From a virus (taxonomy: Duplodnaviria; Caudoviricetes): a DNA stretch of 64,000 bases. The translations under genes were made by a program, and so were the position numbers. The stretch is taken from IMG/VR virus record IMGVR_UViG_3300011116_001229; one strand, given 5' to 3'. Shown piece by piece: positions 1 to 64,000 of this stretch. The notes beneath the pieces are model-generated. The model did no database searches and was not told the DNA's origin. It worked only from the letters and a program-made list of their open reading frames with translations. How positions within the stretch are numbered: position 1 is the stretch's first letter; each line of letters opens with the position of its first letter.

Positions 1-3000
1 TCGAGCCAGTATTCAAATAAACCTCATGACCTTCTGGGTCTGATATGTCATTAAAGTATGAAGATGAAACTAGAGTTGTTATCTTTCCAGTAGACAATGT
101 CCCAGCAACAGCATTACTAATTCTAATGTCAGCACGTTTATATGCGGGGCGCGTCTTTGAGACTGTTAATATAAATTTGTCTTCTGGGTACGCAAGATAG
201 GGGGCCTGTTTTTGTTTACCCAGAGGAAATTTAGAAGCACAGTAGACGTAGCTTCCCGAACCAAGCAAATTAAACTGGGCTTCAAGACTACCCGTTACTG
301 TCTGTCTATATGATGAACCAGTTATATAAAATGGGTTTAATATCGACTGACCATATAAAACGTCTTGAGAAGTTATGAACTCTCCGCCGCTACCCGCACT
401 AAAGCCAGACATGGATCTGCCGAAAGTATCAAATCCTAGGAGATAAGTCAAATTAGTAAGTGGACTTGTTATATTGCTAATCGATGTATATTCAGTATTT
501 AAGAAATTCTCAAAGTCAGTTAATAAGCTACCAGTATTAGCATAGCTTGATGCCTGGAATATCTTAAACATTCCTACGTTTGCACAATTCATCACAGACG
601 CGTCAGCTTTTACCAATACGCTTCCTGTAAAAACTTTCTTTGAATTAACTGTCTGATAGGGGACGTAGTCAGACATGATATTTTGATTGTTATCGTTTCC
701 TGTTAGCGTCACGACGTGTATAAGATCATTTGTAGAACCACTGCCCAAGTCTGTTATCTTGATTAAATTCTGCTTGTCGTCAGAGTGACTAAATGTGGAC
801 TTAAAGACCAAATCTCTAACACTTCCTGTGCCATGATTTCTTTGACAGTACATGGCAACAGTTATAGCAGGACCACCTTCCTCAAACCACGTCAGGGGTG
901 ACATTTTGATTATAGTTCCCCCTCCGCCTGAAGCAGTGTATGCAAAATTGCTTGCCGATGCAATTAAAAATGAAGTCCTGTCATCAAACCATCCATCCCC
1001 CATGCAGAACGGAATTTCAATTACTGCTTTCTCAACTAAGAATGGATCATCTATGGGCAATGTGAAACACTCATCGTCTGACGCTGCGTAATTAGAATTT
1101 CTTTGAATGCTCTTTGCATATTCAGGTGAAAGAATCTGTGTGTGATCTTTTAGGCTGAAGAGCGTCCCTATCTCAGCAGTCGACTGATTTCTTTCGTTGC
1201 CCGTTGTAGACCTGAGAATGTCAAGGTTTCCTGAGATGATGCAATTTCCTTGTGAGTCAAATCCGATCTTATCTTCAAGATACAGTGAGCCATTGCAAGA
1301 CCCGCCAGCATCTGTAGTAGACACCGACAGCTTTTTAAATGAGCTTGTCACATGGTCGCCCAAAGAGCTAGTTGGAATATTCCACTGATTTGCTGTAACA
1401 TTGTAGTAGTACAAGCTGCTCGCGCTTGTGAACATTTTTGTTTTCTTGTCGACATTGAAAGCAAGCTTAAGCTGGCGTTTATTTTCTATGCTTCTTGAAA
1501 AAGAATTAGTGTTCTCACCAAATGCTGATATTGAACCTGTCACGAAGAAAGGATCAGTTAGTCTTCCTTGCGAAGGTGAATCTTCAGAAAATGGTGTCGT
1601 CTTTTCAAAGCGGTGCGTCTCATCACCCATGTAGCTCACTTGCCCTGCAGAAATAATCTTTCTATTTGGGAGCCGTATTCCACCGGAAGAAATAAGATTT
1701 TGTTTTAAATGAACACCGGGATAGCTGGGTTCCACAATTGAAGAGAGAGGCAGTATAGTTGATGCATCAACATTGCTCTGCGTGACGTAATTGATAATTC
1801 GTCTATCGTCAAAACCCGATCGATCAAAATATTGCTTATTATCGTCAGATAATAGATCTGATCTTATCAACTGTCTTCTGAGCTGCGGAGGAGAAAACAT
1901 GATTCTTCCTCCGTGACGCGGCCAATAATTAATTCCTATGTTGACAGCGTAAGACGCGGATACACTCGTCTCTGAGTCTACATCAAAATATGATCCCGTG
2001 TAAAGCGCACCTCCAATGTCACTTGTTTTTCTTGACCCAGACACTACACCAAGAAGTGGAGCAAAGTCTCTGTAGTTCCAATTAGAAGAACCCGAAGCAA
2101 ATATGCCGCATGTTGCGTAAGAAGTAACACTATCGCCCGTTAATTCTATGTCTGCAGCAGATATTCCAGACAGACCGTTATCATAGATGAGACTAGCATC
2201 AGAAGCTTTTATCACAGAGTTCCAGCGAGCAACATCATCAATGGATCCGCTAAAGTTAAATTGTGTAGTCGATTGATTACCATTTGCACCGATGCAAAAT
2301 CTGATACCTGAAGCTTGAATGTCGCTTCCGGTACTTAAAGTTGATTCCACTGTGGACATGGATATGACTTGACCGTCTACATAAACTTTAACTCCTGACG
2401 CCGTTGCACTACCGTCATAGGTCATCACTACATGATGCCACTGATTGTCATTGTAAGTGTCTAGTACTGATCTCAGTCTGAGAGTATTCCCTGAAAATGT
2501 TTGACTTATTTTGACCGATAGATAGCCGCCCTCGAGATAAAGAACGTATCCCTTTGCAAATGAGGTGTCCATTCTAGCGATTATCGGCTTATTGCTTGAA
2601 TTTGCAGCGCCCTTAAACCATGCGCTAAATGAGAACGTATTGGTCACATAATAATTTGCAAATGAGTTATCGTTTGCGTATATGACAGTACTGTTAGATC
2701 CTGAGAAGAAAGCAGCAGTTGATATTTTACCAGCTGCAGGAATCATACTGCCGGGTGTTTTGTATGTGATGTTGTTATTATTCATCGCATCGTCAGCTGT
2801 CGATGTTCCGCTTTCATCAAGCTTCCAAACATTAGTTGGATCAATAGACAGACCAAGAAGTGTGTAGTCTGTCGAATAGTCACTGAGCGGTGCGTAGTTA
2901 AATTCTATCTTGCCGTTCTCATAGATGGCAGTTTCATAAGATAGTTTCTTACCTCTGTACTCATATCCCATCGTCGACCATCTGACTACGAGCGCTTTGC

Positions 3001-3631
3001 CATCATCTGAATCATCTATAACTGCGTATTTCATTCCAAATGAGTGCTCGTTAAATGAGTAGTCTTTTGAGCTAGATCTTCCAAAGAGAAATCTTTCTTT
3101 TTGAGACGCTACTGAGTCATTTGATCCTGAAAAATACTCAATGTAAGAGTCTAGGTCTCTATGGGTCATCAGCTGGCGATCAAACCATGGGGCTAGTAGA
3201 AGGTCGTTGTATTGAAATGATTGCTTGACTGCAGAATTATCATAAGAACTACTTCCGCTAATTATTAGACGGTCATTATAAACTGTGTCTATTGATGCAG
3301 TGCTTGGATAGTTGTTAGGATCTAGCAAAGATAACCAGCCGTGAGGACTGGCGATGAAATCTCGGTATGTGACGCCATTTAAAGTAAAACCAAATCCTAT
3401 TGGTATTATGTTAGAATTTCTTCCGGGACTAACTATGCTTGATGTTAGAGACTCTTGTAAGAACTCTATGTAACCATTGCTGCTTGATAGAATTGGCCCA
3501 AACTGCTTCCATTTGACGGGATTAACTGCGCTAAGTCCTACAGACTTTTTTAGAGGATCAGTCTGAAAAGTAGCGACGTACTTATCGAAGTCTCTCGTGG
3601 GAGGCTGTCTCTTTGACTTAGGGGACGACAT
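1..3631 (-). CDS. Large LamG-domain virion (tail/baseplate) protein, >1210 aa, 3'-truncated by window edge
   Basis: Absent from the ORF track because it runs off the window. ATG at 3631 overlaps the upstream TAA (TAATG). Hand translation MSSPKSKRQPPTRDFDKY... showed no stop in the segments read. LamG/concanavalin-like motifs: WKLDE..., FSFSAWFK, NDNQWHHVVMTYDG, VYVDG, FSGSIDDVARWN. Lies downstream of baseplate genes. Confidence 0.85.
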   Translation of the reverse strand, partial: MSSPKSKRQPPTRDFDKYVATFQTDPLKKSVGLSAVNPVKWKQFGPILSSSNGYIEFLQESLTSSIVSPGRNSNIIPIGFGFTLNGVTYRDFIASPHGWLSLLDPNNYPSTASIDTVYNDRLIISGSSSYDNSAVKQSFQYNDLLLAPWFDRQLMTHRDLDSYIEYFSGSNDSVASQKERFLFGRSSSKDYSFNEHSFGMKYAVIDDSDDGKALVVRWSTMGYEYRGKKLSYETAIYENGKIEFNYAPLSDYSTDYTLLGLSIDPTNVWKLDESGTSTADDAMNNNNITYKTPGSMIPAAGKISTAAFFSGSNSTVIYANDNSFANYYVTNTFSFSAWFKGAANSSNKPIIARMDTSFAKGYVLYLEGGYLSVKISQTFSGNTLRLRSVLDTYNDNQWHHVVMTYDGSATASGVKVYVDGQVISMSTVESTLSTGSDIQASGIRFCIGANGNQSTTQFNFSGSIDDVARWNSVIKASDASLIYDNGLSGISAADIELTGDSVTSYATCGIFASGSSNWNYRDFAPLLGVVSGSRKTSDIGGALYTGSYFDVDSETSVSASYAVNIGINYWPRHGGRIMFSPPQLRRQLIRSDLLSDDNKQYFDRSGFDDRRIINYVTQSNVDASTILPLSSIVEPSYPGVHLKQNLISSGGIRLPNRKIISAGQVSYMGDETHRFEKTTPFSEDSPSQGRLTDPFFVTGSISAFGENTNSFSRSIENKRQLKLAFNVDKKTKMFTSASSLYYYNVTANQWNIPTSSLGDHVTSSFKKLSVSTTDAGGSCNGSLYLEDKIGFDSQGNCIISGNLDILRSTTGNERNQSTAEIGTLFSLKDHTQILSPEYAKSIQRNSNYAASDDECFTLPIDDPFLVEKAVIEIPFCMGDGWFDDRTSFLIASASNFAYTASGGGGTIIKMSPLTWFEEGGPAITVAMYCQRNHGTGSVRDLVFKSTFSHSDDKQNLIKITDLGSGSTNDLIHVVTLTGNDNNQNIMSDYVPYQTVNSKKVFTGSVLVKADASVMNCANVGMFKIFQASSYANTGSLLTDFENFLNTEYTSISNITSPLTNLTYLLGFDTFGRSMSGFSAGSGGEFITSQDVLYGQSILNPFYITGSSYRQTVTGSLEAQFNLLGSGSYVYCASKFPLGKQKQAPYLAYPEDKFILTVSKTRPAYKRADIRISNAVAGTLSTGKITTLVSSSYFNDISDPEGHEVYLNTGS

Positions 3632-4683
3632 TATCTAGATAATCCTCCATAAACAATTGAATCTACACCCTGCGTGGAATTATTATACGAAAAACCAGTT
3701 CGACCTGAAAATTGATTTGCGTTTAAGTAAGTCGTTCCCATCGGCTTAAGCGCTCTGACTGCTGCCAATAAATCATTGTCATAGTCTCTTGTAGATTCTA
3801 ATTCATCACCTCGAGCATACACAACATCTTCAAATGGTTCTATGTAGTTAGTGTCTGTGGGCAAATACGGTATATTAGGACCAACTTCTACAGTACTTGT
3901 GCCTTCATCATTTGACATTGTAATTGGTTCGCTAGCATCAAGAAATATTTCTTTATTGATACCGTTTGGCAAAAAGTCGTACACGCTACTAACTATGTCA
4001 GATGCTTTCTTCACAAGAACATCGCCATTAGAAAAATTTGCTTTTATTCCGTGTGGCTCTGCTGGGAAGTATATGCTGAAGTAAGAGATGATTGGTCTTA
4101 TGGGGAACGGCTCTATGATTCCGTTTAAGACAAAATTTTCTCTCTGATTTGCGTCAGATGTTACAATTGGAAAAGTGATTATCTGCTCAATTAGTTTGTT
4201 ACTGTCTTGCGCCTGTATGAATTCAACAGAATTAAAAAGATTTAGTTCTTGAAAAAAGTCATTGTCAGTTAGATTAACATTTTCATTGAGCCCGAAGGGT
4301 GTAGGATTGATAAAATGACCTGGTGTTCCTGCTGATATTTTTGCCGGGCCTGTAATGTGACGAGGTAGTGTTATTTCCACGCCTTGTCTATATGGATCTA
4401 CCGAACTTGATAGATAGCCTGTTTTGGTTGCTCTATCCTTTGTGACTGATGTGTCAAATGCATTTGCAACCGTATTTGACCCAACAATTTTTTTCAGAGA
4501 AGACTTATCTAAAAATTTTCTATCTCTCAGGATTGATGCCTGAGATAGACTGGAATAATAGTCGATATTGGACTCAATTATAACTGTGTTCGTTCCACCT
4601 TCAATAGACGACTCATTTGTAAAAATTTCAACCCACTGTCCGTTATTGAGATTATCAGGCTCTAGAGGATTCTTTAATTTCAT
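3631..4683 (-). CDS. Hypothetical virion structural protein (350 aa)
   Basis: Long ORF coupled to neighbours within the baseplate operon; no recognisable motif. Confidence 0.7.
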   Translation of the reverse strand: MKLKNPLEPDNLNNGQWVEIFTNESSIEGGTNTVIIESNIDYYSSLSQASILRDRKFLDKSSLKKIVGSNTVANAFDTSVTKDRATKTGYLSSSVDPYRQGVEITLPRHITGPAKISAGTPGHFINPTPFGLNENVNLTDNDFFQELNLFNSVEFIQAQDSNKLIEQIITFPIVTSDANQRENFVLNGIIEPFPIRPIISYFSIYFPAEPHGIKANFSNGDVLVKKASDIVSSVYDFLPNGINKEIFLDASEPITMSNDEGTSTVEVGPNIPYLPTDTNYIEPFEDVVYARGDELESTRDYDNDLLAAVRALKPMGTTYLNANQFSGRTGFSYNNSTQGVDSIVYGGLSR

Positions 4684-4693
4684 TTATGGACTC

Positions 4694-7600
4694 TTACTTG
4701 ATGTTAGATGTAAAATTTAGGCTCAGTGAGTTTTCTTTGCTAGTTTGCTGGTTATTACTTATGTAGTTGTCTCCATGTCTAGCCTCTCTCTTGTGCCGCT
4801 CTAACATATGTGATTCAATCACAAAATTTGTGCCTTTATATCTTGTTTTTCCAGGAATGAGCTGTTCAATAAATGTCGAAATTGAGTTATCAAACCATCT
4901 ATAGAATTCTAAGAATCTTCTAAAATTTAGATTTTCTACTAGTTTATTAAAATAGACATCTCTAAGTGTTTCTAGATCAGGATAGTCTGGTGAGAACATT
5001 AGCTCGGGTCGACCTATTGCATCACCCAACTCTTCAAGACTTGAGAACATTGTTATTATATCTCTATCCAAAGCGTCAACGAGTGAAAATTCTATTGATA
5101 ATCTTGTATCATCTACGGGCACTTCTTTAACAAATGATTCATTAGAAGAATATGCTGGTCCTAATGTTGCAAATGGGTTCTCTGCAAGATTACTTTCATT
5201 AAGCAGACCTCTAATTCTAACTTTGTCGCTAGTTGATGCTTCATCAAAATCAGGTGACAAGTAGCTGTAAGACTCAACGTCGCCAATCACTACAACACTA
5301 GATCCAGATCCAAAATATGATCCTGTAAGATGTAAATTATTATTGCTATGATCAATAAAAATAATTTGACCGCTCGTGTCTGCCTGCTTATCTATTTGTT
5401 TTGCAAAGCTATCAATTCTAAGTTTACCAAATGACCCTGATACTTTTGACGTAAAATTGTAATTTATCTTTGCATCGGAGACACCTGCAGACTTGTAGTT
5501 TCTAACGTGCTCTTTCCATTCAGACTCACTTATTGCTTTTGACCAGAAACGAAGATGAGATACCCATCCTGTGAAGTCAACTGTTCTTGAAGCGCCGTCA
5601 TCTACTTCAAAAGTATTATTTAAGAAAGAGTATGACTGTATGGCAGAAGCAGGAATTGTCTGCTGTGAGCCTATACAAACATAGGATCCTGAAGCATTGA
5701 AGGAGCTTGACAAAAACTCAAATACATTTTTTTCATTCCCAAATCTTTCATTAAAGAAAGTAGATGTTGTGTACGATTCTTCTATGTCTCCATAGTTTGA
5801 TTTTCCGGCTCTCAAAAAATAGCTTGAAGACAAGTAGTTTGATCCAAACTCATCAAACCGTTTTCTACCGAGTGTGACATTCCAGCGCTCGCCATCAAAG
5901 ATACCTTGTCCTGGCATGCTGAGAGACATAGTTAAAAGTGGTGAGCTAGAGTCTATGTCTGTACTTCCTGAAGTGCCAGGTCTTAGATAAGCTATTATCT
6001 TTGGATCTTCTGTTGTAGTTCCATGCACTGCAACAACATTGGCAATTAGCCCAGGTTGAGCGTACGCTGCGCTTCCTGTGACAATTAAGCGCATGAGAGA
6101 CTGACTCTTTGTTTTTATAGTTTCAAGTTTATAAGGCGGAAATTTATAGTGGCATGACAAGGTCCAAGAACCGGATGTTAGTAGACCGTCAGAAGCGTAA
6201 TTAGTACCAATAACTTGTCCGGAATCATTAAGAATAAATTGTCCGCCTGGCAAAGGATAGCCTGGTTCAACTCTTGATGCCGAGAGAGGCGGAGATATTA
6301 CCAAGGATGAGCTGACAAAGTCAACTACAGCAATTGATTCAAGACGCTTATTTCTAGACGCTCCGAGTATATTGGTTGTGTAACCACCGTATTCTCGAAT
6401 TCTGAGACTATTATCAGGGTCAATGCCTACAGACCTCAAGAAAGATCTTATGCTGTGCTGTGTACCTTTTGATCTAATAAAATCGTCTATATTGACAATT
6501 ACTCTTCTAAGAATCTGAGTGTGAACCTTTTTAAAGGCCAGGCCTGTTGAGTACTCTGTCTCAGGGCCGTCGCTATCATCAGTAAATTTATTAATTTCTG
6601 AGTGGTGAAATAAACCTGGGAAGTAAAAACCATAGCTCTTTATGATGTCTTGTAGAAAATTATCAGGCACCGACTCATTCTCGTCATAGCTTACTGTTCT
6701 TAATTTTCCAAATGACTCGACATATAATTTCATGTCGTCAAAGAACTTAGCCCACATGTAAAGAAAAGTCAGTATGACGTGTGTGGATCCAATCTTTCCT
6801 TCGCCGGGAATACCAGAGCCTGAGTAGGCATTGCCGGCATTGCCCCGCTCATTAAAGAAACCGTCTTCTGCAGCACCTTCTAGTAGATAGTGCTTTGGAA
6901 TTAGCTTCACAATATAGTTAGGATTTTCATTATCATAGATAGATGCACTAGAAAGAAGCTGGCTGTTTAAGGATTGCACTTCTTCATATGCTGGGAACAA
7001 AACAATATTAAAATCTCTCTTTTCATTCTTCACGGGATTAAGGGCGTCGGATGAAGAATCTATCCTTAATGACCCGGTAAAATTGCTGACATATGAATGT
7101 AAAGAATTACCAGAGCTATCCAAGACAATTGAATTAACTGAATCAGCTAGCGTGTCTGACAAAAGAGGCGGCGGCTCATTAAATCGATAGTATAGTTTTA
7201 AGTTAGGCGATGCATATACGCCTTTATTTCCATATAACTTTTGTTTATCTAATCCTCTGACATCATGAAAGAGTCTGAGTTCATCAATGGTACCGCTTAA
7301 AGTCTGCAATGGTGTTATTAGCGTGCTGCTGTCAAAAAATGAACTTCCTGAGCCAATATAGAAACTGCTATCATCAATGTCTAGCTTACCAATATTGATT
7401 GATTTTGGACTATTTGATCTTAGACTCTCATTTACGTAAAACTGCAGTGTTACATCAGGGCGACGCTCTTCTCTATTCATTACAACACAAATATGGTTGT
7501 AAGCGCCCTTGGTTAAAACCGCCGAAGTGCTTGTACTTTTTGATCCAGAAGAAACACAAAAGCTAGCCGTGACAAAAGACGTTGATGAATCAGGTTTGAG

Positions 7601-8236
7601 ATAAAGCGTAAATCCATTGGATGAATTTGAGATCTTTTGAAAGATAACTTGACTTGAGTTTGAAATAGCAGGCAGATAGACTTGCGCTTCTAGCGAGAGA
7701 GACCCTGTTGCGCTAGGATTTAATACAGCTTGCCCAGTGACGTTTTTTGATATCTCCGGGTAATAGAATCCTGCACGATCTTTTACTTCAATCCATGTTC
7801 CTAAATTTGCATTATAACCATTCGCAGGATTTTCTCCAACTTGTGTACCCGAGAAGTGAAGCGCACCAGACCACGTTGGAAATTGATCAAAGACATATTT
7901 TTCGAATCCTGACAAGTTGTCAATGAAATTTTGTACTTCTAGCTTAGTACCATCAAATGGAAATTTATTTATTAGTAAGTCGAATGCATCATTGACGTTA
8001 ACTTCAGCCGAAGAGAAAAATGTATGATTTTCAAACTTAGACCAGTCCAGATTAAGTTGCTGAGTACTCTTTAGCGGAGATGAGATTGAATCATATTTAA
8101 ATGAGTCAAACTCTTTAAAGTCAGTTGCACCTTGCTGTTCAACAACGTCGGCTGCAGATATCTGCACAGGCTTAGCGTCACGCAAAATTGACTTTACGAA
8201 AGATGGTGAGCTAAGTGATCCTATTTTAAATGCCAT
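4694..8236 (-). CDS. Baseplate wedge protein (T4 gp7/P2 gpI-like core) with LamG domains, 1180 aa
   Basis: FIRSKGTQHSIRSFLRSVG resembles the gp7/gpI 'KGT' motif. LamG motifs YNHICVV and LSGTIDELRLF, plus a second lectin-like segment FTGWVSHLRFWSKA. Follows the gp6-like gene. Confidence 0.7.
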   Translation of the reverse strand: MAFKIGSLSSPSFVKSILRDAKPVQISAADVVEQQGATDFKEFDSFKYDSISSPLKSTQQLNLDWSKFENHTFFSSAEVNVNDAFDLLINKFPFDGTKLEVQNFIDNLSGFEKYVFDQFPTWSGALHFSGTQVGENPANGYNANLGTWIEVKDRAGFYYPEISKNVTGQAVLNPSATGSLSLEAQVYLPAISNSSQVIFQKISNSSNGFTLYLKPDSSTSFVTASFCVSSGSKSTSTSAVLTKGAYNHICVVMNREERRPDVTLQFYVNESLRSNSPKSINIGKLDIDDSSFYIGSGSSFFDSSTLITPLQTLSGTIDELRLFHDVRGLDKQKLYGNKGVYASPNLKLYYRFNEPPPLLSDTLADSVNSIVLDSSGNSLHSYVSNFTGSLRIDSSSDALNPVKNEKRDFNIVLFPAYEEVQSLNSQLLSSASIYDNENPNYIVKLIPKHYLLEGAAEDGFFNERGNAGNAYSGSGIPGEGKIGSTHVILTFLYMWAKFFDDMKLYVESFGKLRTVSYDENESVPDNFLQDIIKSYGFYFPGLFHHSEINKFTDDSDGPETEYSTGLAFKKVHTQILRRVIVNIDDFIRSKGTQHSIRSFLRSVGIDPDNSLRIREYGGYTTNILGASRNKRLESIAVVDFVSSSLVISPPLSASRVEPGYPLPGGQFILNDSGQVIGTNYASDGLLTSGSWTLSCHYKFPPYKLETIKTKSQSLMRLIVTGSAAYAQPGLIANVVAVHGTTTEDPKIIAYLRPGTSGSTDIDSSSPLLTMSLSMPGQGIFDGERWNVTLGRKRFDEFGSNYLSSSYFLRAGKSNYGDIEESYTTSTFFNERFGNEKNVFEFLSSSFNASGSYVCIGSQQTIPASAIQSYSFLNNTFEVDDGASRTVDFTGWVSHLRFWSKAISESEWKEHVRNYKSAGVSDAKINYNFTSKVSGSFGKLRIDSFAKQIDKQADTSGQIIFIDHSNNNLHLTGSYFGSGSSVVVIGDVESYSYLSPDFDEASTSDKVRIRGLLNESNLAENPFATLGPAYSSNESFVKEVPVDDTRLSIEFSLVDALDRDIITMFSSLEELGDAIGRPELMFSPDYPDLETLRDVYFNKLVENLNFRRFLEFYRWFDNSISTFIEQLIPGKTRYKGTNFVIESHMLERHKREARHGDNYISNNQQTSKENSLSLNFTSNIK

Positions 8237-8252
8237 TGTTTAGTCTTCTCTT

Positions 8253-9743
8253 CTATTGTATTATTTGAAATGTGTTTGATGCATCTTGGTAGATATTTTT
8301 GACACCATTTATTTTAGTCATTATGTCAATCACATATGACCTTCCAACTTCAAGATTAGAAGCACTAAAAGTAAAGAACATTCCTTCAGAATCACTTGAA
8401 ACACGAGTTGAATTTTTCGTTTCATCAAACGGTATTACAGTAGTGCCACTCTCTACTTCACGCACAGAGTAAAATACATTACTTAGAACAATCCCAGCGA
8501 GCTCGACTGGCATTTTAACTAGTTTGATAAATGCATTATTATCATCAAAAATGTTAACTCTTCCAGAAATATCTTGGCCACTAGAGTATCTTTGATCAAT
8601 TCCTGCTACTGTAACTCTGTAGAATTTTTTCTTACTTGACGCAGATGATCTGTCGGGCTTTTTAGCTTCAATCTTGCTCCCTGAGACAAATGCAATATTT
8701 CCATCATTTGATGTCCATACAGGAGTAAATTTTACTGATCCTGATTCAGCTATTCTTGCTGCGATAGTAGCATTTGAAGAGTCGATATTAACTGTAGACG
8801 AGTAGACACCCATTACTGCGTTTGATCCAAGCTTAAATTGCGAACCTGAGAAAGTTAGTGAATATCCCCCGGTTTCTGTGACTAATTTAAGTTTTACACA
8901 GTTAGCACCTGTGAGTGACGTTGAAGCTGAAACTAAATTATTTAGATCACCCTTTATGTAATTATAGAGGTTGATCTTACAGTCAGTGTCGAATGTCAAA
9001 TTTTGTGTATCATCAGAGATTGAGTCATTAAATTTAAAGATTAACTTGGGGCGCTTTATTTCATCATATGCATGACGACTTGCAAAACGCTTCACAAAGT
9101 ACGTATTTGTGTCTGTCTCAAGAGAGCCGCTGTAAGAAATTCTAAACCCTCTATCGGGTAATTCACCCGTTAAGGTTGCTGATACAATTGAAGTTACATC
9201 AATCAATAGGCTCTCTGTTCCAACAGGAAATTCTTGCTTTGCTTCAGTTGACTGAATGCTCACAGAGCTTGTGATGAAATCACATGCTTGAGTTGCACCA
9301 CCTCCGGTACCACAACCAGAAGAATTCCAGAGTATACCTCTTGATGAAGAAAGCCAATTAGCTGCATCAATATCTGTGTAATACACAAGATCTTTACCAA
9401 GTCCTTCTTCAAATGATGCTGAGAGGGGAAAGACGCTCACAGTAAAATTCTGTGGAGTTGGTTGACCACCATATACGTCAGTTAAAGATAGCTGACATTG
9501 AAAAGACGCGTCATTAATGTCTACGCTGCCTGACTTCCACAAGTTGTCAATGTCTGATAGATCAAACTGAACTAGAATTCTAGATAATTCATCTGTTACT
9601 CCTGATGAATCGGGTGCCAAATCATGCAATTTAAATAAATCTAGCGTGCCCGCTAGACCAACGTTTCCTGACACTTTAGATTTCGCACTAATTACTTTGT
9701 TAGTAATGTATGTGTCTTTTTTAGCTTTGATGCTTTTATACAT
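8253..9743 (-). CDS. DNRLRE/CBM96-like domain virion protein (496 aa)
   Basis: N-terminal KKDTYIT...NVG...SRILVQFDLS pattern typical of DNRLRE-type domains; located in the baseplate operon. Confidence 0.6.
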   Translation of the reverse strand: MYKSIKAKKDTYITNKVISAKSKVSGNVGLAGTLDLFKLHDLAPDSSGVTDELSRILVQFDLSDIDNLWKSGSVDINDASFQCQLSLTDVYGGQPTPQNFTVSVFPLSASFEEGLGKDLVYYTDIDAANWLSSSRGILWNSSGCGTGGGATQACDFITSSVSIQSTEAKQEFPVGTESLLIDVTSIVSATLTGELPDRGFRISYSGSLETDTNTYFVKRFASRHAYDEIKRPKLIFKFNDSISDDTQNLTFDTDCKINLYNYIKGDLNNLVSASTSLTGANCVKLKLVTETGGYSLTFSGSQFKLGSNAVMGVYSSTVNIDSSNATIAARIAESGSVKFTPVWTSNDGNIAFVSGSKIEAKKPDRSSASSKKKFYRVTVAGIDQRYSSGQDISGRVNIFDDNNAFIKLVKMPVELAGIVLSNVFYSVREVESGTTVIPFDETKNSTRVSSDSEGMFFTFSASNLEVGRSYVIDIMTKINGVKNIYQDASNTFQIIQ

Positions 9744-11607
9744 TGGACACCGCTTTACCTATGATATTAATGTCAGGGAATCTAACCTCAAAGATACCAC
9801 CCTCAGGCGGATAGATAATTTGGTTTCTTGTGTTGCCCTTGACATCAAAGACAGTCTCTGAATAAACTCTGTTCTTCACAATTCCGTATAAATTTCTTAT
9901 AGTGACAGAGTCAACACCAATTACGCCCTGATGTGAGTAAATCGTACTTATGATATCAGATTTTACTATTGGCTGATTTATGTGGAAGTTTGTTGAATTA
10001 AACTGTGTCTGCAGAGATGCGATGATGGTTTTTATTAGGGTCGTCTTGTTGTATGATGGATCTGCAACAACTTGAAAAAATATTTCAAGATCAATAATCT
10101 CAGCATCAAGAATATCAATAGCATCTGATATCATTCGATAAGAATTTAAGTAACGTTTAAGATTAATTTTGAGAGTATCGGGTGATGGAATTAAAACACC
10201 TGATGGCGTTCTAGAGATAACGTGAAGTCTCGATGCGAGAGGATTATTGGGATTGTTAGAAACAGAAGCTCTAAACACTCTGCCAAAATTTGATGGCATT
10301 GTGTACACTCTTGCAAGCAAGTCTTCTTTGGTTACTATTCTCTCTTGCGCACTCTTTAATGCAGGAACTAGAGCTAGAATTTCATCATTTGTAGGCGCAT
10401 CTTCACCACCTGTTGCTGGGTCTGGGTTGAAGACTTCTATGCCATTCTTGACTTGAGCTTGCAGCTCAATTGATGGATTCTCTGGGAATTGAACTTCTAT
10501 AAAGTTGATTGTTTTAATGCTGCCTGGCGGCACATTGTGTAATAAGCCACCTCCGTGTCTGTACACTATAGTCAAGGATGTATTTGCCGGACCGACGCCC
10601 AATGTGGATGTCTGAAGAAGGCGCTGAGGATTGACAGCTCGACGTGAAAAAGTTTGTGTATACCTTAGGGGGATTGCAAACTCTGAAGGATCCGGTATGG
10701 CATCATCATCGAGCGAGTCAGCAGTACCTCCGCCAAAGGTTAAAGTAACAGTTCTATCTGTTATTGAAACTTGTTTTGTATATCTGTAAGGTGCAGGAAT
10801 AACTTTTAATGAGTCTTTAACCAAGCTGCTATCAACGGCGGATGTGTTCAGCGTATTCTTGTAGACGACGTCATGCGTTAGGTTCTCAACTTCATAATAG
10901 ATATTTCCCTTACCGTCAATCACCGACAGTATAATTGAGACATCGGGCAATGATAATGTGATAGTCTTAAAAGGTTGAAATTCACCAAACTGAAATGTTT
11001 CCGTGGCTTGAACACCTGACAAGCACAGACCCGAGGCTTTTAATATTCTTGTTGCGACAGTTCCTGCAATTCTTCTACCAATGCTCACTTCAACTGCGGG
11101 GTTTAATTCTATAATACCAGTTTCAGAATTTGACTGCCAGAAATCCACGTTTTCTAGTAGAGTAAATCGGGTTCCGTTGTCTGCTTGCAAGACTGTATTC
11201 GCAACAATTGTTGGTAAAAGATCAGTTCGTGCAGGAGGTGCGTCTGTACCGTCATCAACTACAGGTACTTCAATATAGAAATCAACTTGAACAATAGAGG
11301 GTGATGCACCCGTTATCTGTAAACCGGCGTTCTTTATGATTTGCTCAATATTTTTTGCCTCGACGACGGTGTCAAAATTGAGCTCACCATAGAGATGATC
11401 TAAGTAGAAGGATAAGTTATCACCGACATAAGCAGCCATATCTAGGAACAGACCGCCCACAGATGCTTCAGAAAAATCTTTAATTTTATCAGGGTAATAT
11501 TGCCTGGCGTATTCTAGAAGCACTCTTCTGAAACCATCGAAGTCCCTCGCTAAGTAGTTTCTCTGCCGGACAGATTTGAGAGCTTGCGTATTATTGATAA
11601 GAGCCAT
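9736..11607 (-). CDS. Baseplate wedge subunit, T4 gp6/baseplate-J-like
   Basis: NYLARDFDGFRR...DFSEASVGGLFLDMAAYVGDNLSFYLD N-terminus and TGGED...AQERIVTKEDL, both characteristic of gp6-like proteins. Confidence 0.9.
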   Translation of the reverse strand: MALINNTQALKSVRQRNYLARDFDGFRRVLLEYARQYYPDKIKDFSEASVGGLFLDMAAYVGDNLSFYLDHLYGELNFDTVVEAKNIEQIIKNAGLQITGASPSIVQVDFYIEVPVVDDGTDAPPARTDLLPTIVANTVLQADNGTRFTLLENVDFWQSNSETGIIELNPAVEVSIGRRIAGTVATRILKASGLCLSGVQATETFQFGEFQPFKTITLSLPDVSIILSVIDGKGNIYYEVENLTHDVVYKNTLNTSAVDSSLVKDSLKVIPAPYRYTKQVSITDRTVTLTFGGGTADSLDDDAIPDPSEFAIPLRYTQTFSRRAVNPQRLLQTSTLGVGPANTSLTIVYRHGGGLLHNVPPGSIKTINFIEVQFPENPSIELQAQVKNGIEVFNPDPATGGEDAPTNDEILALVPALKSAQERIVTKEDLLARVYTMPSNFGRVFRASVSNNPNNPLASRLHVISRTPSGVLIPSPDTLKINLKRYLNSYRMISDAIDILDAEIIDLEIFFQVVADPSYNKTTLIKTIIASLQTQFNSTNFHINQPIVKSDIISTIYSHQGVIGVDSVTIRNLYGIVKNRVYSETVFDVKGNTRNQIIYPPEGGIFEVRFPDINIIGKAVSNV

Positions 11608-11645
11608 TTTTTACCTGAAATTTCTCAACATAATTAGAACTGACT

Positions 11646-12116
11646 TTAGATAACATACAAAACAATTTGTAGTGATCTATCATTGTCCTCAATCGATGGT
11701 ATTCTGTATGTGATATTGATTTTTATCACTCCTGTGTTCTTGTTCTCAGTTCTATCAATTGAAGACTCGAAAGTATTTAGAGTCACGTAGGGCATCCATT
11801 TATCAACAGCAGCTCTAATCCTTGTGATGGCTTCTGTGTCAAAATCTTCTTGACTAACAAACTCTGTGGTGAGAGGCTTCAGATTGGCACCAAAGTCATA
11901 TAGCCCCAAGCGTTCACCCCAGTTTGTTAGAAGTAGGTTTTTTAAATTGTCAGCGAACTGATCCGACAAAGAAAAGTTCATCGACAAGATGCCTTCACTT
12001 GAATTACCGAGCTGCAGGGGTGTCTTTATTCCAAATGGAATCTGAGAAGCTGTGAGCACTTCTTCATCTTGACTCTGACGAGTCTTTCCTACATTTTTAA
12101 AACTGTAGACTGCCAT
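11646..12116 (-). CDS. Baseplate wedge/sheath-initiator protein, gp25/GPW-like
   Basis: NLKNLLLTNWGERL..YDFGANL...IRAAVDKWMPYV is the gp25 family signature; adjacent to the gp6-like gene. Confidence 0.9.
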   Translation of the reverse strand: MAVYSFKNVGKTRQSQDEEVLTASQIPFGIKTPLQLGNSSEGILSMNFSLSDQFADNLKNLLLTNWGERLGLYDFGANLKPLTTEFVSQEDFDTEAITRIRAAVDKWMPYVTLNTFESSIDRTENKNTGVIKINITYRIPSIEDNDRSLQIVLYVI

Positions 12117-12151
12117 ACTATCCTAATTATCATTAAGAGAATTTAATCGAA

Positions 12152-14701
12152 TCACCCATTAATAAACTTCTCTGCATCAACCACGAAGTATAGCTCTCTT
12201 TTTTCTGAAAAGAGAACACGACTGCCGCCTGGTCTAAAAATCTTCTTCAGGGGTTTGACACTACTGGCTGCTGGGTGATCTGAAACATCTCCTGTAGCAC
12301 CTTGCCAGAAGAATCGTGATGGCCAGTATGCAGAAGATGCGGCGCCTTCTTTCTTATATGAGCATTTATCAGCAGGCTTTAGTATATTACCGCCATCGGT
12401 TTGCCCACCTTCAACGGCGTCAAAAAAAGTATCTTTAGTCGGATCAAAGCTACTAACACAAACAATAACGTGCTCACTGTTTGTAATGACGAGCACGTCT
12501 CCTGGTTCAAGATTGCACATCTTTTTATCTTTTCCTAGCATGTACTTGATTGCATCTCTTTTCTTTCCTATCTGAAGAAATGCTGTTATGACAGAGTTGA
12601 CTATGTACTCACTTGTGAAATAATTTTTTACAACTACTTGTGGGCCAATTTTTTGACCAATCTCTCCCGCTTCTGTGTCGGGGGTAGCCACACTCACAGT
12701 GCCTGGTCGAGGGCCTCTATACTCTTGTTTCCAGCCTCCATCCTTTGGATTAAAATAGTAAGTAGCACCTGCTGCTGCGAAACAAGCTCTCGCAAACACT
12801 CCACAGCTTGATGTTGTTTTAGCAGACACCTCTGCCCTTCTTGGGTTTGCTGCAAATTCTGCAGGAAAAATAAACTCTGAATAGGCACTTTTATTTCCGC
12901 TAAAAGTTAGCCCAGCTCCCTCAATTGCTTTGTTCTTTACTAGTTCTCTAATCCCTCCGCCAATACCACCACCTCCGCCTCCGGGCGGTACTGCTGATTC
13001 TGTTTTTGTATCTTTTGGAAGATCATATCCTCGAGGCTCAAATGGATTGTCTACTTCAGGTTCAGTTTCAGGTACTTCAGGCGGCGGGGGCGGCTCAGGT
13101 TCTTTCTTTAAAACCAACCAGGGTGGGTATTCATCTGGATCCTCAGGTAGTTCTGATAAATTTTCTTCAGGGTTAGTAGATTTGACTTCTTTTTGAAGAG
13201 CTTCATTGACCTTTTGTAATTTTTCCTGATTTGAGCCTGGCTCTGGGCTTTTTTGCTTTTTTGCTAGCTCTTCTCGTGCGCTCTTATTGTGCTCAGCAAA
13301 ATCTTTTATTTGCGGATCTTCACTGACCTTTTCAACTTCTTCTATTTCAAATAACTCATCATCGTTAGCGTCACCGCCTCGTGGTGCATAGGGCGGTACT
13401 TGTAATTTGTTGCTTAGCTGACCTTGCTGCAAGCTAGTGCGCCAGGGTATCTCTTCACCATCTTTAATTATAAAACCGTCAAAGTCAATTCCTGATGGTG
13501 GATTTGTATACGTGACGGGGGCGTTAACTGTGTCAACTACCATCCCTTCTGAGTGAACTGCTTGGGCTCCTTCAATAAATAAATTTTGTGTGTCTTTTGA
13601 TGCAGCATTGTATTCTGCAATTAAACCTGACTTACCTTCAGTAACTAATTTATCTTTTGCGCCTCCTGCCATGAGACCAACTAACCCGCCGGTACTAGTT
13701 CCAATCGTTGAAGCCATCGCATGAAAAACACACATTTCTGTAATTTTTCTTGCAAGAACTTTTCTTGCAGCTCTCATTACAATGTCTTGCGGATTTCCGC
13801 TAGGATCATTTACACCTACACCGAGTAGGCCTGAATCATCAGCAACTATGCCGCATATTGTGTTTAATGCAGCAGCTGGACCTTTTGTTATCATTTTAAT
13901 AACAAAGACAGGCATAGCAGCGACTAATTGTGGCATAAATTTAGGTATATTAATTCCAAATGCGCCGATTTGAGCTGCAAGATCCGGTCCTCGGGTATCA
14001 TATGGCTGCACAGTTTGCTCTTCAACTCCCTGCCATGGATTTGATACCGTAGAACCCCCTGAAACTAACTGGCCCTGGATTGGGGGCACTGGGGGAATAG
14101 GCGGCACTGGAACTTGTTTTATGTCGCCTGATGCCACTTTTTGTGAAAATGCATACAAGAGACCCGCCGGAGTGAGTGGAACTTCTAGACCAGCTTTTTC
14201 CTTAATTAGTGGATCTTTTACGCCTGCTTTTGCAAATTCAACAGCAAGTGCCGCAGGATTGGGTATAGCAAATTTTAAGAAGTCGGACAGCTTTTCAATC
14301 TTTGGTGTAGGGCTGTCAGGAAATAATTGAGGAGATAATGCAATAGGGTCGCAGACGGGGAATAACTTGAATTTCGATGTTGTTTCTAAGCTTCTTGCAA
14401 GATCTCTGTAGTAACCTAAAATTTTTTGGTGAAAATCTGGGAATTTCTTTTCATCTTTTAGGTCTTTGAAAACCTCAGCTAGCTTTGGGTCTAAGGGAGG
14501 TATTGGTTTTCCACACGGGAGTGGATCAGTGTTAGGATTCACAAGTTCATTAATAACTTCGTCAATAAACTTATCGGTTGCGGAGTTTTTATAGCCTTTG
14601 GTCAGTTGAGCCTTACTCACGTCGCCGCCGTGTGACGTGAGAATACCAGCATGTACCATACATCCATCACCAGCCTGTACTTGTTGCGTATTTTCCGACA
14701 T
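12152..14701 (-). CDS. Baseplate-associated protein with Pro/Glu/Gly-rich linker and C-terminal CHAP/NlpC-P60-like domain (849 aa)
   Basis: C-terminal SSCGVFARAC...PGDVLVITNSEHVIVCV...DAVEGG matches the Cys/His papain-like amidase layout. It is preceded by PPPPPEVPETEPE and PPGGGGGG linkers. Confidence 0.55.
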   Translation of the reverse strand: MSENTQQVQAGDGCMVHAGILTSHGGDVSKAQLTKGYKNSATDKFIDEVINELVNPNTDPLPCGKPIPPLDPKLAEVFKDLKDEKKFPDFHQKILGYYRDLARSLETTSKFKLFPVCDPIALSPQLFPDSPTPKIEKLSDFLKFAIPNPAALAVEFAKAGVKDPLIKEKAGLEVPLTPAGLLYAFSQKVASGDIKQVPVPPIPPVPPIQGQLVSGGSTVSNPWQGVEEQTVQPYDTRGPDLAAQIGAFGINIPKFMPQLVAAMPVFVIKMITKGPAAALNTICGIVADDSGLLGVGVNDPSGNPQDIVMRAARKVLARKITEMCVFHAMASTIGTSTGGLVGLMAGGAKDKLVTEGKSGLIAEYNAASKDTQNLFIEGAQAVHSEGMVVDTVNAPVTYTNPPSGIDFDGFIIKDGEEIPWRTSLQQGQLSNKLQVPPYAPRGGDANDDELFEIEEVEKVSEDPQIKDFAEHNKSAREELAKKQKSPEPGSNQEKLQKVNEALQKEVKSTNPEENLSELPEDPDEYPPWLVLKKEPEPPPPPEVPETEPEVDNPFEPRGYDLPKDTKTESAVPPGGGGGGIGGGIRELVKNKAIEGAGLTFSGNKSAYSEFIFPAEFAANPRRAEVSAKTTSSCGVFARACFAAAGATYYFNPKDGGWKQEYRGPRPGTVSVATPDTEAGEIGQKIGPQVVVKNYFTSEYIVNSVITAFLQIGKKRDAIKYMLGKDKKMCNLEPGDVLVITNSEHVIVCVSSFDPTKDTFFDAVEGGQTDGGNILKPADKCSYKKEGAASSAYWPSRFFWQGATGDVSDHPAASSVKPLKKIFRPGGSRVLFSEKRELYFVVDAEKFING

Positions 14702-14717
14702 AGCATTTACTATTTTA

Positions 14718-16301
14718 CTACTTGATTAGGACCTTGCTTGCATATTTTGCTTGTCCTGTAGCTAGAACCTGCCTATTTTCGCCTGTACCTGTCTTTGAAG
14801 AACCGGCAAACTGGCCGCCCATGGTTGTGATCATTGGTGGTCCCTCAACAGTACCGTCTGAGGGTGAAACAGGGACGTCTGAACAGACTACACCAAGCTG
14901 TGCATCATCTCCGCCAAGCTTTATGTATCCAAGAGATGAGGGTTTAAAAACAATATCACCATTGCTCTTAATTACAATTGAAGCCCACTTTGTTGTGTCT
15001 GTTAGTTCATTCTTTATTTTTGTCTCTTTGGCATTGTCTATCTCTTCATAGGATGTCACAAGTATTTCAACATCGGAACGAGCTATTAGTCTGATCTTGT
15101 CGGATTTTATGACTATTGCAGAGTCTCCATCGATGTCATCAGCAATAGGAGTACCAGGTCGAGTATTGCCTGTGCTAAAGTCAGAATTGTAAGATGCTAA
15201 TCCAAAGTTAGTATCAACTTTTGTACGCTGTGATATCTGTATTCTACTTCTGTCATTAACTAAGTCAAAGTCACCTTCTTGCTTTGATAATTCATCTTCA
15301 GCTTTGCCAAGCTCTTTCTTTATCTCTTTGCCTTTTGTTTTACCCTCTGCACCAAACACCGAAGTAGTACTGACCACTTTGCCAAGGGTTTCTTTCGTCT
15401 GACCTCTTCCAACGACAAGATCAATGCTTCCTGCATCACCTTGCATGTCTTTATCGTCAAATGAGGGAGAGATGCTCATTACTGTTTTTGCATCTTCGTA
15501 ATTGGCTAGACTGGATGTTCTGTCTGTGCCGAGAACTATTAATGAATTATTTGTACCTTCAAGAACAATATCGCCTGGTCTTTTTTTAAATCTTGGAACA
15601 GCTTCGTACTGCATTATTCTTGCAGCGTCTGTCACTCTTACAAGTTTTTCAAAATAGTCTTCATCTTCGGCAGTCTTAATGTAAAGATTGTTTCTATCGA
15701 TTCTTCTTCTATCGTTACCTGCAAGTAGAATATTTCCATTTCTCAATTCATAATACGGATCGGTCGCGCCATCATTTTCAGATCTATCTTTCTTAGATGA
15801 CTTAGAAACACCTGCAAAAGAAATGTCTTGAACTCTTGGAGAATGGGTATGGTTTACATCGTCGGCAAAATGAGGTTCAGTGACTCTGCACATCCAAAAG
15901 ACTAGCGAGGGATTATCAGAAGCATTTGGATCGGGAACCATGACCCAGACAGTTTCACCTGGTTTGCACGGTAGGGCAAAGTGAGAAGGGAAGAACGGGA
16001 AAGCAAAGATTGGGCTCTCAAGTGAATAAATAAAATGACCTACGATGGTATTTCTAGGTAATACCGAGGCGTATTTCATATTTGAAACTTTTAAGACGTT
16101 ACGCCAATATTCTATTTTCTTGTCATTTATATCTAATACACTGACTGGATCTGATACTACGTCGAGAACCACCATTTTCTTAAATGTTGGATTTTGAGCT
16201 GTAGGAGACTTAAGCTGTGAGCGAGGACTTATTAATTTGCCTTCGACAAAGTCAGTTGCTATATCAGTTGATTCTAGATAATCCCTCGGCGTGATACCCA
16301 T
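14718..16301 (-). CDS. Baseplate hub/central spike protein, gp5/VgrG-like OB-fold
   Basis: AFPFFPSHFALPCKPGETVWV (OB-fold strand motif), PGDIVLEGTNNSLIVLG and AIVIKSDKIRLIAR. Its position upstream of gp25/gp6 is the usual order. Confidence 0.7.
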   Translation of the reverse strand: MGITPRDYLESTDIATDFVEGKLISPRSQLKSPTAQNPTFKKMVVLDVVSDPVSVLDINDKKIEYWRNVLKVSNMKYASVLPRNTIVGHFIYSLESPIFAFPFFPSHFALPCKPGETVWVMVPDPNASDNPSLVFWMCRVTEPHFADDVNHTHSPRVQDISFAGVSKSSKKDRSENDGATDPYYELRNGNILLAGNDRRRIDRNNLYIKTAEDEDYFEKLVRVTDAARIMQYEAVPRFKKRPGDIVLEGTNNSLIVLGTDRTSSLANYEDAKTVMSISPSFDDKDMQGDAGSIDLVVGRGQTKETLGKVVSTTSVFGAEGKTKGKEIKKELGKAEDELSKQEGDFDLVNDRSRIQISQRTKVDTNFGLASYNSDFSTGNTRPGTPIADDIDGDSAIVIKSDKIRLIARSDVEILVTSYEEIDNAKETKIKNELTDTTKWASIVIKSNGDIVFKPSSLGYIKLGGDDAQLGVVCSDVPVSPSDGTVEGPPMITTMGGQFAGSSKTGTGENRQVLATGQAKYASKVLIK

Positions 16302-16302
16302 T

Positions 16303-16659
16303 TTACTGACCCTCTATTCTCTTAAACATTTCATCAGGGTCAATTACATCATTTGCTCTTTCCGACTTTGACACAAGTTCAGCCAGTCTTATGAGTTGGT
16401 CATTTGCTTTGCTCATCTTTTCTATATATGATGAGAGTGACTTCCCGTGGACAGCGTGTTCAGTACTATCATTTTCAACAATTTTTACTAAAGAAACAAA
16501 TAAAACGTAGGCATTTTGTCGGTCTGCAATTGCATTTTCGTAGATTTCTCTCCACAGTTTTTTCTTTTTATCCGAGACACCGTCTATCTGATCCAGCAAG
16601 TCAGAAAAGTCTTTTGCCTTTTTCTCTAGCAGTACCTCTGCATCTTCAACAGTTTTCAT
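16303..16659 (-). CDS. Small helical hypothetical protein (118 aa)
   Basis: Compact ORF coupled between the sigma factor and the gp5-like gene. Confidence 0.7.
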   Translation of the reverse strand: MKTVEDAEVLLEKKAKDFSDLLDQIDGVSDKKKKLWREIYENAIADRQNAYVLFVSLVKIVENDSTEHAVHGKSLSSYIEKMSKANDQLIRLAELVSKSERANDVIDPDEMFKRIEGQ

Positions 16660-16667
16660 AAAATGAA

Positions 16668-17507
16668 TTATTGAGATCTTGAAGATTCTACCTTCATCTT
16701 TTTGTAGTAGCTCTTAATTGACTGCATAGTAGTCGTCATTTGTTTAGGCGAAAGACCTGAGAGCTCTCTCATGTAGAGAAGTATTGCGCTCTTATTAAGC
16801 AAGTCAATATCGTCTAAATTTTCAAAAATTGTGATTATTGAGTTTATGCAAGACAATTCATTTTCTGATTTGGCCTTAGCTCTAATTTCATAGAGCATTG
16901 TTATTATTTCTTTTCTATTAGCAAACTCAGCATCTGCATCTTTGAATGGTAGATAATTGTATTCTTCTATGAGACATGTTTCATAAGACGAGAGACCGTC
17001 AGGATCATCTAAGCTAACAAGTTTTTTTATTTTTTGAGCTTTCTGTTTAGTCTTTATGATCAGCCAATTTTTAGCTACAACATTGAAATACGAGAATGCA
17101 TTTGTACCTCTTGTCTCATCAAACTTATGAATTGTTTCAAAAAGAAAGTTTACGCAATCAACCTTGAGATCTTCGTAGGTGTCATGCATACTTGTGAACT
17201 TATAGATGTTGATTAGATTTTCAACTAGCTTTTCAAAAGCAGGCATGATCTTCTCGACGTAGAGCCGATCTCTGAGTTTTCTATCCTGCTCGTTCTGGAA
17301 TTCAACTATTGATCTGTGTGTTTCTTCATTAAAATAGAGCTTGAGATTGGTTTTTTCTTTGCTCTTTGCTTGCACTTCAACGTCTTCTAGTTGACCGCTT
17401 GTTGCGCCCAAATCCTCTAGCTCCGTCACAGGTGATGCGCTGATAGCCACAGTATCATCACCGTCTGATGATTTTTTTCTCTTTACTTTCTTTCTTTCTT
17501 TGGGCAT
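16668..17507 (-). CDS. Phage late sigma factor, T4 gp55-like
   Basis: LYFNEETH...PAFEKLVENLIN...KFDETRGTNAFSYFNVVAKNWLI is a sigma-70 region 2 motif of the gp55 type; the basic N-terminus and an HTH-like C-terminus (MRELSGLSPKQMT) also fit. Confidence 0.8.
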   Translation of the reverse strand: MPKERKKVKRKKSSDGDDTVAISASPVTELEDLGATSGQLEDVEVQAKSKEKTNLKLYFNEETHRSIVEFQNEQDRKLRDRLYVEKIMPAFEKLVENLINIYKFTSMHDTYEDLKVDCVNFLFETIHKFDETRGTNAFSYFNVVAKNWLIIKTKQKAQKIKKLVSLDDPDGLSSYETCLIEEYNYLPFKDADAEFANRKEIITMLYEIRAKAKSENELSCINSIITIFENLDDIDLLNKSAILLYMRELSGLSPKQMTTTMQSIKSYYKKMKVESSRSQ

Positions 17508-17539
17508 TTTAAAAACAATCGTATATTAGTTAGTTTTCA

Positions 17540-17836
17540 TTAATTTTCTTCATTATTATCAAAATTTTTGATTATTGCATAAACTGCATCTCTGCAGTCA
17601 GCTATATCTTTTACTAGATCTTTGACAACAGGATCATCAAAAAAGACTTCTGTCTTTGATTTAGCTTCAAGGCGCTTGTGCTTCTCTTCGAGTATTTTTA
17701 AGGATATGTCGAGCTGTTCTTCTAGATCATCAAGCTTGTCTATGATCTGCAGGCTGTTTTTCGTGGATCTAACTAGAAGCGACGTCGATCCAGCAAACAA
17801 GCACGCAAAAACGCAAGCGAGAACAACTGAAATCAT
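17540..17836 (-). CDS. Small membrane-anchored coiled-coil protein
   Basis: Hydrophobic N-terminus (MISVVLACVFACLFAG) followed by heptad-like charged helix. Confidence 0.6.
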   Translation of the reverse strand: MISVVLACVFACLFAGSTSLLVRSTKNSLQIIDKLDDLEEQLDISLKILEEKHKRLEAKSKTEVFFDDPVVKDLVKDIADCRDAVYAIIKNFDNNEEN

Positions 17837-19032
17837 AAAATAAAGCTCAATTCTTCGTCATACATCTTTGAGATAGTAGAAAAATTGTATTGTTGCTTGA
17901 TCTTGGCTGAGAGCTCTGTTGCCCACTCTTTAGGCAGCGAGCTAGATGACTTAAACTTCAATATTTTCTTCTTAAAGTCTTCTTCAACCGGGTTGGCCCA
18001 TCTGGCATTTTGAACAAAAATTTCATTATCTATTCTTGATGGATGCACATTACCAAGATTAAAATCGACACCAACGAATTTGCCCTTTGACATAAAATCA
18101 AGATGCCCAGACCAGTTTGTGGCAATAATTGGTAGACCACTCGCTGCTGCTTCTAGAATCGGCAGTCCGTAGCCTTCGCCTCTTGTTAAAGTCACTAATG
18201 CTTTTATCTGTGGATGTCGATAAAGAGATGCCATCTCAGCATCAGACATTTCACCGTGAAGAAGATAGATCTTGGGTTCTTTTTTCTTCTTAATTTCTAG
18301 CAAGACTGACTTGATAGTGTTCTCAACAATCTGTCTGTCTATCTTAGTATTTCGACCCATGTTTGTCTTAATAACTAGTCCTACATCGTTGTCTTTATTA
18401 AATGTTTCGCAAAACCACTTTATAGTATAGAAGATATTTTTTCTATCATTTTCTGCGTTCTTTCCTGTTATCTGTCCGATCATTAAAAAGTTGAACTGGG
18501 TCTGGAATTTAATATCATCGATGCGTGTAGACGCTGGTTCGAGTATCTCATCTGGGAAAGATTCGGGTATAACTCTAACTTCAGTTGTTAGTTGACCAGA
18601 GCTGCTAAGGACGCTATGACAGAACTTCGAGGGTACAATTACTTTAGTCATTCTATTGCATGCATGCACCCAAGCAGGATTGCAGATATCTGTTTCAACA
18701 ACTGCAGATATGCCAATATTGGTGCTAGACATGCTTGTGTCCCATTCATTTGGTAGCTGAACTTGAACAGTTGCATCGTACTTTTGACCCGTTGGGTCAG
18801 CGGTCTTTTCCATAATTCTACCGATCAAACCCCCAGACAAATCTTTGTTAATTAACCAGGGAGTTGAACCCCAGGGCAAGGCCTGAACGTGAACGTCGAG
18901 ATTAGGCTTTGAAAGGAGCCAGCGAGCAATTTGTCGTGAATGAACTCCATAACCAGACTGAGTCAGTACGGGAGCTCTGAGCAGGACTTTTTTTCTGCTA
19001 CTCATGTTGACAAAAAAGTTGTTATCAAACAT
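17833..19032 (-). CDS. Glycosyltransferase, GT-B fold (GT4-like)
   Basis: TQSGYGVHSR N-terminus; TRGEGYGLPILEAAASGLPIIATNWSGHLDF nucleotide-sugar binding motif. Confidence 0.9.
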   Translation of the reverse strand: MFDNNFFVNMSSRKKVLLRAPVLTQSGYGVHSRQIARWLLSKPNLDVHVQALPWGSTPWLINKDLSGGLIGRIMEKTADPTGQKYDATVQVQLPNEWDTSMSSTNIGISAVVETDICNPAWVHACNRMTKVIVPSKFCHSVLSSSGQLTTEVRVIPESFPDEILEPASTRIDDIKFQTQFNFLMIGQITGKNAENDRKNIFYTIKWFCETFNKDNDVGLVIKTNMGRNTKIDRQIVENTIKSVLLEIKKKKEPKIYLLHGEMSDAEMASLYRHPQIKALVTLTRGEGYGLPILEAAASGLPIIATNWSGHLDFMSKGKFVGVDFNLGNVHPSRIDNEIFVQNARWANPVEEDFKKKILKFKSSSSLPKEWATELSAKIKQQYNFSTISKMYDEELSFIL

Positions 19033-20284
19033 CTAACACCTTCATTTCCCAAGTTGGTGGTTTTGATTCTGGGCTTTTCCAGCTATCGATTAATTTGCTC
19101 AGTGACTTGTCCCATTCAGACACAACATCTTCCATAATATAGTCTCTTTGTGCGTGCTTCATGGCTCTTAGACCGACTTCTCTTCTCTTGTCCGGACCCC
19201 ATGTGAACATCTCCATAAATGCTTTAGAGAGCGTCTCATGTGAGATAAAATCTTCATAGATGTAAGGTATCATAAGGTTTCCTACCATAGACCTTACCTC
19301 AGGATCCAAGGCAATACCATAGTGCTCTCCTGTTTTGTAGTCTTCAACTTGTCGAGTAAGACCACCAGTCTTTATCGAGATCACAGGCTTTCCACACATC
19401 TTTGCTTCAAGAATAGGCAGTCCAAATCCTTCATTTGATGATCTGTTTACGACAGTGTCGCACATATTGTAAAGAATATTCATGTCTTCAAAAGCGATTC
19501 TATCCTTAGAAAAGACGACGCTTTCACGAATTCCAAGCATATCAACTACGCTGTGCAAATTTGTTCCCTCTGGATCGAGAGGATCGCAGTGCATCACAAT
19601 AGAAGCTTTTTGATGACCGTGCTTTTCTTGCAAATCTTTCATAAACATCTTCCAAGACACTAAGATGTCGCTAGTCATCTTCCTTCTTGCATTTCTAGAA
19701 ACATAAAGCGCAGTGAAATGATCGAGTCGCTCGGGCCCTAAAAGCTTCTTCTTAAACTGTTGAACTTGATCATGTGGTAGTTCTTTATAGAGTTCGGTCG
19801 GAACAGCATGAGGAATATAGTTTGTCTTATGCGGAAAGCGCTCTTTGACCATCTCGTATGTAGGATAATTAATGCAGTTGATCAAGTCAGTTGAGTCATA
19901 TAATACGCTATTGTAGTCAGGCCACGGTGGATTATCCCAAAGATGCCAGTATGCGATAGGACAAATTTGATTAATCTCGTCTGCCATCTCCCAGACCCAT
20001 ATGAAGAATCGAGGGTCTGTGAACAGAAACATCGCATCGGGTCTTAGCTGTGCTAAAGTTTTTCTTAAAAGATTTTTATCACCAAATCCATCCGTTGGCT
20101 TGACAATAAAGTCAGGATTAACAACAACAGTTTCGTAATTGTCGTGCTTTACAGCTCCTCCAAAGCATTTGAAGCTATATTTTCCTGTATTGACTAGGCC
20201 ATTTATCAACCACCTAGCTTGAGTACCCACTCCTGAAGTAGAAAGTGGATGGTCTGATAGCATTAAAATTGTCTTTTTTTGCAT
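19025..20284 (-). CDS. Glycosyltransferase, GT-B fold (GT4-like)
   Basis: STSGVGTQ N-terminus; SRNARRK; SSNEGFGLPILEAKMCGKPVI motif. Confidence 0.9.
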   Translation of the reverse strand: MQKKTILMLSDHPLSTSGVGTQARWLINGLVNTGKYSFKCFGGAVKHDNYETVVVNPDFIVKPTDGFGDKNLLRKTLAQLRPDAMFLFTDPRFFIWVWEMADEINQICPIAYWHLWDNPPWPDYNSVLYDSTDLINCINYPTYEMVKERFPHKTNYIPHAVPTELYKELPHDQVQQFKKKLLGPERLDHFTALYVSRNARRKMTSDILVSWKMFMKDLQEKHGHQKASIVMHCDPLDPEGTNLHSVVDMLGIRESVVFSKDRIAFEDMNILYNMCDTVVNRSSNEGFGLPILEAKMCGKPVISIKTGGLTRQVEDYKTGEHYGIALDPEVRSMVGNLMIPYIYEDFISHETLSKAFMEMFTWGPDKRREVGLRAMKHAQRDYIMEDVVSEWDKSLSKLIDSWKSPESKPPTWEMKVLDV

Positions 20285-20291
20285 TGGTCGT

Positions 20292-20321
20292 ATATTACCA
20301 ACTCAGGCTAAGTTGTAACAA
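20292..20321 (-). promoter_or_regulatory. Putative sigma70-like promoter (TTGTTA-18-TAATAT, extended TG), 7 nt before ATG
   Basis: Minus strand reads ttgtta caacttagcctgagttgg taatat acgacca ATG. No SD motif. The spacer contains an imperfect inverted repeat (caactta/tgagttg). Confidence 0.45.
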
Positions 20322-20323
20322 AA

Positions 20324-21139
20324 TTAAGTGCAGTGCTCTGTGTTTTTATACTCACACCACATGCATGCGTCTCTATTCTTTATGGCTACTCCTCGCTTCA
20401 CAGAAGTCAACATATTGCTCACTACCTTGAGAGAACGTTTAATTGGTACTTCACCTAGAGGAACTGTGAATAATTCGCAATGTTCACCAGCTTTTGCTGA
20501 TTTCTTCAACAGCACGAACCCGCAACGAACATTCTTAAACGGTACATCAGGGTGCTTTTGACACCAATAATTCTTGTAAAGCGCCAACTGTGATTTCACC
20601 ATTTCATCTGAACGCTTTTCTCTGAACCAACCGCGCACTGTAGTCTTCCAGTCAAGAATCCAGTAGAGTTCTTCTCCGCGCTTGCCTTTGGTTTTAATGA
20701 CACCGTCAATGAATCCCTTAAAAGCATGTGGGTGATTCTCTACTGCTTCGTAGAGCTGGTGTTCTGCATCGACTACTTCCCATTGGGGGAATATTTCATC
20801 AAGAAAATTTGGAACTTCTGCAAGAATTAGAGCTGCTTCTTCCTTTGCTTTTGCGAGCGATGCAGGAGTAAAGTCTGGGTTGTCAGGATGTGATGCCCAT
20901 GCTTTTTCCATGTGCTCATATGCAATCTGAGGTTTCATCTCACGAGTTAAAAGATACTGTTCACAAGATGCATGTACTGCAGTTCCAAAGTCAAGAACCG
21001 GGGAGGGCTTTGACAGATCAATCTTTTTGACGTGCGTTAAATTGTGTCGATATGAGCACTCTTTCCAAAGCTTAACTTCGGAAAAAGAGACGTGAGGTTT
21101 TCCTGTAGGAAGAACGTCAAATGACGTATTTTCTTGCAT
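20324..21139 (-). CDS. PD-(D/E)XK nuclease, Cas4/AddB-like with Fe-S cysteines
   Basis: SFSEV..WKEC, FGTAVH, GFIDGV, ILDWKT, QLALY and C-terminal CMWCEY...HC (1+3 Cys arrangement). Confidence 0.85.
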   Translation of the reverse strand: MQENTSFDVLPTGKPHVSFSEVKLWKECSYRHNLTHVKKIDLSKPSPVLDFGTAVHASCEQYLLTREMKPQIAYEHMEKAWASHPDNPDFTPASLAKAKEEAALILAEVPNFLDEIFPQWEVVDAEHQLYEAVENHPHAFKGFIDGVIKTKGKRGEELYWILDWKTTVRGWFREKRSDEMVKSQLALYKNYWCQKHPDVPFKNVRCGFVLLKKSAKAGEHCELFTVPLGEVPIKRSLKVVSNMLTSVKRGVAIKNRDACMWCEYKNTEHCT

Positions 21140-21145
21140 TAATAC

Positions 21146-21174
21146 ATACTACAACAAGAGTGCGTCTCGTTCAA
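21146..21174 (-). promoter_or_regulatory. Putative sigma70-like promoter (TTGAAC-17-TAGTAT), 6 nt before ATG
   Basis: Minus strand reads ttgaac gagacgcactcttgttg tagtat gtatta ATG; no SD motif. Confidence 0.5.
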
Positions 21175-22145
21175 TGCCTCTTGTCTGACTCAATTTTTAG
21201 ATCGCTCTCATACATCATCTGAGCAAGATCTTTGAGCGTGTGTTTTGGTTTCCAGCCAAGTTTTTCTTTAGCCTTTCTGGCATCTCCCTGAAGAAATGGA
21301 ACTTCGTGGGGTCGATAAAGCCTAGGATCAATTTGCAAGAATTTTCTGTAGTCAAGGCGGGCAAGATCAAATACTTCTTCAAGAAATTCTTGAACTGTAT
21401 GACTTACTCCAGTTGCAATTACGTAGTCATCAGCAGACTCTTGCTGTAACATAAGCCACATTGCTTCAACATAGTCGCCAGCGAAACCCCAGTCTCTCTT
21501 TGCAGACAAGTTTCCGAGCACAATCTTGACTTGCTTTCCCATCTTTATTCTTGCGGCCGCGCGCGTGATCTTTCGTGTAACAAATGTCTCGCCTCGACGC
21601 GGACTTTCATGATTAAAGAGGATGCCAGATGAAGCATGCATTCCATAACCCACCCGGTAATTTCTAATAAGATGATGAGTGAATAATTTTGCAGCCGCGT
21701 AGGGAGATGCAGGCGACATTCTAGTATCTTCATTTTTCATGGAATCCATGTTATCACCATACATCTCAGAAGAGGATGCTTGATAAAATCTAACATCAGG
21801 TAAAATATTTCTACATGCTTCAAGTAAGCGCATTGTACCCATTGCTACTGAGTCAACAGTTTCCTCTGGGACATCAAATGATGTTCTTACATGTGATTGT
21901 GCTCCGAGATTGTAGACTTCATCTGGCTTATGCTCAGAAAGCAATCTATACATGGAACCAACATCATTTAGATTTCCATACACCAGTTTAAAATTAGAAT
22001 TATCGTAAAGATGATCAATGTTGGAAGTATTAATTACTGATGTTCTTCTCTTTACACCAATGACTTTATAATCTTTTTTCAGTAGAAGCTCAGCAAGATA
22101 TGAACCATCTTGTCCCGTAACTCCGGTGATAAAAGCAGTTTTCAT
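21171..22145 (-). CDS. gmd: GDP-mannose 4,6-dehydratase
   Basis: ITGVTGQDGSYLAELLL, YNLGAQSHV, YQASSSEMYG, SPYAAAK, LFNHESPRRGETFVTRKIT, LGNLSAKRDWG. Confidence 0.95.
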   Translation of the reverse strand: MKTAFITGVTGQDGSYLAELLLKKDYKVIGVKRRTSVINTSNIDHLYDNSNFKLVYGNLNDVGSMYRLLSEHKPDEVYNLGAQSHVRTSFDVPEETVDSVAMGTMRLLEACRNILPDVRFYQASSSEMYGDNMDSMKNEDTRMSPASPYAAAKLFTHHLIRNYRVGYGMHASSGILFNHESPRRGETFVTRKITRAAARIKMGKQVKIVLGNLSAKRDWGFAGDYVEAMWLMLQQESADDYVIATGVSHTVQEFLEEVFDLARLDYRKFLQIDPRLYRPHEVPFLQGDARKAKEKLGWKPKHTLKDLAQMMYESDLKIESDKRH

Positions 22146-23071
22146 TTATTCTTGCATCCTCTTAAATTTGGATAAGTTTTTACAAAATATTCAATTGTCT
22201 CTTCTAGTCCAATTTCAAGACTTGTGTAAGCAGGATCATATCCTAAAGATCTTAATTTTAAATTATTGCTTGGTTTTTTAAACTGGCCATCTGGTTTTGA
22301 TGAATCAAATTTTAAATTTCCCTTAAAGCCTATAATTTTTGATATGAGTGCCGCGAGATCTCCAATTGATATCTGTTCAGAATTACCAATGTTGATGGGC
22401 TCAGCGCTTGAATAATTTTCAGAGCACCATAGAATTATTTTTGCAGCATCTCTTGAAAAAGTAAATTCTCGCATTGGGCGACCGGAACCCCAAATAGTTA
22501 CATCTGTTTTTTGTTGTTTGGCAATAAAAAACTTTTTAATAAGAGACGGAATAACATGCCCACTATTAGTGTCGTAATTATCTTGAGGGCCGTAGAGGTT
22601 ATTAGGTATGACAGTGATAAAATTACAATTCCACTGCTGTCGATACGCTCTTGAAGAAACATCTAGCATTCTTTTCGCATAAGCATATCCAAAATTTGAA
22701 GCATGCGGCGGGCCGAGATGAAGTTGATCTTCAGTTAATGGGTACTGAACATAGGTAGCATCTGGGTAAATGCACGTAGAAAGAATTGATGTTAACTTGA
22801 GATCTAGCTCTTTGCACGCGTCAAGCACATTGCAATTCATTTTTATATTTTCATTAAAGAAGTCGCCAACAAAGTCTGTATTTGCTTTTACGCCTCCTAC
22901 TCGTGCAGCACAGTGTATTACGCTTGTGACTTTATTGCTCTTTGCGATTTGTATGAATTTTTCTTTATCGTTGATAAGATTGCATTCTTTTGAAGAAATA
23001 CCTACAGAATTCTGTTCTAATTTAAGAATTTCTGAACCTAAAAGGCCTGTACCACCCGTGATTAATTTCAT
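22142..23071 (-). CDS. fcl: GDP-L-fucose synthase (epimerase/reductase)
   Basis: TGGTGLLG, HCAARVGGVKAN, LSTCIYP, NFGYAYAKR, PNNLYGPQDN, HVIPSLI, WGSGRPMREF; coupled to gmd. Confidence 0.9.
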   Translation of the reverse strand: MKLITGGTGLLGSEILKLEQNSVGISSKECNLINDKEKFIQIAKSNKVTSVIHCAARVGGVKANTDFVGDFFNENIKMNCNVLDACKELDLKLTSILSTCIYPDATYVQYPLTEDQLHLGPPHASNFGYAYAKRMLDVSSRAYRQQWNCNFITVIPNNLYGPQDNYDTNSGHVIPSLIKKFFIAKQQKTDVTIWGSGRPMREFTFSRDAAKIILWCSENYSSAEPINIGNSEQISIGDLAALISKIIGFKGNLKFDSSKPDGQFKKPSNNLKLRSLGYDPAYTSLEIGLEETIEYFVKTYPNLRGCKNK

Positions 23072-23436
23072 TAGTCACCCTTAATAATTCTAATACTATC
23101 ATCTTCAAAATGTTGTGTTGAAACTTCAAGTAATTCTGAGTCTTCAATTGCTAGCATTTGATGTCTCAGTCCGGTCTTTACATGAAAAGTTTCTCCTCTT
23201 TTTAGAAAGAATGTTTCTGCTTTTTCTCTATCATCCGACTCAGAAACTGTTATTTCCATTAAACCGCTTAAAAGATAAAAAACTTCATCTTTTATTTCAT
23301 GATAGTGCCAACTACATCTCTTGCCCTTATTAAAACACAATATTTTTCCACAATATTTGTCCGTGTTTGTGATCCACAACTCTTTGCCCCATCCTTTTGG
23401 GTGTTCTTCAGGAAAAAATTTTTTAAAGCTACTCAT
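23071..23436 (-). CDS. Cupin-domain protein (ManC C-terminal/sugar isomerase-like)
   Basis: PKGWGKELW...SWHYHEIKDEVFY...GLRHQM metal-binding cupin motif. Confidence 0.75.
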   Translation of the reverse strand: MSSFKKFFPEEHPKGWGKELWITNTDKYCGKILCFNKGKRCSWHYHEIKDEVFYLLSGLMEITVSESDDREKAETFFLKRGETFHVKTGLRHQMLAIEDSELLEVSTQHFEDDSIRIIKGD

Positions 23437-23824
23437 TGAGGCCTCCTTTTTCTATTATTTTTGTGCTTGAAAATTCCGGTATTCTCTTAAAAAAATTGAC
23501 TTCTACTAATTCAGATCCTATTACTTTTTTATTTATGTAATCTGATCCAACAACCATGAGAGATGCGCCAGATTTTTTAATACATTCTACAAGCTCTTCA
23601 TCAGAAGAAAAAATTACAACTTCATCTACGTGTTTAATTGACTCAAGAACTCTTTTTCTATTGTCTTGACTATGAATAGGCCTGTTGGCTCCTTTTGATT
23701 TTCTCACTCTATCGTCAGAGTCGATACCAACAATCAGTTTATGACCTTTTTTCTTGGCATAGTCAAGCATCTCAATGTGACCTGCATGAATGCAGTCAAA
23801 GCATCCGTTTGTCCATACTATCAT
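23429..23824 (-). CDS. Heptose-1-phosphate nucleotidyltransferase (HldE/RfaE domain II-like, stand-alone)
   Basis: WTNGCFDCIHAGH (HxGH), LIVGIDSD, KGANRPI, VGSDY, FSSTKII. Start moved to the Met at 23824. Confidence 0.8.
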   Translation of the reverse strand: MIVWTNGCFDCIHAGHIEMLDYAKKKGHKLIVGIDSDDRVRKSKGANRPIHSQDNRKRVLESIKHVDEVVIFSSDEELVECIKKSGASLMVVGSDYINKKVIGSELVEVNFFKRIPEFSSTKIIEKGGLNE

Positions 23825-24569
23825 TGATGACTGATACTCCCCTTTTTTGTACGACGACTGTTGCACATTCATTTGCAAACTTTATTGCATCTTCAATTTT
23901 TACTCCATTTGCAATCTTAACTGCTAGAGCTGCTATAAAAGTATCACCGGCTCCTGAGACATCTCTTATGCTTACTTTTTTTACTTTAAAAAGCTTATTT
24001 TGAAAAACACAACCTTCTTTACCTTGCGTTATGATTAGTTTGCTAGAAATATTTTCATCAATTTCATCTTTAGATTTTTCATATTCGTATCTATTGATTT
24101 TTATGTATTTCACATTTCTACACCAGTCTCCTAAGACTTTTTTAGTATCTAAGAGAACATTTCGATGTGAAGACGAAATTTTCAAGATGTCATCTTTTGT
24201 TATAAAGCCTTTGTCATAGTCAGATATGACAACAACGTCATAACCTAAAATCTTGTCAAGAGTTTCGCTGTTAAGAATAAATTTTGAGTAACTTTTATCA
24301 TTGGTATCGACTCTAACAAACATATGATTTGTTCTGTCGTCCATGTATCTTGTTTTTTTAATTGTTTCCCAGTTTGAATTAGTTAAAATGTCACATGAAA
24401 CGTTTAAAGACATTATGTTGTTTTGAACATTGGCAGCCATGCCTGGATTTTCATTACTAGATAATTCTAAAAATACGGGTGCAGGTGCCTCGGGAGCAAA
24501 TCTTTCAACACTACCGTAGATGAAAATATCTTTACAAGATTCACCAATTACTAGTATTTTTTTTGTCAT
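23796..24569 (-). CDS. PfkB-family heptose-7-phosphate kinase (HldE/RfaE domain I-like, stand-alone)
   Basis: ILVIGESCKD...APEAPAPV, GMAANV, VVISDYDKG, DVSGAGDTF, ATVVVQKRG. Confidence 0.8.
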   Translation of the reverse strand: MTKKILVIGESCKDIFIYGSVERFAPEAPAPVFLELSSNENPGMAANVQNNIMSLNVSCDILTNSNWETIKKTRYMDDRTNHMFVRVDTNDKSYSKFILNSETLDKILGYDVVVISDYDKGFITKDDILKISSSHRNVLLDTKKVLGDWCRNVKYIKINRYEYEKSKDEIDENISSKLIITQGKEGCVFQNKLFKVKKVSIRDVSGAGDTFIAALAVKIANGVKIEDAIKFANECATVVVQKRGVSVINDSMDKRML

Positions 24570-24572
24570 AGT

Positions 24573-25586
24573 CTATCTTACAATTTCGGCAGTATCTTTT
24601 CTTACTTCGTTACGCCAATATTGTAATAAATCTAACATCGTTTTTTCAAAACTAATCTCAGGTTGCCAACCTGTGTGGCTCTTAAACTTATTTGTGTCAG
24701 GTATCTGAAGATCAGCATCAATGGGCCTAAGCCTATCCGGATCTACGACAACTTGTATGTCTTTAACTGTAGAATTTTTAAGAAGAAAATTTAACATGTC
24801 TCTTACAGAACACGTATAAGAGCCACCAATGTTGTAGTACTCGCCTGCGACAGGATTATTAGTCACAAGCATGTAATATGCTCTAACTGCATCACGAACA
24901 TCTGCCCATGTTCTAAGAGAATCTAGATTACCTACTTTTAAAATAGGCGGTATCTTACCGGCTTCTATTAGCGCAATTTGCTTAGCAAATGAAGATTCAG
25001 CAAAAACATCACCTCTGCGAGGTCCTGTATGTGTAAACATTCTAGTCGTCATGACTCTCATTCCATATGCTTCAGCATAAAATCTTCCAATTAAATCAGT
25101 GCCAACTTTGGAAATTGCGTACGGTGAAGCTGGGTGAAAGTTAACATCTTCGTGAATTGGCAGTTTATCTTTTGAAACTCTTCCAAAGACTTCGGAGCTT
25201 GCGCAGACATGTACGGTAATTTTTTTAAAGTCAATTTCTGAGAGTCTAATTGCCTCTAGCAGGGCGCATGTTCCAATTATGTTGGTCTGCAAAGTCTCAA
25301 GTGGAGAGTCAAAACTAGTCTTTGGATAACTTTGAGCCGCTAAATGAAACACATAGTCTGGTTTGACTTTTTTTATAAGTGACATTAGGCTTGCAAAATC
25401 ATTAAGGTCGGCATTGTGTAGTTCTATCCGATCTTTATCATTTATTCTTCGTGAGAGATGCTCAATATTTTTTGCTGGTTCGAACCATCTCATCATGCCG
25501 TGAATTTCCCAGTCCGTGTTCTCAAGCAAAAAGTCTGCTAAATGTGAGCCGACCATGCCAGTTATGCCTGTAATAATTGCTTTCAA
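24573..25586 (-). CDS. dmhA: GDP-D-glycero-D-manno-heptose 4,6-dehydratase-like (DmhA/WcbK family)
   Basis: HGMMRW, FHLAAQSYPKTSFDSPLETLQTNIIGT, HVCASSEVFG, RMFTHTGPRRGDVF, AKQIALIEAG and RLRPIDADLQ closely match my recollection of Yersinia/Campylobacter DmhA rather than Gmd. Confidence 0.7.
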   Translation of the reverse strand: MKAIITGITGMVGSHLADFLLENTDWEIHGMMRWFEPAKNIEHLSRRINDKDRIELHNADLNDFASLMSLIKKVKPDYVFHLAAQSYPKTSFDSPLETLQTNIIGTCALLEAIRLSEIDFKKITVHVCASSEVFGRVSKDKLPIHEDVNFHPASPYAISKVGTDLIGRFYAEAYGMRVMTTRMFTHTGPRRGDVFAESSFAKQIALIEAGKIPPILKVGNLDSLRTWADVRDAVRAYYMLVTNNPVAGEYYNIGGSYTCSVRDMLNFLLKNSTVKDIQVVVDPDRLRPIDADLQIPDTNKFKSHTGWQPEISFEKTMLDLLQYWRNEVRKDTAEIVR

Positions 25587-27448
25587 GTTAACTCCATCAG
25601 ACCATTAAGATTAAGTGCATCAAATCTCGATTTCCAGTATTCAGAAGAATTTAGATAAGATTTTGCGATAGTATTTCTCTTTTTCGATTCTTCAACATTA
25701 CCAAGTTTTTGGTCAACAACGCTTAGAAATAAGTTAGCCAGCGGATTATCTTTTGTCATTCTATCACAAATGTCAGTTAGAATCATTTTTTTCTTAACAA
25801 GTCTATCTCTGTCTTTTAGCTCCAAAATTGGTGCGTAATTAATCCAATAATCAACTAGCAACCAAATATCGTGAAGCTGTTCTCTAGTTGGTATCACATT
25901 CCAGTCTCCCTCAAAAAGATTAACAAATTTTTCAACTTTATTTTTTTGAAGCTGCTCTTGTTCTCTTTGTTTCTCTCCCTGTCTAACAACAAACAATTTA
26001 GAACCATCACCCTCTTTATTCTTTTTCAAATTGATATCATCGATAAGACCCAATGAAACCATTTCTTCATAAATTTCAGTGGAAGGCAGTGGAGATAAAA
26101 GCTGTATGCCGTACCAGTCAAGTCCAACATCTTGCGCCATCTTGACAGTCTGCATCATTTGGCTCAAGGTCTCATTCGGAAAACCAATTATTAAAAATCC
26201 TCTAGTAAAAATTTGTGGGTACTTCTTTAGAAGATCTCCCACTATGTAATAGTGATGAACTTTAGACGGTTTATGAACAGCTTTTAATATAGAATCGCTT
26301 CCGGACTCTAATCCAAAAGTCATTCCAATGCAACCAGAACGTGCAGCTGACTCTATTAGAGCTGGTGTTTTTGCAGCTGCAGAGGCAATTATTCCATTTG
26401 ATGCACACCATTTTATATTTAAGTTTCTATCAGCCATTTCATTAAAAAGTTGTACGGCTCTTTCTTGATCATAGAACAGATCATCATCTATCCACGTAAC
26501 ATGACCGATTCCATATTTTTCTTTTACTTTTGTTAGCTCATCAATAACTGACTCTATGCTTCTTGCTCTAACACCGAAACCATTAAAATTTCTTACGCTG
26601 CAGAATGAGCATCTCGCTCGACATCCTCTGTTTGACAAAATTGAAGTCGACTTTATCTGTTTGGGCAGCCACGATCTATAAGATCCGACTTCACCTAAGC
26701 TGCTATACAAGCTGAGATCTAGTGAATCATAGTCGGGTATTATGTTTAGATCATCTGCAGTTGGAGTCGCTCTAGAGTCTACAGCGACATACTCACCGTT
26801 AATAATGGTTGCTATTTGGTTTAATCTATTTAAATCGAGTTTTTTGTTTATAACATCAATAAAATCGCAAAAACTGACATCAGACTCATACAAACCTGCA
26901 AAATCAATATTATTACTTTCACCGAGTACAAATTTAGTTGCATTAGTTACATGTACACCGCCAACGATGGTAGGAATCTGAAATTCTTCTTTTGCAAAAT
27001 TAGCAGTTCTTATCAACATTTCATGACCCATAGTAAACATGCATGTTAGGCCTACTAAGTCAGGTTGGAAATTATTTACAGACTGTTTTAAGCTAGACTT
27101 CCAATGATTCTCAGCAAGCTCTCTAGCAGATTCATTATCTTGAATATCACTTCGTCTGTTGATTAGGTCCAAGATTTCAAGATTAAAGTCTATGAGTTTA
27201 ACCTCATATCCTCTATCTCTTAGGGCTTTACAAAGCACAGCTATTCCATAAGGTGGCCATGCGTAATATCTAGAATTTCTTGCTTGTCTTATCTCAAAGT
27301 GCTCAGTGTTAAAAGGCAGGGAATTTACTAATAAAATTTTTCGACATCCATTTTTAAAAGTTGTCTCTATCTTTCCGTAAATGGCTTTTTTAGTTTCAAG
27401 ACTTTCTGGGGTTGCATTAATTTCAAGCTGTTTGAGCTTTTTTAGCAT
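25583..27448 (-). CDS. Cobalamin-binding radical SAM enzyme (class B methyltransferase-like)
   Basis: N-terminal B12 domain (PPYGIAVL, PDLVGLTCMF, VGGVHVT); SNRGCRARCSFC (CxxxCxxC); DDDL; GLESGS; LIIGFPNET. Confidence 0.9.
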   Translation of the reverse strand: MLKKLKQLEINATPESLETKKAIYGKIETTFKNGCRKILLVNSLPFNTEHFEIRQARNSRYYAWPPYGIAVLCKALRDRGYEVKLIDFNLEILDLINRRSDIQDNESARELAENHWKSSLKQSVNNFQPDLVGLTCMFTMGHEMLIRTANFAKEEFQIPTIVGGVHVTNATKFVLGESNNIDFAGLYESDVSFCDFIDVINKKLDLNRLNQIATIINGEYVAVDSRATPTADDLNIIPDYDSLDLSLYSSLGEVGSYRSWLPKQIKSTSILSNRGCRARCSFCSVRNFNGFGVRARSIESVIDELTKVKEKYGIGHVTWIDDDLFYDQERAVQLFNEMADRNLNIKWCASNGIIASAAAKTPALIESAARSGCIGMTFGLESGSDSILKAVHKPSKVHHYYIVGDLLKKYPQIFTRGFLIIGFPNETLSQMMQTVKMAQDVGLDWYGIQLLSPLPSTEIYEEMVSLGLIDDINLKKNKEGDGSKLFVVRQGEKQREQEQLQKNKVEKFVNLFEGDWNVIPTREQLHDIWLLVDYWINYAPILELKDRDRLVKKKMILTDICDRMTKDNPLANLFLSVVDQKLGNVEESKKRNTIAKSYLNSSEYWKSRFDALNLNGLMELT

Positions 27449-27466
27449 GTTGAATCCTCCAGTTAA

Positions 27467-28903
27467 TTAGTCTTCTCTAATCCCTAGATCTTTTTTTCTC
27501 AAGTCATCAGAATAATATTTATCAAAAACTCTGCACACAATATTGGTAAATTGTCTACCTGACTCAGTGAGACGTATTTGATTTTTTTCAATGACTAAAA
27601 TCTCGTCTTCTTCAAAAGTTTTTATTTTTAACATTTCGTCGCTAAAGTAGCTTTGAAAATTAATTTTATGTGCTTCTTCAATAGATGAAAAATTAATTTC
27701 AAAATAATTTCTTATTTGCTGTATTACATCTTTTCTTACGAGGTCATCAGCTGTTAATTCATGCTCTCTATAGATAGGAAAACAGTTTGACAACACTGCG
27801 CTAGTATAATCTGACATGTCATAGAAGTTTTGAAAATAAGCATTGCCAAGAGTAGACTCACTACTTATTCCGAGACCAATGATGTTGTTATACTCGCCGG
27901 GTGTAACACCCATTGAATTCCAGTAGACCTTTTTTTGATCAACTGCTTTCGCAACATCATCAGAAGGTTTAGCAAAATGATCGTAGCCAGTTCGAACATA
28001 TCCTCCATCAGTTAACACATCTTGTGCAACACTAAAGAGTTCTTTTCTTTCAAAGAAGTCAGGAAGTTTAGTTGGTCTACCATCTTTGCCATCTATCATG
28101 AATTTCTGCTGAGGTGCAAAAACAGGAGAGTAATGAAGATAATTTAAGCAAATTCTTTCAGGAGAAAGTCGAACGCATTCTTTTGCTGTTAGTTTAATTG
28201 AGTCAACAGTTTGGTGTGGTAAACCACAGATAATATCAAAATTGATTCCATTCTTAAATAAGTCTCTTATCTCATGCGTAAGCAGGTCTTCAATTAACTC
28301 AACTGGCTGGATTCTATTAACGGCATTTTGGACTTTTGGATCAAAGTCTTGAATTCCAAAAGAAATTCTATTAATTCCTTTGCTGTGATAATACCTCATT
28401 TTTTGAACATCAACTCTTCGAGGATCAATTTCTATTGCAAATTCTCTCAGCCGTTTTATGTCCACAATCTTTTCAAGCTTCTGGCAAAGTATATCAAATT
28501 CTGTTTCCTCTATAAAAGTTGGAGATCCTCCGCCGAGGTGAATTTCTTTAACGTCTAATTTAATTTTATTATCAGCGAGGAAATTAGAAAAATAATCAAT
28601 TTCTTTGAATAAAATTTCCATGTAGTCTTTTACTTTTTGATAGTCATTGGTAATAGACATATGACACGTACAGAAATAACAAAGCTGTTGGCAGTACGGC
28701 ATGTGCACATACAGCATTGATGATAGCTTATTCTGTTTGCTTAGTGTGATGAGTGAGTTCTTAAATCCAATATCATTTTTATTTTGACTCCAAAATCTTT
28801 TATGTGGGTAATGAGTATACATGAACGCGCTGTGCTCATATTTCTTAGCTAGCACTGTCAGTCTAGTCTTTTCAAGTCTCTCGTCACTGCTCTTAAACAA
28901 CAT
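27467..28903 (-). CDS. HemN-like radical SAM enzyme (coproporphyrinogen III oxidase/class C methyltransferase family)
   Basis: YTHYP, LYVHMPYCQQLCYFC, IHLGGGSPT, EIDPR, NRISFGIQDF, INFDIICGLPHQT, GYDHFAKP. Confidence 0.85.
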   Translation of the reverse strand: MLFKSSDERLEKTRLTVLAKKYEHSAFMYTHYPHKRFWSQNKNDIGFKNSLITLSKQNKLSSMLYVHMPYCQQLCYFCTCHMSITNDYQKVKDYMEILFKEIDYFSNFLADNKIKLDVKEIHLGGGSPTFIEETEFDILCQKLEKIVDIKRLREFAIEIDPRRVDVQKMRYYHSKGINRISFGIQDFDPKVQNAVNRIQPVELIEDLLTHEIRDLFKNGINFDIICGLPHQTVDSIKLTAKECVRLSPERICLNYLHYSPVFAPQQKFMIDGKDGRPTKLPDFFERKELFSVAQDVLTDGGYVRTGYDHFAKPSDDVAKAVDQKKVYWNSMGVTPGEYNNIIGLGISSESTLGNAYFQNFYDMSDYTSAVLSNCFPIYREHELTADDLVRKDVIQQIRNYFEINFSSIEEAHKINFQSYFSDEMLKIKTFEEDEILVIEKNQIRLTESGRQFTNIVCRVFDKYYSDDLRKKDLGIRED

Positions 28904-28935
28904 AGCTATCTCCCACTAAAAATCGACTTATAGTT

Positions 28936-28964
28936 AATTTATTCCGATAGAGAAAAATGTGCAA
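28936..28964 (-). promoter_or_regulatory. Putative sigma70-like promoter (TTGCAC-17-TAAATT) for the radical SAM pair, with SD GGGAG downstream
   Basis: Minus strand reads ttgcac atttttctctatcggaa taaatt ... gtgggagatagct ATG. Confidence 0.45.
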
Positions 28965-28967
28965 AAG

Positions 28968-29723
28968 TCATCTTAAGTTAATTTCTCTTCTTTTTGCATT
29001 TTGACCAATAGCAAAATTCGATCCCTTTGCAATGTAGCAGAAGGAATGCCATGGTCTCGATCTTTCTGAGGTATTTGGATAAGAACCATGTACACAATGA
29101 CCATGAAGAAATACAACTGATGATTTAGAAATTTCTAGGTCGACTTTTTCAGTCTTAAAATCATCTGGTAGAGTACAATTACTACCTGGGTTTTTATCGT
29201 GGTCTTCTCTAAAACTTTTTTGAGGTTGAGCGTCCAATAATCCCAACTTATGCGAGCCAGGATATACAAAAATTGTGCCATTTTTTACATCTGTATCTCT
29301 AAGAAACCAGTTAGCTGTTATATAGTTGCCATGCTTATCACCAGGATACCAGCCATCTTGATGAATACTCCATGCTTGACTCGCGTATCTAGAGTATGCT
29401 TCTTTAAAGATAAACTGGCTGCTTAAGCCTATCATTTCTTTGCCCGATAAACTCTCTAACGCAGAGACTAGCTTAAAATTTTTCATAGCTGATAAAAAAT
29501 AGTTGCAAGTTTCTTCTATTTCTTCTAATGTTATATTTGATTTTGGTCTCTCGTCTTGTGCTATTAAATCTTCATAACGGTCAGGATTAACAATTGCAGC
29601 GAAGTCAATATTTGCATGTCTTCTTATTAGTCTATTGCACTGATCAGCATCATCTTTAGTAAAGATATCATCTACGACTAGAAAGCCATTTTCATGAAAA
29701 AAATCAATCTGCTGTTTTAACAT
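28968..29723 (-). CDS. Phytanoyl-CoA dioxygenase (PhyH)-family 2OG-Fe(II) oxygenase
   Basis: FFHENGFLVV, WSIHQDG (HxD), YPGSHK, HGSYPNTSERSR (distal His, Arg). Confidence 0.85.
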   Translation of the reverse strand: MLKQQIDFFHENGFLVVDDIFTKDDADQCNRLIRRHANIDFAAIVNPDRYEDLIAQDERPKSNITLEEIEETCNYFLSAMKNFKLVSALESLSGKEMIGLSSQFIFKEAYSRYASQAWSIHQDGWYPGDKHGNYITANWFLRDTDVKNGTIFVYPGSHKLGLLDAQPQKSFREDHDKNPGSNCTLPDDFKTEKVDLEISKSSVVFLHGHCVHGSYPNTSERSRPWHSFCYIAKGSNFAIGQNAKRREINLR

Positions 29724-29830
29724 AATCCTCTTGCTAATTTATTACGCTGATTTCATTTGAAATATTTTGTTTATCAAGATGACTTAAGTTACAGGCATAC
29801 ATAATCAATAATTTCTCAAGATATGGGCTC

Positions 29831-30796
29831 TCAAAAGAAGATATTTTGATTATACCACTCTAGTGTCTTTTTTATACCTTCTTCAAGAGATACTTTCGGT
29901 GTCCATCCAAAGATATTTTTAGCTCTGTTGCAATTTAAATAAAGAGATGTTGGCACTGAGGGCTTGGAAAGGTCGTGTTCAATCTGTAGATTTTTTCCTG
30001 AAGCTTTTACTATCTTTTGAACCAAGTCTTTAATTTTGATTCCTTCTCCTAAACCAACATTTACTAGCTCATATTGTGTAGACTGTTTTTGCAGTGCAAT
30101 CTCAACAAAACTTAAAAAGTCATCAATATGAAGCAAGTCTCTTTGTTCTTCTCCTGTACCCCACACAATTATCTTGTCATCTTTTGATGACATAACTTTT
30201 GTGACTGTAGCTCCAAAAACGTGTGATTTCTCTAGGTCAAACTTATCATACGATCCATAGAGATTTGAGTGTCTAATGACAGTATGCTTAGTTTTCCCAA
30301 TTCTTGAATAGAACTCACACATTTTTTCTAGGTAAACTTTCGTATGACCTGCTCCATAGTAAAAAGGTAAAATTTCATCTGATGGATTATAGTCATCTTC
30401 AGAAATTGCGGTGGCTGATTTCTGATACATTATTGTGCAGCTTGGAAATACAAAATGTTCTACGCTCTGTTCGAAGGCTTCTCTTAACAACAAAGAATTC
30501 ATTATTGCATTGTCAGTTACATGAATATAGGGTTTAGCAACAATATCTTTTGCGCCTGACGTTGTTGCTGCAAATTGTAGAACAACATCAACTCCTTTCA
30601 TGATTGACTTTACAGAATTATGGTCTCTTAGATCGCACTTTACCCATTCGACATTTTCATAACCTTTGGGTGCGGTTCTAGAAAAATGAGTTGCTCTAAT
30701 TTTATAGATGTCTTTCTTGACAAAGAAGTCAAGTAAATTTCTACCAATAAAGCCAGTAGCACCACAAATTAGCATTAGCTTTTTATTTTCTTCCAT
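29831..30796 (-). CDS. NAD-dependent nucleotide-sugar epimerase/reductase (Fcl-like extended SDR)
   Basis: GATGFIG, PSCTIMY, YGAGHTK, RHSNLYG, WGTGEEQRDLLH. Confidence 0.85.
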   Translation of the reverse strand: MEENKKLMLICGATGFIGRNLLDFFVKKDIYKIRATHFSRTAPKGYENVEWVKCDLRDHNSVKSIMKGVDVVLQFAATTSGAKDIVAKPYIHVTDNAIMNSLLLREAFEQSVEHFVFPSCTIMYQKSATAISEDDYNPSDEILPFYYGAGHTKVYLEKMCEFYSRIGKTKHTVIRHSNLYGSYDKFDLEKSHVFGATVTKVMSSKDDKIIVWGTGEEQRDLLHIDDFLSFVEIALQKQSTQYELVNVGLGEGIKIKDLVQKIVKASGKNLQIEHDLSKPSVPTSLYLNCNRAKNIFGWTPKVSLEEGIKKTLEWYNQNIFF

Positions 30797-31358
30797 CTAA
30801 AACCAGCCGCTTTTCTTTATTTAAAAATGCATTATAGATTTCATCTAGAACAAAGTTTATATCCATCGCGTTTTCTTTTTCAAGACTTGTCTTAATATTA
30901 GTTGGATATACATCAAGAATATGAATTCTTTCATTCTCAGATGAAAAACTTTGAGAGAATCCTCTTAGCCCCCATTTCGTAGCTGAGTATAAAGTTCTTT
31001 TTGGCTTTATTTCTAGACCAACCATTGAGTTTATATTGATAACACAATTTAATTGATCAACTAGACCATGAGTAAGAAGAATAGGGGCAAGCAAATTAAC
31101 ACTTGTCATATCAACTATCTCGCCCTGACTATACTCATGTAGCTTCTTTCCTGGGCATGTAATAGCTGCATTATTGACTAATACATCAATTTTATTTTCT
31201 TTTGCAAGACAAATTAGTCTGTTTAAATCGTTTAAATTAATTAGATTAAAGTGATTTTTCCCATTGTGTTTTAGAACAAAATGACCTTCGTCTTCAAACT
31301 TTTTTGACAAGTATTTGCCTAGTCCTGAACTCGCGCCTGTAACTAGAATTCTATTCAT
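30783..31358 (-). CDS. Short-chain dehydrogenase/reductase (classical SDR)
   Basis: VTGASSGLG, VNNAA, YSATK (YxxxK). Confidence 0.85.
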   Translation of the reverse strand: MNRILVTGASSGLGKYLSKKFEDEGHFVLKHNGKNHFNLINLNDLNRLICLAKENKIDVLVNNAAITCPGKKLHEYSQGEIVDMTSVNLLAPILLTHGLVDQLNCVININSMVGLEIKPKRTLYSATKWGLRGFSQSFSSENERIHILDVYPTNIKTSLEKENAMDINFVLDEIYNAFLNKEKRLVLDGRK

Positions 31359-32333
31359 TTAAACTTTTTCTTTCAAGATCTTAAATGTGTCAAGTCCTGT
31401 ATTTGCTTCTTGAATATTTTTCACATACCAATTAACAGTCTCTTCTATACCTTGTCTAATTGTTATCTTTGGTGTAAAACCTAATTTTTGTGCACGCTTA
31501 GTATCAAAAATTCTCTTAGCATCACCTGTCGGTTTAGATAGATCCCACTCTACATCAACCCCAGCTATCTCAGCAACACAGTCTGCAACTTCTTTTATTG
31601 TAACTCCGTTCCCAGATCCCAAATTTAAGGGATCTGTTATCTTATTTTCAACTGCGAAGATCATACCTTCTGCAACATCTTTTGCATGAATAAAGTCTCT
31701 TACAGCTGATCCGTCACCCCAGACAGAAAGCTTTCGATTTGAAAATGCTTTTCTAATTAATGATGGTATGACCATTGAGCTTTCAAGATCAAAGTTATCA
31801 TATGGTCCATAAACATTAGCAGGTCTCACAATGCTACATTTGCCTTCACCAAATTGTTTTTCATATGCTTGACACTGAAGTTCACCCATTCTTTTTGCCC
31901 ACCCGCCAAACCAATCGTTTTTAGAAGGCTGAGAAGACCAAACATCATCTTCATGAAAGACTTCGGCTGGTGCATAAACACCTACTGTGCTTGTATACAA
32001 GTACCATTTTATATTTGCTTGCATTGCTGCTTCTAACATGTTTGTATTAAACTGAAGCATGGGGCCCATAATGTCAGCAGGTCTTTCAATGCACACTTTT
32101 GGCGAGCATTTAATTCCAACTAAATTAAAGACGTAGTCAATATTTTCACATATTTTTTTACATGAATTAAAGTCTCTGAGGTCAACATTGACAAATTCTA
32201 CACCTTTTACATCAGGGGCTTGTCTAATGTCGGCAACTCTAATATTTGCTCTCCTCTTTTGTAGAAGGTCAACAAGATGCCTGCCAATCATCCCATTCCC
32301 ACCAGTAACTAATACTTTCTTGTTTTCAAACAT
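31359..32333 (-). CDS. NAD-dependent nucleotide-sugar reductase/epimerase (ColC/Fcl-like)
   Basis: Start moved to MFENKK at 32333 (SD AGGAG upstream). TGGNGMIG, YGWAKR-like FGGWAKR, RPANVYGP, WGDGSAVRDFIH. Confidence 0.85.
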   Translation of the reverse strand: MFENKKVLVTGGNGMIGRHLVDLLQKRRANIRVADIRQAPDVKGVEFVNVDLRDFNSCKKICENIDYVFNLVGIKCSPKVCIERPADIMGPMLQFNTNMLEAAMQANIKWYLYTSTVGVYAPAEVFHEDDVWSSQPSKNDWFGGWAKRMGELQCQAYEKQFGEGKCSIVRPANVYGPYDNFDLESSMVIPSLIRKAFSNRKLSVWGDGSAVRDFIHAKDVAEGMIFAVENKITDPLNLGSGNGVTIKEVADCVAEIAGVDVEWDLSKPTGDAKRIFDTKRAQKLGFTPKITIRQGIEETVNWYVKNIQEANTGLDTFKILKEKV

Positions 32334-33507
32334 TATCAATCTCCTGAGAAAATTTAAGACAAATTTTTTCAATATCATCATCATTGACGTCAGAATGATT
32401 GCCAATGTAAAGACCGAAATCATGTACATGATTGACTGTTTCCAAATTTCCTACAATTTTGTGAGTAAACTTTTTTAGATATGGTTGACGTGCTTGATTA
32501 CCTCCGCCGGCTGTGCCTTTTCTGTATTCAATTCCTTCGCTGTCAAGAATATCACATATCTTTTTAAAAGCATCTTCATTTGGTCTACGCAAAATTAGGG
32601 GCAGAGAGAAATTACTACTTCCCAATGTATCAAACTCTGTAATGAATGTTCTAGAGTCAAGCTTGGAAAGCCAACTCATAAGATTATTAGTTCTTTTTTG
32701 TATGGTGGAATCTAGGTGCTTTAATTGTTCTAAACCGATTACTGCATTTATCTCTGTGCTCCTCATGTTGAATCCAGGAACTACGAAAGTGAACAGAGGA
32801 TTTAGAGATGGATTTTCATTTGAGTATTTCGCTTTATTTTCTTCGTCAAGCTCACGAATCATACCGTGAGATCTGTATAGTTTAGCAAGATCATAAAGCT
32901 CTTTATCATTTGTGCAGATCATTCCACCCTCAATTGTAGTCATATGATGACCGAAGTAGAATGAAAAATTTGATATATCACCAAGAGTTCCAACTTTTCT
33001 TTCATTGAATGTTGCGCCATGTGACTCACAGCAATCTTCAATTAACATCAAATTGTATTTTTTTGCAATTTCAATAATTTTATTATTTATGCCATTAAAT
33101 CCTAGCGTATGAACTAAAACTATTGCTTTTGTATTTTCTGTTATTGCCTCTTCAATATTTTCAGCAGTAATTGCTAAATTTTCCATTGAGACGTCAACAA
33201 ACACGGGAGTCATGCCGAGATTTACGACGGCAGCGATATCAGAGACCCAACCAAGAGGAGGTACAATTATCTCGCCTGCACCTTTTACGTCTCGGCAAAT
33301 TGCAGTCATAATGTAGTTTGCGGAAGCGCCCGAGTTAACAAATACGCTATAAGAAACGCCGAGCCACTCGGACCATTTATTCTCAAACTCTTGTACCTTT
33401 TTTCCTTGCGTCAGCCTCACACCAGGCTCAGAAAGAAATTTTATTAAAGCTTTTTTATCACTGTCTGACACGTTGTCATTGATTAGAGGCCATTTGAAGT
33501 TTTGCAT
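32326..33507 (-). CDS. PLP-dependent NDP-4-keto-6-deoxysugar 3-dehydratase (ColD/E1-like, DegT family)
   Basis: FVNSGASAN, IEDCCESHG and FSFYFGHHMTTIEGGM have His in place of the Schiff-base Lys. RSHGMIR and PGFNMR also resemble ColD. Confidence 0.75.
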   Translation of the reverse strand: MQNFKWPLINDNVSDSDKKALIKFLSEPGVRLTQGKKVQEFENKWSEWLGVSYSVFVNSGASANYIMTAICRDVKGAGEIIVPPLGWVSDIAAVVNLGMTPVFVDVSMENLAITAENIEEAITENTKAIVLVHTLGFNGINNKIIEIAKKYNLMLIEDCCESHGATFNERKVGTLGDISNFSFYFGHHMTTIEGGMICTNDKELYDLAKLYRSHGMIRELDEENKAKYSNENPSLNPLFTFVVPGFNMRSTEINAVIGLEQLKHLDSTIQKRTNNLMSWLSKLDSRTFITEFDTLGSSNFSLPLILRRPNEDAFKKICDILDSEGIEYRKGTAGGGNQARQPYLKKFTHKIVGNLETVNHVHDFGLYIGNHSDVNDDDIEKICLKFSQEIDNV

Positions 33508-33511
33508 ATTG

Positions 33512-33994
33512 TCACTTGTCTCTTTTTTGTAAAATTGGATTTAAAATCGGCCAGTCAATTCCGATAGTAGAATCATTCCATTTAATAGTAAATTGTTCAT
33601 CAACATCGGGATATGTGCCCTCGTAAGACCACTTATAATGAAACACAGACTGTTTACTCATTACAAGGAATCCATTACCGAAACCAGGCGGAAGTAATAT
33701 AGACTTCTTATTTTTGTCACTCAACATAACCCAGTCCCACTTTTTAAATGTGGGTGAGTCTGGGCGATTGTCGACAACTACAAAATAAATTTCGCCAAAC
33801 AGGCACGTTACCAATTTAGTTGACTTAAAATCGCCATGAATGCCTCTTAGCACATTCTTTCTTGATGTTGAAACTTTGTCATGATTAAATTTAATAGACG
33901 GATATGTTTCATCCTCTTTCCACAGAGTCCACAAGTCTCCTCTGTAGTCACTGTAATAACTTGCTTCATACTCTTTGACATCAGAAAATATCAT
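33512..33994 (-). CDS. RmlC-like cupin epimerase, MlghB/DdahB (GDP-keto-deoxyheptose epimerase) type
   Basis: RGDLWT, KFNHDK, VLRGIHGD, KLVTC, PPGFGNGF (Asn where RmlC has His), YKWSYEG.Y, QFTIKWND..IGIDWP. Confidence 0.75.
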   Translation of the reverse strand: MIFSDVKEYEASYYSDYRGDLWTLWKEDETYPSIKFNHDKVSTSRKNVLRGIHGDFKSTKLVTCLFGEIYFVVVDNRPDSPTFKKWDWVMLSDKNKKSILLPPGFGNGFLVMSKQSVFHYKWSYEGTYPDVDEQFTIKWNDSTIGIDWPILNPILQKRDK

Positions 33995-34902
33995 GTTAAT
34001 TTAGTCGATAGTAACTCTAGACATTTATTGATTATTTTTTCAGAGCTTGGTGGAAATAAGTCAACGCTTGGATGAAAACCTGCTGTTCTTTCTTCTAATC
34101 CTAAAACATCGACTGTCTTTTTAGATGATAACATAAGCTGATGAGCGATATTTGTGGCAACTCCTTGAGCGTAGTCATCATCAATTACTAAACCTGCTTT
34201 TGAGTTTTTTAATGCATCTACCGATTTTTGCTTCCCAGTAAAAGGTTTTATCCATAATTGATGAACGATACTTACAGTGTATCCAAGCTCTTCTAATTTT
34301 AGTTTTGCATCTTTTGCTGAAAATCTTGTAATTGATATTGGAAATAATACTATGTCGGAATTTTCATGTATTTCATCTTCAAGTTCTTCACAATTATCAT
34401 AACTTTTTCTATGCTCTGAGACGTAATATGGTACGTCATCTTTCATGAAAGAGTCATAAACTTTTTCATACTCAATTGGGGTCATGGGTGCAGCAATTTT
34501 TAAACCTGGCATTCTATCATATAACGAATGATGTGATGAACCTGCAACTGGACCTACGCCGCCCTCCATTGCAATACTTCTGACAAAGATGGGGCAGGGT
34601 ATTCCCCAAATTTCTTTTGACTTGGCAGCGTAGTTAACAATTGAAGGTGCATTATACCACTGAAATCCCTGATATCTAACAACGTAAATTGGTCTTTCAC
34701 CTGCAAGTGCAATTCCTGTAACAATAGAACCTCCGGCGACGTCAGCCATCGAAAGTTCAACCATTCCGTCTTTCTCATAGAGCTCTGGTAGTGTTCCGCC
34801 AACCCATCCAACAGCTGTTAGACACTGTCCAAAACATCTTTTTCCACTTTCTAGATGTTTCTTAGTAAGAGACTTTATTGTTTCTCTAACGTTCTTTGCC
34901 AT
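33991..34902 (-). CDS. TPP-dependent enzyme, E1-beta/transketolase C-terminal-like subunit
   Basis: LPELYEK..MVELSMAD, PIFVRSI, SSHHS, PGLKIAAP, EHRKSY, ATNIAHQL. Confidence 0.85.
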   Translation of the reverse strand: MAKNVRETIKSLTKKHLESGKRCFGQCLTAVGWVGGTLPELYEKDGMVELSMADVAGGSIVTGIALAGERPIYVVRYQGFQWYNAPSIVNYAAKSKEIWGIPCPIFVRSIAMEGGVGPVAGSSHHSLYDRMPGLKIAAPMTPIEYEKVYDSFMKDDVPYYVSEHRKSYDNCEELEDEIHENSDIVLFPISITRFSAKDAKLKLEELGYTVSIVHQLWIKPFTGKQKSVDALKNSKAGLVIDDDYAQGVATNIAHQLMLSSKKTVDVLGLEERTAGFHPSVDLFPPSSEKIINKCLELLSTKLT

Positions 34903-35708
34903 AATTCCTCTACATGTAGATGTGTTCTTTCATGTATTTCTTGTGCCTTGATGCCTAATATCTTCATTTCATTTTCATAGCGGTCATAGATAGTTTCGTC
35001 ATCAATACCTGCACCAGCGTGCCAATATTTTCTATGAGTATTGACATTTATAAGCAACGGGCTAGCAAACACAGATGTCAAAGCTTCTTGAATCTCGTGC
35101 GGATCATCATTTATATTAAACGCACTCATTCCAAACGATTTAGCAACATCATCCATCTCCCAGCTTCTTCTAACTTTTTTCTCTGTGAGAATTGAAAGAT
35201 TGTTATCCTCAACAACAAATAATATTGGTAGTTTTTTAGTAGCTGCCCAGCCAAGTGCGCCTAAAACATAGTCTTCTTCTGCAGAGGCATCACCCATAAA
35301 AACTATAGTAGGTTTTTTTGTTGAATAACAGTGCCCAACTGAGATTGGGACTTGACTTCCCATCAGGCCATCGTGACCATAAATATTTTTAGGCCTAGAC
35401 TGAATTGAAGCAGATCCACCCATGCCATTTGAACAACCTGTTTTTCTTCCTAAAAGTTCATCAATTAATTCTTCTATAGGCGCTTCAAAAGACAGATAAG
35501 TTGAATGTCCTCTGTGTTGAATAAAGATATTAGGATTAATCTTTGCTAAAGATAAACATTCAGCAATTGAAGCTGCAATATATTCTTGGCCTGCAGACAG
35601 ATAAATTGGAAATTTAAAAGTATTAAGTTTTATAAGATCAAAAACTTTTTTCTCAAAATTTCTGCAAAGCGAAGCTCGCTTAAATACATTTAGTCTGTAT
35701 TCACTCAT
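34875..35708 (-). CDS. TPP-dependent enzyme, E1-alpha-like subunit
   Basis: LSAGQE, QHRGHSTYL, GMGGSAS, GDASAEE...VEDNN (GDG-x-NN-like TPP motif). Confidence 0.85.
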   Translation of the reverse strand: MSEYRLNVFKRASLCRNFEKKVFDLIKLNTFKFPIYLSAGQEYIAASIAECLSLAKINPNIFIQHRGHSTYLSFEAPIEELIDELLGRKTGCSNGMGGSASIQSRPKNIYGHDGLMGSQVPISVGHCYSTKKPTIVFMGDASAEEDYVLGALGWAATKKLPILFVVEDNNLSILTEKKVRRSWEMDDVAKSFGMSAFNINDDPHEIQEALTSVFASPLLINVNTHRKYWHAGAGIDDETIYDRYENEMKILGIKAQEIHERTHLHVEELWQRTLEKQ

Positions 35709-36087
35709 AATTCTTTTCTATAAAAAGCAAGGCATCATTCCAGTTGCTAAATCTATAACCTTTATCATCAATGTACAGAAAAGCTCTTGGTTTTTCAGAT
35801 GTTACTTCTTTTACTAGAGAAAATATTTCATACTTTTTAAGCCAATCTTCTACATGCTCTTTTCCTGTTTTACCTTGAATAAGAGGTCTGTTTGGTTTAG
35901 CTTTTGCAGTAAAAATAACAATATTGAACTTTTTAGATAGTTTCTTGACTGACTCAATTGCACCGGGCAAGGGTTCTCCGTAGCATGTTCCATCATGAAA
36001 ACCTTTACTAAAATCGTGTATTACACCATCAAAGTCAATTGCGATATTGTTTGACTCATTTTCAAATCCTGGCGGGAAATCTTTCAT
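35701..36087 (-). CDS. HAD-superfamily phosphatase
   Basis: IAIDFDGVIH (DxD), FTAK, KP...YIDDK. Confidence 0.8.
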   Translation of the reverse strand: MKDFPPGFENESNNIAIDFDGVIHDFSKGFHDGTCYGEPLPGAIESVKKLSKKFNIVIFTAKAKPNRPLIQGKTGKEHVEDWLKKYEIFSLVKEVTSEKPRAFLYIDDKGYRFSNWNDALLFIEKNYE

Positions 36088-36089
36088 AA

Positions 36090-36764
36090 TTAAAAGTTAC
36101 CTTCATGAGTTAAAACAATCGTGTTATTAGACATATTAGAAAAAACTTTTAACAATTTTTTTAAGACATCTTTGGTTACAATATCGCCGGGACCTGCAAC
36201 ATTAATGTCATACTCTGTTAAGAGGCCTCCTCTTAAAAACATAATGTGTGAATCAGTTTGTTCTAATAGTCTTTGCATATGTTGCATGCTATCAATGTGA
36301 TGAACAGCTATTTTTTTTCCACCAAGATTATAGAAATTACTCAATCCTTTGACTGGTTCATCGATCCAAATACATTCACTTGCTTTTGGTAATTCATTTG
36401 ACTCATCTTCATAAGGCTGACCTGTTCTTCCATATTTGTCTTCAAGTCTAACAAGATCGTGCTTATTGACAGGTGTTTCAATTTCGAATATGCATAAATT
36501 AGAACCAATTGCATGTGTAGAATGAAAAAGTCCTTTTCTTATCATTGTCTTTTCTTTTGTAGATAGACTTAACTTATTAGATAAGAAAGAAACTTCTGCA
36601 TCTCCATCAATTACCATCAGGCCCGTAGTTTTATTTGGGTGACAGTGCATTGAAGTTTTTTGGTCCCTTAAAATACTAAGAAACCATAAAGCTACATTTT
36701 CATTTTCATATACTAGATATTCATAGCCCCATGGTTTCTTAACAATATTCGTCTTATAACTCAT
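36090..36764 (-). CDS. Cupin-domain protein (KPWG type)
   Basis: VKKPWGYEY, TSMHCHPNK, GLFHST, EIETP. Confidence 0.7.
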   Translation of the reverse strand: MSYKTNIVKKPWGYEYLVYENENVALWFLSILRDQKTSMHCHPNKTTGLMVIDGDAEVSFLSNKLSLSTKEKTMIRKGLFHSTHAIGSNLCIFEIETPVNKHDLVRLEDKYGRTGQPYEDESNELPKASECIWIDEPVKGLSNFYNLGGKKIAVHHIDSMQHMQRLLEQTDSHIMFLRGGLLTEYDINVAGPGDIVTKDVLKKLLKVFSNMSNNTIVLTHEGNF

Positions 36765-36765
36765 C

Positions 36766-37293
36766 TCACACCATGCTGATCGCTTTTTTCATCCAAGGTC
36801 CCATGTGTTTATAATGCGGAGATGTAACAATATTGTTAGAGACAACAAAGGGCGCATCAACGTATATTGCTCCTGCATTGTTAATATCATCCTTAATACT
36901 ATAGTACCCAGAGATCTGTCTTCCCTCAACAACTTTTGAAGAAATTAAAAGTTGAGCACCATGACAAATACAAGCTATGACTTTTTTTCTCTTATCCCAC
37001 TCATTAATAAAGTCTAGGACATCTTTTTCTTGTCTAAGATACTCTAGAGCCTTGACTCCACCAGGAATTACAAGTAAGTCATACTTTAAAAAGTTTTCTC
37101 TTTTGCTTGCATCAGACAGATCACTTAGCAGATGAGTTCCGTTCATGTACGTTCCTAATATGCCATAAAATCTTCCTTGTTTGTTAGACATAATTTCAAC
37201 ATCATACTCATCTTCTGTTAGTCGATAGTATGGATAGATGACCTCATGGTCTTGATAACTTTCATATGTCAATATTAATGCTTTTTTATTCAT
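36766..37293 (-). CDS. DJ-1/PfpI family protein
   Basis: YQDHEVIYPYYRL, LLVIPGG, ACICHGAQLL (nucleophile elbow Cys-His), NIVTS. Confidence 0.9.
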   Translation of the reverse strand: MNKKALILTYESYQDHEVIYPYYRLTEDEYDVEIMSNKQGRFYGILGTYMNGTHLLSDLSDASKRENFLKYDLLVIPGGVKALEYLRQEKDVLDFINEWDKRKKVIACICHGAQLLISSKVVEGRQISGYYSIKDDINNAGAIYVDAPFVVSNNIVTSPHYKHMGPWMKKAISMV

Positions 37294-37937
37294 TTTCCCT
37301 CATCGTGTTTGTAAACAAGTAGCGTATCGTCTCCCCTACCAGAGTCTTTAGAGAAATCAACTCTCTCAAATTGATTTAAAAAATTTTCAGGATAGACGTT
37401 TTCAGGATAAATGTCTTCAATAACATAGACGCCGCCTGGTTTTAGTTTGCTCTTGAGTATAGAAAAGTTACTAATTTGATTATCGGCTATGTGTGAGCCA
37501 TCGTCGATTATAAGATCAAATTTTCTACTTCCTAGTGGCTCATATGTTAGTAGACTTTCATGATTGCCTGAAATTAGTTTTAAGTTAGGATAGTTGCTTG
37601 GATCTATCCATAATCGATCTAAATTTTGGTCAACACCGCAAATAAAAGCTTGTGGTAATGATTCACACCACGCAGCAACTGATCCGCCAAAATATGTTCC
37701 TAGCTCCATTATTGAAAAGTCTTCTTCTTTTTGACTTCCAAGTAAATTTGTTATTAGGCTTGCGTAAAATTCACCATAAGAGTGGTATAGATTTTTGTCA
37801 GTATAATGCCTTTTTCTATTAGCACATTCTATAGAATGACATCCATTCGGTCTAGCTCCACAAGATCCTTCTTGATAAAATCTATCGGAGTAAAAGTTTA
37901 GTCTTTCTAAAATCTTGTCTTTTAATGTAATAGTCAC
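37290..37937 (-). CDS. Class I SAM-dependent methyltransferase, sugar O-methyltransferase-like
   Basis: MELGTYFGGS, GVD, FDLIIDDGSH, LKPGGVYVIED. Confidence 0.8.
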   Translation of the reverse strand: MTITLKDKILERLNFYSDRFYQEGSCGARPNGCHSIECANRKRHYTDKNLYHSYGEFYASLITNLLGSQKEEDFSIMELGTYFGGSVAAWCESLPQAFICGVDQNLDRLWIDPSNYPNLKLISGNHESLLTYEPLGSRKFDLIIDDGSHIADNQISNFSILKSKLKPGGVYVIEDIYPENVYPENFLNQFERVDFSKDSGRGDDTLLVYKHDEGK

Positions 37938-38335
37938 CAGCTTACCTCCCAGTCTTTAAAGTCTGCTGCTAAACAGTCAATTTTATAATCTTTTCTTCCG
38001 CCTGCCGACTCTTGAATCTTATTCTTGGCTGTATTTCGTATTCCATTAAGACCATGAGTAAGCTCTAGATTATTACCATCTTTAATGCCTTTTCTATAGT
38101 TTGACTCATTATGCCATATGTGAAGATTCATTTGTGAAAGTACAACAATAGCTCTAACGTCTTCTGCAGAGAGGACTATATTTGAATCATTTAAGCATTG
38201 TTGTATGTCATAAACAATGTCTTTAATTTCTTCTGAATATTCTTTTTTATGTTCAGTAATAAAGACTTCTTTTAGCTGAAGAATTGAGAGTCTATCAATT
38301 AGCTCTGATAGTGTAGGCAGATATCTTCTATTCAT
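37934..38335 (-). CDS. Conserved small helical protein (DUF6165-like)
   Basis: TLSELIDRLSILQLK resembles the 'GELIDKxxILEIK' family often found in glycan loci. Confidence 0.55.
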   Translation of the reverse strand: MNRRYLPTLSELIDRLSILQLKEVFITEHKKEYSEEIKDIVYDIQQCLNDSNIVLSAEDVRAIVVLSQMNLHIWHNESNYRKGIKDGNNLELTHGLNGIRNTAKNKIQESAGGRKDYKIDCLAADFKDWEVSW

Positions 38336-38372
38336 GTTTTTCTTGAATATAACAAGTTAGATAGAAAGTGTA

Positions 38373-39158
38373 TTAGAGATAAGACTGTTTTAAGTCTAGT
38401 AATGTATCAGAGAGAAGTTGATCGTATGAATAAAGAATTTTTTCTGAGCTAAGATACGTTAATTTTTTTTGAGAGCTTTGTCTAGACTCAGTGACATATT
38501 CTTCATAGTTCATATTAAATTTTTTATAGAGATCTTTAGCATACTCTCTGACATTAAAATAGGTACCGGATCCTATAATCTGTGATTGTTTTGTAATTTC
38601 AGCTTGACTAGCAACCCATTTAGCGTGCAAAATATCTCTATTCCAGTCTAGATTTCCAACTTCTATCTTTTTTTTACAAAGCAATGACTGAAAAATCTTA
38701 CCCATTAAGAAATTAGAACTTCTGTATCTTGAATTAAAATTGAAAGGATATAAAATTATTACATTTTCTATTTCTTTTAAAATTTTAGCAGCTTTGTATT
38801 TTGAAATAGTGTAATAGTTTTCTTCAAAGTTAAAGTCCGTATTTAAGCTAATAGCTCCGGAACAATTACTCCAAAGTTCTACAGTTGAAAAATATACAAT
38901 TTCTTTTGCATTAATTTTTTTTGCAACTTCTAGTGTTAAGTCAACATTAATTCTATTAAACTCTTCTTTAAAAGCTATATCATGCGCATGTACTGTTCTT
39001 TGTTCTGCAAAACAGATATAAACTCTTTCCCAATTAGCCTGATAAATATGATTGGGTATATTTCTAGAAGATACTCTTACTAGTTCTGGGGACATGTAAT
39101 TGGATAGCTGAGAGCTTTCACCAATTATTAAGTTATTTTTAAATAGACTGCTACGCAT
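38373..39158 (-). CDS. Atypical NAD-dependent epimerase/dehydratase
   Basis: Start moved to Met 39158 (ATGCGTAG overlap). LIIGESSQL degenerate Rossmann motif, YFST, YTISKY (YxxxK), GNLDWNRDILH. Confidence 0.65.
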   Translation of the reverse strand: MRSSLFKNNLIIGESSQLSNYMSPELVRVSSRNIPNHIYQANWERVYICFAEQRTVHAHDIAFKEEFNRINVDLTLEVAKKINAKEIVYFSTVELWSNCSGAISLNTDFNFEENYYTISKYKAAKILKEIENVIILYPFNFNSRYRSSNFLMGKIFQSLLCKKKIEVGNLDWNRDILHAKWVASQAEITKQSQIIGSGTYFNVREYAKDLYKKFNMNYEEYVTESRQSSQKKLTYLSSEKILYSYDQLLSDTLLDLKQSYL

Positions 39159-39912
39159 GAAATCCATTATAGCCAGATTTTGGATAGTAGTCTCTAAACT
39201 GATGAACAAGCTTGTGACTGCTAGTTCTCCAGCTTGAATCGCGCAAACATTCGACAACTTCTGGATTATGAACAGAATGATATCCGGCTGCAGCTAAAAA
39301 TACTGGTAGCCAAATATCACTATGATGTACTCTTTCATCTGTCATGAGAAGATCATGAAATAGTTCTTTATTTTTATAGACAACATCAACACCTTTTAAA
39401 AAAGATTTTGAAGAAAAAATTTGTGGATATCCCCACCATTCAAAATTTGCTGATCCCGGTATTTTACTTAAAAATTTTTGAATACAGCTTCCATCGGGTC
39501 TAGACGCGTAATGATTAACGTGCGGCTGCAACATAGAAACACTATTTGGGATAGTTAATTTTCCACGAAGCATAACGTCAGGTTGTGAGCATAACATGTA
39601 TTCTGTATTGCACTTAATAGTTGCTTCTACGTGCCTTGAAATTACAATATCAAGATAGTCTTCAATTTTTTTTTGAATTTCTACTTGTCTAAAATTGTTA
39701 GAATTGACATTTCTCACAAGCCAGCTGGCCATGGCGTCATCTACAACTTTACATGTTAGACTACTGTACTTCTCTTGTAGGTATGAAAAATCGTCTCCCT
39801 CAGAGTAGATAAATGCAGGTCTATTGGGATAAAACTCATAAAATGTGCTTATAGAAAAATCTACAGCTTTACCTTCTTTGTAGGCTGTAAAGAACATACC
39901 TAGATCTGTCAT
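39151..39912 (-). CDS. Hypothetical protein, possible GT-A glycosyltransferase
   Basis: N-terminal FTAYKE...FYEFYP..PAFIYSEG and QPDVML resemble GT-A topology; context within the glycan locus. Confidence 0.4.
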   Translation of the reverse strand: MTDLGMFFTAYKEGKAVDFSISTFYEFYPNRPAFIYSEGDDFSYLQEKYSSLTCKVVDDAMASWLVRNVNSNNFRQVEIQKKIEDYLDIVISRHVEATIKCNTEYMLCSQPDVMLRGKLTIPNSVSMLQPHVNHYASRPDGSCIQKFLSKIPGSANFEWWGYPQIFSSKSFLKGVDVVYKNKELFHDLLMTDERVHHSDIWLPVFLAAAGYHSVHNPEVVECLRDSSWRTSSHKLVHQFRDYYPKSGYNGFHA

Positions 39913-39916
39913 ATAT

Positions 39917-40945
39917 CTACTGAATCCTTTCTATGACTTGAAGTAAAGCTTCAGCTCTATTCACAAATGTATGATTAGCTTGAACATATTTCATTTGTTC
40001 TAAAACATAGTCGTAGTCTTTTGACTTTTCTTTTGCCATGTAAGCCATTTCATACTCATTATCACTGTATAAGATCAATTCTCCAAATAAATCTTTGACT
40101 GCTTTAGAGTTAGTTGCTCCAACTTGCCCATAACTAATATTTTTAAAAGTTCTACAAGGTATGTAGCCAATTTTTTTATGATCAACCCCTGTATCAGGCT
40201 TTCCGTTAACATTCTTTCTTAAAAAACTACCTCTTATGTCAGGTGCTATAAAAGACCTCTGTGTTAATTTAATTGCATCTTCAAAAGATACAGGTGATTT
40301 CCATGGATCTACATGATAAAGAGGTACTCCAAACTCTTGAAGGGCTTTATTAAATAACATTATTTGATTAACGTTATTTTCTCCAACTGATCCAATATAA
40401 AAGCAGACATTTTCACGACTAATAAACCTGTCATCAAAGTTGAACTCATGAGGAAGCTTGTCAGTTGCCCAAGAAAGATAAACAGCGCTGTAGTTTTCAA
40501 CTCCTGTTCTAAATTGCTCAGATATGGCGGAGTCATTAGCATTCTTTAGAAAAAATGCGCACTCTCCCAATTTTTCTGTTTTGTTTCTGTCCAATTCATA
40601 TGAATAGTTTAAATCATTGATATGATCAACGTTCAGCCTAATGTCAACAAATTTTGCTCCTCGGTCAAGGTATTTCTTTGGATTAATTCCAAAATTAACG
40701 AAATATATGCTAGAGTCATTTACAGGAATGTTCTTATCGCCCCACCCTTCTGTGATAAAAATAGAATTACTGTAGTCAAAGTCTTTAGGATAATTTTCGT
40801 CATCAAACCAGAATGAACTAAATCCAAGATGTCTAAAAACTCTATGCCACATGGCATGTGTGTAAGACTGTGTGTGTGTATGAAGAGGATATCCCCAAAC
40901 TATTACTTTTTTATACTTTAAATTCAATTTTTCCTCTATAAACAC
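39917..40945 (-). CDS. Putative GT-B glycosyltransferase
   Basis: C-terminal CRTFKNISYG...HTFVNRAEALL resembles CgeB/DUF3880-type GT-B ends. Confidence 0.55.
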   Translation of the reverse strand: MFIEEKLNLKYKKVIVWGYPLHTHTQSYTHAMWHRVFRHLGFSSFWFDDENYPKDFDYSNSIFITEGWGDKNIPVNDSSIYFVNFGINPKKYLDRGAKFVDIRLNVDHINDLNYSYELDRNKTEKLGECAFFLKNANDSAISEQFRTGVENYSAVYLSWATDKLPHEFNFDDRFISRENVCFYIGSVGENNVNQIMLFNKALQEFGVPLYHVDPWKSPVSFEDAIKLTQRSFIAPDIRGSFLRKNVNGKPDTGVDHKKIGYIPCRTFKNISYGQVGATNSKAVKDLFGELILYSDNEYEMAYMAKEKSKDYDYVLEQMKYVQANHTFVNRAEALLQVIERIQ

Positions 40946-40951
40946 AAATCT

Positions 40952-41620
40952 TTATTTCGCACTTGATGTGTCATAAATTGCATTCACTAGCCAACCTTTT
41001 AGTTGTGTATGACACATCTGGTCGACATAAATTTTTTCAACTTTTATTCTAGAGCCATACTTGTCTAAAGTTGATGTAATCATTTCTTGAGTTACTGTCC
41101 ATGGGTGACCTTCGTGCGGAGGTAGATCAACCCATTCACTAATTCTTACTAAGTTAGCTACATTTGCCATATTCTCTAAAATTGCAATGGGATCCAAGAC
41201 GTGTTGAAGAACACCGGCCATCCATGCCTCATCAAGTTTCTCAGTAAGACCTAAAAATTCTAGATTGACTAGCTCCCCAGGAGCTTGTATAAACTTTATA
41301 TTATTTTCTTCGTATCTATCTCTCACCCATTGTGGCATGTCAAGCGGCTCAACAGCAAATGATGGACCAAGTTTGTCTGATCTAACAGTATAACCAACAA
41401 CTCCGGCGCCATATTCAATAATTCTTTTTCCTCTTGCATTTGAGACTTTTTTATCTTCAAATTCAAGACCCATAAAACCGCCTATAAAGATATGATTTTC
41501 AATTCCTAAGAAAAGTTCTTTATTGTTTAAGTTATAACTCCACGAGTCTAATTCATATTTTTGACATTCATCCCACTCTGTCCAAGAAATAGGGAAATTT
41601 TTATCTCTCTTGTAGTCCAT
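40952..41620 (-). CDS. Class I SAM-dependent methyltransferase
   Basis: IIEYGAG motif I, VEPL, GVLQHVLDP. Confidence 0.7.
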   Translation of the reverse strand: MDYKRDKNFPISWTEWDECQKYELDSWSYNLNNKELFLGIENHIFIGGFMGLEFEDKKVSNARGKRIIEYGAGVVGYTVRSDKLGPSFAVEPLDMPQWVRDRYEENNIKFIQAPGELVNLEFLGLTEKLDEAWMAGVLQHVLDPIAILENMANVANLVRISEWVDLPPHEGHPWTVTQEMITSTLDKYGSRIKVEKIYVDQMCHTQLKGWLVNAIYDTSSAK

Positions 41621-41641
41621 ACATTTTTCCTTATTAAATTA

Positions 41642-41998
41642 TTAATTATTTTTTATACCTGTTGCACGTTCAAGATTATCAAAAGCATAGACTGCTTTAT
41701 CATCAATGTAAAAATCTGCGCTAGGTTTGCCGAAATAAATTTCGTCATAGGGTATATTAAATTTTTCTAAAGTTTCAAAAGTTATTTTACCAATTTCAGC
41801 TAGAGCCCGACCAGAGTTGCCTGAATAAGTTCCCATTTTTCTCGCAGTATAAAGAATAACTGTGTGCCCCAAAGATTTTACCAGTCTTACAAATTCAATA
41901 TTCTTATAAATTGGTTTAACAGTAGAATAGTCTCCCTCAACATTTGGAGATGTAACAAGAGTTTTATCAATATCAAAACAAATTCTTAAAATTTTCAT
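41642..41998 (-). CDS. HAD phosphatase, capsule-biosynthesis (BcbF/EcbF-like) type
   Basis: ICFDIDKTL, LYTARKM, PYDEIYFGKP..DFYIDDK. Confidence 0.8.
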   Translation of the reverse strand: MKILRICFDIDKTLVTSPNVEGDYSTVKPIYKNIEFVRLVKSLGHTVILYTARKMGTYSGNSGRALAEIGKITFETLEKFNIPYDEIYFGKPSADFYIDDKAVYAFDNLERATGIKNN

Positions 41999-42020
41999 AT
42001 TAGTTTATACAGTACTTCGT

Positions 42021-42836
42021 TCACACAAATGATTGATAAATCAACTCAAAATTTCTATGAATTCTACTATCATTTTTTAGAATTAGAAATTTATCTTTGT
42101 GATCTTTTAACAAAAATCCAATAGCAATTTGTTCATTATTTAAAAGGTTTTTTTCAAGCATTTCTTGCTTTAGAACGATGTCAATAAGACTAGCTAATCT
42201 TTCAATTGACGATGCATCTACTCCAAACATGCCTCCCCACACATAAGATCTGTTGTCATAAAGATAATCATGCGTTATATCTTCACTTTTAAGCGAGAGA
42301 TCTGTATATGGAAATAAGTACATCTGGTACAGTATTTTTCCTGGGTACATCTTAACTTGATTCATGAAATTTTCTCCCGGAAATCTTAGAGAAGAAATAT
42401 CCAAGTCTGGGATAAATCGAGATGCGCCTGCATCCAGCCAGAAGAAGTAGTCACTATTAAAATAGTTCTCTCTAGCTGCACTAAGAACCCATGGAAACTT
42501 TGAGTATTGAATTATAGAATATAGACTTGTTTTACATTCTATTCTATTGGGGTCTGAGACTTTTTTTTGATAGTCTTCATTTAATAGAACTTCATCCATT
42601 TTATTTTTTAAGTGATAATATGGAATATCAACAAGCTCTTGCACTACAATTTTTGTTTGTAGATTATTAGGTCTATTCTTTTGAATAAAATCTATATGAC
42701 TACTTTCACAATAAATCACCATTGGGCATTGCAAAAGAAGAGTTTTCTTAAACCAGTCGTAGTATTGATTCATTCCTCTTCCATCAATTTTCTCTCTTCC
42801 AATGTCGTATAGCGCAGTTACTACAGTTGCATTCAT
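42021..42836 (-). CDS. HtrL/WlaTC-family glycosyltransferase-like protein
   Basis: TVVTALYDIGR, YFFWLDAG, GGMFG, NNEQ. Confidence 0.7.
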   Translation of the reverse strand: MNATVVTALYDIGREKIDGRGMNQYYDWFKKTLLLQCPMVIYCESSHIDFIQKNRPNNLQTKIVVQELVDIPYYHLKNKMDEVLLNEDYQKKVSDPNRIECKTSLYSIIQYSKFPWVLSAARENYFNSDYFFWLDAGASRFIPDLDISSLRFPGENFMNQVKMYPGKILYQMYLFPYTDLSLKSEDITHDYLYDNRSYVWGGMFGVDASSIERLASLIDIVLKQEMLEKNLLNNEQIAIGFLLKDHKDKFLILKNDSRIHRNFELIYQSFV

Positions 42837-43780
42837 GTTAATATCCTTTGTACTGATGCAAGATAATTCTTAGTTATAATATTTTTCCAGTCAAACTCTT
42901 TTGCATACTCTCTAATCTTGTCTCTTTGAGACACAGACTTCTTTCTATTCTCTTCTAAGACGCTGGTAATAAATTCGGCATCTCCAATCTTTGCTTCAGG
43001 AATTACGTCGACGAATGATTTATTAAGGTCAAGATTTGCAGTCGCACATTCCGATAGAACAAGTCCTAGACCTGCTGACATTGCTTCAAGACAGACGAGA
43101 GGATGTGCTTCACCATCTGATAGTAGAGCTAAGTTTGCATACTCTGTTAGATTATTGTACAGCTTATCTTTGTTCCACTCTCCGAGATATCTTGGACTAT
43201 TTGTATTAAATTCATTATCTACACAGTTTCCGGCAAAGTACAAACCATCTATATTTTGAAGTTTTGCTTGTCGTTTGCGTGGGTCGACTTTCGCAAGATA
43301 AAGTGTTCTATCTGGGTACTTGCACTCTGTCTCAAACTTAAACAAGTCAGTTCTGACACCGTTAGGAACGACGTAGAGACGCTCGTCCGGTATTCCTGCT
43401 TTAGAATAAACATCTCTTATACCAGGAGATAAGCAGAAGATCTTTGCCGTCGTATTGACAAACCCCCAGAAGATATTTCTGTAGCTTGGGTCCCATCGAT
43501 GTGGTTGTTCTAGATAACCATAATGACTTGTTATAGCGACATTTTTACAGTTAAGGTGAGGAATCACATTGACGTGTTCATCATACTGTACGTGAACAAA
43601 GTCGGGGTTTAATGCATTTGCTAATCCGGCAATTAAATTAGGATTTCTAGTGTTTACTATCTCAACTTGGTGCCCTAAATCAATTAACGTCTTTCTATAG
43701 TCATCAATAAGAATTTCTACGGCACCCCAACCCTTTGGTGGGATGGGCATAGTTCCTGGTCCTACGATACAAATCTTCAT
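42833..43780 (-). CDS. Glycosyltransferase, GT4-like
   Basis: IPPKGWGAVE, VVPNGV, SDGEAHPLVCLEAMSAGL. Confidence 0.85.
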   Translation of the reverse strand: MKICIVGPGTMPIPPKGWGAVEILIDDYRKTLIDLGHQVEIVNTRNPNLIAGLANALNPDFVHVQYDEHVNVIPHLNCKNVAITSHYGYLEQPHRWDPSYRNIFWGFVNTTAKIFCLSPGIRDVYSKAGIPDERLYVVPNGVRTDLFKFETECKYPDRTLYLAKVDPRKRQAKLQNIDGLYFAGNCVDNEFNTNSPRYLGEWNKDKLYNNLTEYANLALLSDGEAHPLVCLEAMSAGLGLVLSECATANLDLNKSFVDVIPEAKIGDAEFITSVLEENRKKSVSQRDKIREYAKEFDWKNIITKNYLASVQRILT

Positions 43781-44502
43781 TTGACACCTGCGAATCTTGG
43801 AAACTCATTCATCTCTTTGTGAAGATGCACAAACTTTGTTGGGCACGTCTTTCTAACGTCGTCATAACCAAACTGAGGTTGAGCAAAACCTGCATGCAGT
43901 GTGTGCACCTTGGAAGCATTGAGCAAGAAGTACTTGTTCATGTGTGACTCATCGTGCCAGACGGCTACAATTTTATTGTGTAGATCTTCTTCAACCCAGT
44001 CGTCTGCAGTTTCTACCATGCTAAGAACTTCTTTGCTCTTACCGCCCCAGAAACATCCTTGTCTGTATTGCTTCACATCGTACTTACCGTCAAAGATATT
44101 AGCTTTGGAACGCGTGTCTGTCTCAAATGTACCGATTCTACCAACAAAGCCTGGGTGTTGCACACCTATGAGTTCTTTATCTAAGGGTAATTCATCCTCG
44201 CTGACAGGATTTGTAGCCCATAAATCAGCATCGATGAAGAAGATGTTATCAAACTTTTGTAGATCTTGTTTGATGCTTCTCATGAATTTAAATCTATACA
44301 GTGTGATGAAGGGCCACTTCAGATGTTCTATCCTCTTTGTGATAACATCCGATTTATTAAAGATGGGATCATCCGGATCGTCAGTAAAAGCAAAGATAGT
44401 CTTCTGCTTATTTGGTAGAAAATTCTTTGTTATTCCTTCATAGTAACCATCAAAGAATTGTTTGTATTTTGCTGTACCAATAAAGATGATGGCGATTGTC
44501 AT
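43777..44502 (-). CDS. GT6-family alpha-1,3-Gal/GalNAc transferase (ABO-like)
   Basis: Start moved to 44502 (ATGA overlap). IFIGTAKY, FTD, WPFITLYRF, FFIDAD, HPGF, FWGG, WHDESHMNKYF. Confidence 0.85.
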   Translation of the reverse strand: MTIAIIFIGTAKYKQFFDGYYEGITKNFLPNKQKTIFAFTDDPDDPIFNKSDVITKRIEHLKWPFITLYRFKFMRSIKQDLQKFDNIFFIDADLWATNPVSEDELPLDKELIGVQHPGFVGRIGTFETDTRSKANIFDGKYDVKQYRQGCFWGGKSKEVLSMVETADDWVEEDLHNKIVAVWHDESHMNKYFLLNASKVHTLHAGFAQPQFGYDDVRKTCPTKFVHLHKEMNEFPRFAGVK

Positions 44503-45260
44503 ACTAAGACCCAACCCTGCTGGTATACAGAATTCCACTCTTTAGGTCCCGCTGGTCCAAACCACTGCTTAGGTGCAACAACTGCAGTTGACTTACTCAA
44601 CCATGCGCCCCACCAGCTAAAAGATGAATTTGCAATTACGTGTACAGGACATCTTGACATGATGCAGAGATCAAGTGCTTCGTCACCTGTGTCAATGACG
44701 TCAAATTTTTCATCTTTAAATGCATTTCTACACCATTCAGGATCGTCAGAAAAGACTAAAAATTTAATATTTGGCACATTCTGGTGGACTAACGTGCAAG
44801 CTGGGACATAATAGTCAGAACCTAAATTGGTATGATAGTGCGAAAGGTTTGCATAATCTCCTCTGCGAACATGAACAGCACATAGAGGAGTATTACCATA
44901 TTTTGATAGTAAGTCATTTACTTTTTGAGTAACTTCTTGAGAAAATTGAAATTCTTTTCTAAGAGCTTCTTCGCAATGATTAAAATAATTACCTGACTGA
45001 AAATAACCGTATAGATCGGTGTCATCAGGGATCAAAAAAACGCTTGGGTCAAAAGCAAAATTTTGCTCTTTATAAACAGACTTGCTTTTTACTTCGTCTA
45101 GCTTAGTTGCACTATCAATGTTAAAAACTTGTGTTATCTTCTGATCTTTTGGAATTCCAATCTGATATCCTCTTGTGAATCCTACAGAAAATAAAGTCGC
45201 GTACTGAAACATCTGGTTTCCAAGTCTACCATTTTTACCAAGCTGTGAGTAAGTTATCAT
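44499..45260 (-). CDS. GT11-family alpha-1,2-fucosyltransferase-like
   Basis: GRLGNQMFQYA, GYFQS..YF, VHVRRGDY, FSDDPEWC, ANSSFSWWGAWL. Confidence 0.92.
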   Translation of the reverse strand: MITYSQLGKNGRLGNQMFQYATLFSVGFTRGYQIGIPKDQKITQVFNIDSATKLDEVKSKSVYKEQNFAFDPSVFLIPDDTDLYGYFQSGNYFNHCEEALRKEFQFSQEVTQKVNDLLSKYGNTPLCAVHVRRGDYANLSHYHTNLGSDYYVPACTLVHQNVPNIKFLVFSDDPEWCRNAFKDEKFDVIDTGDEALDLCIMSRCPVHVIANSSFSWWGAWLSKSTAVVAPKQWFGPAGPKEWNSVYQQGWVLV

Positions 45261-45931
45261 TTGACTCCATATACCATTCTATACCACGCTGACACAATTT
45301 TTGGTACGCTAGGGTTATAATTTGGATTTGGGACGTGTTTATATCTGACCAGCGGCTCGTCTAGATTAGCAAACTTATACCACGGTATTGATCTAGACCA
45401 TAGGTCCAAATCTTCGGCAAATGGAAAGAGATCGAAGTATCCAGCACATTTATCTAAAATCTTTTTCTTAAAGACCACGCTAGGGTGCCCAATTGAATTT
45501 TCTCCGGAAAGAAGACTAGAGATTATGTGACTATGCTCAATCGGATAATTGGTCGTTCTTATAAACTTGTTATTAGCATCGACAACATTTAATTGAGTAC
45601 CTACAATGTCAACATCAGAATTCTTGTCAAAGAATTCTAATTGCTTTTTTAGTTTATTTGAAAGCCAAACATCGTCTGCATCTTGACGGGCAATAAAGTC
45701 ACCTTTGCAATTTCTTAGACCCATATTGAGTGCAGGAACTATTCCTGGTTCAGAACGGAGAATTTTGATCCTATCATCTTTTATATCTTGAATAACTTCT
45801 TCTGTGTTATCAGTTGTTCCATTGACAATACAGAGAATTTCTAGATCTTGTATTTCTTGAGTTAATACTGATCGTATTGATTCCTGCACAGTACTGGCAG
45901 CATTTCTGACCGGTATGACTACAGATATCAC
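45257..45931 (-). CDS. Glycosyltransferase family 2
   Basis: ISVVIPVRN, ALNMGL, IARQDADD, HPSV, AEDLDLW. Confidence 0.9.
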   Translation of the reverse strand: MISVVIPVRNAASTVQESIRSVLTQEIQDLEILCIVNGTTDNTEEVIQDIKDDRIKILRSEPGIVPALNMGLRNCKGDFIARQDADDVWLSNKLKKQLEFFDKNSDVDIVGTQLNVVDANNKFIRTTNYPIEHSHIISSLLSGENSIGHPSVVFKKKILDKCAGYFDLFPFAEDLDLWSRSIPWYKFANLDEPLVRYKHVPNPNYNPSVPKIVSAWYRMVYGVK

Positions 45932-46290
45932 GATCTTCTCTTTATCTCCCCAATGAAAGGAGAGGCAAATGGAGTGCCGTTCATCATGGTTGCAAGAAGA
46001 GCTAGTTCTTTTGTTTCAAGATTATTTAGTTTAGCTCTTTGTGTAAAGATGCTTGGATCAAGCTGTTGATTACCGTTAATTGTAACGGCATCATAGTACA
46101 TTTGAGCTAGAAAATTAACTGACTCATTGCAAAGCGGTGTTTGTGCTTCTTTAAAAATTTCTGTCAAAGAAAAAAATATATCTTGATAAATCTCACTACA
46201 GACAGAAGTATTTAATTTTTCGCCCTTGCGTCTCGCTAGACGATCAGTTATTAAAGTCGAGATTGTCTCGTGAAGCTTGTTATCTTTCAT
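45928..46290 (-). CDS. Hypothetical protein (120 aa)
   Basis: Coupled ORF (ATGA overlaps); no recognisable motif. Confidence 0.65.
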   Translation of the reverse strand: MKDNKLHETISTLITDRLARRKGEKLNTSVCSEIYQDIFFSLTEIFKEAQTPLCNESVNFLAQMYYDAVTINGNQQLDPSIFTQRAKLNNLETKELALLATMMNGTPFASPFIGEIKRRS

Positions 46291-48200
46291 TTCTTTGGCT
46301 CCGAAACGTCAACAGTAATATGAGGAGTTCTTTGACCTTGCCATTTTCTATGCCAGATCCAGCCTCCTGTTGAGTCCTTTAGTTCTTTTGCTCGTGCTTC
46401 TATCATCTCATCTGTAACTTGAGACCATGGTAAGTCAAACATCATATTTGTATCAGCAGAATCTTCAAGAGATTTATTATACAGAGAATTCCAGTGTTTT
46501 GTCCAGTAATTCTTGTAAAGCTTCATCTTTCTTGAGATGTCGTACCACGAGTAATGATGTACTCCTGGCAGGCTCTTGATGACAGAATTAAACCATGTTC
46601 TATACTGCAATAAAGCTGATGGCTCACCCGTACATGCTGACTGTCTCATCCTCTCTGAATCCGGTGTGTGAAAAGTTACATGAGGCAATCTTTCACCCGT
46701 CTCATTGTGAATCATATCACAGCCATCAGTACCCTCTGCGGCATATAGCTGGCCATTCTCATCAAATTTACGAAGATCAACTGGTATGCCGTGCGTAATG
46801 TGCGAGAGATTTCTACTGAGTCTCCACTTCCATGGCTGAATGTCGCACCTTACTTTATCAGGTCCTCCCCAATATTCAATGACAGGCAAAGACACTATAT
46901 CAACCTTTGAAGGTATCTTCTTGCACAGTTCAATGATCTTAGTTGCATCATCTTCATGCACAATTTCATCAGAATCCATTTGCCAACAGAAGTCACCGGT
47001 GCACATTGATCTTGCTTCTGCCTTTTGTGCTCCATCAAAAACAGCATGTCGCTGATGCGACCAGTCTCTCACGACTTGTTTGACTTTTAATTTTTCATTG
47101 TTTTGTGACAAATCATTTAGTTTTTCCCAAGTGCCGTCTGTTGACCCACCATCAACTACACAAACTTCGTCACAGAAACGAAGCATTGACTCAATACACT
47201 CAATAAATGGATAATCTTGCTTGATGCAATTGTAAGCGGTTGTATAACCACTAATCTTGGGAACATGATTAATGACTTTTTCAATGCACTTCCAAAAAAG
47301 TGAAGGTGCAGTAGAAAGATACTCATTGATTGAACTTATATCATCAGTACTAAACCATTCTTCTGAAGCGTGCTGAACGTTATCATTGAGTTGCAACTTA
47401 CATCCTAAAAGCTTTGCTTCAATAACCATCCGTGGGCATGTATCGGCTCCTGCAGGAAGATAAACGAAACCCTCAGATTGTGAAAGTTTTTCAAGAAGTT
47501 TATCATAGGATAAATTCCAAACTACTTCAAACGTCTTCTGATTGTTCTCGCACCATTCTTTAGCTGCTTGTGCACCCTTAACCCATGAATCCGACCCAAG
47601 GACTATCCAGCCTTTTCTGTCGACAGAGTTTTTCTTAGTTAACTTAGAGAGATGGTCTATGTAGTCTAGAGTAGTTTTCGAAAAAACACTGGATAATACT
47701 ACATTGTCTTTTTCTGACAAAAAGGGGAACAGCGTGTGATATCGCTGTTTTTGCTTCTCAGACATCCACCAGAGAGACTGGGCGCCGTAGTAGAATGCCG
47801 ATATTAATTTACCATTAATCTTGTCATGACAATCGCAGGGTTGACTAGTCGCTGCCTCGTGTTTCTCTGGCGATCGAAATCGACAGAATTTATAATCATA
47901 TTCAAGTATTGAATACTTTAGATTTGCAACAATGCTTGGTATAAGCTCTGGATTGAGTTGTGCAAAATTTCCAAAGATCCAATGCTTCTGTGCGCCCTGT
48001 GTCAAGGTTGACAGATTAACTTTTGATGAGTGAACTTTTTGTATCTTAAGAGGAGAAGCTTCTATTAGAGCTTCGCTAGTGAGTTCTGCGCCACCGACAT
48101 AATCTTCTACAAATAAATCAGCAACAAATATAATTTGTGTGTCTGGATCTAGCTGAGCATTTGGATTAACAAATATAGCTTCTTTAAAATCTGTCACCAT
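46287..48200 (-). CDS. Two-domain glycosyltransferase (GT-B-like N-terminus + GT2 C-terminus)
   Basis: GGAELT and DTCPRMVIEAKLLGC (GT-B-like) fused to SGYTTAYN...VVDGGSTDGT...WQMDSDE (GT-A). SD GAGG upstream. Confidence 0.8.
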   Translation of the reverse strand: MVTDFKEAIFVNPNAQLDPDTQIIFVADLFVEDYVGGAELTSEALIEASPLKIQKVHSSKVNLSTLTQGAQKHWIFGNFAQLNPELIPSIVANLKYSILEYDYKFCRFRSPEKHEAATSQPCDCHDKINGKLISAFYYGAQSLWWMSEKQKQRYHTLFPFLSEKDNVVLSSVFSKTTLDYIDHLSKLTKKNSVDRKGWIVLGSDSWVKGAQAAKEWCENNQKTFEVVWNLSYDKLLEKLSQSEGFVYLPAGADTCPRMVIEAKLLGCKLQLNDNVQHASEEWFSTDDISSINEYLSTAPSLFWKCIEKVINHVPKISGYTTAYNCIKQDYPFIECIESMLRFCDEVCVVDGGSTDGTWEKLNDLSQNNEKLKVKQVVRDWSHQRHAVFDGAQKAEARSMCTGDFCWQMDSDEIVHEDDATKIIELCKKIPSKVDIVSLPVIEYWGGPDKVRCDIQPWKWRLSRNLSHITHGIPVDLRKFDENGQLYAAEGTDGCDMIHNETGERLPHVTFHTPDSERMRQSACTGEPSALLQYRTWFNSVIKSLPGVHHYSWYDISRKMKLYKNYWTKHWNSLYNKSLEDSADTNMMFDLPWSQVTDEMIEARAKELKDSTGGWIWHRKWQGQRTPHITVDVSEPKK

Positions 48201-48288
48201 AACCTCTTAATAAGCAGTTAGATAGCTTAATAGCTTTTACTAAGCTAGATAGTTATAGACAAAAATAACTGTTCTTAGAGCTTTGTAT

Positions 48289-48816
48289 ATGGCAAAAAAA
48301 AATGAAGGTTTTAAAGTTTCAAGCCCAAAGTCACAGAGAAGCAAAAAACCTGTTGAAACACAGCAAGTTGTTCTTCAAGACATTCATAAAAAAATTATTA
48401 GCAGCGCTGCTTTAAATGGCGGTTTTGATATTTTGATGTTCAAGATTGAAAAGATCGAACAGAATCAAGAGCAACTTGTAGACAAGCTTGATAAGATTCA
48501 CGACGCGATCTATGACCCCAATGATGGGATTTTCTCAAAGATCAGCGATTCGAATGCAAAAAACTCACAAAAAATAAATGAAACAGAACAGAAAATAATT
48601 GAGATATCTGAGTGGAAAAAGCAGAGAGACAAAGAGGACGAAAGATCAGAGGTCGAGCTTGAAGAGACTGCGGTAAAAGTTCAATCGATACAAAAGAACG
48701 TTGAAGATCTTGTCAAGAATAAAAATACAATTAGCGCTGTCGTAAGATGGATTTTAGTCGCGCTGGCTGGTGGATCTCTAACGCTTTTATTCAAGTGGAT
48801 AGAAACAAAAATTTAG
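48289..48816 (+). CDS. Coiled-coil protein with C-terminal transmembrane helix
   Basis: The track start is TTG 48283; ATG 48289 is preferred. Hydrophobic WILVALAGGSLTLLF at the C-terminus. Confidence 0.65.
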   Translation: MAKKNEGFKVSSPKSQRSKKPVETQQVVLQDIHKKIISSAALNGGFDILMFKIEKIEQNQEQLVDKLDKIHDAIYDPNDGIFSKISDSNAKNSQKINETEQKIIEISEWKKQRDKEDERSEVELEETAVKVQSIQKNVEDLVKNKNTISAVVRWILVALAGGSLTLLFKWIETKI

Positions 48817-48851
48817 TTATAAACTAAACTGAGACATGTAATAATTGACGC

Positions 48852-49979
48852 ATGTCTGTTGAGAGTGACATAAATTCAATAAAGAAATTTCTTAATAAAA
48901 ACTCCCAAGTTGAGAAGTCACTAAAATTTGACGATCAAAAATTACGTACGCAGAGAAACCTGCAGCACATTTTTTCTAAACGTTTTTTTGGAAGTAAGCA
49001 AAAGATTTTTGAGATAGTCTTAGATCATGCTGAAAGAGCAGAGAGGTCCTGCCCGCGTGCAGGAATTCTTCTCTTAAAGAAATTTTCTGGTATCGATATC
49101 AATATTGATGAAAGTCCATGCAATAAAAGAACAGTGATCGATCAGATTGAGAAGTTAAATCTTAGCAAATTTTCAACATCTATATTGACAGAAATATTAG
49201 ATTTTTGCAATTCAGAAACAAAAATAAAGCTAACTAAGTCTATTAATCAAAAATCTTATGTAGAAATTTCAAATGATTACCAGTTTAGTGTAACGCCAAT
49301 AGCAGCTGTTAAAAAAAATCTTGACAAAAATTGTAAAGTTTTTGTCATTGATGGATTCATTGAAAGCGTTTCCGAGGTACATCACATACTTCATCATTTC
49401 TCTTCCGAGGAACAGAGCACACCTTTTATTTTATTCTGCAGAGGTGCATCTAACGACGTCATAAGCACTATTAATGTTAACAATACTAGAAATGCTTTCA
49501 GGTGTTATCTTTTTAAGATTGATTTTACAGTTGAAAATGTCAACATTTTAGTCGACTTAGCTGTAGCATGTGGCGTAGATGTCACATCCAGCTTAAAGGG
49601 AGATCTAATCTCTTCTATTAAGCTGGACAAATCTTCTATTGTTGAAAGTATTTCAGTAACTAACACTGGTATCTCTATTAAGAGTAGATCTACGAAAAAG
49701 TCTGTAGCTTTGCATGTTGCTAGCTTGAAGAAGAAACTAACTGACTGCAATGAAATAGAAAAAGAGTTTATACACAAGAGAATGAGAGGTCTTTCATCAA
49801 ATAGCATTGAAATTGCAATTCCAGACGACATAAACTTTTTTTCGAGATCAAAAGAATTAGACGAAGGAATTCGACTGATTTTGTCAATAATGAATAAAAG
49901 TTTTATGCTCGATCAAGCTATTTCTCTGTACTACGAAGTGCTAGAAAAGACTTTAAAAAGTATTGCAGACACAGTCTGA
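48852..49979 (+). CDS. Degenerate GroEL/Cpn60-like protein (apical and intermediate domains)
   Basis: VFVIDGFIESVSEVHHIL...PFILFCRG..NDVISTINVN...DLAVACG..VTSSLKG...EFIHKRMRGLS aligns by eye to the GroEL apical region. No GDGTTT motif; only 375 aa. Confidence 0.65.
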   Translation: MSVESDINSIKKFLNKNSQVEKSLKFDDQKLRTQRNLQHIFSKRFFGSKQKIFEIVLDHAERAERSCPRAGILLLKKFSGIDINIDESPCNKRTVIDQIEKLNLSKFSTSILTEILDFCNSETKIKLTKSINQKSYVEISNDYQFSVTPIAAVKKNLDKNCKVFVIDGFIESVSEVHHILHHFSSEEQSTPFILFCRGASNDVISTINVNNTRNAFRCYLFKIDFTVENVNILVDLAVACGVDVTSSLKGDLISSIKLDKSSIVESISVTNTGISIKSRSTKKSVALHVASLKKKLTDCNEIEKEFIHKRMRGLSSNSIEIAIPDDINFFSRSKELDEGIRLILSIMNKSFMLDQAISLYYEVLEKTLKSIADTV

Positions 49980-49981
49980 CC

Positions 49982-50009
49982 TTTACTTGTTAGCTTTTAA
50001 AAGTATGAT
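49982..50009 (+). promoter_or_regulatory. Putative sigma70-like promoter (TTTACT-16-TATGAT), 6 nt before ATG 50016
   Basis: tttact tgttagcttttaaaag tatgat gtggtc ATG. Confidence 0.45.
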
Positions 50010-50015
50010 GTGGTC

Positions 50016-50267
50016 ATGAATCACGCTGATAAAATTTGCAAAGAAATTCTAAATCTTGTTTCTTTTTCCAAAGATCAACTGCAAAGTCTTTTAGTTAATG
50101 AAAATTCTAAGGGTACTTTGTCTCTGTCTGAGAAAGATATGCAGACAGTTTTGGTACTCCTTAAAACTTCTTTAGAGAATTCATATCAAACTGTTTTTTC
50201 AAGCTTGCACAGCAAGATAAATGCAGAAATTGAGTTGGCATCTTCAAAAAAAACTAATAAAAAGTGA
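50016..50267 (+). CDS. Hypothetical protein
   Basis: The track start is GTG 50010, directly after the -10 box; ATG 50016 is preferred. Confidence 0.6.
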   Translation: MNHADKICKEILNLVSFSKDQLQSLLVNENSKGTLSLSEKDMQTVLVLLKTSLENSYQTVFSSLHSKINAEIELASSKKTNKK

Positions 50268-50270
50268 ATT

Positions 50271-50798
50271 GTGGCCAAGAAAAAGTCCTCTGAAGAAGTT
50301 AAAAAAGATTCTAATCTCTCTGTTCAGACCAAACGGGGATTTAGACACTTGATAGAGTGTCGTTGTGTTCTCCCTCAGTTCAAGAATAGAAAAGATCCAC
50401 TTAAACATAAATTCGTTGTTTTTTCAATAGTTGACGAGAACGACGTAGTTGAAGTCAAATATTCTCAGTGCAATAATTGCGGATTGATTCATAAAATAGT
50501 AGACATATGTAAGTCTGAAATTCAACCAGGCAAAGAAAACTCTTCTTCTATTTTGACAATCGATGATATCAAGCTATCATTGCCTAGAGACTTGACGTAT
50601 ATTCTTGAAAAATATCGACTTGAAATCCCATCTTGGGAACAAGCGAGATTTATAGTCGAGAATAAAAGATGGGGAGACTTTATTATTCTCGAGCAAGAAG
50701 ATGACGGGGACACAAAGCAAGGGAAATACGTTAGAATATTAGGAGAGTCTTTCTTTAAAGTGGAAAACTTTTCTAGAGATGAATTTGTTAGCGCATGA
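50271..50798 (+). CDS. Hypothetical protein with putative Zn-binding Cys motifs
   Basis: HLIECRC...QCNNCG. Confidence 0.65.
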   Translation: MAKKKSSEEVKKDSNLSVQTKRGFRHLIECRCVLPQFKNRKDPLKHKFVVFSIVDENDVVEVKYSQCNNCGLIHKIVDICKSEIQPGKENSSSILTIDDIKLSLPRDLTYILEKYRLEIPSWEQARFIVENKRWGDFIILEQEDDGDTKQGKYVRILGESFFKVENFSRDEFVSA

Positions 50799-50804
50799 GG
50801 CATA

Positions 50805-51083
50805 ATGGAAAATTCTCTTTACGGTCAGCTGCAGACTGAGAAAATTGCTGAAGACAAAAAAATTGCTTTAGAAATTGTCTCAGAAATCAATAAATTTGGT
50901 ATTAATGACAGACAGCGATGGATGATTCTTCATCTTCTCAGTCTTGAACTTGAAAACATTCAAGACATGAAAGACATGATTGCTTTTATAAAAAGCAAAA
51001 AAGAAAAAGAAATTTTTGTGTCTAAGTTGTATAGTCAAGATGAAGACAATTGGGTCGAGGAAGAAGTAAAACAAAATGGGTAG
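50805..51083 (+). CDS. Hypothetical protein (92 aa)
   Basis: Coupled ORF overlapping the clpP start. Confidence 0.6.
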   Translation: MENSLYGQLQTEKIAEDKKIALEIVSEINKFGINDRQRWMILHLLSLELENIQDMKDMIAFIKSKKEKEIFVSKLYSQDEDNWVEEEVKQNG

Positions 51084-51678
51084 ATCTTACGTAGTCAGCA
51101 ATCATAAAGATTCTTCTAGAAGAGGAAACTATGCGTATGAGTCATCAGGAGTACACATACACGTCGGTGATAGTTCTCGACTTGTAGTTCTTCATTGTGA
51201 TGTCAACGAGCAGTCGATATCGACCGTGATGATGCAGATGCTTCATCTGGCTAGCCAGAATCACAAGCCCATACACTTAGTGATATCAACTTATGGAGGA
51301 TCCGTCGATGAGATGTTCACATTGTATGACACTATCAAGTTTCTACCATGCCCAGTTCACACTATAGCACTAGGAAAAGTCATGTCTGCGGGTGTTCTTT
51401 TGTTAGCGTCTGGTGAGAAAGGCACAAGAATGATCGGACGTTCAGCTAGAATTATGATGCACCCTATATCAGGTGGAGCATCTGGCAATATCTTTGAGAT
51501 AATGAATGACGTAGAAGAAAGTAAGCGTCTTCAAGAGCAAATGGCGTCTGCAATCTCCAAAGAGACAAAGTTATCTAAAGAAGAAATTGAAAAGATCATG
51601 AAGCGCGGGCATGACGTCTATTTGTTGCCGCAAGAAGCTATCGAAATGGGAATTGTCGATAAGATTATTGGTGATTAG
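51076..51678 (+). CDS. clpP: ATP-dependent Clp protease proteolytic subunit
   Basis: ISTYGGSV, GKVMSAG (Ser), RIMMHP (His), HDVYL (Asp), EAIEMGIVDKII. Confidence 0.92.
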   Translation: MGRSYVVSNHKDSSRRGNYAYESSGVHIHVGDSSRLVVLHCDVNEQSISTVMMQMLHLASQNHKPIHLVISTYGGSVDEMFTLYDTIKFLPCPVHTIALGKVMSAGVLLLASGEKGTRMIGRSARIMMHPISGGASGNIFEIMNDVEESKRLQEQMASAISKETKLSKEEIEKIMKRGHDVYLLPQEAIEMGIVDKIIGD

Positions 51679-51722
51679 TATTTTTGTAATATAGAACTTT
51701 GCTTTGTATTGTGTAGACTTGA

Positions 51723-53381
51723 ATGCCTCTACATGAATACAGACACTACTTTCCTTTTAAAGAAATGAGAAAGGAACAGAAGGAAGCCATTGAATTTGCC
51801 ATTGACTCATACGAGTCAGGAAAAAGATATGTCTTATTAGAATTAGGCACAGGTACAGGTAAATCTGCGATAGGCATAACAATTTCCCGGTATTTAAATG
51901 ATCACTTTGCTTGTCAGACTGACGAGAACGGGGAGGCAATGTCAGGTGCATATGTTCTCACCACTCAAAAGATTCTACAAGAACAGTACGTCAGAGATTT
52001 TGGCCCAAATACTAAATTACCCGTACTAAGGACGATTAAGTCATCTTCAAACTATACGTGTTCTTTCTATGACGATCAGACGTGCGCAGAGTCAAAGATG
52101 CTCTTAAGCCGCTTAGCGAAGAATTTAAAGGGAACAGAGTTTCAAGACCACTGTACCAAACAGTGTAAATACAGTCAAGAAAAACAAGAATTTATTGACT
52201 CATCCATTTCCATAACCAATTTTTCTTATTTTCTTGCTGAGACATCTTATTCAGGTAAACTATCACCTAGAGCCCTTTTGGTCATAGATGAGGCACACAA
52301 CACGGAGTCAGAAGTAGGTCGATTTATTGAATTAAGTTTTTCTGAGAAGTTTTCTAATGACATCTTAAAAGTTAAGACGCCGAAACATCAAGATCAGAAT
52401 AATGTATTCAACTGGATTAAATCTGATTATCTAAGCTCATTAAAGAAGTATTCTGTGAAACTTGAGTCAACTCTCAAGAAAAATTCTTCTTCTTTAAATA
52501 AGTGCATGGATGCTTCAAAGAACTACGAGATGATTCAGAAGCACTTAGAAAAAGTTGAAAAATTTATTGAGGTTTATGATCCCAAGAGCTGGGTGATGAA
52601 TGTCGAAAAGAAGCTGTATGGTCAAGGAAATAAGACTAATATTATGCACCGGTTTGAGTTTAAAACTGTTGATGTCTCTCCGTATTGCGAAAAGCATCTC
52701 TTTTCGAAAGCAACAAGAATTCTAATGATGTCAGCTACAATAGTTGACAAAGATGTTTTCTGCGATTCTATTGGTCTCAATACTGACCAAGTAGCTTATA
52801 TGAAGCGCCATAGTCCATTCTCTGAGTCAAATAGACCAGTGCACTTTATGCCTGTTGGTAGTATGTCTAAGAATAAGATTGATGCTAGTCTTCCCATTCT
52901 AATTGAAGCAATAAAAATGCTGCTTGATAAACACAGAGAAGACAAGGGAATTATTCATACTGTCAACTATAAAATTGCTAACTACATTATGCAAAATTTA
53001 AAGTCTGACAGAATACTAACACACGATTCTTCAAATCGTGACAAAGTATTAAAAGAGCACACGCTGTCAGATAGACCTACAGTTCTTGTAAGCCCATCAA
53101 TGATGGAAGGAGTTGATCTTTCTGATGAATTAAGCAGATTTCAAATTATCTGTAAAGTTCCATTTCCATACCTGGGGGATGCTGTTGTCAAAAAACGGCT
53201 TGAAAAAAATGAAGGCTGGTATGCATATTCAACTGCCAAGTCTTTAATACAGTCACTTGGTAGATCAATTAGAAACGAGACAGATTATGCGGAGTCCTAT
53301 ATTCTAGACGCTGACTGGTCAATGTTCTATTCAAAAAATAAGAAAATGTTTGAAGGCCATATTGGAAAGATTCACTCATAA
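51723..53381 (+). CDS. DinG/YoaA (XPD-family) SF2 DNA helicase
   Basis: GTGTGKS, TTQKILQEQY, four Cys after motif Ia (Fe-S), IDEAHN, MSAT, EGVD, IQSLGRSIR. Confidence 0.9.
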   Translation: MPLHEYRHYFPFKEMRKEQKEAIEFAIDSYESGKRYVLLELGTGTGKSAIGITISRYLNDHFACQTDENGEAMSGAYVLTTQKILQEQYVRDFGPNTKLPVLRTIKSSSNYTCSFYDDQTCAESKMLLSRLAKNLKGTEFQDHCTKQCKYSQEKQEFIDSSISITNFSYFLAETSYSGKLSPRALLVIDEAHNTESEVGRFIELSFSEKFSNDILKVKTPKHQDQNNVFNWIKSDYLSSLKKYSVKLESTLKKNSSSLNKCMDASKNYEMIQKHLEKVEKFIEVYDPKSWVMNVEKKLYGQGNKTNIMHRFEFKTVDVSPYCEKHLFSKATRILMMSATIVDKDVFCDSIGLNTDQVAYMKRHSPFSESNRPVHFMPVGSMSKNKIDASLPILIEAIKMLLDKHREDKGIIHTVNYKIANYIMQNLKSDRILTHDSSNRDKVLKEHTLSDRPTVLVSPSMMEGVDLSDELSRFQIICKVPFPYLGDAVVKKRLEKNEGWYAYSTAKSLIQSLGRSIRNETDYAESYILDADWSMFYSKNKKMFEGHIGKIHS

Positions 53382-53423
53382 TTTACACAGATGATGAAGA
53401 AGTTATATTGACCATCTAGGAGG
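53382..53423 (+). promoter_or_regulatory. Putative promoter TTTACA-16-TATATT plus strong SD AGGAGG for the histone-like gene
   Basis: -35 at 53382-87, -10 at 53404-09, AGGAGG at 53418-23, ATG at 53434. Confidence 0.55.
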
Positions 53424-53433
53424 TTGATATACA

Positions 53434-53637
53434 ATGTCATCAGAAACAGTTTTAGCCAAATGGAATGAATTAAAGGCATTAGTTGAAGCGCTTGAAGTGG
53501 ATGTTGCTAAGAATGCTCGAGGAGTCGCAGCTGCAGGCGTGAGAGTTCGAAAAGGTCTTAGACAAGTCGCTGCATCTTCGAAGGAGCTCGTTAAGCTCAC
53601 TCTTGAGAGCGACAAGACAAAGAAGACAGAGGAATGA
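53434..53637 (+). CDS. Histone H1-like (Hc1-type) small basic protein
   Basis: KALVEALEVDVAKNARGVAAAGVRVRKGL resembles the Hc1/Bacteroidota 'histone H1' N-terminal motif (GNKAAG.RARK). Confidence 0.7.
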   Translation: MSSETVLAKWNELKALVEALEVDVAKNARGVAAAGVRVRKGLRQVAASSKELVKLTLESDKTKKTEE

Positions 53638-53646
53638 TCATTTGCT

Positions 53647-53934
53647 ATGAGTAAGCAGCAAATAAGAATCTTACAGCAAATGGCAAGAGACGGCGTTGAT
53701 CCCAAAAAACCATTTGAGTTTGTCAATGGTAAGTTTGTTCAACTCACTGAAAATGAGTCTACCTCATCAGAAACTACAAGTACTTTGGATGCATCAACTG
53801 AAGAAAAAGTTGACTTATCTGTAGTCTCTGTAGACTTTCAAGCCTCTGAAGATATTTCTGCTGAAGAAAAGACAGCAGAAGTAGCTTCCAAGAAGAAAAA
53901 ACCCGTCAAGCCAAAACAAAAGCAGGAAAAATAG
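53647..53934 (+). CDS. Hypothetical low-complexity protein (95 aa)
   Basis: S/T/E-rich middle and Lys-rich tail. Confidence 0.6.
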   Translation: MSKQQIRILQQMARDGVDPKKPFEFVNGKFVQLTENESTSSETTSTLDASTEEKVDLSVVSVDFQASEDISAEEKTAEVASKKKKPVKPKQKQEK

Positions 53935-53939
53935 ACTGA

Positions 53940-54218
53940 TCACATGACTGCAACAATGTGATCTCTTATCTTTTTATAAATTTTCTTTTCAATCTGGCAG
54001 ATTCTCATTCTAGTCAGACCATATATGTCCCCTATCTCTCTAAGGGTTAGGGGACCTTTTCTTGTTGTCACTAGAACACAATTTTTTCCATCCTGATATG
54101 GAATCCATTGTTTGCATTCTGTCTTTTGACAGTTAAATGCAGCTGCTTCAACTAGATCAAAACAGGTCTGTTCTTTAGCAATAATTGGTAATCTTTTTTT
54201 TATTGTAGCGTTTGACAT
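53940..54218 (-). CDS. Stand-alone sigma-70 region 4 HTH protein with N-terminal 4-Cys motif
   Basis: PLTLREIGDIYGLTRMRICQIEKK matches the sigma region 4.2 consensus (TLEEIG..FGVTRERIRQIE.K), preceded by C-x10-C-x4-C-x11-C. Confidence 0.85.
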   Translation of the reverse strand: MSNATIKKRLPIIAKEQTCFDLVEAAAFNCQKTECKQWIPYQDGKNCVLVTTRKGPLTLREIGDIYGLTRMRICQIEKKIYKKIRDHIVAVM

Positions 54219-54283
54219 GACATCTTCTCTTAAACAGTATATTTTATCTTAGACAGGGTCTTGTACAAAATCCTGATAAATTC

Positions 54284-55657
54284 ATGAGAAAAACTTACAT
54301 ACTTGACACAAACGTGCTTCTGAGTGATCCACACTGTTTCAACAACTTTAAAGACAATGACTTGATAATTCCCATGCTTGTCTTAGAAGAACTGGACAGA
54401 CATAAATCTCGTTCAGACGAAGTGGGTCGTAACTGTCGTGAAGTAACTAGAACGCTGGATGAGCTATCTAAAACAAGTTCTTTAAAAGATGGTGTTCAGT
54501 TACCTTCTGGTGGCACTCTCAGAGTCATGACTTCTTCTGAAAAGAAGTCTAAGAAGAGTGATCTTGACTCAACAATTGTTGACAATATGATCATCAACTT
54601 TGCACTGGAGTATTCAAAGAAACACCCTGATAAAGTTTTCTTGGTCTCTAAAGATATCAATGTTAGAATAAAGTGTTCTTCACTGGCTATTCAGGCTCAA
54701 GACTATCTGAGCATGAGAGCATCTGATAGTTTCGACGCTCTATATACGGGCGTAAAAGTTTTAACTGCACCCAACGATGTAATTAATAGGTTCTATGGTG
54801 GAGATGAGGTAAACATCAAAGAAATTACATCTGATGTAACGTATCCCAATCAGCTGTTTGTTCTTAAGTCCTCTGACTCTACGATGGCCTCTGCACTTTG
54901 TAGATCGAGCCAGAATGGTCAACTATTACAGCTACAAAAATTCGATAATGTCTTTGGTATAAAACCTAGGAATAAAGAACAGAATTTTTCTTTTGACCTT
55001 CTGATGAATCCTGCAGTTAAACTGTTGACCCTTACAGGTAGAGCAGGCTGCGGTAAGACACTATTGGCGTTAGCAGCAGGTTTAGCACAGCTAGACTCTA
55101 TTGGTTCACATCCAACTTATCAGAAGCTAATTGTGTCTAGACCTATTCACCCTGTGGGTAAAGACATAGGATTCTTGCCAGGCACGCTGGCCGAGAAGAT
55201 GGAACCGTGGGTAGCACCTGTCAGAGATAATCTCGAGTATCTTCTTAATGCTACTTCTAATAAAAAGTTAACAAGAACAAGAAGCAAGAAGCCAGAAGAT
55301 TCTCAGAATCTCTTTAATGACCCGTATCTTGAGCTGATGCAACAAAAAGGTCTCATTGAGATTGAAGCGATAACTTACATCAGAGGTAGATCTATTCCAA
55401 ATGCATTCATTATCATTGATGAAGCACAGAATTTAACTACTCACGAATTAAAGACAATCATCACTCGAGCCGGCGAAGGAACTAAGATAGTTCTGACCGG
55501 AGATCTCGAGCAGATTGATAATGTTCATGTTGACTCATTTACGAACGGTCTGACACATGCTATTGAGAAGTTTAAAGACTATGACATTTCAGGCCACGTT
55601 ACTCTTCTAAAGGGAGAGAGAAGTGAATTAGCAACTTTGGCTTCAAAGATTTTATAA
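54284..55657 (+). CDS. phoH: PIN-PhoH fusion protein (PhoH2/YlaK-like)
   Basis: YILDTNVLL...EELDRHK...DNMII...VSKDINVRIK (PIN); PRNKEQ, GRAGCGKT, YIRGRS, DEAQN, TRAGEGTKIVLTGD..QID (PhoH). Confidence 0.92.
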   Translation: MRKTYILDTNVLLSDPHCFNNFKDNDLIIPMLVLEELDRHKSRSDEVGRNCREVTRTLDELSKTSSLKDGVQLPSGGTLRVMTSSEKKSKKSDLDSTIVDNMIINFALEYSKKHPDKVFLVSKDINVRIKCSSLAIQAQDYLSMRASDSFDALYTGVKVLTAPNDVINRFYGGDEVNIKEITSDVTYPNQLFVLKSSDSTMASALCRSSQNGQLLQLQKFDNVFGIKPRNKEQNFSFDLLMNPAVKLLTLTGRAGCGKTLLALAAGLAQLDSIGSHPTYQKLIVSRPIHPVGKDIGFLPGTLAEKMEPWVAPVRDNLEYLLNATSNKKLTRTRSKKPEDSQNLFNDPYLELMQQKGLIEIEAITYIRGRSIPNAFIIIDEAQNLTTHELKTIITRAGEGTKIVLTGDLEQIDNVHVDSFTNGLTHAIEKFKDYDISGHVTLLKGERSELATLASKIL

Positions 55658-55710
55658 AGTTAGGTTGCATACTTCAGTTGTCGTATAATTTTAGATGAAG
55701 AAGCTAGAGA

Positions 55711-57240
55711 ATGGGAATACTCGATAGTAAGTCTAGAATTATGGATGTCATTTTGACTTCTGAGGGCAGAAGGCAGATGGCGGAAGGTACATTTAGAGTA
55801 TCATTCGCAACTTTTTCAGATAGAGAAGTTGGTTACAAGGCTGATGATACAGATGGGCACATAGACCCAGTTGGTAAAATTTACTTAGAAGCATGCAACT
55901 TACCGCAAGATCAGATCATATTTGAAGCCAATGATGACGGCAATATTATCTCTTTTAGAGATGATAGAATTACTTTTGATAAACTTGACTCAATTCCACT
56001 GTTGCCAAAACCATTAGAAATTTTCTTTTCTCAAGGTAAAGCTACTGCCTATCAATTAAATTTTGGTCCGCGAGTACAGGTTAGAAAGCCAGGAATAGAC
56101 CCAGCAATAACAGGTTCTGTATTAGGTAAATTTGTTTCTGACGGAATGGGTGTAGGCTTTTCTGTTATTGATAGCTTTGGAAGCAAAGCAAATTTTATAC
56201 TAGATCCGAGTAAATTTGTTGGAACTGTTTCATCATCCTACAAGAGTGCAACTATAACAAGTAGCTCTTATTATATCGGAGTCAAGGGCGGTCTTAACGC
56301 AAGAGATTTGACTACTCTAGTACAGGCAACAATTTTATCTGCATCTATTGTTCAGCCAACTTATCCAGGTGGAAGATCTCCTGGGCCCCACGTTGAGCCA
56401 GTTGATAGAGACAATAACATTTATATAACTGATCTAAGTGGAAGTCACGACAAAGTTGTTATAAGCTTGCTAACAGGGTCGGGAAATTATGTGATTAATA
56501 CAGACACAGAAATACACCCGTTTGTAATTGAAGATGCTTTTCTTGGTGGAAGAAAAGATGTTGTAGAGCTTCCTAATGCAGATTTTGCATCACAAATACA
56601 GGGAATTCTTACATCATCATTTGACAATTTTTCAGAGCTAGGAATGATATCAACAATCGATCCTATCTTCTTAGAAGAAAGCTTTCAAATTTTTCCTGAA
56701 GAAATTAGTTTTGATATTAATCAACTCACGAACAAGCAGCTGATTGAGCAAAAACCGACCCTTAATTCAGTCGATTCTTTATTTTCTGATGATAAACTCT
56801 CTAATACCCTTAATTTCAAGTATCTTCCTCCAATAGTCAAGACTAGTGACGCAGTTTTAACAAATAAAACAGACTCAACATTAACAACTCAATATCAGCT
56901 AGCTAACTTTAAACCTCTTGGCTCAAATCTTAAGCCATTAAGTTATTCACAACTAATCGATGAAATAAAACAGTCTGGCGGATTTGCTATTCAAAGAAAA
57001 ATTAATTTTGAAAAAACTACTAGAAGCAATAACCTTCTTTGTCAGCTATTTGAAGTTTCAAAAGGCTCTGTCCAAAAACTTGACATTATTGACCATGGAT
57101 TTATTCAACAAGAACCGGGATCTATTTTGCAAAAAAGAGTTTATTTTGTTGGCAAAGTATTTTTAGACGACAGAGGCACTGCCTGTTTTTTAAACATCTT
57201 TACTCTAATTTTCTCACAAGATGCAGGAGAGGAAGATTAG
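55711..57240 (+). CDS. Putative virion structural protein (509 aa)
   Basis: N-terminal GILDSKSRIMDVILTSEGRRQMA resembles a 'DAILT..GR..LA' motif I associate with jumbo-phage structural proteins; family not identified. Confidence 0.55.
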   Translation: MGILDSKSRIMDVILTSEGRRQMAEGTFRVSFATFSDREVGYKADDTDGHIDPVGKIYLEACNLPQDQIIFEANDDGNIISFRDDRITFDKLDSIPLLPKPLEIFFSQGKATAYQLNFGPRVQVRKPGIDPAITGSVLGKFVSDGMGVGFSVIDSFGSKANFILDPSKFVGTVSSSYKSATITSSSYYIGVKGGLNARDLTTLVQATILSASIVQPTYPGGRSPGPHVEPVDRDNNIYITDLSGSHDKVVISLLTGSGNYVINTDTEIHPFVIEDAFLGGRKDVVELPNADFASQIQGILTSSFDNFSELGMISTIDPIFLEESFQIFPEEISFDINQLTNKQLIEQKPTLNSVDSLFSDDKLSNTLNFKYLPPIVKTSDAVLTNKTDSTLTTQYQLANFKPLGSNLKPLSYSQLIDEIKQSGGFAIQRKINFEKTTRSNNLLCQLFEVSKGSVQKLDIIDHGFIQQEPGSILQKRVYFVGKVFLDDRGTACFLNIFTLIFSQDAGEED

Positions 57241-57241
57241 T

Positions 57242-59737
57242 ATGCCAATTAAATTAGATTTAGCAAATAGAATACCTGAGTCAGCACTAATAATTGATTC
57301 AAGCTTAGTTGGCGAAGTAATTGATGTTGATCCACAGTATGTTACTTTAAAAGTCTATTTTTCTGTTAGACTCAATGATAAGTCATATAATCCGCTTTTA
57401 TATAAAAAAGTCAATATATCAATTTTAACTGATGCTCAAAGAAATTCTTTGACCACACCTTTTAAAAATAATAATTTTGAAGATAATAATTCTTTTATTA
57501 AAAAGAATATTCTTGGAAAGAATACAGTTGCACAAATTGGCACAGATGAGTCAAAATTGTCCCAAGACTTAAGCTTCAATAAAAGATTTTTATCTAATGA
57601 AAACATATCGCTAGAGTCTCAAATTAAATATAATAAGTACAGAACCATAGTTCAGTCTGTAAAAAATACCATAGGTGATAATTCAACAATAACATCACAG
57701 ACAGTTTATATAGATCAAAAAGTAGTCTCTGCTTTAAAAACAGCTGTTGATTTTACTGACATTATTCTCCCAGACTTTATTAATATTTCTCAAGATAAAA
57801 GTCTATTAACTGAACGTGTTTCAAATTCTCCAGATCTTAAAATTTTTCAAGATATAGTCAATTCAAAGACTACTATTAGCAAGCTTATTAGTAAATCAAC
57901 ACAGACTGCTGTAGATGATACACAAAATTTAAATGAAAAGCTGATAATTGACTACCTAATACATAGCGCAAATAAGCTTGACAGAAGAAATTTAAGCAAT
58001 TTAAATTACTATACAAAGCAAAGATCTAGAAAATTTCTTAATAAGCTAGATTTATCTACTGAGTTTAAATTAAGAAGATCATACACTAATAAAAGCTTGA
58101 CTCTTAAATTTGATCTTTTCTCCAAAGATTCTCCTGACAATCCTGGTCTAACTAGACTAATAAATCTTGACTTTACTAGATTTTTTGATGTCTACTATAA
58201 GTCTATTAAATCTATCAATATCGACTGTACATCAAGACAATTAAATGCTTTAGTTAATGAAAATACATTAAGTTTTTCTTGCCAACAAGAAGATGAAAAG
58301 AAAATATTAAGTTATAATCTTTACGTCAAAAATTTATTGAGTCAAGACAATAGTAAATTTTCATTTCTTACAAGCTTAGAAAAGAATAGTTCTTATGTTT
58401 CTCAGCAAGCTAATGACTCTTATTCGCTTTGCTACAGAGTTAAACCTGTCACTTATTTTGGTGAGTCTTATGTTTTTTCTGACTGTGTTGTTAAATCAGT
58501 CAAAGGTGAAAAAACATTGTTTGAAGCAGATAATTTTACGTTCTTTAATGTTCGACAAATTTCATCAAACAGTGTTGAGTTAGAAATCTCATATGATAAC
58601 GAAAATATTTCAAACCAAATTAGAAAGATAAAAATCTACAAGAGAAACTGTACTCTTTCTTCAGACGCACCATTTGGTATTTTTTCTATAGAATATTTGT
58701 CTGATTCATCTTCATCAAAACAAGTTTTAAATGATGAAAATATCTTAGTCAATAATTTTTACGAGTATTACGTCGAATTAATTGATCAATACGAAAATGT
58801 AATAAAATCTTCAGAACCAAAGTTGATAAACGTCAGATTTATTAACGATCCAGCTTCTTTTTCTGTCAGCGTATCAAACGTGTCTATAACTCCTGATACT
58901 GTTCTGTTTTCAATCCAGACTGATATACAAAAATTAGATACATCTGCAAACTTATTAAAACAGCAACTAGATAAATTAAGAATAAATGTGACCCCCACTC
59001 AAGAAGTTTCCTCTAATCCAAACGATTATCCTATAACTGCTTATCATAAAATCACTAGAATAGACACAGTGACAAATAAGAGAGAAACTTTCAGCCTAGT
59101 AACTGATGGAACATTTGAAGACAGCCCCGAGACAAGAAAAAGAATGTCAATTTCAGACCCAATAACTGGTAGAAGCTACAAGTACATGATTGAGTCTTTT
59201 AAAAGAGACCCAATTACTATTACTAAAGACTTTTTAGTAGTTGGTAATACAAATATAGAAAATAAAACGTGGTTCTATAGACCTTCTAAATGGATGCATC
59301 CACGAGTCTTAAATACAGGAACATTGCTTGAAGAGAATGAAAATTCTTTTAATGAGTCTCATGAAGAAACTTTCATGTCAGATTTTATTGGAACTTTTAT
59401 GGTAAATGACATTAATTTCTCGATCAATAGAAGAGATCTTCAAATTTCAAATGTCGCTGCTACAAGAGCTTCATTGACAAACATAAAAATTTCATGGAAT
59501 TTGATGCAAAATTTAATTGATCAATTTGATAGCTTTATTGTGTGCAAAGTTGTCAATGGCAAAAAAAGCATTCTTGGTATTACTTCTGATCCTTATTTAT
59601 ATCATGCTTTAGATAATGAAGAAGATTTAGGTACGCTGTTTTATGAAGTAACTCCTGTCAGCAATGACTATGTTATTCTACAGACGCATATGAGCAATCC
59701 TTTGATAATAACTCAAAATCTTGAAGGAAAATTTTAG
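57242..59737 (+). CDS. Large hypothetical protein, possible FN3-like beta-sandwich repeats
   Basis: Start moved to ATG 57242, just after the upstream stop. YRVKPV, YEYYVELID, YKYMIE, IKISW and YEVTPV patterns. Confidence 0.6.
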   Translation: MPIKLDLANRIPESALIIDSSLVGEVIDVDPQYVTLKVYFSVRLNDKSYNPLLYKKVNISILTDAQRNSLTTPFKNNNFEDNNSFIKKNILGKNTVAQIGTDESKLSQDLSFNKRFLSNENISLESQIKYNKYRTIVQSVKNTIGDNSTITSQTVYIDQKVVSALKTAVDFTDIILPDFINISQDKSLLTERVSNSPDLKIFQDIVNSKTTISKLISKSTQTAVDDTQNLNEKLIIDYLIHSANKLDRRNLSNLNYYTKQRSRKFLNKLDLSTEFKLRRSYTNKSLTLKFDLFSKDSPDNPGLTRLINLDFTRFFDVYYKSIKSINIDCTSRQLNALVNENTLSFSCQQEDEKKILSYNLYVKNLLSQDNSKFSFLTSLEKNSSYVSQQANDSYSLCYRVKPVTYFGESYVFSDCVVKSVKGEKTLFEADNFTFFNVRQISSNSVELEISYDNENISNQIRKIKIYKRNCTLSSDAPFGIFSIEYLSDSSSSKQVLNDENILVNNFYEYYVELIDQYENVIKSSEPKLINVRFINDPASFSVSVSNVSITPDTVLFSIQTDIQKLDTSANLLKQQLDKLRINVTPTQEVSSNPNDYPITAYHKITRIDTVTNKRETFSLVTDGTFEDSPETRKRMSISDPITGRSYKYMIESFKRDPITITKDFLVVGNTNIENKTWFYRPSKWMHPRVLNTGTLLEENENSFNESHEETFMSDFIGTFMVNDINFSINRRDLQISNVAATRASLTNIKISWNLMQNLIDQFDSFIVCKVVNGKKSILGITSDPYLYHALDNEEDLGTLFYEVTPVSNDYVILQTHMSNPLIITQNLEGKF

Positions 59738-59742
59738 AGAAT

Positions 59743-62700
59743 ATGGGAAAGAGAGCGACAGTAAAATCAGCAGTTACGACTAGAGGCTATAATTCTGGCG
59801 ATGGAGGCTTTTCTCAAATATTTTCATTTAACACCACGGTTGCTTCTCAAGTTGCAAGTAGTATTGATACCAAAGTCTCAGATCAGTTAAGCGGCATTCA
59901 ATTTGAGTTTAAGTCTGGACAGGGTTCAAATCCGCCCGTAGTTAATTCTGAGTCGATTAATTATTCACAAATAACTTCTGCATTAGTAAATTCAGACTTA
60001 TTAACAAACTCTACGACATCAAAAATTCTTGATCCAAATGATAAGCTTATAAATAAAAATTCTAGTCAATATAACCCTTGGGCCACAAAATCAACAAATA
60101 AGTCTAGAATTTATACGGCGCTTACTGCTATACCCTCCGACGAGCCATTGATCATAAGCTCAATAGAAGTATTGCCAGTTAGTGATACAAACTTTACTTT
60201 AAAACTTTTAGACTTTGGCGGATCTGACTTCGAAGGTATTGGAGTCGATACTTCATATGACAGAGACTTCTCTTTAATTCTTAAAAAAGAATGTGAAGAT
60301 CTCATCTTGTCGACGGCACAAAATACATTCTTAAAAAATAAATCTCATTCAGCAAAAACAGCAGGAAAAATTTTAGATAGTAAAAATAAATTTTCTGAAT
60401 TATCTGTTACACAAGCTAAAGGATCTTCATTGATCTTGCAAAATCTTGTAGATGTTATCAGCGTATTAAATCCTCAAAAAGTTCTTGATGAGTCTCAAGA
60501 CTATCCTAAAGGTTTCTCTAATATTTTTACACAAGAAAAATGTGTTTTATCTTCACCTTTTATCAACACTACGTCTTTTAATAGCCTTCTTTCAATCATA
60601 AAGAAAGAAATTTATACACATTCTCTTGCAACAGATCTAACATCAATACTTTTGCCGGAAGCTAAACTATCGCTTAATGAAAGCATAAGAACCAATAGTC
60701 TATCTTTTAAAATTTTAAATCAAACAGACTCTTTTCCTGAACAATTAGTTCTCCCTGGTGGTGCAAATAAAATAATTCAAAATTATTTTGACAAACATTT
60801 CGTCTTAAATAGACAAAAAACCTTTCAGACAGACGTCTCACTAGCAGATATTGCAGCTATCGGTTTAGTCAATGCTCGTCATATTGGCGGATTAAGCGAT
60901 ATTTTAGTTACAAATGGCTCGGGTAACATAGGCATTAAAAAATCATTTTCTGGTATTCCGCAGTTTAATAATGGTATTGACAATATTTTAAGAAATTTAA
61001 CAGTCAATTCATTTAAGTCAAGTGTAGGCGGCGACCTATTGGTACCACACGCTGGAATTGACTTCACAAAATATTTTGGTCTATTATCTTTTCTTCTTTT
61101 TAAAGAAATACTATTCTCTTCATCTTGTAGAAATACACCAATAAGAAATTATCTTTCTAAAAATTTTGGTGGTTATCTTCCTACAATAACTCAAGATTCA
61201 ACTGCAGCTAATTATGACATATGGAATGTTCTTATTGGAGAACTAACTAGAGAAGTAACTGATTTTACGAATGAAGATGCTTTATTGACAAATAACGCAA
61301 CTTCAGCTCCTTCACTAGCAAGATTTACTAAACAAGTTATCAATGCCGATAGTAGTCAGCTAAGTGATCCATCGACAGAAAATGTCTATCGAATTCTTAC
61401 AATAGAAGAGACAAACTTAGATTTTGGTGCAGGAGAAACATTAACCCCAGGCGCACTTTACTATATTGACTCAGCATTAACAGGACAAGCAAATTCTCAG
61501 GGAGACATTCTTCCTGATACTGCTAAAGCTAGTCAGCTACTAACAAAAATTCAAGATGCAAGAAAGTCTATTAACGCAATTAAGTACTTGCACAGAGCTA
61601 AAATAGAAGAAGAAGATTCTACTTTATTTCAGCTGCAGCAATTAAGCGAGTATAGAGAATCTATTACCAGAGCCTATAGAGAAATTGCCACATCCGATCT
61701 AGTTAAATTTTATGAGTCAAAGATAAAAATAGTAGCACAATCATCTAAAAACTTTTCAGAGATTCCTGAAGATCAAAAAACTAAAGAAATTTACAATACT
61801 AGCGTAGCTGCAATCGGCAAAAATGGTTTTGTAAGCAGAGTTCTTGCATCACTTATTTCTAGGGCATGGTCTTTAATTTACGACTCATCATACCTTGATG
61901 TCAAGAAAAAGTCTGTGGGTGAGAATTTACTAAAAGCTATCTTTTCAATTGTTTTAAGAAGAATGTATCATATTGGTATGGGAGAAGACGGCAAAACTAA
62001 TCATGGTGCGATTTCAAGTAATGGATTTGAAAAATTTAAACCAAAATTTAAGATAGAAGTTGCCAATCTTGGGCTCGGAGAAATTCAATTTGTTACACCT
62101 AATTTTTCAAATGCATCTCCTGAGTTAAAGAAAGAGTTTTCTCATTCAAATAGAGGTCTATTTTTTCAAACTCTAATTGACACAACTGGTAACGCTATTA
62201 GCCCAGCCATGGCAATAGATGCCATAATTTTTTCAAATCCTGAAATCTTTAAAGTTTTTAAAGATAAAGCTGAAGCGTCTTCTGCAACATTTTGGGACTT
62301 AGAGACTAGAAAAACGCCCAAGGTAAGTTTTACTTCTCAGACCCCGCTTCTTAAGAATGCAGCTGCAAACTCTCTTTTGCTAAAAGGAGAAAGCTATTTT
62401 CACAATTTAGTCGTTTACAGCGATTTAAATGGTACAAATGGCCTCGGAAAGAAAAATTTTCTTCTCGATAAAATTGCCGAGCTCTTATCAAAATTTCACT
62501 TAGCTGTTAAGGATAGATCTCCATTTAGAACCGCGGGGGCAGATAATTCTAATCTTCTTGCAGGACGTGTCACTACGTGTTATGGTGATATTGATGCCTC
62601 TGTGATGCTTTGGAATTATTTTTTATTAATAGTTGATGCTATAAGAAGAGTTACTCCTGAGTCTCTAATAGGTGTTCTTGATTTTTCTACTTATGACTCA

Positions 62701-64000
62701 AAGGATGATATCAATACCGTTAGTTACGTAACTGAATTTGGTTATAATCTTGGAATTGATCAAAGCTTTAAATATATAAATGAAACCGACAGTCCTAACG
62801 AAACTAAAGGATCTTATAGTTTTTGGAATACTAAACTAAACTACAGAGACACAATCGATCCTGTAATTAATTCTTTTATTGAACAGCAAAAAGTTTGCTC
62901 AGACCATTTTTCTAGACTTACACTTTACCTTTCTGTGCTTGAAAATCGAGTTTCAAACTTTATTAACTTCTTAAAGTCACCAATTGCAGATGTGAAAAAA
63001 TACTATAATGAATTAAATTCAGCTGCAAACTCAGAAGTATCTTCATTGCCGGACGATGCTTCACGTAGCTCGTTAAAAAGATTTCTTGTTTCTAGCGGCT
63101 TTGCACAAGAACAACTTTTGCTGTCAAGAAATATAGGAGATGAAATTAAAAGAAGGACAGATCTAGATCTAAATTCGTTCTATAGTGCTGTAGTCAATTT
63201 AAAACCAGGATTTTACAGCGAGAAAGGATCTCTGTTTCAGACACAGGAGTTCACCATTTCCGATAAGCCAGCTGTGATTGGAATCTCTGAATTTATTTCT
63301 CTCAATGCTACAGACCAGTTTGCTTATAATCCACTGGTAAGACAATTCTTCATAAAGAACGACAAATTCACCAGTATCAATACTAACAATAGAAGAATTT
63401 TGTCTATTGGAATACCGCCAAGAATGGTGAGAAATTTAAATAAAACACCTGCTTTGCAAACAAGTCTAAATTATTCGAGTTCAGTTCTTAAGAATTTAAT
63501 TAAGATTAAAGTTTATAAGAACGACGTTTTGAACACACCCGGTATCTACTATAAACCAAAGACGTTTGTTTTTGACATGTACCGATTTCCAACAAGAGAT
63601 CTTGCTCTCTATAAAGAAGTTGATATTAATGGAAGTCTTGACGACTTGATTGCGTCTATTCCAACAAAAGTACATATTCCTAATAGCTTTTTAGATCAAA
63701 CTATTATAAAGCAGCAAATTACTGAAAATGGTCTCTTTGCAAGAAATTATGCTGTTTCAGAATATTCTGCTGTCGTAGGAAAGAATACAGCAATTGATTT
63801 TAAAAGCTTATACAATAATCACGTTGAGAGCTTTTTACTAGAAGAATATGTAAATATGTTTACTCGGGCGAGGCTAGATGAATCTTACTATTATCATTAT
63901 GTCAACCTAGACGCAACAATGAAGAATATGGAATCGCAGTTTAATAACTACCTGTCGACAACTAACCTACAATTTAATGAGTCAAATCTACCAGATGACT
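59743..64000 (+). CDS. Very large hypothetical protein, >1419 aa, truncated by window edge
   Basis: Absent from the ORF track. ATG at 59743 (MGKRATVKSAVTTRG...). Frame was open in every segment translated, including the last lines. Confidence 0.8.
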   Translation, partial: MGKRATVKSAVTTRGYNSGDGGFSQIFSFNTTVASQVASSIDTKVSDQLSGIQFEFKSGQGSNPPVVNSESINYSQITSALVNSDLLTNSTTSKILDPNDKLINKNSSQYNPWATKSTNKSRIYTALTAIPSDEPLIISSIEVLPVSDTNFTLKLLDFGGSDFEGIGVDTSYDRDFSLILKKECEDLILSTAQNTFLKNKSHSAKTAGKILDSKNKFSELSVTQAKGSSLILQNLVDVISVLNPQKVLDESQDYPKGFSNIFTQEKCVLSSPFINTTSFNSLLSIIKKEIYTHSLATDLTSILLPEAKLSLNESIRTNSLSFKILNQTDSFPEQLVLPGGANKIIQNYFDKHFVLNRQKTFQTDVSLADIAAIGLVNARHIGGLSDILVTNGSGNIGIKKSFSGIPQFNNGIDNILRNLTVNSFKSSVGGDLLVPHAGIDFTKYFGLLSFLLFKEILFSSSCRNTPIRNYLSKNFGGYLPTITQDSTAANYDIWNVLIGELTREVTDFTNEDALLTNNATSAPSLARFTKQVINADSSQLSDPSTENVYRILTIEETNLDFGAGETLTPGALYYIDSALTGQANSQGDILPDTAKASQLLTKIQDARKSINAIKYLHRAKIEEEDSTLFQLQQLSEYRESITRAYREIATSDLVKFYESKIKIVAQSSKNFSEIPEDQKTKEIYNTSVAAIGKNGFVSRVLASLISRAWSLIYDSSYLDVKKKSVGENLLKAIFSIVLRRMYHIGMGEDGKTNHGAISSNGFEKFKPKFKIEVANLGLGEIQFVTPNFSNASPELKKEFSHSNRGLFFQTLIDTTGNAISPAMAIDAIIFSNPEIFKVFKDKAEASSATFWDLETRKTPKVSFTSQTPLLKNAAANSLLLKGESYFHNLVVYSDLNGTNGLGKKNFLLDKIAELLSKFHLAVKDRSPFRTAGADNSNLLAGRVTTCYGDIDASVMLWNYFLLIVDAIRRVTPESLIGVLDFSTYDSKDDINTVSYVTEFGYNLGIDQSFKYINETDSPNETKGSYSFWNTKLNYRDTIDPVINSFIEQQKVCSDHFSRLTLYLSVLENRVSNFINFLKSPIADVKKYYNELNSAANSEVSSLPDDASRSSLKRFLVSSGFAQEQLLLSRNIGDEIKRRTDLDLNSFYSAVVNLKPGFYSEKGSLFQTQEFTISDKPAVIGISEFISLNATDQFAYNPLVRQFFIKNDKFTSINTNNRRILSIGIPPRMVRNLNKTPALQTSLNYSSSVLKNLIKIKVYKNDVLNTPGIYYKPKTFVFDMYRFPTRDLALYKEVDINGSLDDLIASIPTKVHIPNSFLDQTIIKQQITENGLFARNYAVSEYSAVVGKNTAIDFKSLYNNHVESFLLEEYVNMFTRARLDESYYYHYVNLDATMKNMESQFNNYLSTTNLQFNESNLPDD

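Follow-up and report, generated by a model that had tools for sequence, protein, structure and literature searches.

Described Systems Closest to the Locus

Among the described systems closest to the locus presented here, GtfA and GtfB form a cytoplasmic pair of GT4-fold enzymes, which O-GlcNAcylates Ser in S-x-S-type sequences with a small residue at x. GtfB is non-catalytic, and the substrates of the pair are serine-rich-repeat adhesins with long disordered repeats. In chloroviruses, capsid glycosylation relies on virus-encoded soluble glycosyltransferases, which produce a virion-surface glycan independently of the host secretory machinery; here a eukaryotic virus carries N-linked glycans at atypical sites of its capsid protein. 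On the structural side, type II' hairpins and ST-/Asx-turns carry Gly followed by Ser, Thr, Asn or Asp at the tip, and Ser, Thr, Asp and Asn are interchangeable before the turn. In mycobacteriophages, virion proteins are O-glycosylated by phage-encoded glycosyltransferases (Freeman et al., 2023, as reported in PMC12619734). According to that secondary account, the glycosyltransferase genes lie near structural genes, and the glycans are made in the cytoplasm with no export pathway and are found on subunits of the capsid and the tail tube, at their C-termini. In the bacterial TibC/TibA and Aah/AIDA-I systems, a cytoplasmic heptosyltransferase which superimposes on GT-B enzymes hyperglycosylates many serines, and the modelled acceptor Ser-176 of TibA is located on a loop of a beta-helix (PMC4358343).

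The locus lies in a stretch of 64,000 nucleotides (hereafter the window) of an uncultured jumbo phage, in which the tripeptide [ST]-G-S recurs in outer virion proteins and a pair of GT4 glycosyltransferases abuts the baseplate module. The proximity of glycosyltransferase and structural genes resembles the mycobacteriophage arrangement as reported, and a glycan made in the cytoplasm and carried on virion proteins, with no export pathway, is proposed here; in contrast to the C-terminal glycans of that system, the candidate tripeptides are dispersed inside folded baseplate and fibre domains. As in the autotransporter systems, activation of heptose is possible, since the window encodes a PfkB kinase and a cytidylyltransferase-like protein, which are consistent with it. 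However, the phage enzymes belong to the GT4 family and are not TibC-like dodecamers, and the candidate acceptors are beta-sandwiches, not beta-helices. Unlike GtfA/GtfB, both phage GT4 enzymes retain the E-x7-E motif, the tripeptides are isolated and occur in folded domains, and sequence similarity is negligible (a faint NCBIfam GtfA match of the first enzyme, E=0.0085). The likeness to chloroviruses concerns virus-encoded soluble glycosyltransferases, with a surface glycan independent of host secretion only proposed for the phage.

Enrichment of the Tripeptide in Outer Virion Proteins

The proteins on which the comparison is based are the following.

2–3631, minus strand: edge ORF of more than 1210 aa, with its C-terminus past the window end; outer baseplate or fibre protein; 17 sites
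3631–4683, minus strand: 350-aa outer baseplate protein; no site against 0.37 expected, with enriched orthologues
4694–8236, minus strand: 1180-aa wedge-periphery protein with two ConA/LamG-like beta-sandwiches; 12 sites
8253–9743, minus strand: 496-aa all-beta protein with a weak DNRLRE match and a CBM/Ig-like fold; 5 sites
9736–12116, minus strand: gp6-like (623 aa) and gp25 (156 aa) inner baseplate proteins; no sites, internal negative controls
55711–57240, plus strand: 509-aa protein upstream of two Ser-rich large proteins without sites; no Pfam match; 3 sites

Expected counts were obtained from composition-keeping shuffles, 2000 per ORF. The edge ORF contains 17 [ST]GS against 2.88 expected, the wedge protein 12 against 2.09, the 496-aa protein 5 against 1.02 (p=0.004) and the 509-aa protein 3 against 0.60 (p=0.02), which places all four at 5–6 times expectation. 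The remaining 51 ORFs of the window together contain a single [ST]GS, against about 9.9 expected when summed over ORFs; it is the GLESGSD of a B12 radical-SAM enzyme (25583–27448), and the gp6-like, gp25 and gp5-like ORFs have none. The preliminary description of this DNA, in which sites were counted by eye (about 16, 12, 5 and 3 in the four proteins), was thus accurate to within one site, and it had correctly named the proteins without sites, the lone radical-SAM case and an excess of several-fold over composition.

The excess depends on residue order. With the four proteins pooled, SGS (22 against 4.4 expected) and TGS (15 against 2.3) are the two most enriched of the common tripeptides, and the permuted or related forms GSS, SSG, GST, GTS and TGT reach only 0–1.4 times expectation. 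Relative to a dipeptide (first-order Markov) expectation, [ST]GS remains about 2-fold in excess, and DGS and NGS are depleted to about 0.55 times. Of two further tripeptides said earlier to recur, SAS is indeed enriched (10 against 3.0, p=0.001) and the excess of SSS is not significant. The varied codon usage and the frequent preceding hydrophobic residue, both also described before, were borne out: the 37 sites are encoded by 34 distinct 9-mers with both Ser codon families in use, and a hydrophobic residue directly precedes 54% of the sites against a background of 34%. The excess of [ST]GS in the outer virion proteins is real, order-specific and old, and the enrichment acts at the protein level and is specific to these proteins.

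Predicted Structural Context of the Sites

The link to lectin-like domains, made in the preliminary description, holds for the two longest proteins. The edge ORF carries a Laminin_G_3 domain (PF13385, E=9e-17, 62 bits against a cut-off of 27.6), and the wedge protein matches the same family with 47.1 bits (cut-off 27.6). Foldseek matches of the wedge fold comprise laminin LG4-5, neurexin LNS, PAPP-A and pentraxins, with E-values down to 1e-8; searched by sequence, the first LamG domain matched no solved structure. The link is nevertheless too narrow: the motif is also found in the CBM/Ig-like 496-aa protein, and relatives carry it in a neck protein, in the sheath and in the N-terminal portion of the capsid protein.

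In the AlphaFold2 model of the wedge protein, the two jelly-roll sandwiches occupy residues ~120–325 and 627–995 (pLDDT ~85–93) and hold 10 of the 12 sites, with none in the helical termini; by predicted secondary structure, nine sites are entirely coil and one is at a hairpin tip. At position 230, strands 221–230 and 233–242 of the model are joined by a 2-residue hairpin, Gly then Ser. Positions 314 and 461 (edge ORF) and 933 fit what we take to be the LamG strand consensus F-x-G-x-I/L-D. In the 496-aa protein, position 354 is predicted to lie in a 4-residue hairpin loop, position 299 in mid-strand and positions 334 and 205 at helix ends, so that the geometry of a hairpin turn does not apply to the latter three. 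The sites are thus predicted to lie mostly in loops and turns of lectin-like beta-sandwiches, in line with the turns anticipated for them, but many occupy Gly turn positions, as a structural turn would also predict, and the predicted contexts vary from hairpin and strand entry to mid-strand and helix cap.

Conservation Among Relatives

The excess recurs in the orthologues of over 230 related loci, whose GC content spans 29–65%. Orthologues of the edge ORF are enriched 3.5–4.0 times, those of the 350-aa protein 3.5–3.9 times and those of the 496-aa protein 6.2–6.4 times, and those of gp6 (0.14–0.30 times) and gp25 (0–0.4 times) are depleted. Near-complete relatives show a 3.2–3.7-fold enrichment over the whole virion module and 1.1–1.35 times expectation over the non-structural genome. 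Judging by the latter value, the non-target proteins of these pair-bearing relatives do not avoid the motif, which counts against a sequon, and avoidance is not claimed for the window either, despite the low count in its other ORFs. In one relative, a downstream ORF contains 48 TGS derived from collagen-like Gly-X-Y repeats, a separate phenomenon that was set aside.

At 50% identity, the wedge protein family falls into more than 3,300 clusters. In its alignment, five to seven motif columns are each retained by more than 90% of homologues; each of the sites 230, 296, 688, 720 and 933 is present in at least 108 of 120, and position 688 reads S/T-x-S in ~121 of 130 sequences. Within the main clade, the flanking Ser/Thr are better kept than the central Gly, and Ser and Thr interchange freely. 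Of the two residues with a hydroxyl, the one at position 0 shows the stronger conservation. The 496-aa protein has about ten semi-conserved motif columns with the alternates SAS, TAS, TSS, SGT and SGA. At variable loop positions, the motif turns over between relatives. A few wedge homologues (P0245, P0243, P0250, P0265, P0202 and others) have only 0–3 sites each; these rare low-motif sequences keep the Gly and replace the flanks by D, N, K or T, and many motif sites are Gly turn positions at which rare clades have Asp/Asn-Gly. Among cultured phages, a tblastn search with the wedge protein gave no match at 1e-5, and BLASTP gave only marginal similarity to Flavobacterium phage immuto and Microcystis phage Mel-JY01.

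The Glycosyltransferase Pair and the Sugar Island

Beyond the baseplate genes, the window contains the following features.

17833–19032, minus strand: GT4a, GT-B (GT4) glycosyltransferase (PF00534, 32.1 bits against a cut-off of 26.4); candidate modifying enzyme
19025–20284, minus strand: GT4b, GT4 glycosyltransferase (PF00534, Glycos_transf_1, 55.4 bits against a cut-off of 26.4)
20324–21139, minus strand: PD-(D/E)XK nuclease, conserved neighbour of the pair in relatives
21171–48200, minus strand: sugar-nucleotide and glycosyltransferase island of soluble-type enzymes

The two GT4 genes overlap by 8 nt, and the E-x7-E motif of the C-terminal Rossmann domain is intact in both products (GEGYGLPILEA in GT4a, NEGFGLPILEA in GT4b). 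The closest solved structure to GT4b is the chlorovirus glycosyltransferase B736L (PDB 3oy2), a weak match (E=3e-7) over ~70 residues. By Pfam, only glycosyltransferases of the GT4, GT2, GT6, GT11 and HtrL types appeared, and the Wzx, Wzy and priming-transferase families gave no Pfam match in the island.

An adjacent glycosyltransferase system had been proposed as the partner of the motif. This can be narrowed to the pair, which travels with the motif. In almost all related loci with a flank that clearly extends far enough, the pair adjoins the baseplate module; in one exception (L228), an unmatched 329-aa ORF stands in the place of GT4a. The large island at 21–48 kb does not behave in this way: comparable islands lie beside the baseplate module in relatives G001–G005, but their content differs between relatives.

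Motif Density and the Presence of the Pair

A screen of 50,697 phage records found both genes of the pair in immuto and Mel-JY01 alone; in RM378, GT4b is accompanied by a weak match to GT4a, and LR756508 carries GT4b without GT4a. In immuto, the pair corresponds to KNV73_gp181 and gp180. The cultured phages among the carriers are thus immuto, Mel-JY01 and RM378. Six pair-bearing genomes (these three, RM378 being a Rhodothermus phage, and three uncultured relatives) were compared with six genomes without the pair (T4, KVP40, Syn9, P-SSM2, HTVC008M and Ma-LMM01). The motif ratio of the top ten ORFs is 3.1–4.1 in the former and 0.75–2.0 in the latter, a complete separation, and motif excess and the pair co-occur. 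T4 baseplate and fibre proteins show no excess (7 against 9.7 expected), whereas the structural proteins of HTVC008M reach 2.2 times although the pair is absent. Capsid proteins differ between the two groups, but tail sheaths are enriched about 3 times in both (31 against 9.2 expected with the pair, 13 against 4.7 without it), so that the fold-controlled contrast is mixed. Moreover, baseplate genes of the window are shared by five of the six genomes that carry the pair; the pair is thus confounded with lineage, and the association is inseparable from shared ancestry. A close relative without glycosyltransferases was not found for contrast; the relatives retrieved from IMG/VR and metagenomes, at 42% identity or less, are all motif-rich. 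The anticipated co-occurrence of motif density and glycosyltransferases therefore stands in part: phage glycosyltransferases are present in every relative examined, but the comparison without them is with distant phages only, in which the sheaths are enriched regardless.

Interpretation of the Motif

The reading that we tentatively favour, at somewhat less than even confidence, is that [ST]-[G>A>S]-[S>T>A], usually with hydrophobic flanks, is a short surface signal on outward-facing virion beta-sandwich proteins and most plausibly an O-glycosylation site for the GT4 pair. In the cytoplasm, this retaining-type pair (17833–20284) would recognise the motif or use it as the acceptor of an O-linked glycan, and the variable neighbouring island would supply and extend the glycan. 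That the pair acts on protein, that the Ser/Thr of the motif are the acceptors and which of the two hydroxyls is used are points that we infer. A broader version, held with slightly more reserve, is that a widespread aquatic clade of T4-like and jumbo phages, including immuto, Mel-JY01 and RM378, may O-glycosylate [ST]-[G/A/S]-S on all outward-facing virion proteins via this dedicated pair, so that the particle would wear a sugar coat of phage origin, with outer sugars that vary with the swappable island. The occurrence of the motif in different folds and in varied secondary-structure contexts is easier to reconcile with a sequence signal than with one structural element. The lack of Wzx, Wzy and priming-transferase matches in the island and the nucleoside data from immuto DNA given below also favour the glycosylation reading. 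Considering the confounding by ancestry and the similar enrichment of sheaths in both groups, a sequon is plausible but a candidate only, and a literature search for an S-G-S O-glycosylation sequon retrieved no glycosyltransferase reported to use one.

Nearly as likely is a structural habit, in which [ST]-G-S forms lineage-specific tight turns or strand-entry caps (type II' Gly-Ser hairpins, ST-turns) in outer-virion beta-sandwiches, spread by domain duplication and kept by purifying selection, with the pair merely sharing the lineage. The concentration of wedge sites in the sandwiches, the LamG-strand positions, the strongly conserved columns and the enrichment in the sheaths and in HTVC008M without the pair all speak for it. 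So do the hairpin at position 230 and the replacements at a retained Gly in low-motif homologues, both of which match known turns, D, N, K and T being the substituting residues in Asx- and ST-turns. Such turns nevertheless leave unexplained the mid-strand and helix-cap sites and the restriction to the outer virion proteins of one lineage, as well as the exchange of the central Gly for Ala or Ser with the flanks kept, which is unusual for a positive-phi turn, and the low frequency of DGS and NGS, which as a rule form turns well. The beta-rich fibres of T4 and the proteomes of Syn9, KVP40 and Ma-LMM01 show no excess, and the turnover at variable loop positions also argues against this explanation.

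The signal-like behaviour of the motif, namely its order specificity, its excess above dipeptide expectation, its alternates with kept flanks and its turnover, would also suit a tag read by a factor other than the GT4 pair, such as a different modification enzyme, an assembly chaperone or a quality-control protease. The clade encodes GroEL-type proteins, the window encodes a ClpP-like protease and the link to the pair is correlative only; however, among candidate readers none follows the motif in the way the pair does, we know of no modification or chaperone system that reads S-G-S, and we regard this explanation as unlikely. An artefact of composition or chance, by which Ser/Gly-rich make-up, DNA repeats or collagen-like triplets inflate the count, could appeal to the 10–14% Ser of the four motif proteins and to the 48 TGS of the one relative. 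It is ruled out by the shuffle, permutation and codon tests, and the persistence of the excess over the whole GC range, the lack of any site in the Ser-rich 838-aa and 1419-aa neighbours and the absence of collagen-like repeats from the window proteins leave it with next to no probability.

If the motif is a glycosylation sequon, tailed phages would have, as far as we know, their first short sequence rule governing protein glycosylation, and the rule would hold across a very large aquatic lineage that is mostly uncultured, as the number of wedge clusters indicates. It would explain the 20–30 kb islands of soluble sugar enzymes beside baseplate genes, make glycosylated virion surfaces predictable from sequence, and bear on glyco-engineering, on host recognition and on how virions are protected from grazers and enzymes. 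A purely structural motif would still help to recognise one family of beta-sandwich modules in phages and would be a caution against taking motif enrichment for a modification signal. With three cultured carriers of the pair, the question is directly testable.

Further Observations on the Pair and Its Neighbour

DNA was considered as an alternative acceptor of the pair. LC-MS of immuto DNA detected fdPreQ1 and otherwise normal dA, dC and dT only, with no glycosylated nucleoside reported (PMC10516641). DNA is therefore an unlikely acceptor in immuto, the one phage to which these published data apply. The PD-(D/E)XK nuclease which neighbours the pair in the window is also present in immuto and Mel-JY01, with a gene for IMP dehydrogenase placed between in Mel-JY01.

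Gene organization of the window

The T4-like baseplate block of the window lies on the minus strand, and upstream of it are two overlapping GT4 glycosyltransferase genes (the pair), a nuclease gene and a sugar island.

Features of the window
2-3631 (-): edge ORF, >1210 aa, running past the window end, downstream of gp6
3631-4683 (-): 350-aa protein, downstream of gp6
4694-8236 (-): 1180-aa (wedge) protein, downstream of gp6
8253-9743 (-): 496-aa protein, downstream of gp6
9736-11607 (-): gp6 (gp6-like, 623 aa); the protein annotated as baseplate wedge in Flavobacterium phage immuto shares 32% identity with it
11646-12116 (-): gp25 (Pfam)
17833-20284 (-): the pair, GT4a (17833-19032) and GT4b (19025-20284)
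beside the pair: PD-(D/E)XK nuclease gene
upstream of the block: sugar-nucleotide and glycosyltransferase island, ~27 kb, soluble-type enzymes only
55711-57240 (+): 509-aa protein

A Pfam search of the 623-aa protein gave no match, and within the sugar island no Pfam match to the Wzx, Wzy or priming-transferase families was obtained. The E-x7-E motif is intact in both GT4 proteins. The gap of ~325 nt between GT4a and the gene of a 279-aa protein (17508-17832), which measures ~280-320 nt in most related loci, may contain a late promoter or a small ORF.

Excess of the [ST]GS tripeptide in outer virion proteins

The tripeptide [ST]GS (Ser/Thr-Gly-Ser), described previously as enriched in the edge ORF and the 1180-, 496- and 509-aa proteins, was indeed found in excess of composition-preserving shuffles in all four, with 17, 12, 5 and 3 sites observed and 2.9, 2.1, 1.0 and 0.6 expected, respectively. 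Both forms contribute (SGS, 22 versus 4.4 expected; TGS, 15 versus 2.3; the four proteins pooled), and the excess is specific to residue order, as GSS, SSG, GST, GTS and TGT stand at 0-1.4-fold; SAS is raised too (10 versus 3.0). The 37 sites are written in 34 distinct 9-mers and draw on both serine codon families, which confirms the preliminary description in its view that selection acts at the protein level and that no DNA repeat is involved; that the excess is an artefact is very improbable. The baseplate and fibre proteins of T4 hold nothing comparable (7 observed, 9.7 expected). The remaining 51 ORFs of the window contain a single site, GLESGSD of a radical-SAM enzyme, versus ~9.9 expected (Poisson P ~5e-4, our own calculation).

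Two Ser-rich proteins (838 and >1419 aa; 11% Ser) at 57221-63999 (+), for which Pfam matched no family, have no site versus 1.8 expected. Their counterparts in relatives, located after the fibre genes, likewise have none, including those of 800 and 1321 aa in the large related genome G004.

Conservation across the family

A word-indexed search returned more than 1,200 metagenomic homologues of the 1180-aa protein, and an exhaustive profile search matched it to 3,378 cluster representatives. A set of 120 homologues (51-100% identity) averages 9.3 sites versus 1.7 expected, and the ratio is still 4.6-5.9 in 149 more distant representatives. Sites at positions 230, 296, 688, 720 and 933 (query numbering) are retained in at least 108 of the 120 sequences, and those at 849 and 977 in 83 and 60. 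Across 233 related loci, drawn from IMG/VR and from metagenomes (GC 29-65%), [ST]GS reaches 5.6-5.7 times expectation in orthologues of the 1180-aa protein, 6.2-6.4 in those of the 496-aa protein, 3.5-3.9 in those of the 350-aa protein and 3.5-4.0 in those of the edge protein, and stands at 0.14-0.30 in gp6 and 0.0-0.4 in gp25. In 752 distinct outer-protein sequences, which are related and whose counts are not independent, SGS and TGS lie 2-fold over dipeptide (Markov) expectation, and DGS and NGS at ~0.55-fold. The excess is old and family-wide. One related locus encodes, downstream of its baseplate genes, a collagen-like Gly-X-Y protein of ~1000 aa with GNT-GST-GPQ repeats (L075:20448-23456, +); the 48 TGS of this protein were rejected as instances of the dispersed motif, being produced by the triplet repeat.

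An ORF-by-ORF scan covered three large related genomes (G002, G003 and G004; estimated 93-99% complete, 318-340 kb, GC 34-59%). The wedge orthologue ranks first or second for enrichment among the ORFs of each, and the entire virion module reaches 3.2-3.7-fold and the remaining genome 1.1-1.35-fold; avoidance of the motif outside the named proteins of the window was therefore dropped as no family trait. At variable positions in loops, some sites are present in one of these genomes and absent from another.

[ST]GS in further proteins of the three genomes (observed; expected)
Second LamG protein: 8; 1.2
gp23-type capsid protein, N-terminal part: 4; 0.8-0.9
One of two sheath paralogues: 5; 0.95
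Neck or adaptor protein: 4; 0.23

The sheath paralogues are adjacent, of ~1000 aa each and 31% identical to one another (e.g., L267:16551-19568), and in the capsid protein of 624-642 aa the Pfam Gp23 match covers the last ~260 residues only.

The GT4 pair and its neighborhood

The order PD-(D/E)XK nuclease, GT4b, GT4a, 279-aa, 118-aa and 527-aa proteins, (gp5), gp25, gp6, 496-aa, wedge, 350-aa and edge proteins recurs in nearly all loci with a flank clearly long enough, the exceptions being a few rearranged loci. All five large relatives have a sugar and glycosyltransferase island of ~20-25 kb beside the baseplate module, the contents of which differ, so that the conserved element is the pair and not the window's own island. 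Of the glycosyltransferase connection proposed earlier, the part that stands is thus the pair adjoining the baseplate module in relatives, but not the island. Physical linkage is not universal, as in phage immuto the trio of nuclease, GT4b and GT4a lies ~30 kb away from the baseplate genes. A search of phage records returned GT4b from one uncultured record and from Rhodothermus phage RM378, the latter followed by an ORF that matches GT4a weakly.

A sugar island of ~8 kb comes after the immuto trio (48008-51927; L351:18801-22720). The GT4b orthologue of Microcystis phage Mel-JY01 (83441-84932; L352:442-1933) is annotated as two ORFs of 190 and 302 aa, which points to a split gene or else a frameshift, and the phage shows the motif excess. 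Two related loci also keep the excess, L228 with an unmatched 329-aa ORF in the place of GT4a and L205 with small, unrelated ORFs in the positions expected for the 279-aa and 118-aa genes.

Motif and pair across cultured phages

[ST]GS in cultured phages with the pair (observed/expected)
immuto: whole genome 117/47.6; hot region, 90-100 kb, 53/11.5
Mel-JY01: whole genome 105/37.8; hot region, 160-190 kb, 56/9.1
RM378: whole genome 53/18.9; hot region, 60-80 kb, 25/4.8

The immuto hot region comprises the tail spike and fibre genes immediately after gp6; its sheath has 7 sites versus 1.28 expected. Six controls lacking the pair (T4, KVP40, Syn9, Ma-LMM01, P-SSM2 and HTVC008M) have overall ratios of 0.64-1.48 and at most one ORF per genome at p<1e-3. 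For the ten highest-expectation ORFs per genome, the ratio is 3.1-4.1 with the pair versus 0.75-2.0 without it (six genomes each), a complete separation for which our two-sided rank test gives p ~0.002 only if the genomes are independent. Five of the six pair-bearing genomes form one deep lineage, as indicated by shared baseplate-module genes (immuto and Mel-JY01 have gp6, gp25, the 279-aa protein and the nuclease in common with the window); RM378, with its weak GT4a match, is alone in being largely independent.

With fold controlled, the comparison is mixed: tail sheaths reach ~3-fold both with the pair (31 versus 9.2 expected) and without it (13 versus 4.7), whereas capsid proteins have 14 versus 4.2 expected with it and 1 versus 1.95 without. 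Structural proteins of HTVC008M also reach 2.2-fold without the pair. Beta-rich virion proteins of aquatic T4-like phages thus have a general tendency to carry the motif, which accounts for part of the excess; only an extra, roughly two-fold excess accompanies the pair or the lineage. The proposal that the sites are glycosyltransferase acceptors is upheld in part. P-SSM2, which lacks the pair, encodes a 597-aa ORF (18953-20746; L374) with 15 [ST]GS versus 3.8 expected, which might be a repeat protein.

Structural context and possible acceptors

In its AlphaFold2 model (mean pLDDT 69; beta domains 85-93), the 1180-aa protein has two ConA/LamG-like sandwiches, at ~aa 120-325 and 627-995, linked and flanked by helical regions, and Foldseek relates it to laminin LG pairs, neurexin, PAPP-A and pentraxins. 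Ten of the 12 sites lie inside the sandwiches, mostly in coil, with 177, 688 and 849 directly ahead of a strand and 230 in a two-residue hairpin. The 496-aa protein is predicted to be all-beta and CBM/Ig-like (pLDDT 77, pTM 0.77); of its sites, 71 comes after a helix, 205 and 334 are at the ends of helices, 299 is in the middle of a strand and 354 is in the loop of a hairpin. With folds and local contexts so varied, the motif is not bound to one fold or one local structure. Alignment columns give the pattern [ST]-[G>A>S]-[S>T>A], Ser and Thr interchanging at the first position and Ala being tolerated at the third; in the main clade the central Gly is less well conserved than the hydroxyl residues on either side of it, SAS, TAS and TSS being alternative forms.

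That the tripeptide is a purely structural habit of these proteins is a doubtful but serious alternative. A minority of full-length wedge homologues have only 0-3 sites, and in their conserved columns Gly is retained and the flanks turn to D/N/K/T (e.g., DGD, NGD, DGT, NGL), a pattern expected of Asx/ST-type turns and of Gly-Ser/Thr/Asn/Asp hairpins; four collection scans for contigs of such homologues returned nothing above 42% identity. Wedge positions 314 and 933 and edge position 461 fit the strand motif F-x-G-x-I/L-D, a consensus of the LamG family. In sequence terms, these substitutions and this fit point to the structural explanation. Somewhat better placed, if still tentative, is the possibility that [ST]GS would mark proteins for the GT4 pair, either as acceptor or as recognition tag; a tag for another factor is unlikely.

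As to what the enzymes modify, the detection of soluble enzymes only and of no export genes makes a protein in the cytoplasm the simplest assumption. Host glycans are a possible target, and so is DNA, given the adjoining nuclease; in immuto DNA, however, LC-MS found dG fully replaced by fdPreQ1 and dA, dC and dT normal, and no sugar-modified nucleoside was reported (PMC10516641). The closest known systems, named here as analogues only, are mycobacteriophage virion glycosylation, TibC/Aah autotransporter heptosylation and GtfA/GtfB. GtfA/GtfB act on serine-rich repeats, and the reported mycobacteriophage acceptors differ in being C-terminal tails. TibC/Aah act in the cytoplasm, where they hyperglycosylate serines of a folded beta-helix (PMC4358343).

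The window's lineage may overlap with the 'Far-T4' phages, whose reference genome is RM378 (PMC4360716), or with the 'moraphages' (PMC12619734). The baseplate and GT4 module is syntenic in the related loci (L001-L235) despite their range in GC, which implies a very broad host range for one phage lineage.

Follow-up and report, generated by a model that had tools for sequence, protein, structure and literature searches.

Comparable glycan-synthesis clusters have already been described in jumbo cyanophages, with 13 glycosyltransferases (GTs) in S-SCSM2R (PMC12801897) and a 15-gene cluster in P-SSM2 (PMC7824862). Clusters of the P-SSM2 type share SDR paralogues, cupins, PfkB kinases, HIGH-type nucleotidyltransferases, and many GT families with the locus analyzed here and, like it, are polymorphic between relatives (PMC7824862; PMC12801897). 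Other phage GT clusters, which can adjoin structural genes, attach mono- to trisaccharides of hexose, HexNAc, and heptose to 5-hydroxymethylcytosine (5hmC) (bioRxiv 10.1101/2023.12.21.572611). Here, we analyzed a locus in a window of 64,000 nucleotides (the whole stretch of DNA under study), which a sequence-only reading had interpreted as a virion-glycosylation system far broader than typical phage GT sets; its breadth is indeed large but, considering the cyanophage clusters, not unprecedented.

The source of the window is an uncultured ~300-kb freshwater jumbo phage that is common in lakes. Near-identical sequence is present in viral-fraction metagenomes, and the contig is phage rather than the cellular capsule locus that the sequence-only reading had allowed for. 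Within 17833-48200, the ORF listing contains 36 ORFs, all on the minus strand, and ~25 of the 35 gene junctions overlap or are ≤6 nt apart, in agreement with the earlier description of about 35 co-oriented, mostly coupled genes. Its placement directly upstream of late sigma factor and baseplate genes was also borne out (Table 1), and a Sigma70_r2 match occupies the homologous position in a distant marine phage. With the late sigma gene downstream of it, transcription of the locus may precede that of the late genes, a point against a virion-protein acceptor. The opposite flank encodes a prohead protease, a helicase, and PhoH, so that the locus is placed between head-maturation genes and the sigma and baseplate genes; this position amid virion genes was counted towards a virion-protein acceptor. 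The 98-aa protein next to the sigma gene is conserved in the relatives G001, G002, and G005.

Table 1. Features of the glycan locus and its flank (positions in the window)
Feature	Positions	Strand	Basis or remark
Baseplate genes	from 16659 down to position 2		gp25- and gp6-like matches
gp55-like late sigma factor	16668..17507	minus	phrog_234, E 6.6e-7; directly downstream of locus
98-aa protein	17540..17836	minus	one N-terminal hydrophobic segment, coiled-coil-like tail
GT4-family pair, 419 aa (GT4-419) and 399 aa	17833..20284 (genes listed at 17833 and 19025)	minus	Pfam; right anchor
PD-(D/E)XK (Cas4/RecB-like) nuclease	20324..21139	minus	PF12705, E 1.8e-17; first gene of right anchor
Gmd	21171-22145	minus	PF16363, 423 bits
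Fcl-like synthase	22142-23071	minus	Fcl, 237 bits; pairs with Gmd for GDP-L-fucose
Exchanged cassette, ~21 kb	23001..44300, edges approximate	minus	nucleotide identity to G001
Cupin	23071-23436	minus	heptose module
Heptose-1-P adenylyltransferase	23429-23878	minus	rfaE domain II, E 2.8e-34
Heptose-7-P kinase	23796-24569	minus	rfaE domain I, E 1.1e-41
Gmd-like 4,6-dehydratase	24573-25586	minus	heptose module (23071..25586)
B12-binding radical-SAM methyltransferase-like enzyme	25583-27448	minus	Pfam
HemN equivalog	27467-28903	minus	349 bits vs 325-bit cut-off
PhyH-family dioxygenase	28968-29723	minus	Pfam
Further SDR	29831-30796	minus	NCBIfam/Pfam; 3,6-dideoxyhexose module
Short SDR	30783-31358	minus	NCBIfam/Pfam; 3,6-dideoxyhexose module
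Fcl/ColC-like SDR	31359 to about 32333	minus	NCBIfam/Pfam; 3,6-dideoxyhexose module
ColD-type 3-dehydratase	32326-33507	minus	ColD structure 2gms, E 1e-60
RmlC-like epimerase	33512-33994	minus	NCBIfam/Pfam; 3,6-dideoxyhexose (colitose-type) module 29831..33994
TPP-dependent E1 beta	33991-34902	minus	Pfam/NCBIfam
TPP-dependent E1 alpha	34875-35708	minus	Pfam/NCBIfam
Tailoring block	33991..39912	minus	Pfam, NCBIfam
342-aa GT-like protein	39917-40945	minus	Atlas language-model features, viral GT clusters 0.97-0.99
222-aa protein	40952-41620	minus	between 342-aa GT-like and EcbF/BcbF-like genes
EcbF/BcbF-like capsule phosphatase	41642-41998	minus	Pfam/NCBIfam
HtrL_YibB-family protein	42021-42836	minus	Pfam/NCBIfam
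GT4-type GT (GT4-315)	42833-43780	minus	Pfam
GT6	43777-44502 by called start	minus	Pfam, E 8.4e-17; called gene 241 aa
GT11, alpha-1,2-fucosyltransferase type	44499-45260	minus	Pfam, E 3.9e-31
GT2	45257-45931	minus	Pfam, E 1.6e-29
120-aa protein	45928..46290	minus	4-nt overlap with end of core GT gene
Two-module 637-aa core GT	46287..48200	minus	left anchor; Pfam GT2 at residues 332-442

The locus encodes pathways for GDP-fucose, a colitose-type 3,6-dideoxyhexose, and heptose, together with RmlC-like and DegT-family enzymes, five further SDRs, a TPP-dependent E1 alpha/beta pair, a B12 radical-SAM enzyme, and a methyltransferase. The kinase and adenylyltransferase of the heptose module correspond to a split HldE, both rfaE matches being below the equivalog cut-offs, and a set of PfkB kinase, nucleotidyltransferase, and cupin also adjoins the sigma gene in the distant marine phage. 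The ColD-type enzyme retains the catalytic His in a GHH motif. Besides the E1 pair, which may contribute to a branched sugar, the tailoring block contains a 253-aa protein, a divergent SDR, a 133-aa protein, a class I methyltransferase, a DJ-1/PfpI protein (36766), a mannose-6-P-isomerase-like cupin, and a HAD-like 128-aa protein. The "deoxy-heptose" and "branched" sugars of the sequence-only reading are suggested by neighboring enzymes, and the position of the PhyH/HemN/B12 radical-SAM trio (25583..29723) suggests that it may act in the glycan. Not all genes of the locus are glycan-related, as it also contains the nuclease, the HemN equivalog, and DJ-1/PfpI.

GTs were assigned by Pfam, except where fold or language-model features are named. 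We counted at least nine GT modules, compatible with the 9 to 10 GTs reported earlier; the 342-aa protein, with its language-model features, is a lead for a further GT. The GT11 and GT6 pair presumably extends Gal-terminated oligosaccharides, as judged by family. The core GT combines an N module (about residues 20-310) with a GT4-like GT-B fold and a Cys/His cluster and a C module (about residues 315-635) with a GT-A/GT2 fold, modeled by AF2 with a pLDDT of 94.7 over the full length and 94.2 when the N module is taken alone. It has 2194 homologues, of which the best 120 are all ≥63% identical, and both modules are also found as standalone proteins. The best fold matches include the cytoplasmic peptide/protein-glycosylating GTs SunS/ThuS and Gtf3/GtfC, but the same models also match the teichoic-acid GTs TarP, TarS, and RmlT, BshA/MshA-type enzymes, and T4 alpha-GT (Z 16.4). 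Phage DNA GTs resemble the TarP/TarS/RmlT, BshA/MshA-type, and T4 alpha-GT classes (bioRxiv 10.1101/2023.12.21.572611), and fold similarity between such models does not discriminate between acceptor classes. Among PDB sequences, GT4-419 best matches the chlorovirus GT B736L. As the sequence-only reading had stated for the GTs, a hydrophobicity scan detected no real membrane segment in any cluster protein. Hydrophobic N-termini at 31359 and 43777 were rejected as anchors because they result from over-extended ORF starts, that of GT6 corresponding to the first beta strand; a third belongs to the 98-aa gene.

Comparison with related loci revealed conserved end genes around a hypervariable middle. 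The left anchor consists of the core GT and the 120-aa gene, present in 29/29 and 21/29 related loci, respectively, and the right anchor of the nuclease and the two GT4s, while the cassette genes of the window recur in only 2/29. Downstream of the core GT, 384 ORFs were grouped into 162 families, and 96 of these are restricted to a single locus. Between the same ends, G002 and G005 carry different GTs and sugar enzymes, while their 120-aa proteins (which have no match in Pfam or Atlas) and GT4 pairs are 64-66% and 61-74% identical, respectively, to those of the window. The GDP-L-fucose pair (21171..23071) is an indel relative to G001: it is absent from G001 and present in G005, and G002 has gmd alone. 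The exchanged cassette, which holds most sugar-synthesis and tailoring genes, GT4-315, the HtrL_YibB protein, and the 342-aa protein, is 90-97.5% identical to G001 at the nucleotide level compared to 74-85% in both flanks, and we therefore conclude that it was exchanged recently. Synteny of the nuclease with the GT4 pair extends to G001, G002, G005, the marine phage, and the cultured Flavobacterium phage vB_FspM_immuto and Microcystis phage Mel-JY01. In the cultured phages, whose proteins are only 24-35% identical to those of the window, the adjacent GT4 pair is kept (E 7e-52 and 6e-50), and more GT and sugar genes come immediately after it.

The earlier claim that phosphoglycosyl transferase, flippase, polymerase, and ABC exporter genes are lacking extends beyond the window. 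In five relatives of 213-309 kb, three of them ≥90% complete and one a complete genome of 297,894 bp, we detected no Wzx, Wzy_C, Bac_transf, WecA-type, or ABC2_membrane protein, while positive controls were detected. A scan of every ORF in the complete relative identified no multi-pass protein resembling a flippase or polymerase, and Wzx and Bac_transf, the two families searched for in the two cultured relatives, were absent there.

Based on these data, our tentative best single guess is that the acceptor is a virion protein. The locus would be a self-contained island of a jumbo phage that assembles oligosaccharides in the cytoplasm, with phage enzymes converting host precursors to GDP-fucose, a GDP-linked colitose-type 3,6-dideoxyhexose, nucleotide-heptose, and further epimerized, C-branched, or methylated derivatives. 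The anchor GTs (the 637-aa enzyme and the GT4 pair) would recognize a conserved acceptor and add inner sugars, and the cassette GTs (GT2, GT11, GT6, GT4, HtrL-like, and others) would add variable outer sugars, giving a strain-specific "glycotype" on at least one virion protein, which would receive its sugars in the cytoplasm, either ahead of particle assembly or while it proceeds. The order of action, the sugar structures, and the acceptor are inferred. A long branched glycan would agree with the count of at least nine GT modules, GT11 and GT6 among them. The acceptor is probably phage-intrinsic and not DNA, because the module is shared by phages whose hosts, Flavobacterium and Microcystis, belong to different phyla, and because these phages have no thymidylate-synthase-type 5hmC route and immuto has no reported sugar adducts. 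Three distal virion proteins are enriched in [ST]G[ST], within beta-rich regions of LamG/lectin-like type, and this enrichment may have a structural origin. Arms races centered on DNA modification or on receptors at the host surface would generate hypervariability and lateral exchange, while a reason for a phage virion glycan to diversify is less obvious.

An unlikely alternative is that soluble or peripheral GTs build a glycan on a host lipid, either lipid A-core or a host-primed undecaprenyl-phosphate intermediate, for export by host MsbA, Wzx, or O-antigen ligase, and that the altered cell surface blocks superinfection or re-adsorption of progeny. In lipooligosaccharide-type glycans, peripheral anchor-less GTs build on lipid A-core, and host MsbA exports the product; a host-surface target is thus compatible with a phage that has no export genes. 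The split HldE, HtrL_YibB, EcbF/BcbF-like phosphatase, ColD, GT11, and GT6 are LPS- or capsule-like, hypervariable exchanged cassettes are expected of surface antigens, and the host surface is the published interpretation of the analogous P-SSM2-type clusters (PMC7824862; PMC12801897). The lack of export and priming genes in the relatives nevertheless argues against it, as do the lack of Pfam matches to GT9 heptosyltransferases or Kdo transferases in the window and a core GT as conserved among relatives as replication and head proteins. Moreover, inner-core structures of Bacteroidota and Cyanobacteria differ, and anchor GTs common to phages of both, therefore, favor a phage-encoded acceptor.

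It is less probable still that the synteny block houses more than one system, for instance, with the GT4 pair and nuclease acting on DNA or a conserved protein and the cassette on virion fibers or the host surface. In line with this, anchors and cassette differ in evolutionary history, the nuclease, HemN, and DJ-1 have no obvious glycan role, gaps of 39, 31, 64, 107, and 37 nt interrupt the operon-like packing, and an identical TAATATACGA motif is located upstream of both GT4-419 and the sigma gene. However, the genes share one orientation and mostly overlap, all relatives examined have a glycan cassette bracketed by the same anchors, and the GT4 pair continues directly into GT and sugar genes in the cultured relatives.

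Finally, 5hmC could replace cytosine and be glycosylated by the locus, or at least by its conserved GTs, with the cassette diversifying sugars against modification-dependent restriction and the nuclease degrading unmodified DNA. A thymidylate-synthase-family gene is present in 5/5 relatives; for the G005 copy, the closest match is the CMP hydroxymethylase MilA (E 9e-42), and Asp occupies the position of N177 in E. coli TS, indicating cytosine specificity. The lineage, therefore, probably makes 5hmC, and with this candidate cytosine-specific hydroxymethylase in all five relatives, DNA remains a rival acceptor and a more serious one than the sequence-only reading assumed. In addition, GT1 and GT2 matches in the relatives are nearly all inside this one locus, and in T4 the gene for alpha-GT is 1.7 kb away from gene 55 and adjoins the 46/47 nuclease genes. 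A heptose-activation module with a GT-B enzyme also parallels one of the known 5hmC clusters, which can adjoin structural genes (bioRxiv 10.1101/2023.12.21.572611). Against this, the homologous nuclease-GT4-GT4 cluster occurs in immuto, whose ThyA is of the canonical, Asn-bearing kind, and in Mel-JY01, in which no thymidylate-synthase-family gene was found; by LC-UV-MS, dA, dC, and dT of immuto are canonical, fdPreQ1 replaces dG, and sugar adducts are unreported (PMC10516641). Neither a resemblance in sequence to T4 alpha- or beta-GT nor a Pfam match to a cytosine-C5 methyltransferase or TET-like gene was detected in the cluster, and ready assembly of the phage DNA out of many ordinary shotgun libraries is weak evidence in the same direction. 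We know of no DNA glycan approaching a product of at least nine GT modules including GT11 and GT6, and we estimate that a hexasaccharide on each C at 36% GC would add ~50% to the packaged mass. DNA as acceptor is the least probable of the four readings.

If the glycan is on the virion, as we favor, a swappable cassette would give the particle a variable sugar chain. The new observations are the lineage-wide lack of export genes, the anchor-plus-cassette architecture, the recent cassette exchange, and the nuclease-GT4-GT4 module in cultured Flavobacterium and Microcystis phages. The proposed cytoplasmic glycosylation of virion proteins would resemble that of chloroviruses, mimiviruses, and mycobacteriophages.

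Based on Pfam, NCBIfam, and PDB-sequence searches, the locus includes sugar-pathway genes and at least nine glycosyltransferase (GT) modules (see the table below), and about 25 of its 35 gene junctions are overlaps or gaps of at most 6 nt. The sequence-only reading had described such a gene block and had held its GTs to be free of membrane anchors. The gene block stands with small corrections, i.e., 36 co-oriented ORFs and the GT count given here, and a Kyte-Doolittle scan agreed on the anchors, as no true membrane segment was found in any cluster enzyme; two apparent segments in the locus correspond to over-extended ORF starts or to the first beta strand of the GT6 enzyme. The ColD-type 3-dehydratase together with Fcl/ColC-like reductases points to a predicted route to a colitose-type 3,6-dideoxyhexose. 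We note that the HemN protein encoded in the variable middle of the locus scores 349 bits against an NCBIfam equivalog cut-off of 325 (oxygen-independent coproporphyrinogen oxidase); it could either stem from an auxiliary metabolic gene or methylate a sugar as a HemN-like radical-SAM enzyme.

Positions of features in the window and in related phages
Feature	Position	Strand	Remarks
Large LamG-domain proteins, gp6-/gp25-like baseplate wedge proteins, gp55-like late sigma factor	2-17507	minus	
[ST]G[ST]-rich ORFs	2-3631; 4694-8236; 8253-9743		two carry LamG (PF13385)
849-aa protein	12152-14701		in baseplate operon
10-mer TAATATACGA	17519-17528	minus	just upstream of sigma-factor gene
10-mer TAATATACGA	20288-20297	minus	just upstream of the 419-aa GT4 (GT4-419)
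Locus, 36 ORFs	17833-48200	minus	between baseplate-sigma side and head-protein side
GT4-type GTs	17833; 19025; 42833	minus	Pfam; the first two form the GT4 pair (399 and 419 aa, 17833-20284)
HemN	27467-28903	minus	
342-aa protein	39917	minus	a lead; resembles viral GT clusters by language-model features only
HtrL_YibB protein	42021	minus	Pfam
GT6	43777	minus	Pfam
GT11	44499	minus	Pfam; alpha-1,2-fucosyltransferase family
GT2	45257	minus	Pfam
GT2 (637-aa core GT)	46287-48200	minus	Pfam
Gmd and Fcl-like synthase		minus	sugar-nucleotide genes
Split HldE		minus	heptose-7-P kinase and heptose-1-P adenylyltransferase; adjoins Gmd-like 4,6-dehydratase
ColD-type PMP-dependent 3-dehydratase		minus	2gms match, E 1e-60; His kept in place of usual Lys
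RmlC-like epimerase, TPP E1 alpha/beta pair, B12 radical-SAM enzyme, PhyH dioxygenase, methyltransferase, EcbF/BcbF-like phosphatase		minus	
PD-(D/E)XK nuclease, HemN equivalog, DJ-1/PfpI		minus	no obvious glycan role
Prohead protease, helicase, PhoH, large proteins without assigned function	48283-64000	plus	
Hc1 histone-like protein (PF07432), 67 aa	about 53434-53637	plus	between helicase and PhoH genes
Sigma70_r4 protein, 92 aa	about 53940-54218	minus	between helicase and PhoH genes
Hydrophobic 1818-aa ORF	G005 222518-227974	minus	
MilA-like hydroxymethylase of G005	L094 1207-2217	minus	
Homologous locus of marine phage L099	k141_178795 5464-19243		
Nuclease-GT4-GT4 module and further genes	immuto 47,964-59,944		

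The window has a GC content of ~36%. Its IMG/VR relatives are 213 to 309 kb, and one of them, G005, is complete at 297,894 bp (its assembly ends overlap by 123 bp), so the phage of the window is a jumbo phage; all whole-genome statements on the lineage rest on these relatives rather than on the window's own genome. Near-identical sequence was found in 20 runs from nine studies of lakes, freshwater, drinking water, and estuaries, viral-fraction metagenomes included, all as assembled contigs and none in an RNA run. The baseplate region had no match among GenBank phages in megablast, and the core GT had none in 50,697 GenBank phage records in tblastn. The Moraphages, a group defined with PolB (PMC12619734), were considered as the lineage and are probably a different group. 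The 849-aa protein is encoded by the least conserved structural gene, with 53% identity in the related contig G001 versus ~88 to 90% for its neighbors, and may be a host-range determinant; it is absent from G005 and from a further relative, G002, in which roughly the same site, flanked by the homologs of the two neighbors, is taken by a 289-aa ORF with four hydrophobic segments. The Hc1 and Sigma70_r4 proteins come from public gene calls on an identical contig (L027). Scans for sigma-70 promoters and terminators gave counts at or near shuffle level. The exact 10-mer that occurs twice, with ~0.1 exact matches expected by chance, may be a promoter or translation signal, two copies being too few for defining a promoter class.

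The proposed absence of phosphoglycosyl transferase, Wzx, Wzy, and ABC export genes held when the search was extended to the five large relatives (three at least 90% complete). Models for Wzx (PF01943), Wzy_C (PF04932), ABC2_membrane (PF01061), Bac_transf (PF02397), and WecA/MraY-type enzymes (PF00953) matched in none of the five, the last two also matched no window protein, and the control genomes were detected. Wzx and Bac_transf were likewise found in neither of two cultured relatives, Flavobacterium phage vB_FspM_immuto (immuto) and Microcystis phage Mel-JY01. The window and the G001 and G002 clusters encode no multi-pass protein, and no ORF of the complete G005 resembles a flippase, polymerase, or phosphoglycosyl transferase in size and multi-pass pattern. 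GT1 and GT2 matches in the large relatives fall almost entirely within the homologous locus, which spans 16 to 23 kb there, the 30 kb of the window being the largest version seen. The locus lacks every defining feature of a Wzx/Wzy or ABC surface-polysaccharide locus. Separately, the sole strongly hydrophobic large ORF of G005 (1818 aa) has about ten hydrophobic segments in residues 688 to 1029 and matches none of the Wzx, Wzy_C, Bac_transf, WecA-type, and ABC-2 models; it may encode a tape-measure or ejection protein.

A comparison of relatives separates the locus into conserved ends, which we refer to as anchors, and a variable middle, the cassette. The core GT forms one anchor; the opposite end comprises the PD-(D/E)XK nuclease, both GT4s, a 98-aa gene, and the sigma gene, which are kept in G001, G002, and G005 with 61 to 74% identity, a level typical of core genes. 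Between the anchors, gene content is polymorphic among related phages: G002 has a DegT aminotransferase, an ATP-grasp enzyme, a methyltransferase, a UDP-glucose-dehydrogenase-like enzyme, and different GTs, and G005 has another set again. Of 29 relatives in which the 10 kb beyond the core GT are sequenced, only 2 share cassette genes of the window, and the 384 ORFs that follow the core GT fall into 162 families, of which 96 are confined to one locus. Compared with G001, nucleotide identity is 74 to 85% in both flanks (core GT, GT2, GT11, and GT4 pair included) and 90 to 97.5% between positions ~23,000 and ~44,300, with gmd-fcl as an indel. A cassette of ~21 kb was therefore recently exchanged between phages that are otherwise ~80% identical. 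Exchange of such cassettes is a pattern known from O-antigen and capsule loci, and anchor enzymes around a hypervariable, recently exchanged cassette imply that the glycan is under diversifying selection. Immuto and Mel-JY01 also carry the nuclease-GT4-GT4 module, with more GT and sugar genes after it, and Rhodothermus phage RM378 has a single GT4. We note that a distant marine phage, L099 (ENA contig k141_178795; 175,726 bp), has the same backbone within 13 kb, in the order PD-(D/E)XK nuclease, GT4, a 1080-aa GT1+GT9+GT2 fusion, sulfotransferase, GT1, two cytidylyltransferase-like genes, PfkB, cupin, and sigma factor.

The core GT is among the core genes of a very large group: it has 2194 homologs at E below 1e-5, the best 120 of the 2194 all being at least 63% identical, and is present in 48 IMG/VR loci. 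Two modules are fused in it, each found elsewhere as a separate protein of ~300 aa. In AlphaFold models (pLDDT 94.7 for the core GT and 94.2 for its N module), the N module is predicted to have a compact GT4-like GT-B fold, with Z scores of 20.6 to sucrose-phosphate synthase, 19.8 to BshA, 16.9 to Gtf3, 16.4 to T4 alpha-GT, and 16.3 to chlorovirus B736L; many generic GT4 enzymes reach 17 to 20, i.e., above T4 alpha-GT. Its profile had no match among PDB sequences. The C module has a predicted GT-A fold, for which the best Foldseek matches were the glycocin S-glycosyltransferases SunS and ThuS, followed by chondroitin polymerase K4CP and the teichoic-acid GTs RmlT, TarS, and TarP. An Atlas search with a 120-aa protein gave no usable match.

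Among the possible acceptors of the glycan, we favor virion proteins, at a probability slightly short of even. This reading fits soluble enzymes suited to a long glycan, a lineage that lacks export genes throughout, and a locus set among morphogenesis genes, and peptide- and protein-glycosylating GTs are among the best fold matches. By analogy, it would also fit the traits shared with chloroviruses and mimivirus, i.e., a virus-encoded Gmd/Fcl pair, multi-module GTs, and clade-specific clusters. The motif [ST]G[ST] occurs 18, 14, and 6 times in three distal virion proteins versus 4.1, 3.1, and 1.9 times expected (3 to 4.5 times over) and is nearly absent from other proteins. Orthologs of the 1180-aa protein with 57% and 52% identity retain 11 and 9 of its 14 positions, respectively; in the 496-aa protein, the positions turn over while the count stays at 5 to 6. 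The motif sits in beta-rich lectin-like regions, usually after a hydrophobic residue, and may for this reason be structural; its enrichment is compatible with virion glycosylation and inseparable from a structural motif of LamG-like beta-rich domains. Somewhat more tentatively, we propose that a serotype-like "glycotype" locus is shared by abundant freshwater jumbo phages and related cultured phages of Flavobacterium and Microcystis. In this locus, the conserved anchor GTs would start a glycan on virion proteins, and the laterally exchanged cassette would vary the outer sugars of the glycan (fucose and heptose as well as colitose-type, branched, and methylated sugars).

It is unlikely, if well above negligible, that the glycan goes to the host envelope instead. 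For lipooligosaccharide, peripheral GTs do the assembly and host MsbA the flipping, so this reading is compatible with the missing export genes; it is also the published interpretation of comparable cyanophage clusters (PMC7824862; PMC12801897). However, no GT9 heptosyltransferase (PF01075) or Kdo transferase match was found among the window proteins, a GT9 domain occurring in the 1080-aa fusion GT of L099, and the anchor GTs are conserved in phages of hosts from different phyla, which a phage-encoded acceptor fits better than a host lipid. A locus with split functions is less probable still, and a small remainder falls to other readings.

That the acceptor is DNA, a rival to be taken seriously, we consider quite improbable, slightly more so than split functions. 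A thymidylate-synthase-family protein is encoded in all five large relatives, and the copy in G005 has the CMP hydroxymethylase MilA as its closest match (E 9e-42) and has Asp where thymidylate synthases have Asn177, a cytosine-specific signature; the lineage therefore probably makes 5-hydroxymethylcytosine (5hmC). We note that the MilA-like gene adjoins a gene for an NDP-sugar SDR. Phage GT clusters add up to trisaccharides, heptose included, to 5hmC, using soluble enzymes of the GT-A and GT-B types whose folds are TarP-like and BshA/MshA-like, and some include a heptose-activation module (Pyle et al., bioRxiv 10.1101/2023.12.21.572611); the predicted GT-A and GT-B folds of the locus enzymes match these. 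In T4, in which alpha- and beta-GT glycosylate DNA, gene 55 and a nuclease gene are found near the gene for alpha-GT. Unlike the locus, the 5hmC clusters are small and linked to methyltransferase/TET or hydroxymethylase genes, whereas the conserved module also occurs in phages that have no hydroxymethylase gene: immuto has only a canonical ThyA (NQRSVD...PFN motif), and Mel-JY01 has no thymidylate-synthase-family gene. Moreover, LC-UV-MS of immuto DNA gave dA, dC, and dT, fdPreQ1 in place of dG, and no reported sugar adducts (PMC10516641), despite the homologous module. In sequence and profile comparisons, the GT4s, the 342-aa protein, and the N module had no similarity to T4 alpha- or beta-GT. 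We know of nothing on DNA that needs as many as nine GT modules, GT11 and GT6 among them. Isoelectric point was rejected as a mark of DNA GTs, T4 alpha-GT (6.1) and beta-GT (9.05) showing no separation from other GTs, and a Tet_JBP search gave no matches but likewise none in control genomes, which makes it uninformative.

To our knowledge, large sugar/GT islands of big phages have been known since P-SSM2, and nobody has shown what they decorate. New here are the size and chemistry, the lineage, the layout of anchors around an exchanged cassette, and the link to cultured phages. The question is sharpened by whole genomes of a lineage that lacks any export route, and the presence of the anchor module in immuto and Mel-JY01 opens the acceptor to bench testing. 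If virion proteins are the acceptor, common aquatic tailed phages would join giant eukaryotic viruses and actinophages in having complex, strain-variable glycosylation, and their particles would be as elaborately and variably glycosylated as those of chloroviruses or mimivirus, with bearing on adsorption, grazing, particle stability, and phage typing. If it is DNA or the host surface, the system would be the most elaborate of its kind known.

Among known systems, bacterial O-antigen and capsule loci share with the locus fucose, colitose, and heptose as well as conserved flanks around a hypervariable, laterally exchanged center, and the GT11 and GT6 pair is as in blood-group-like O-antigens; unlike these loci, neither the locus nor the genomes of the relatives encode a phosphoglycosyl transferase, flippase, polymerase, chain-length regulator, or ABC transporter. 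The GTs of mycobacteriophages are reportedly accompanied by a methyltransferase. In the account of virion glycosylation in these phages (Freeman et al. 2023, via PMC12619734), phage-encoded GTs would act, as they may do here, in the cytoplasm on capsid or tail proteins; the systems it describes comprise two to four genes, include no nucleotide-sugar synthesis, and are experimentally shown.

Jumbo cyanophage clusters (P-SSM2 with 15 genes, S-SCSM1, and S-SCSM2R; PMC7824862; PMC12801897) are alike in SDR paralogs, cupins, a PfkB kinase, a HIGH-type nucleotidyltransferase, many GT families, and a gene content that varies between related phages. Compared with them, the locus is larger and contiguous (36 genes in 30 kb), adds colitose-type, TPP-branched, and radical-SAM chemistry, and belongs to an unrelated freshwater lineage, as judged from the core GT having no GenBank phage match; the layout of anchor GTs around an exchanged cassette is not described in either report. 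By gene content, the locus belongs to the known class of jumbo-phage sugar/GT islands. The chlorovirus PBCV-1 capsid and Megavirinae fibril glycans (PMC5408694; PMC9614988; PMC10117803) are likewise made with a virus-encoded GDP-mannose dehydratase and fucose synthase, soluble and partly multi-domain cytoplasmic GTs, no lipid-carrier or ER-type machinery, and clade-specific clusters for rare bacterial-type sugars, and chlorovirus B736L is the best PDB sequence match of GT4-419. In contrast to these viruses, in which a particle-bound glycan is demonstrated, the locus belongs to a tailed phage with a bacterial host, and a glycan on its particle is a prediction. Membership would need a proven virion glycan; by analogy, it is the autonomous glycosylation machinery of giant viruses that the locus appears to resemble most in how it works.
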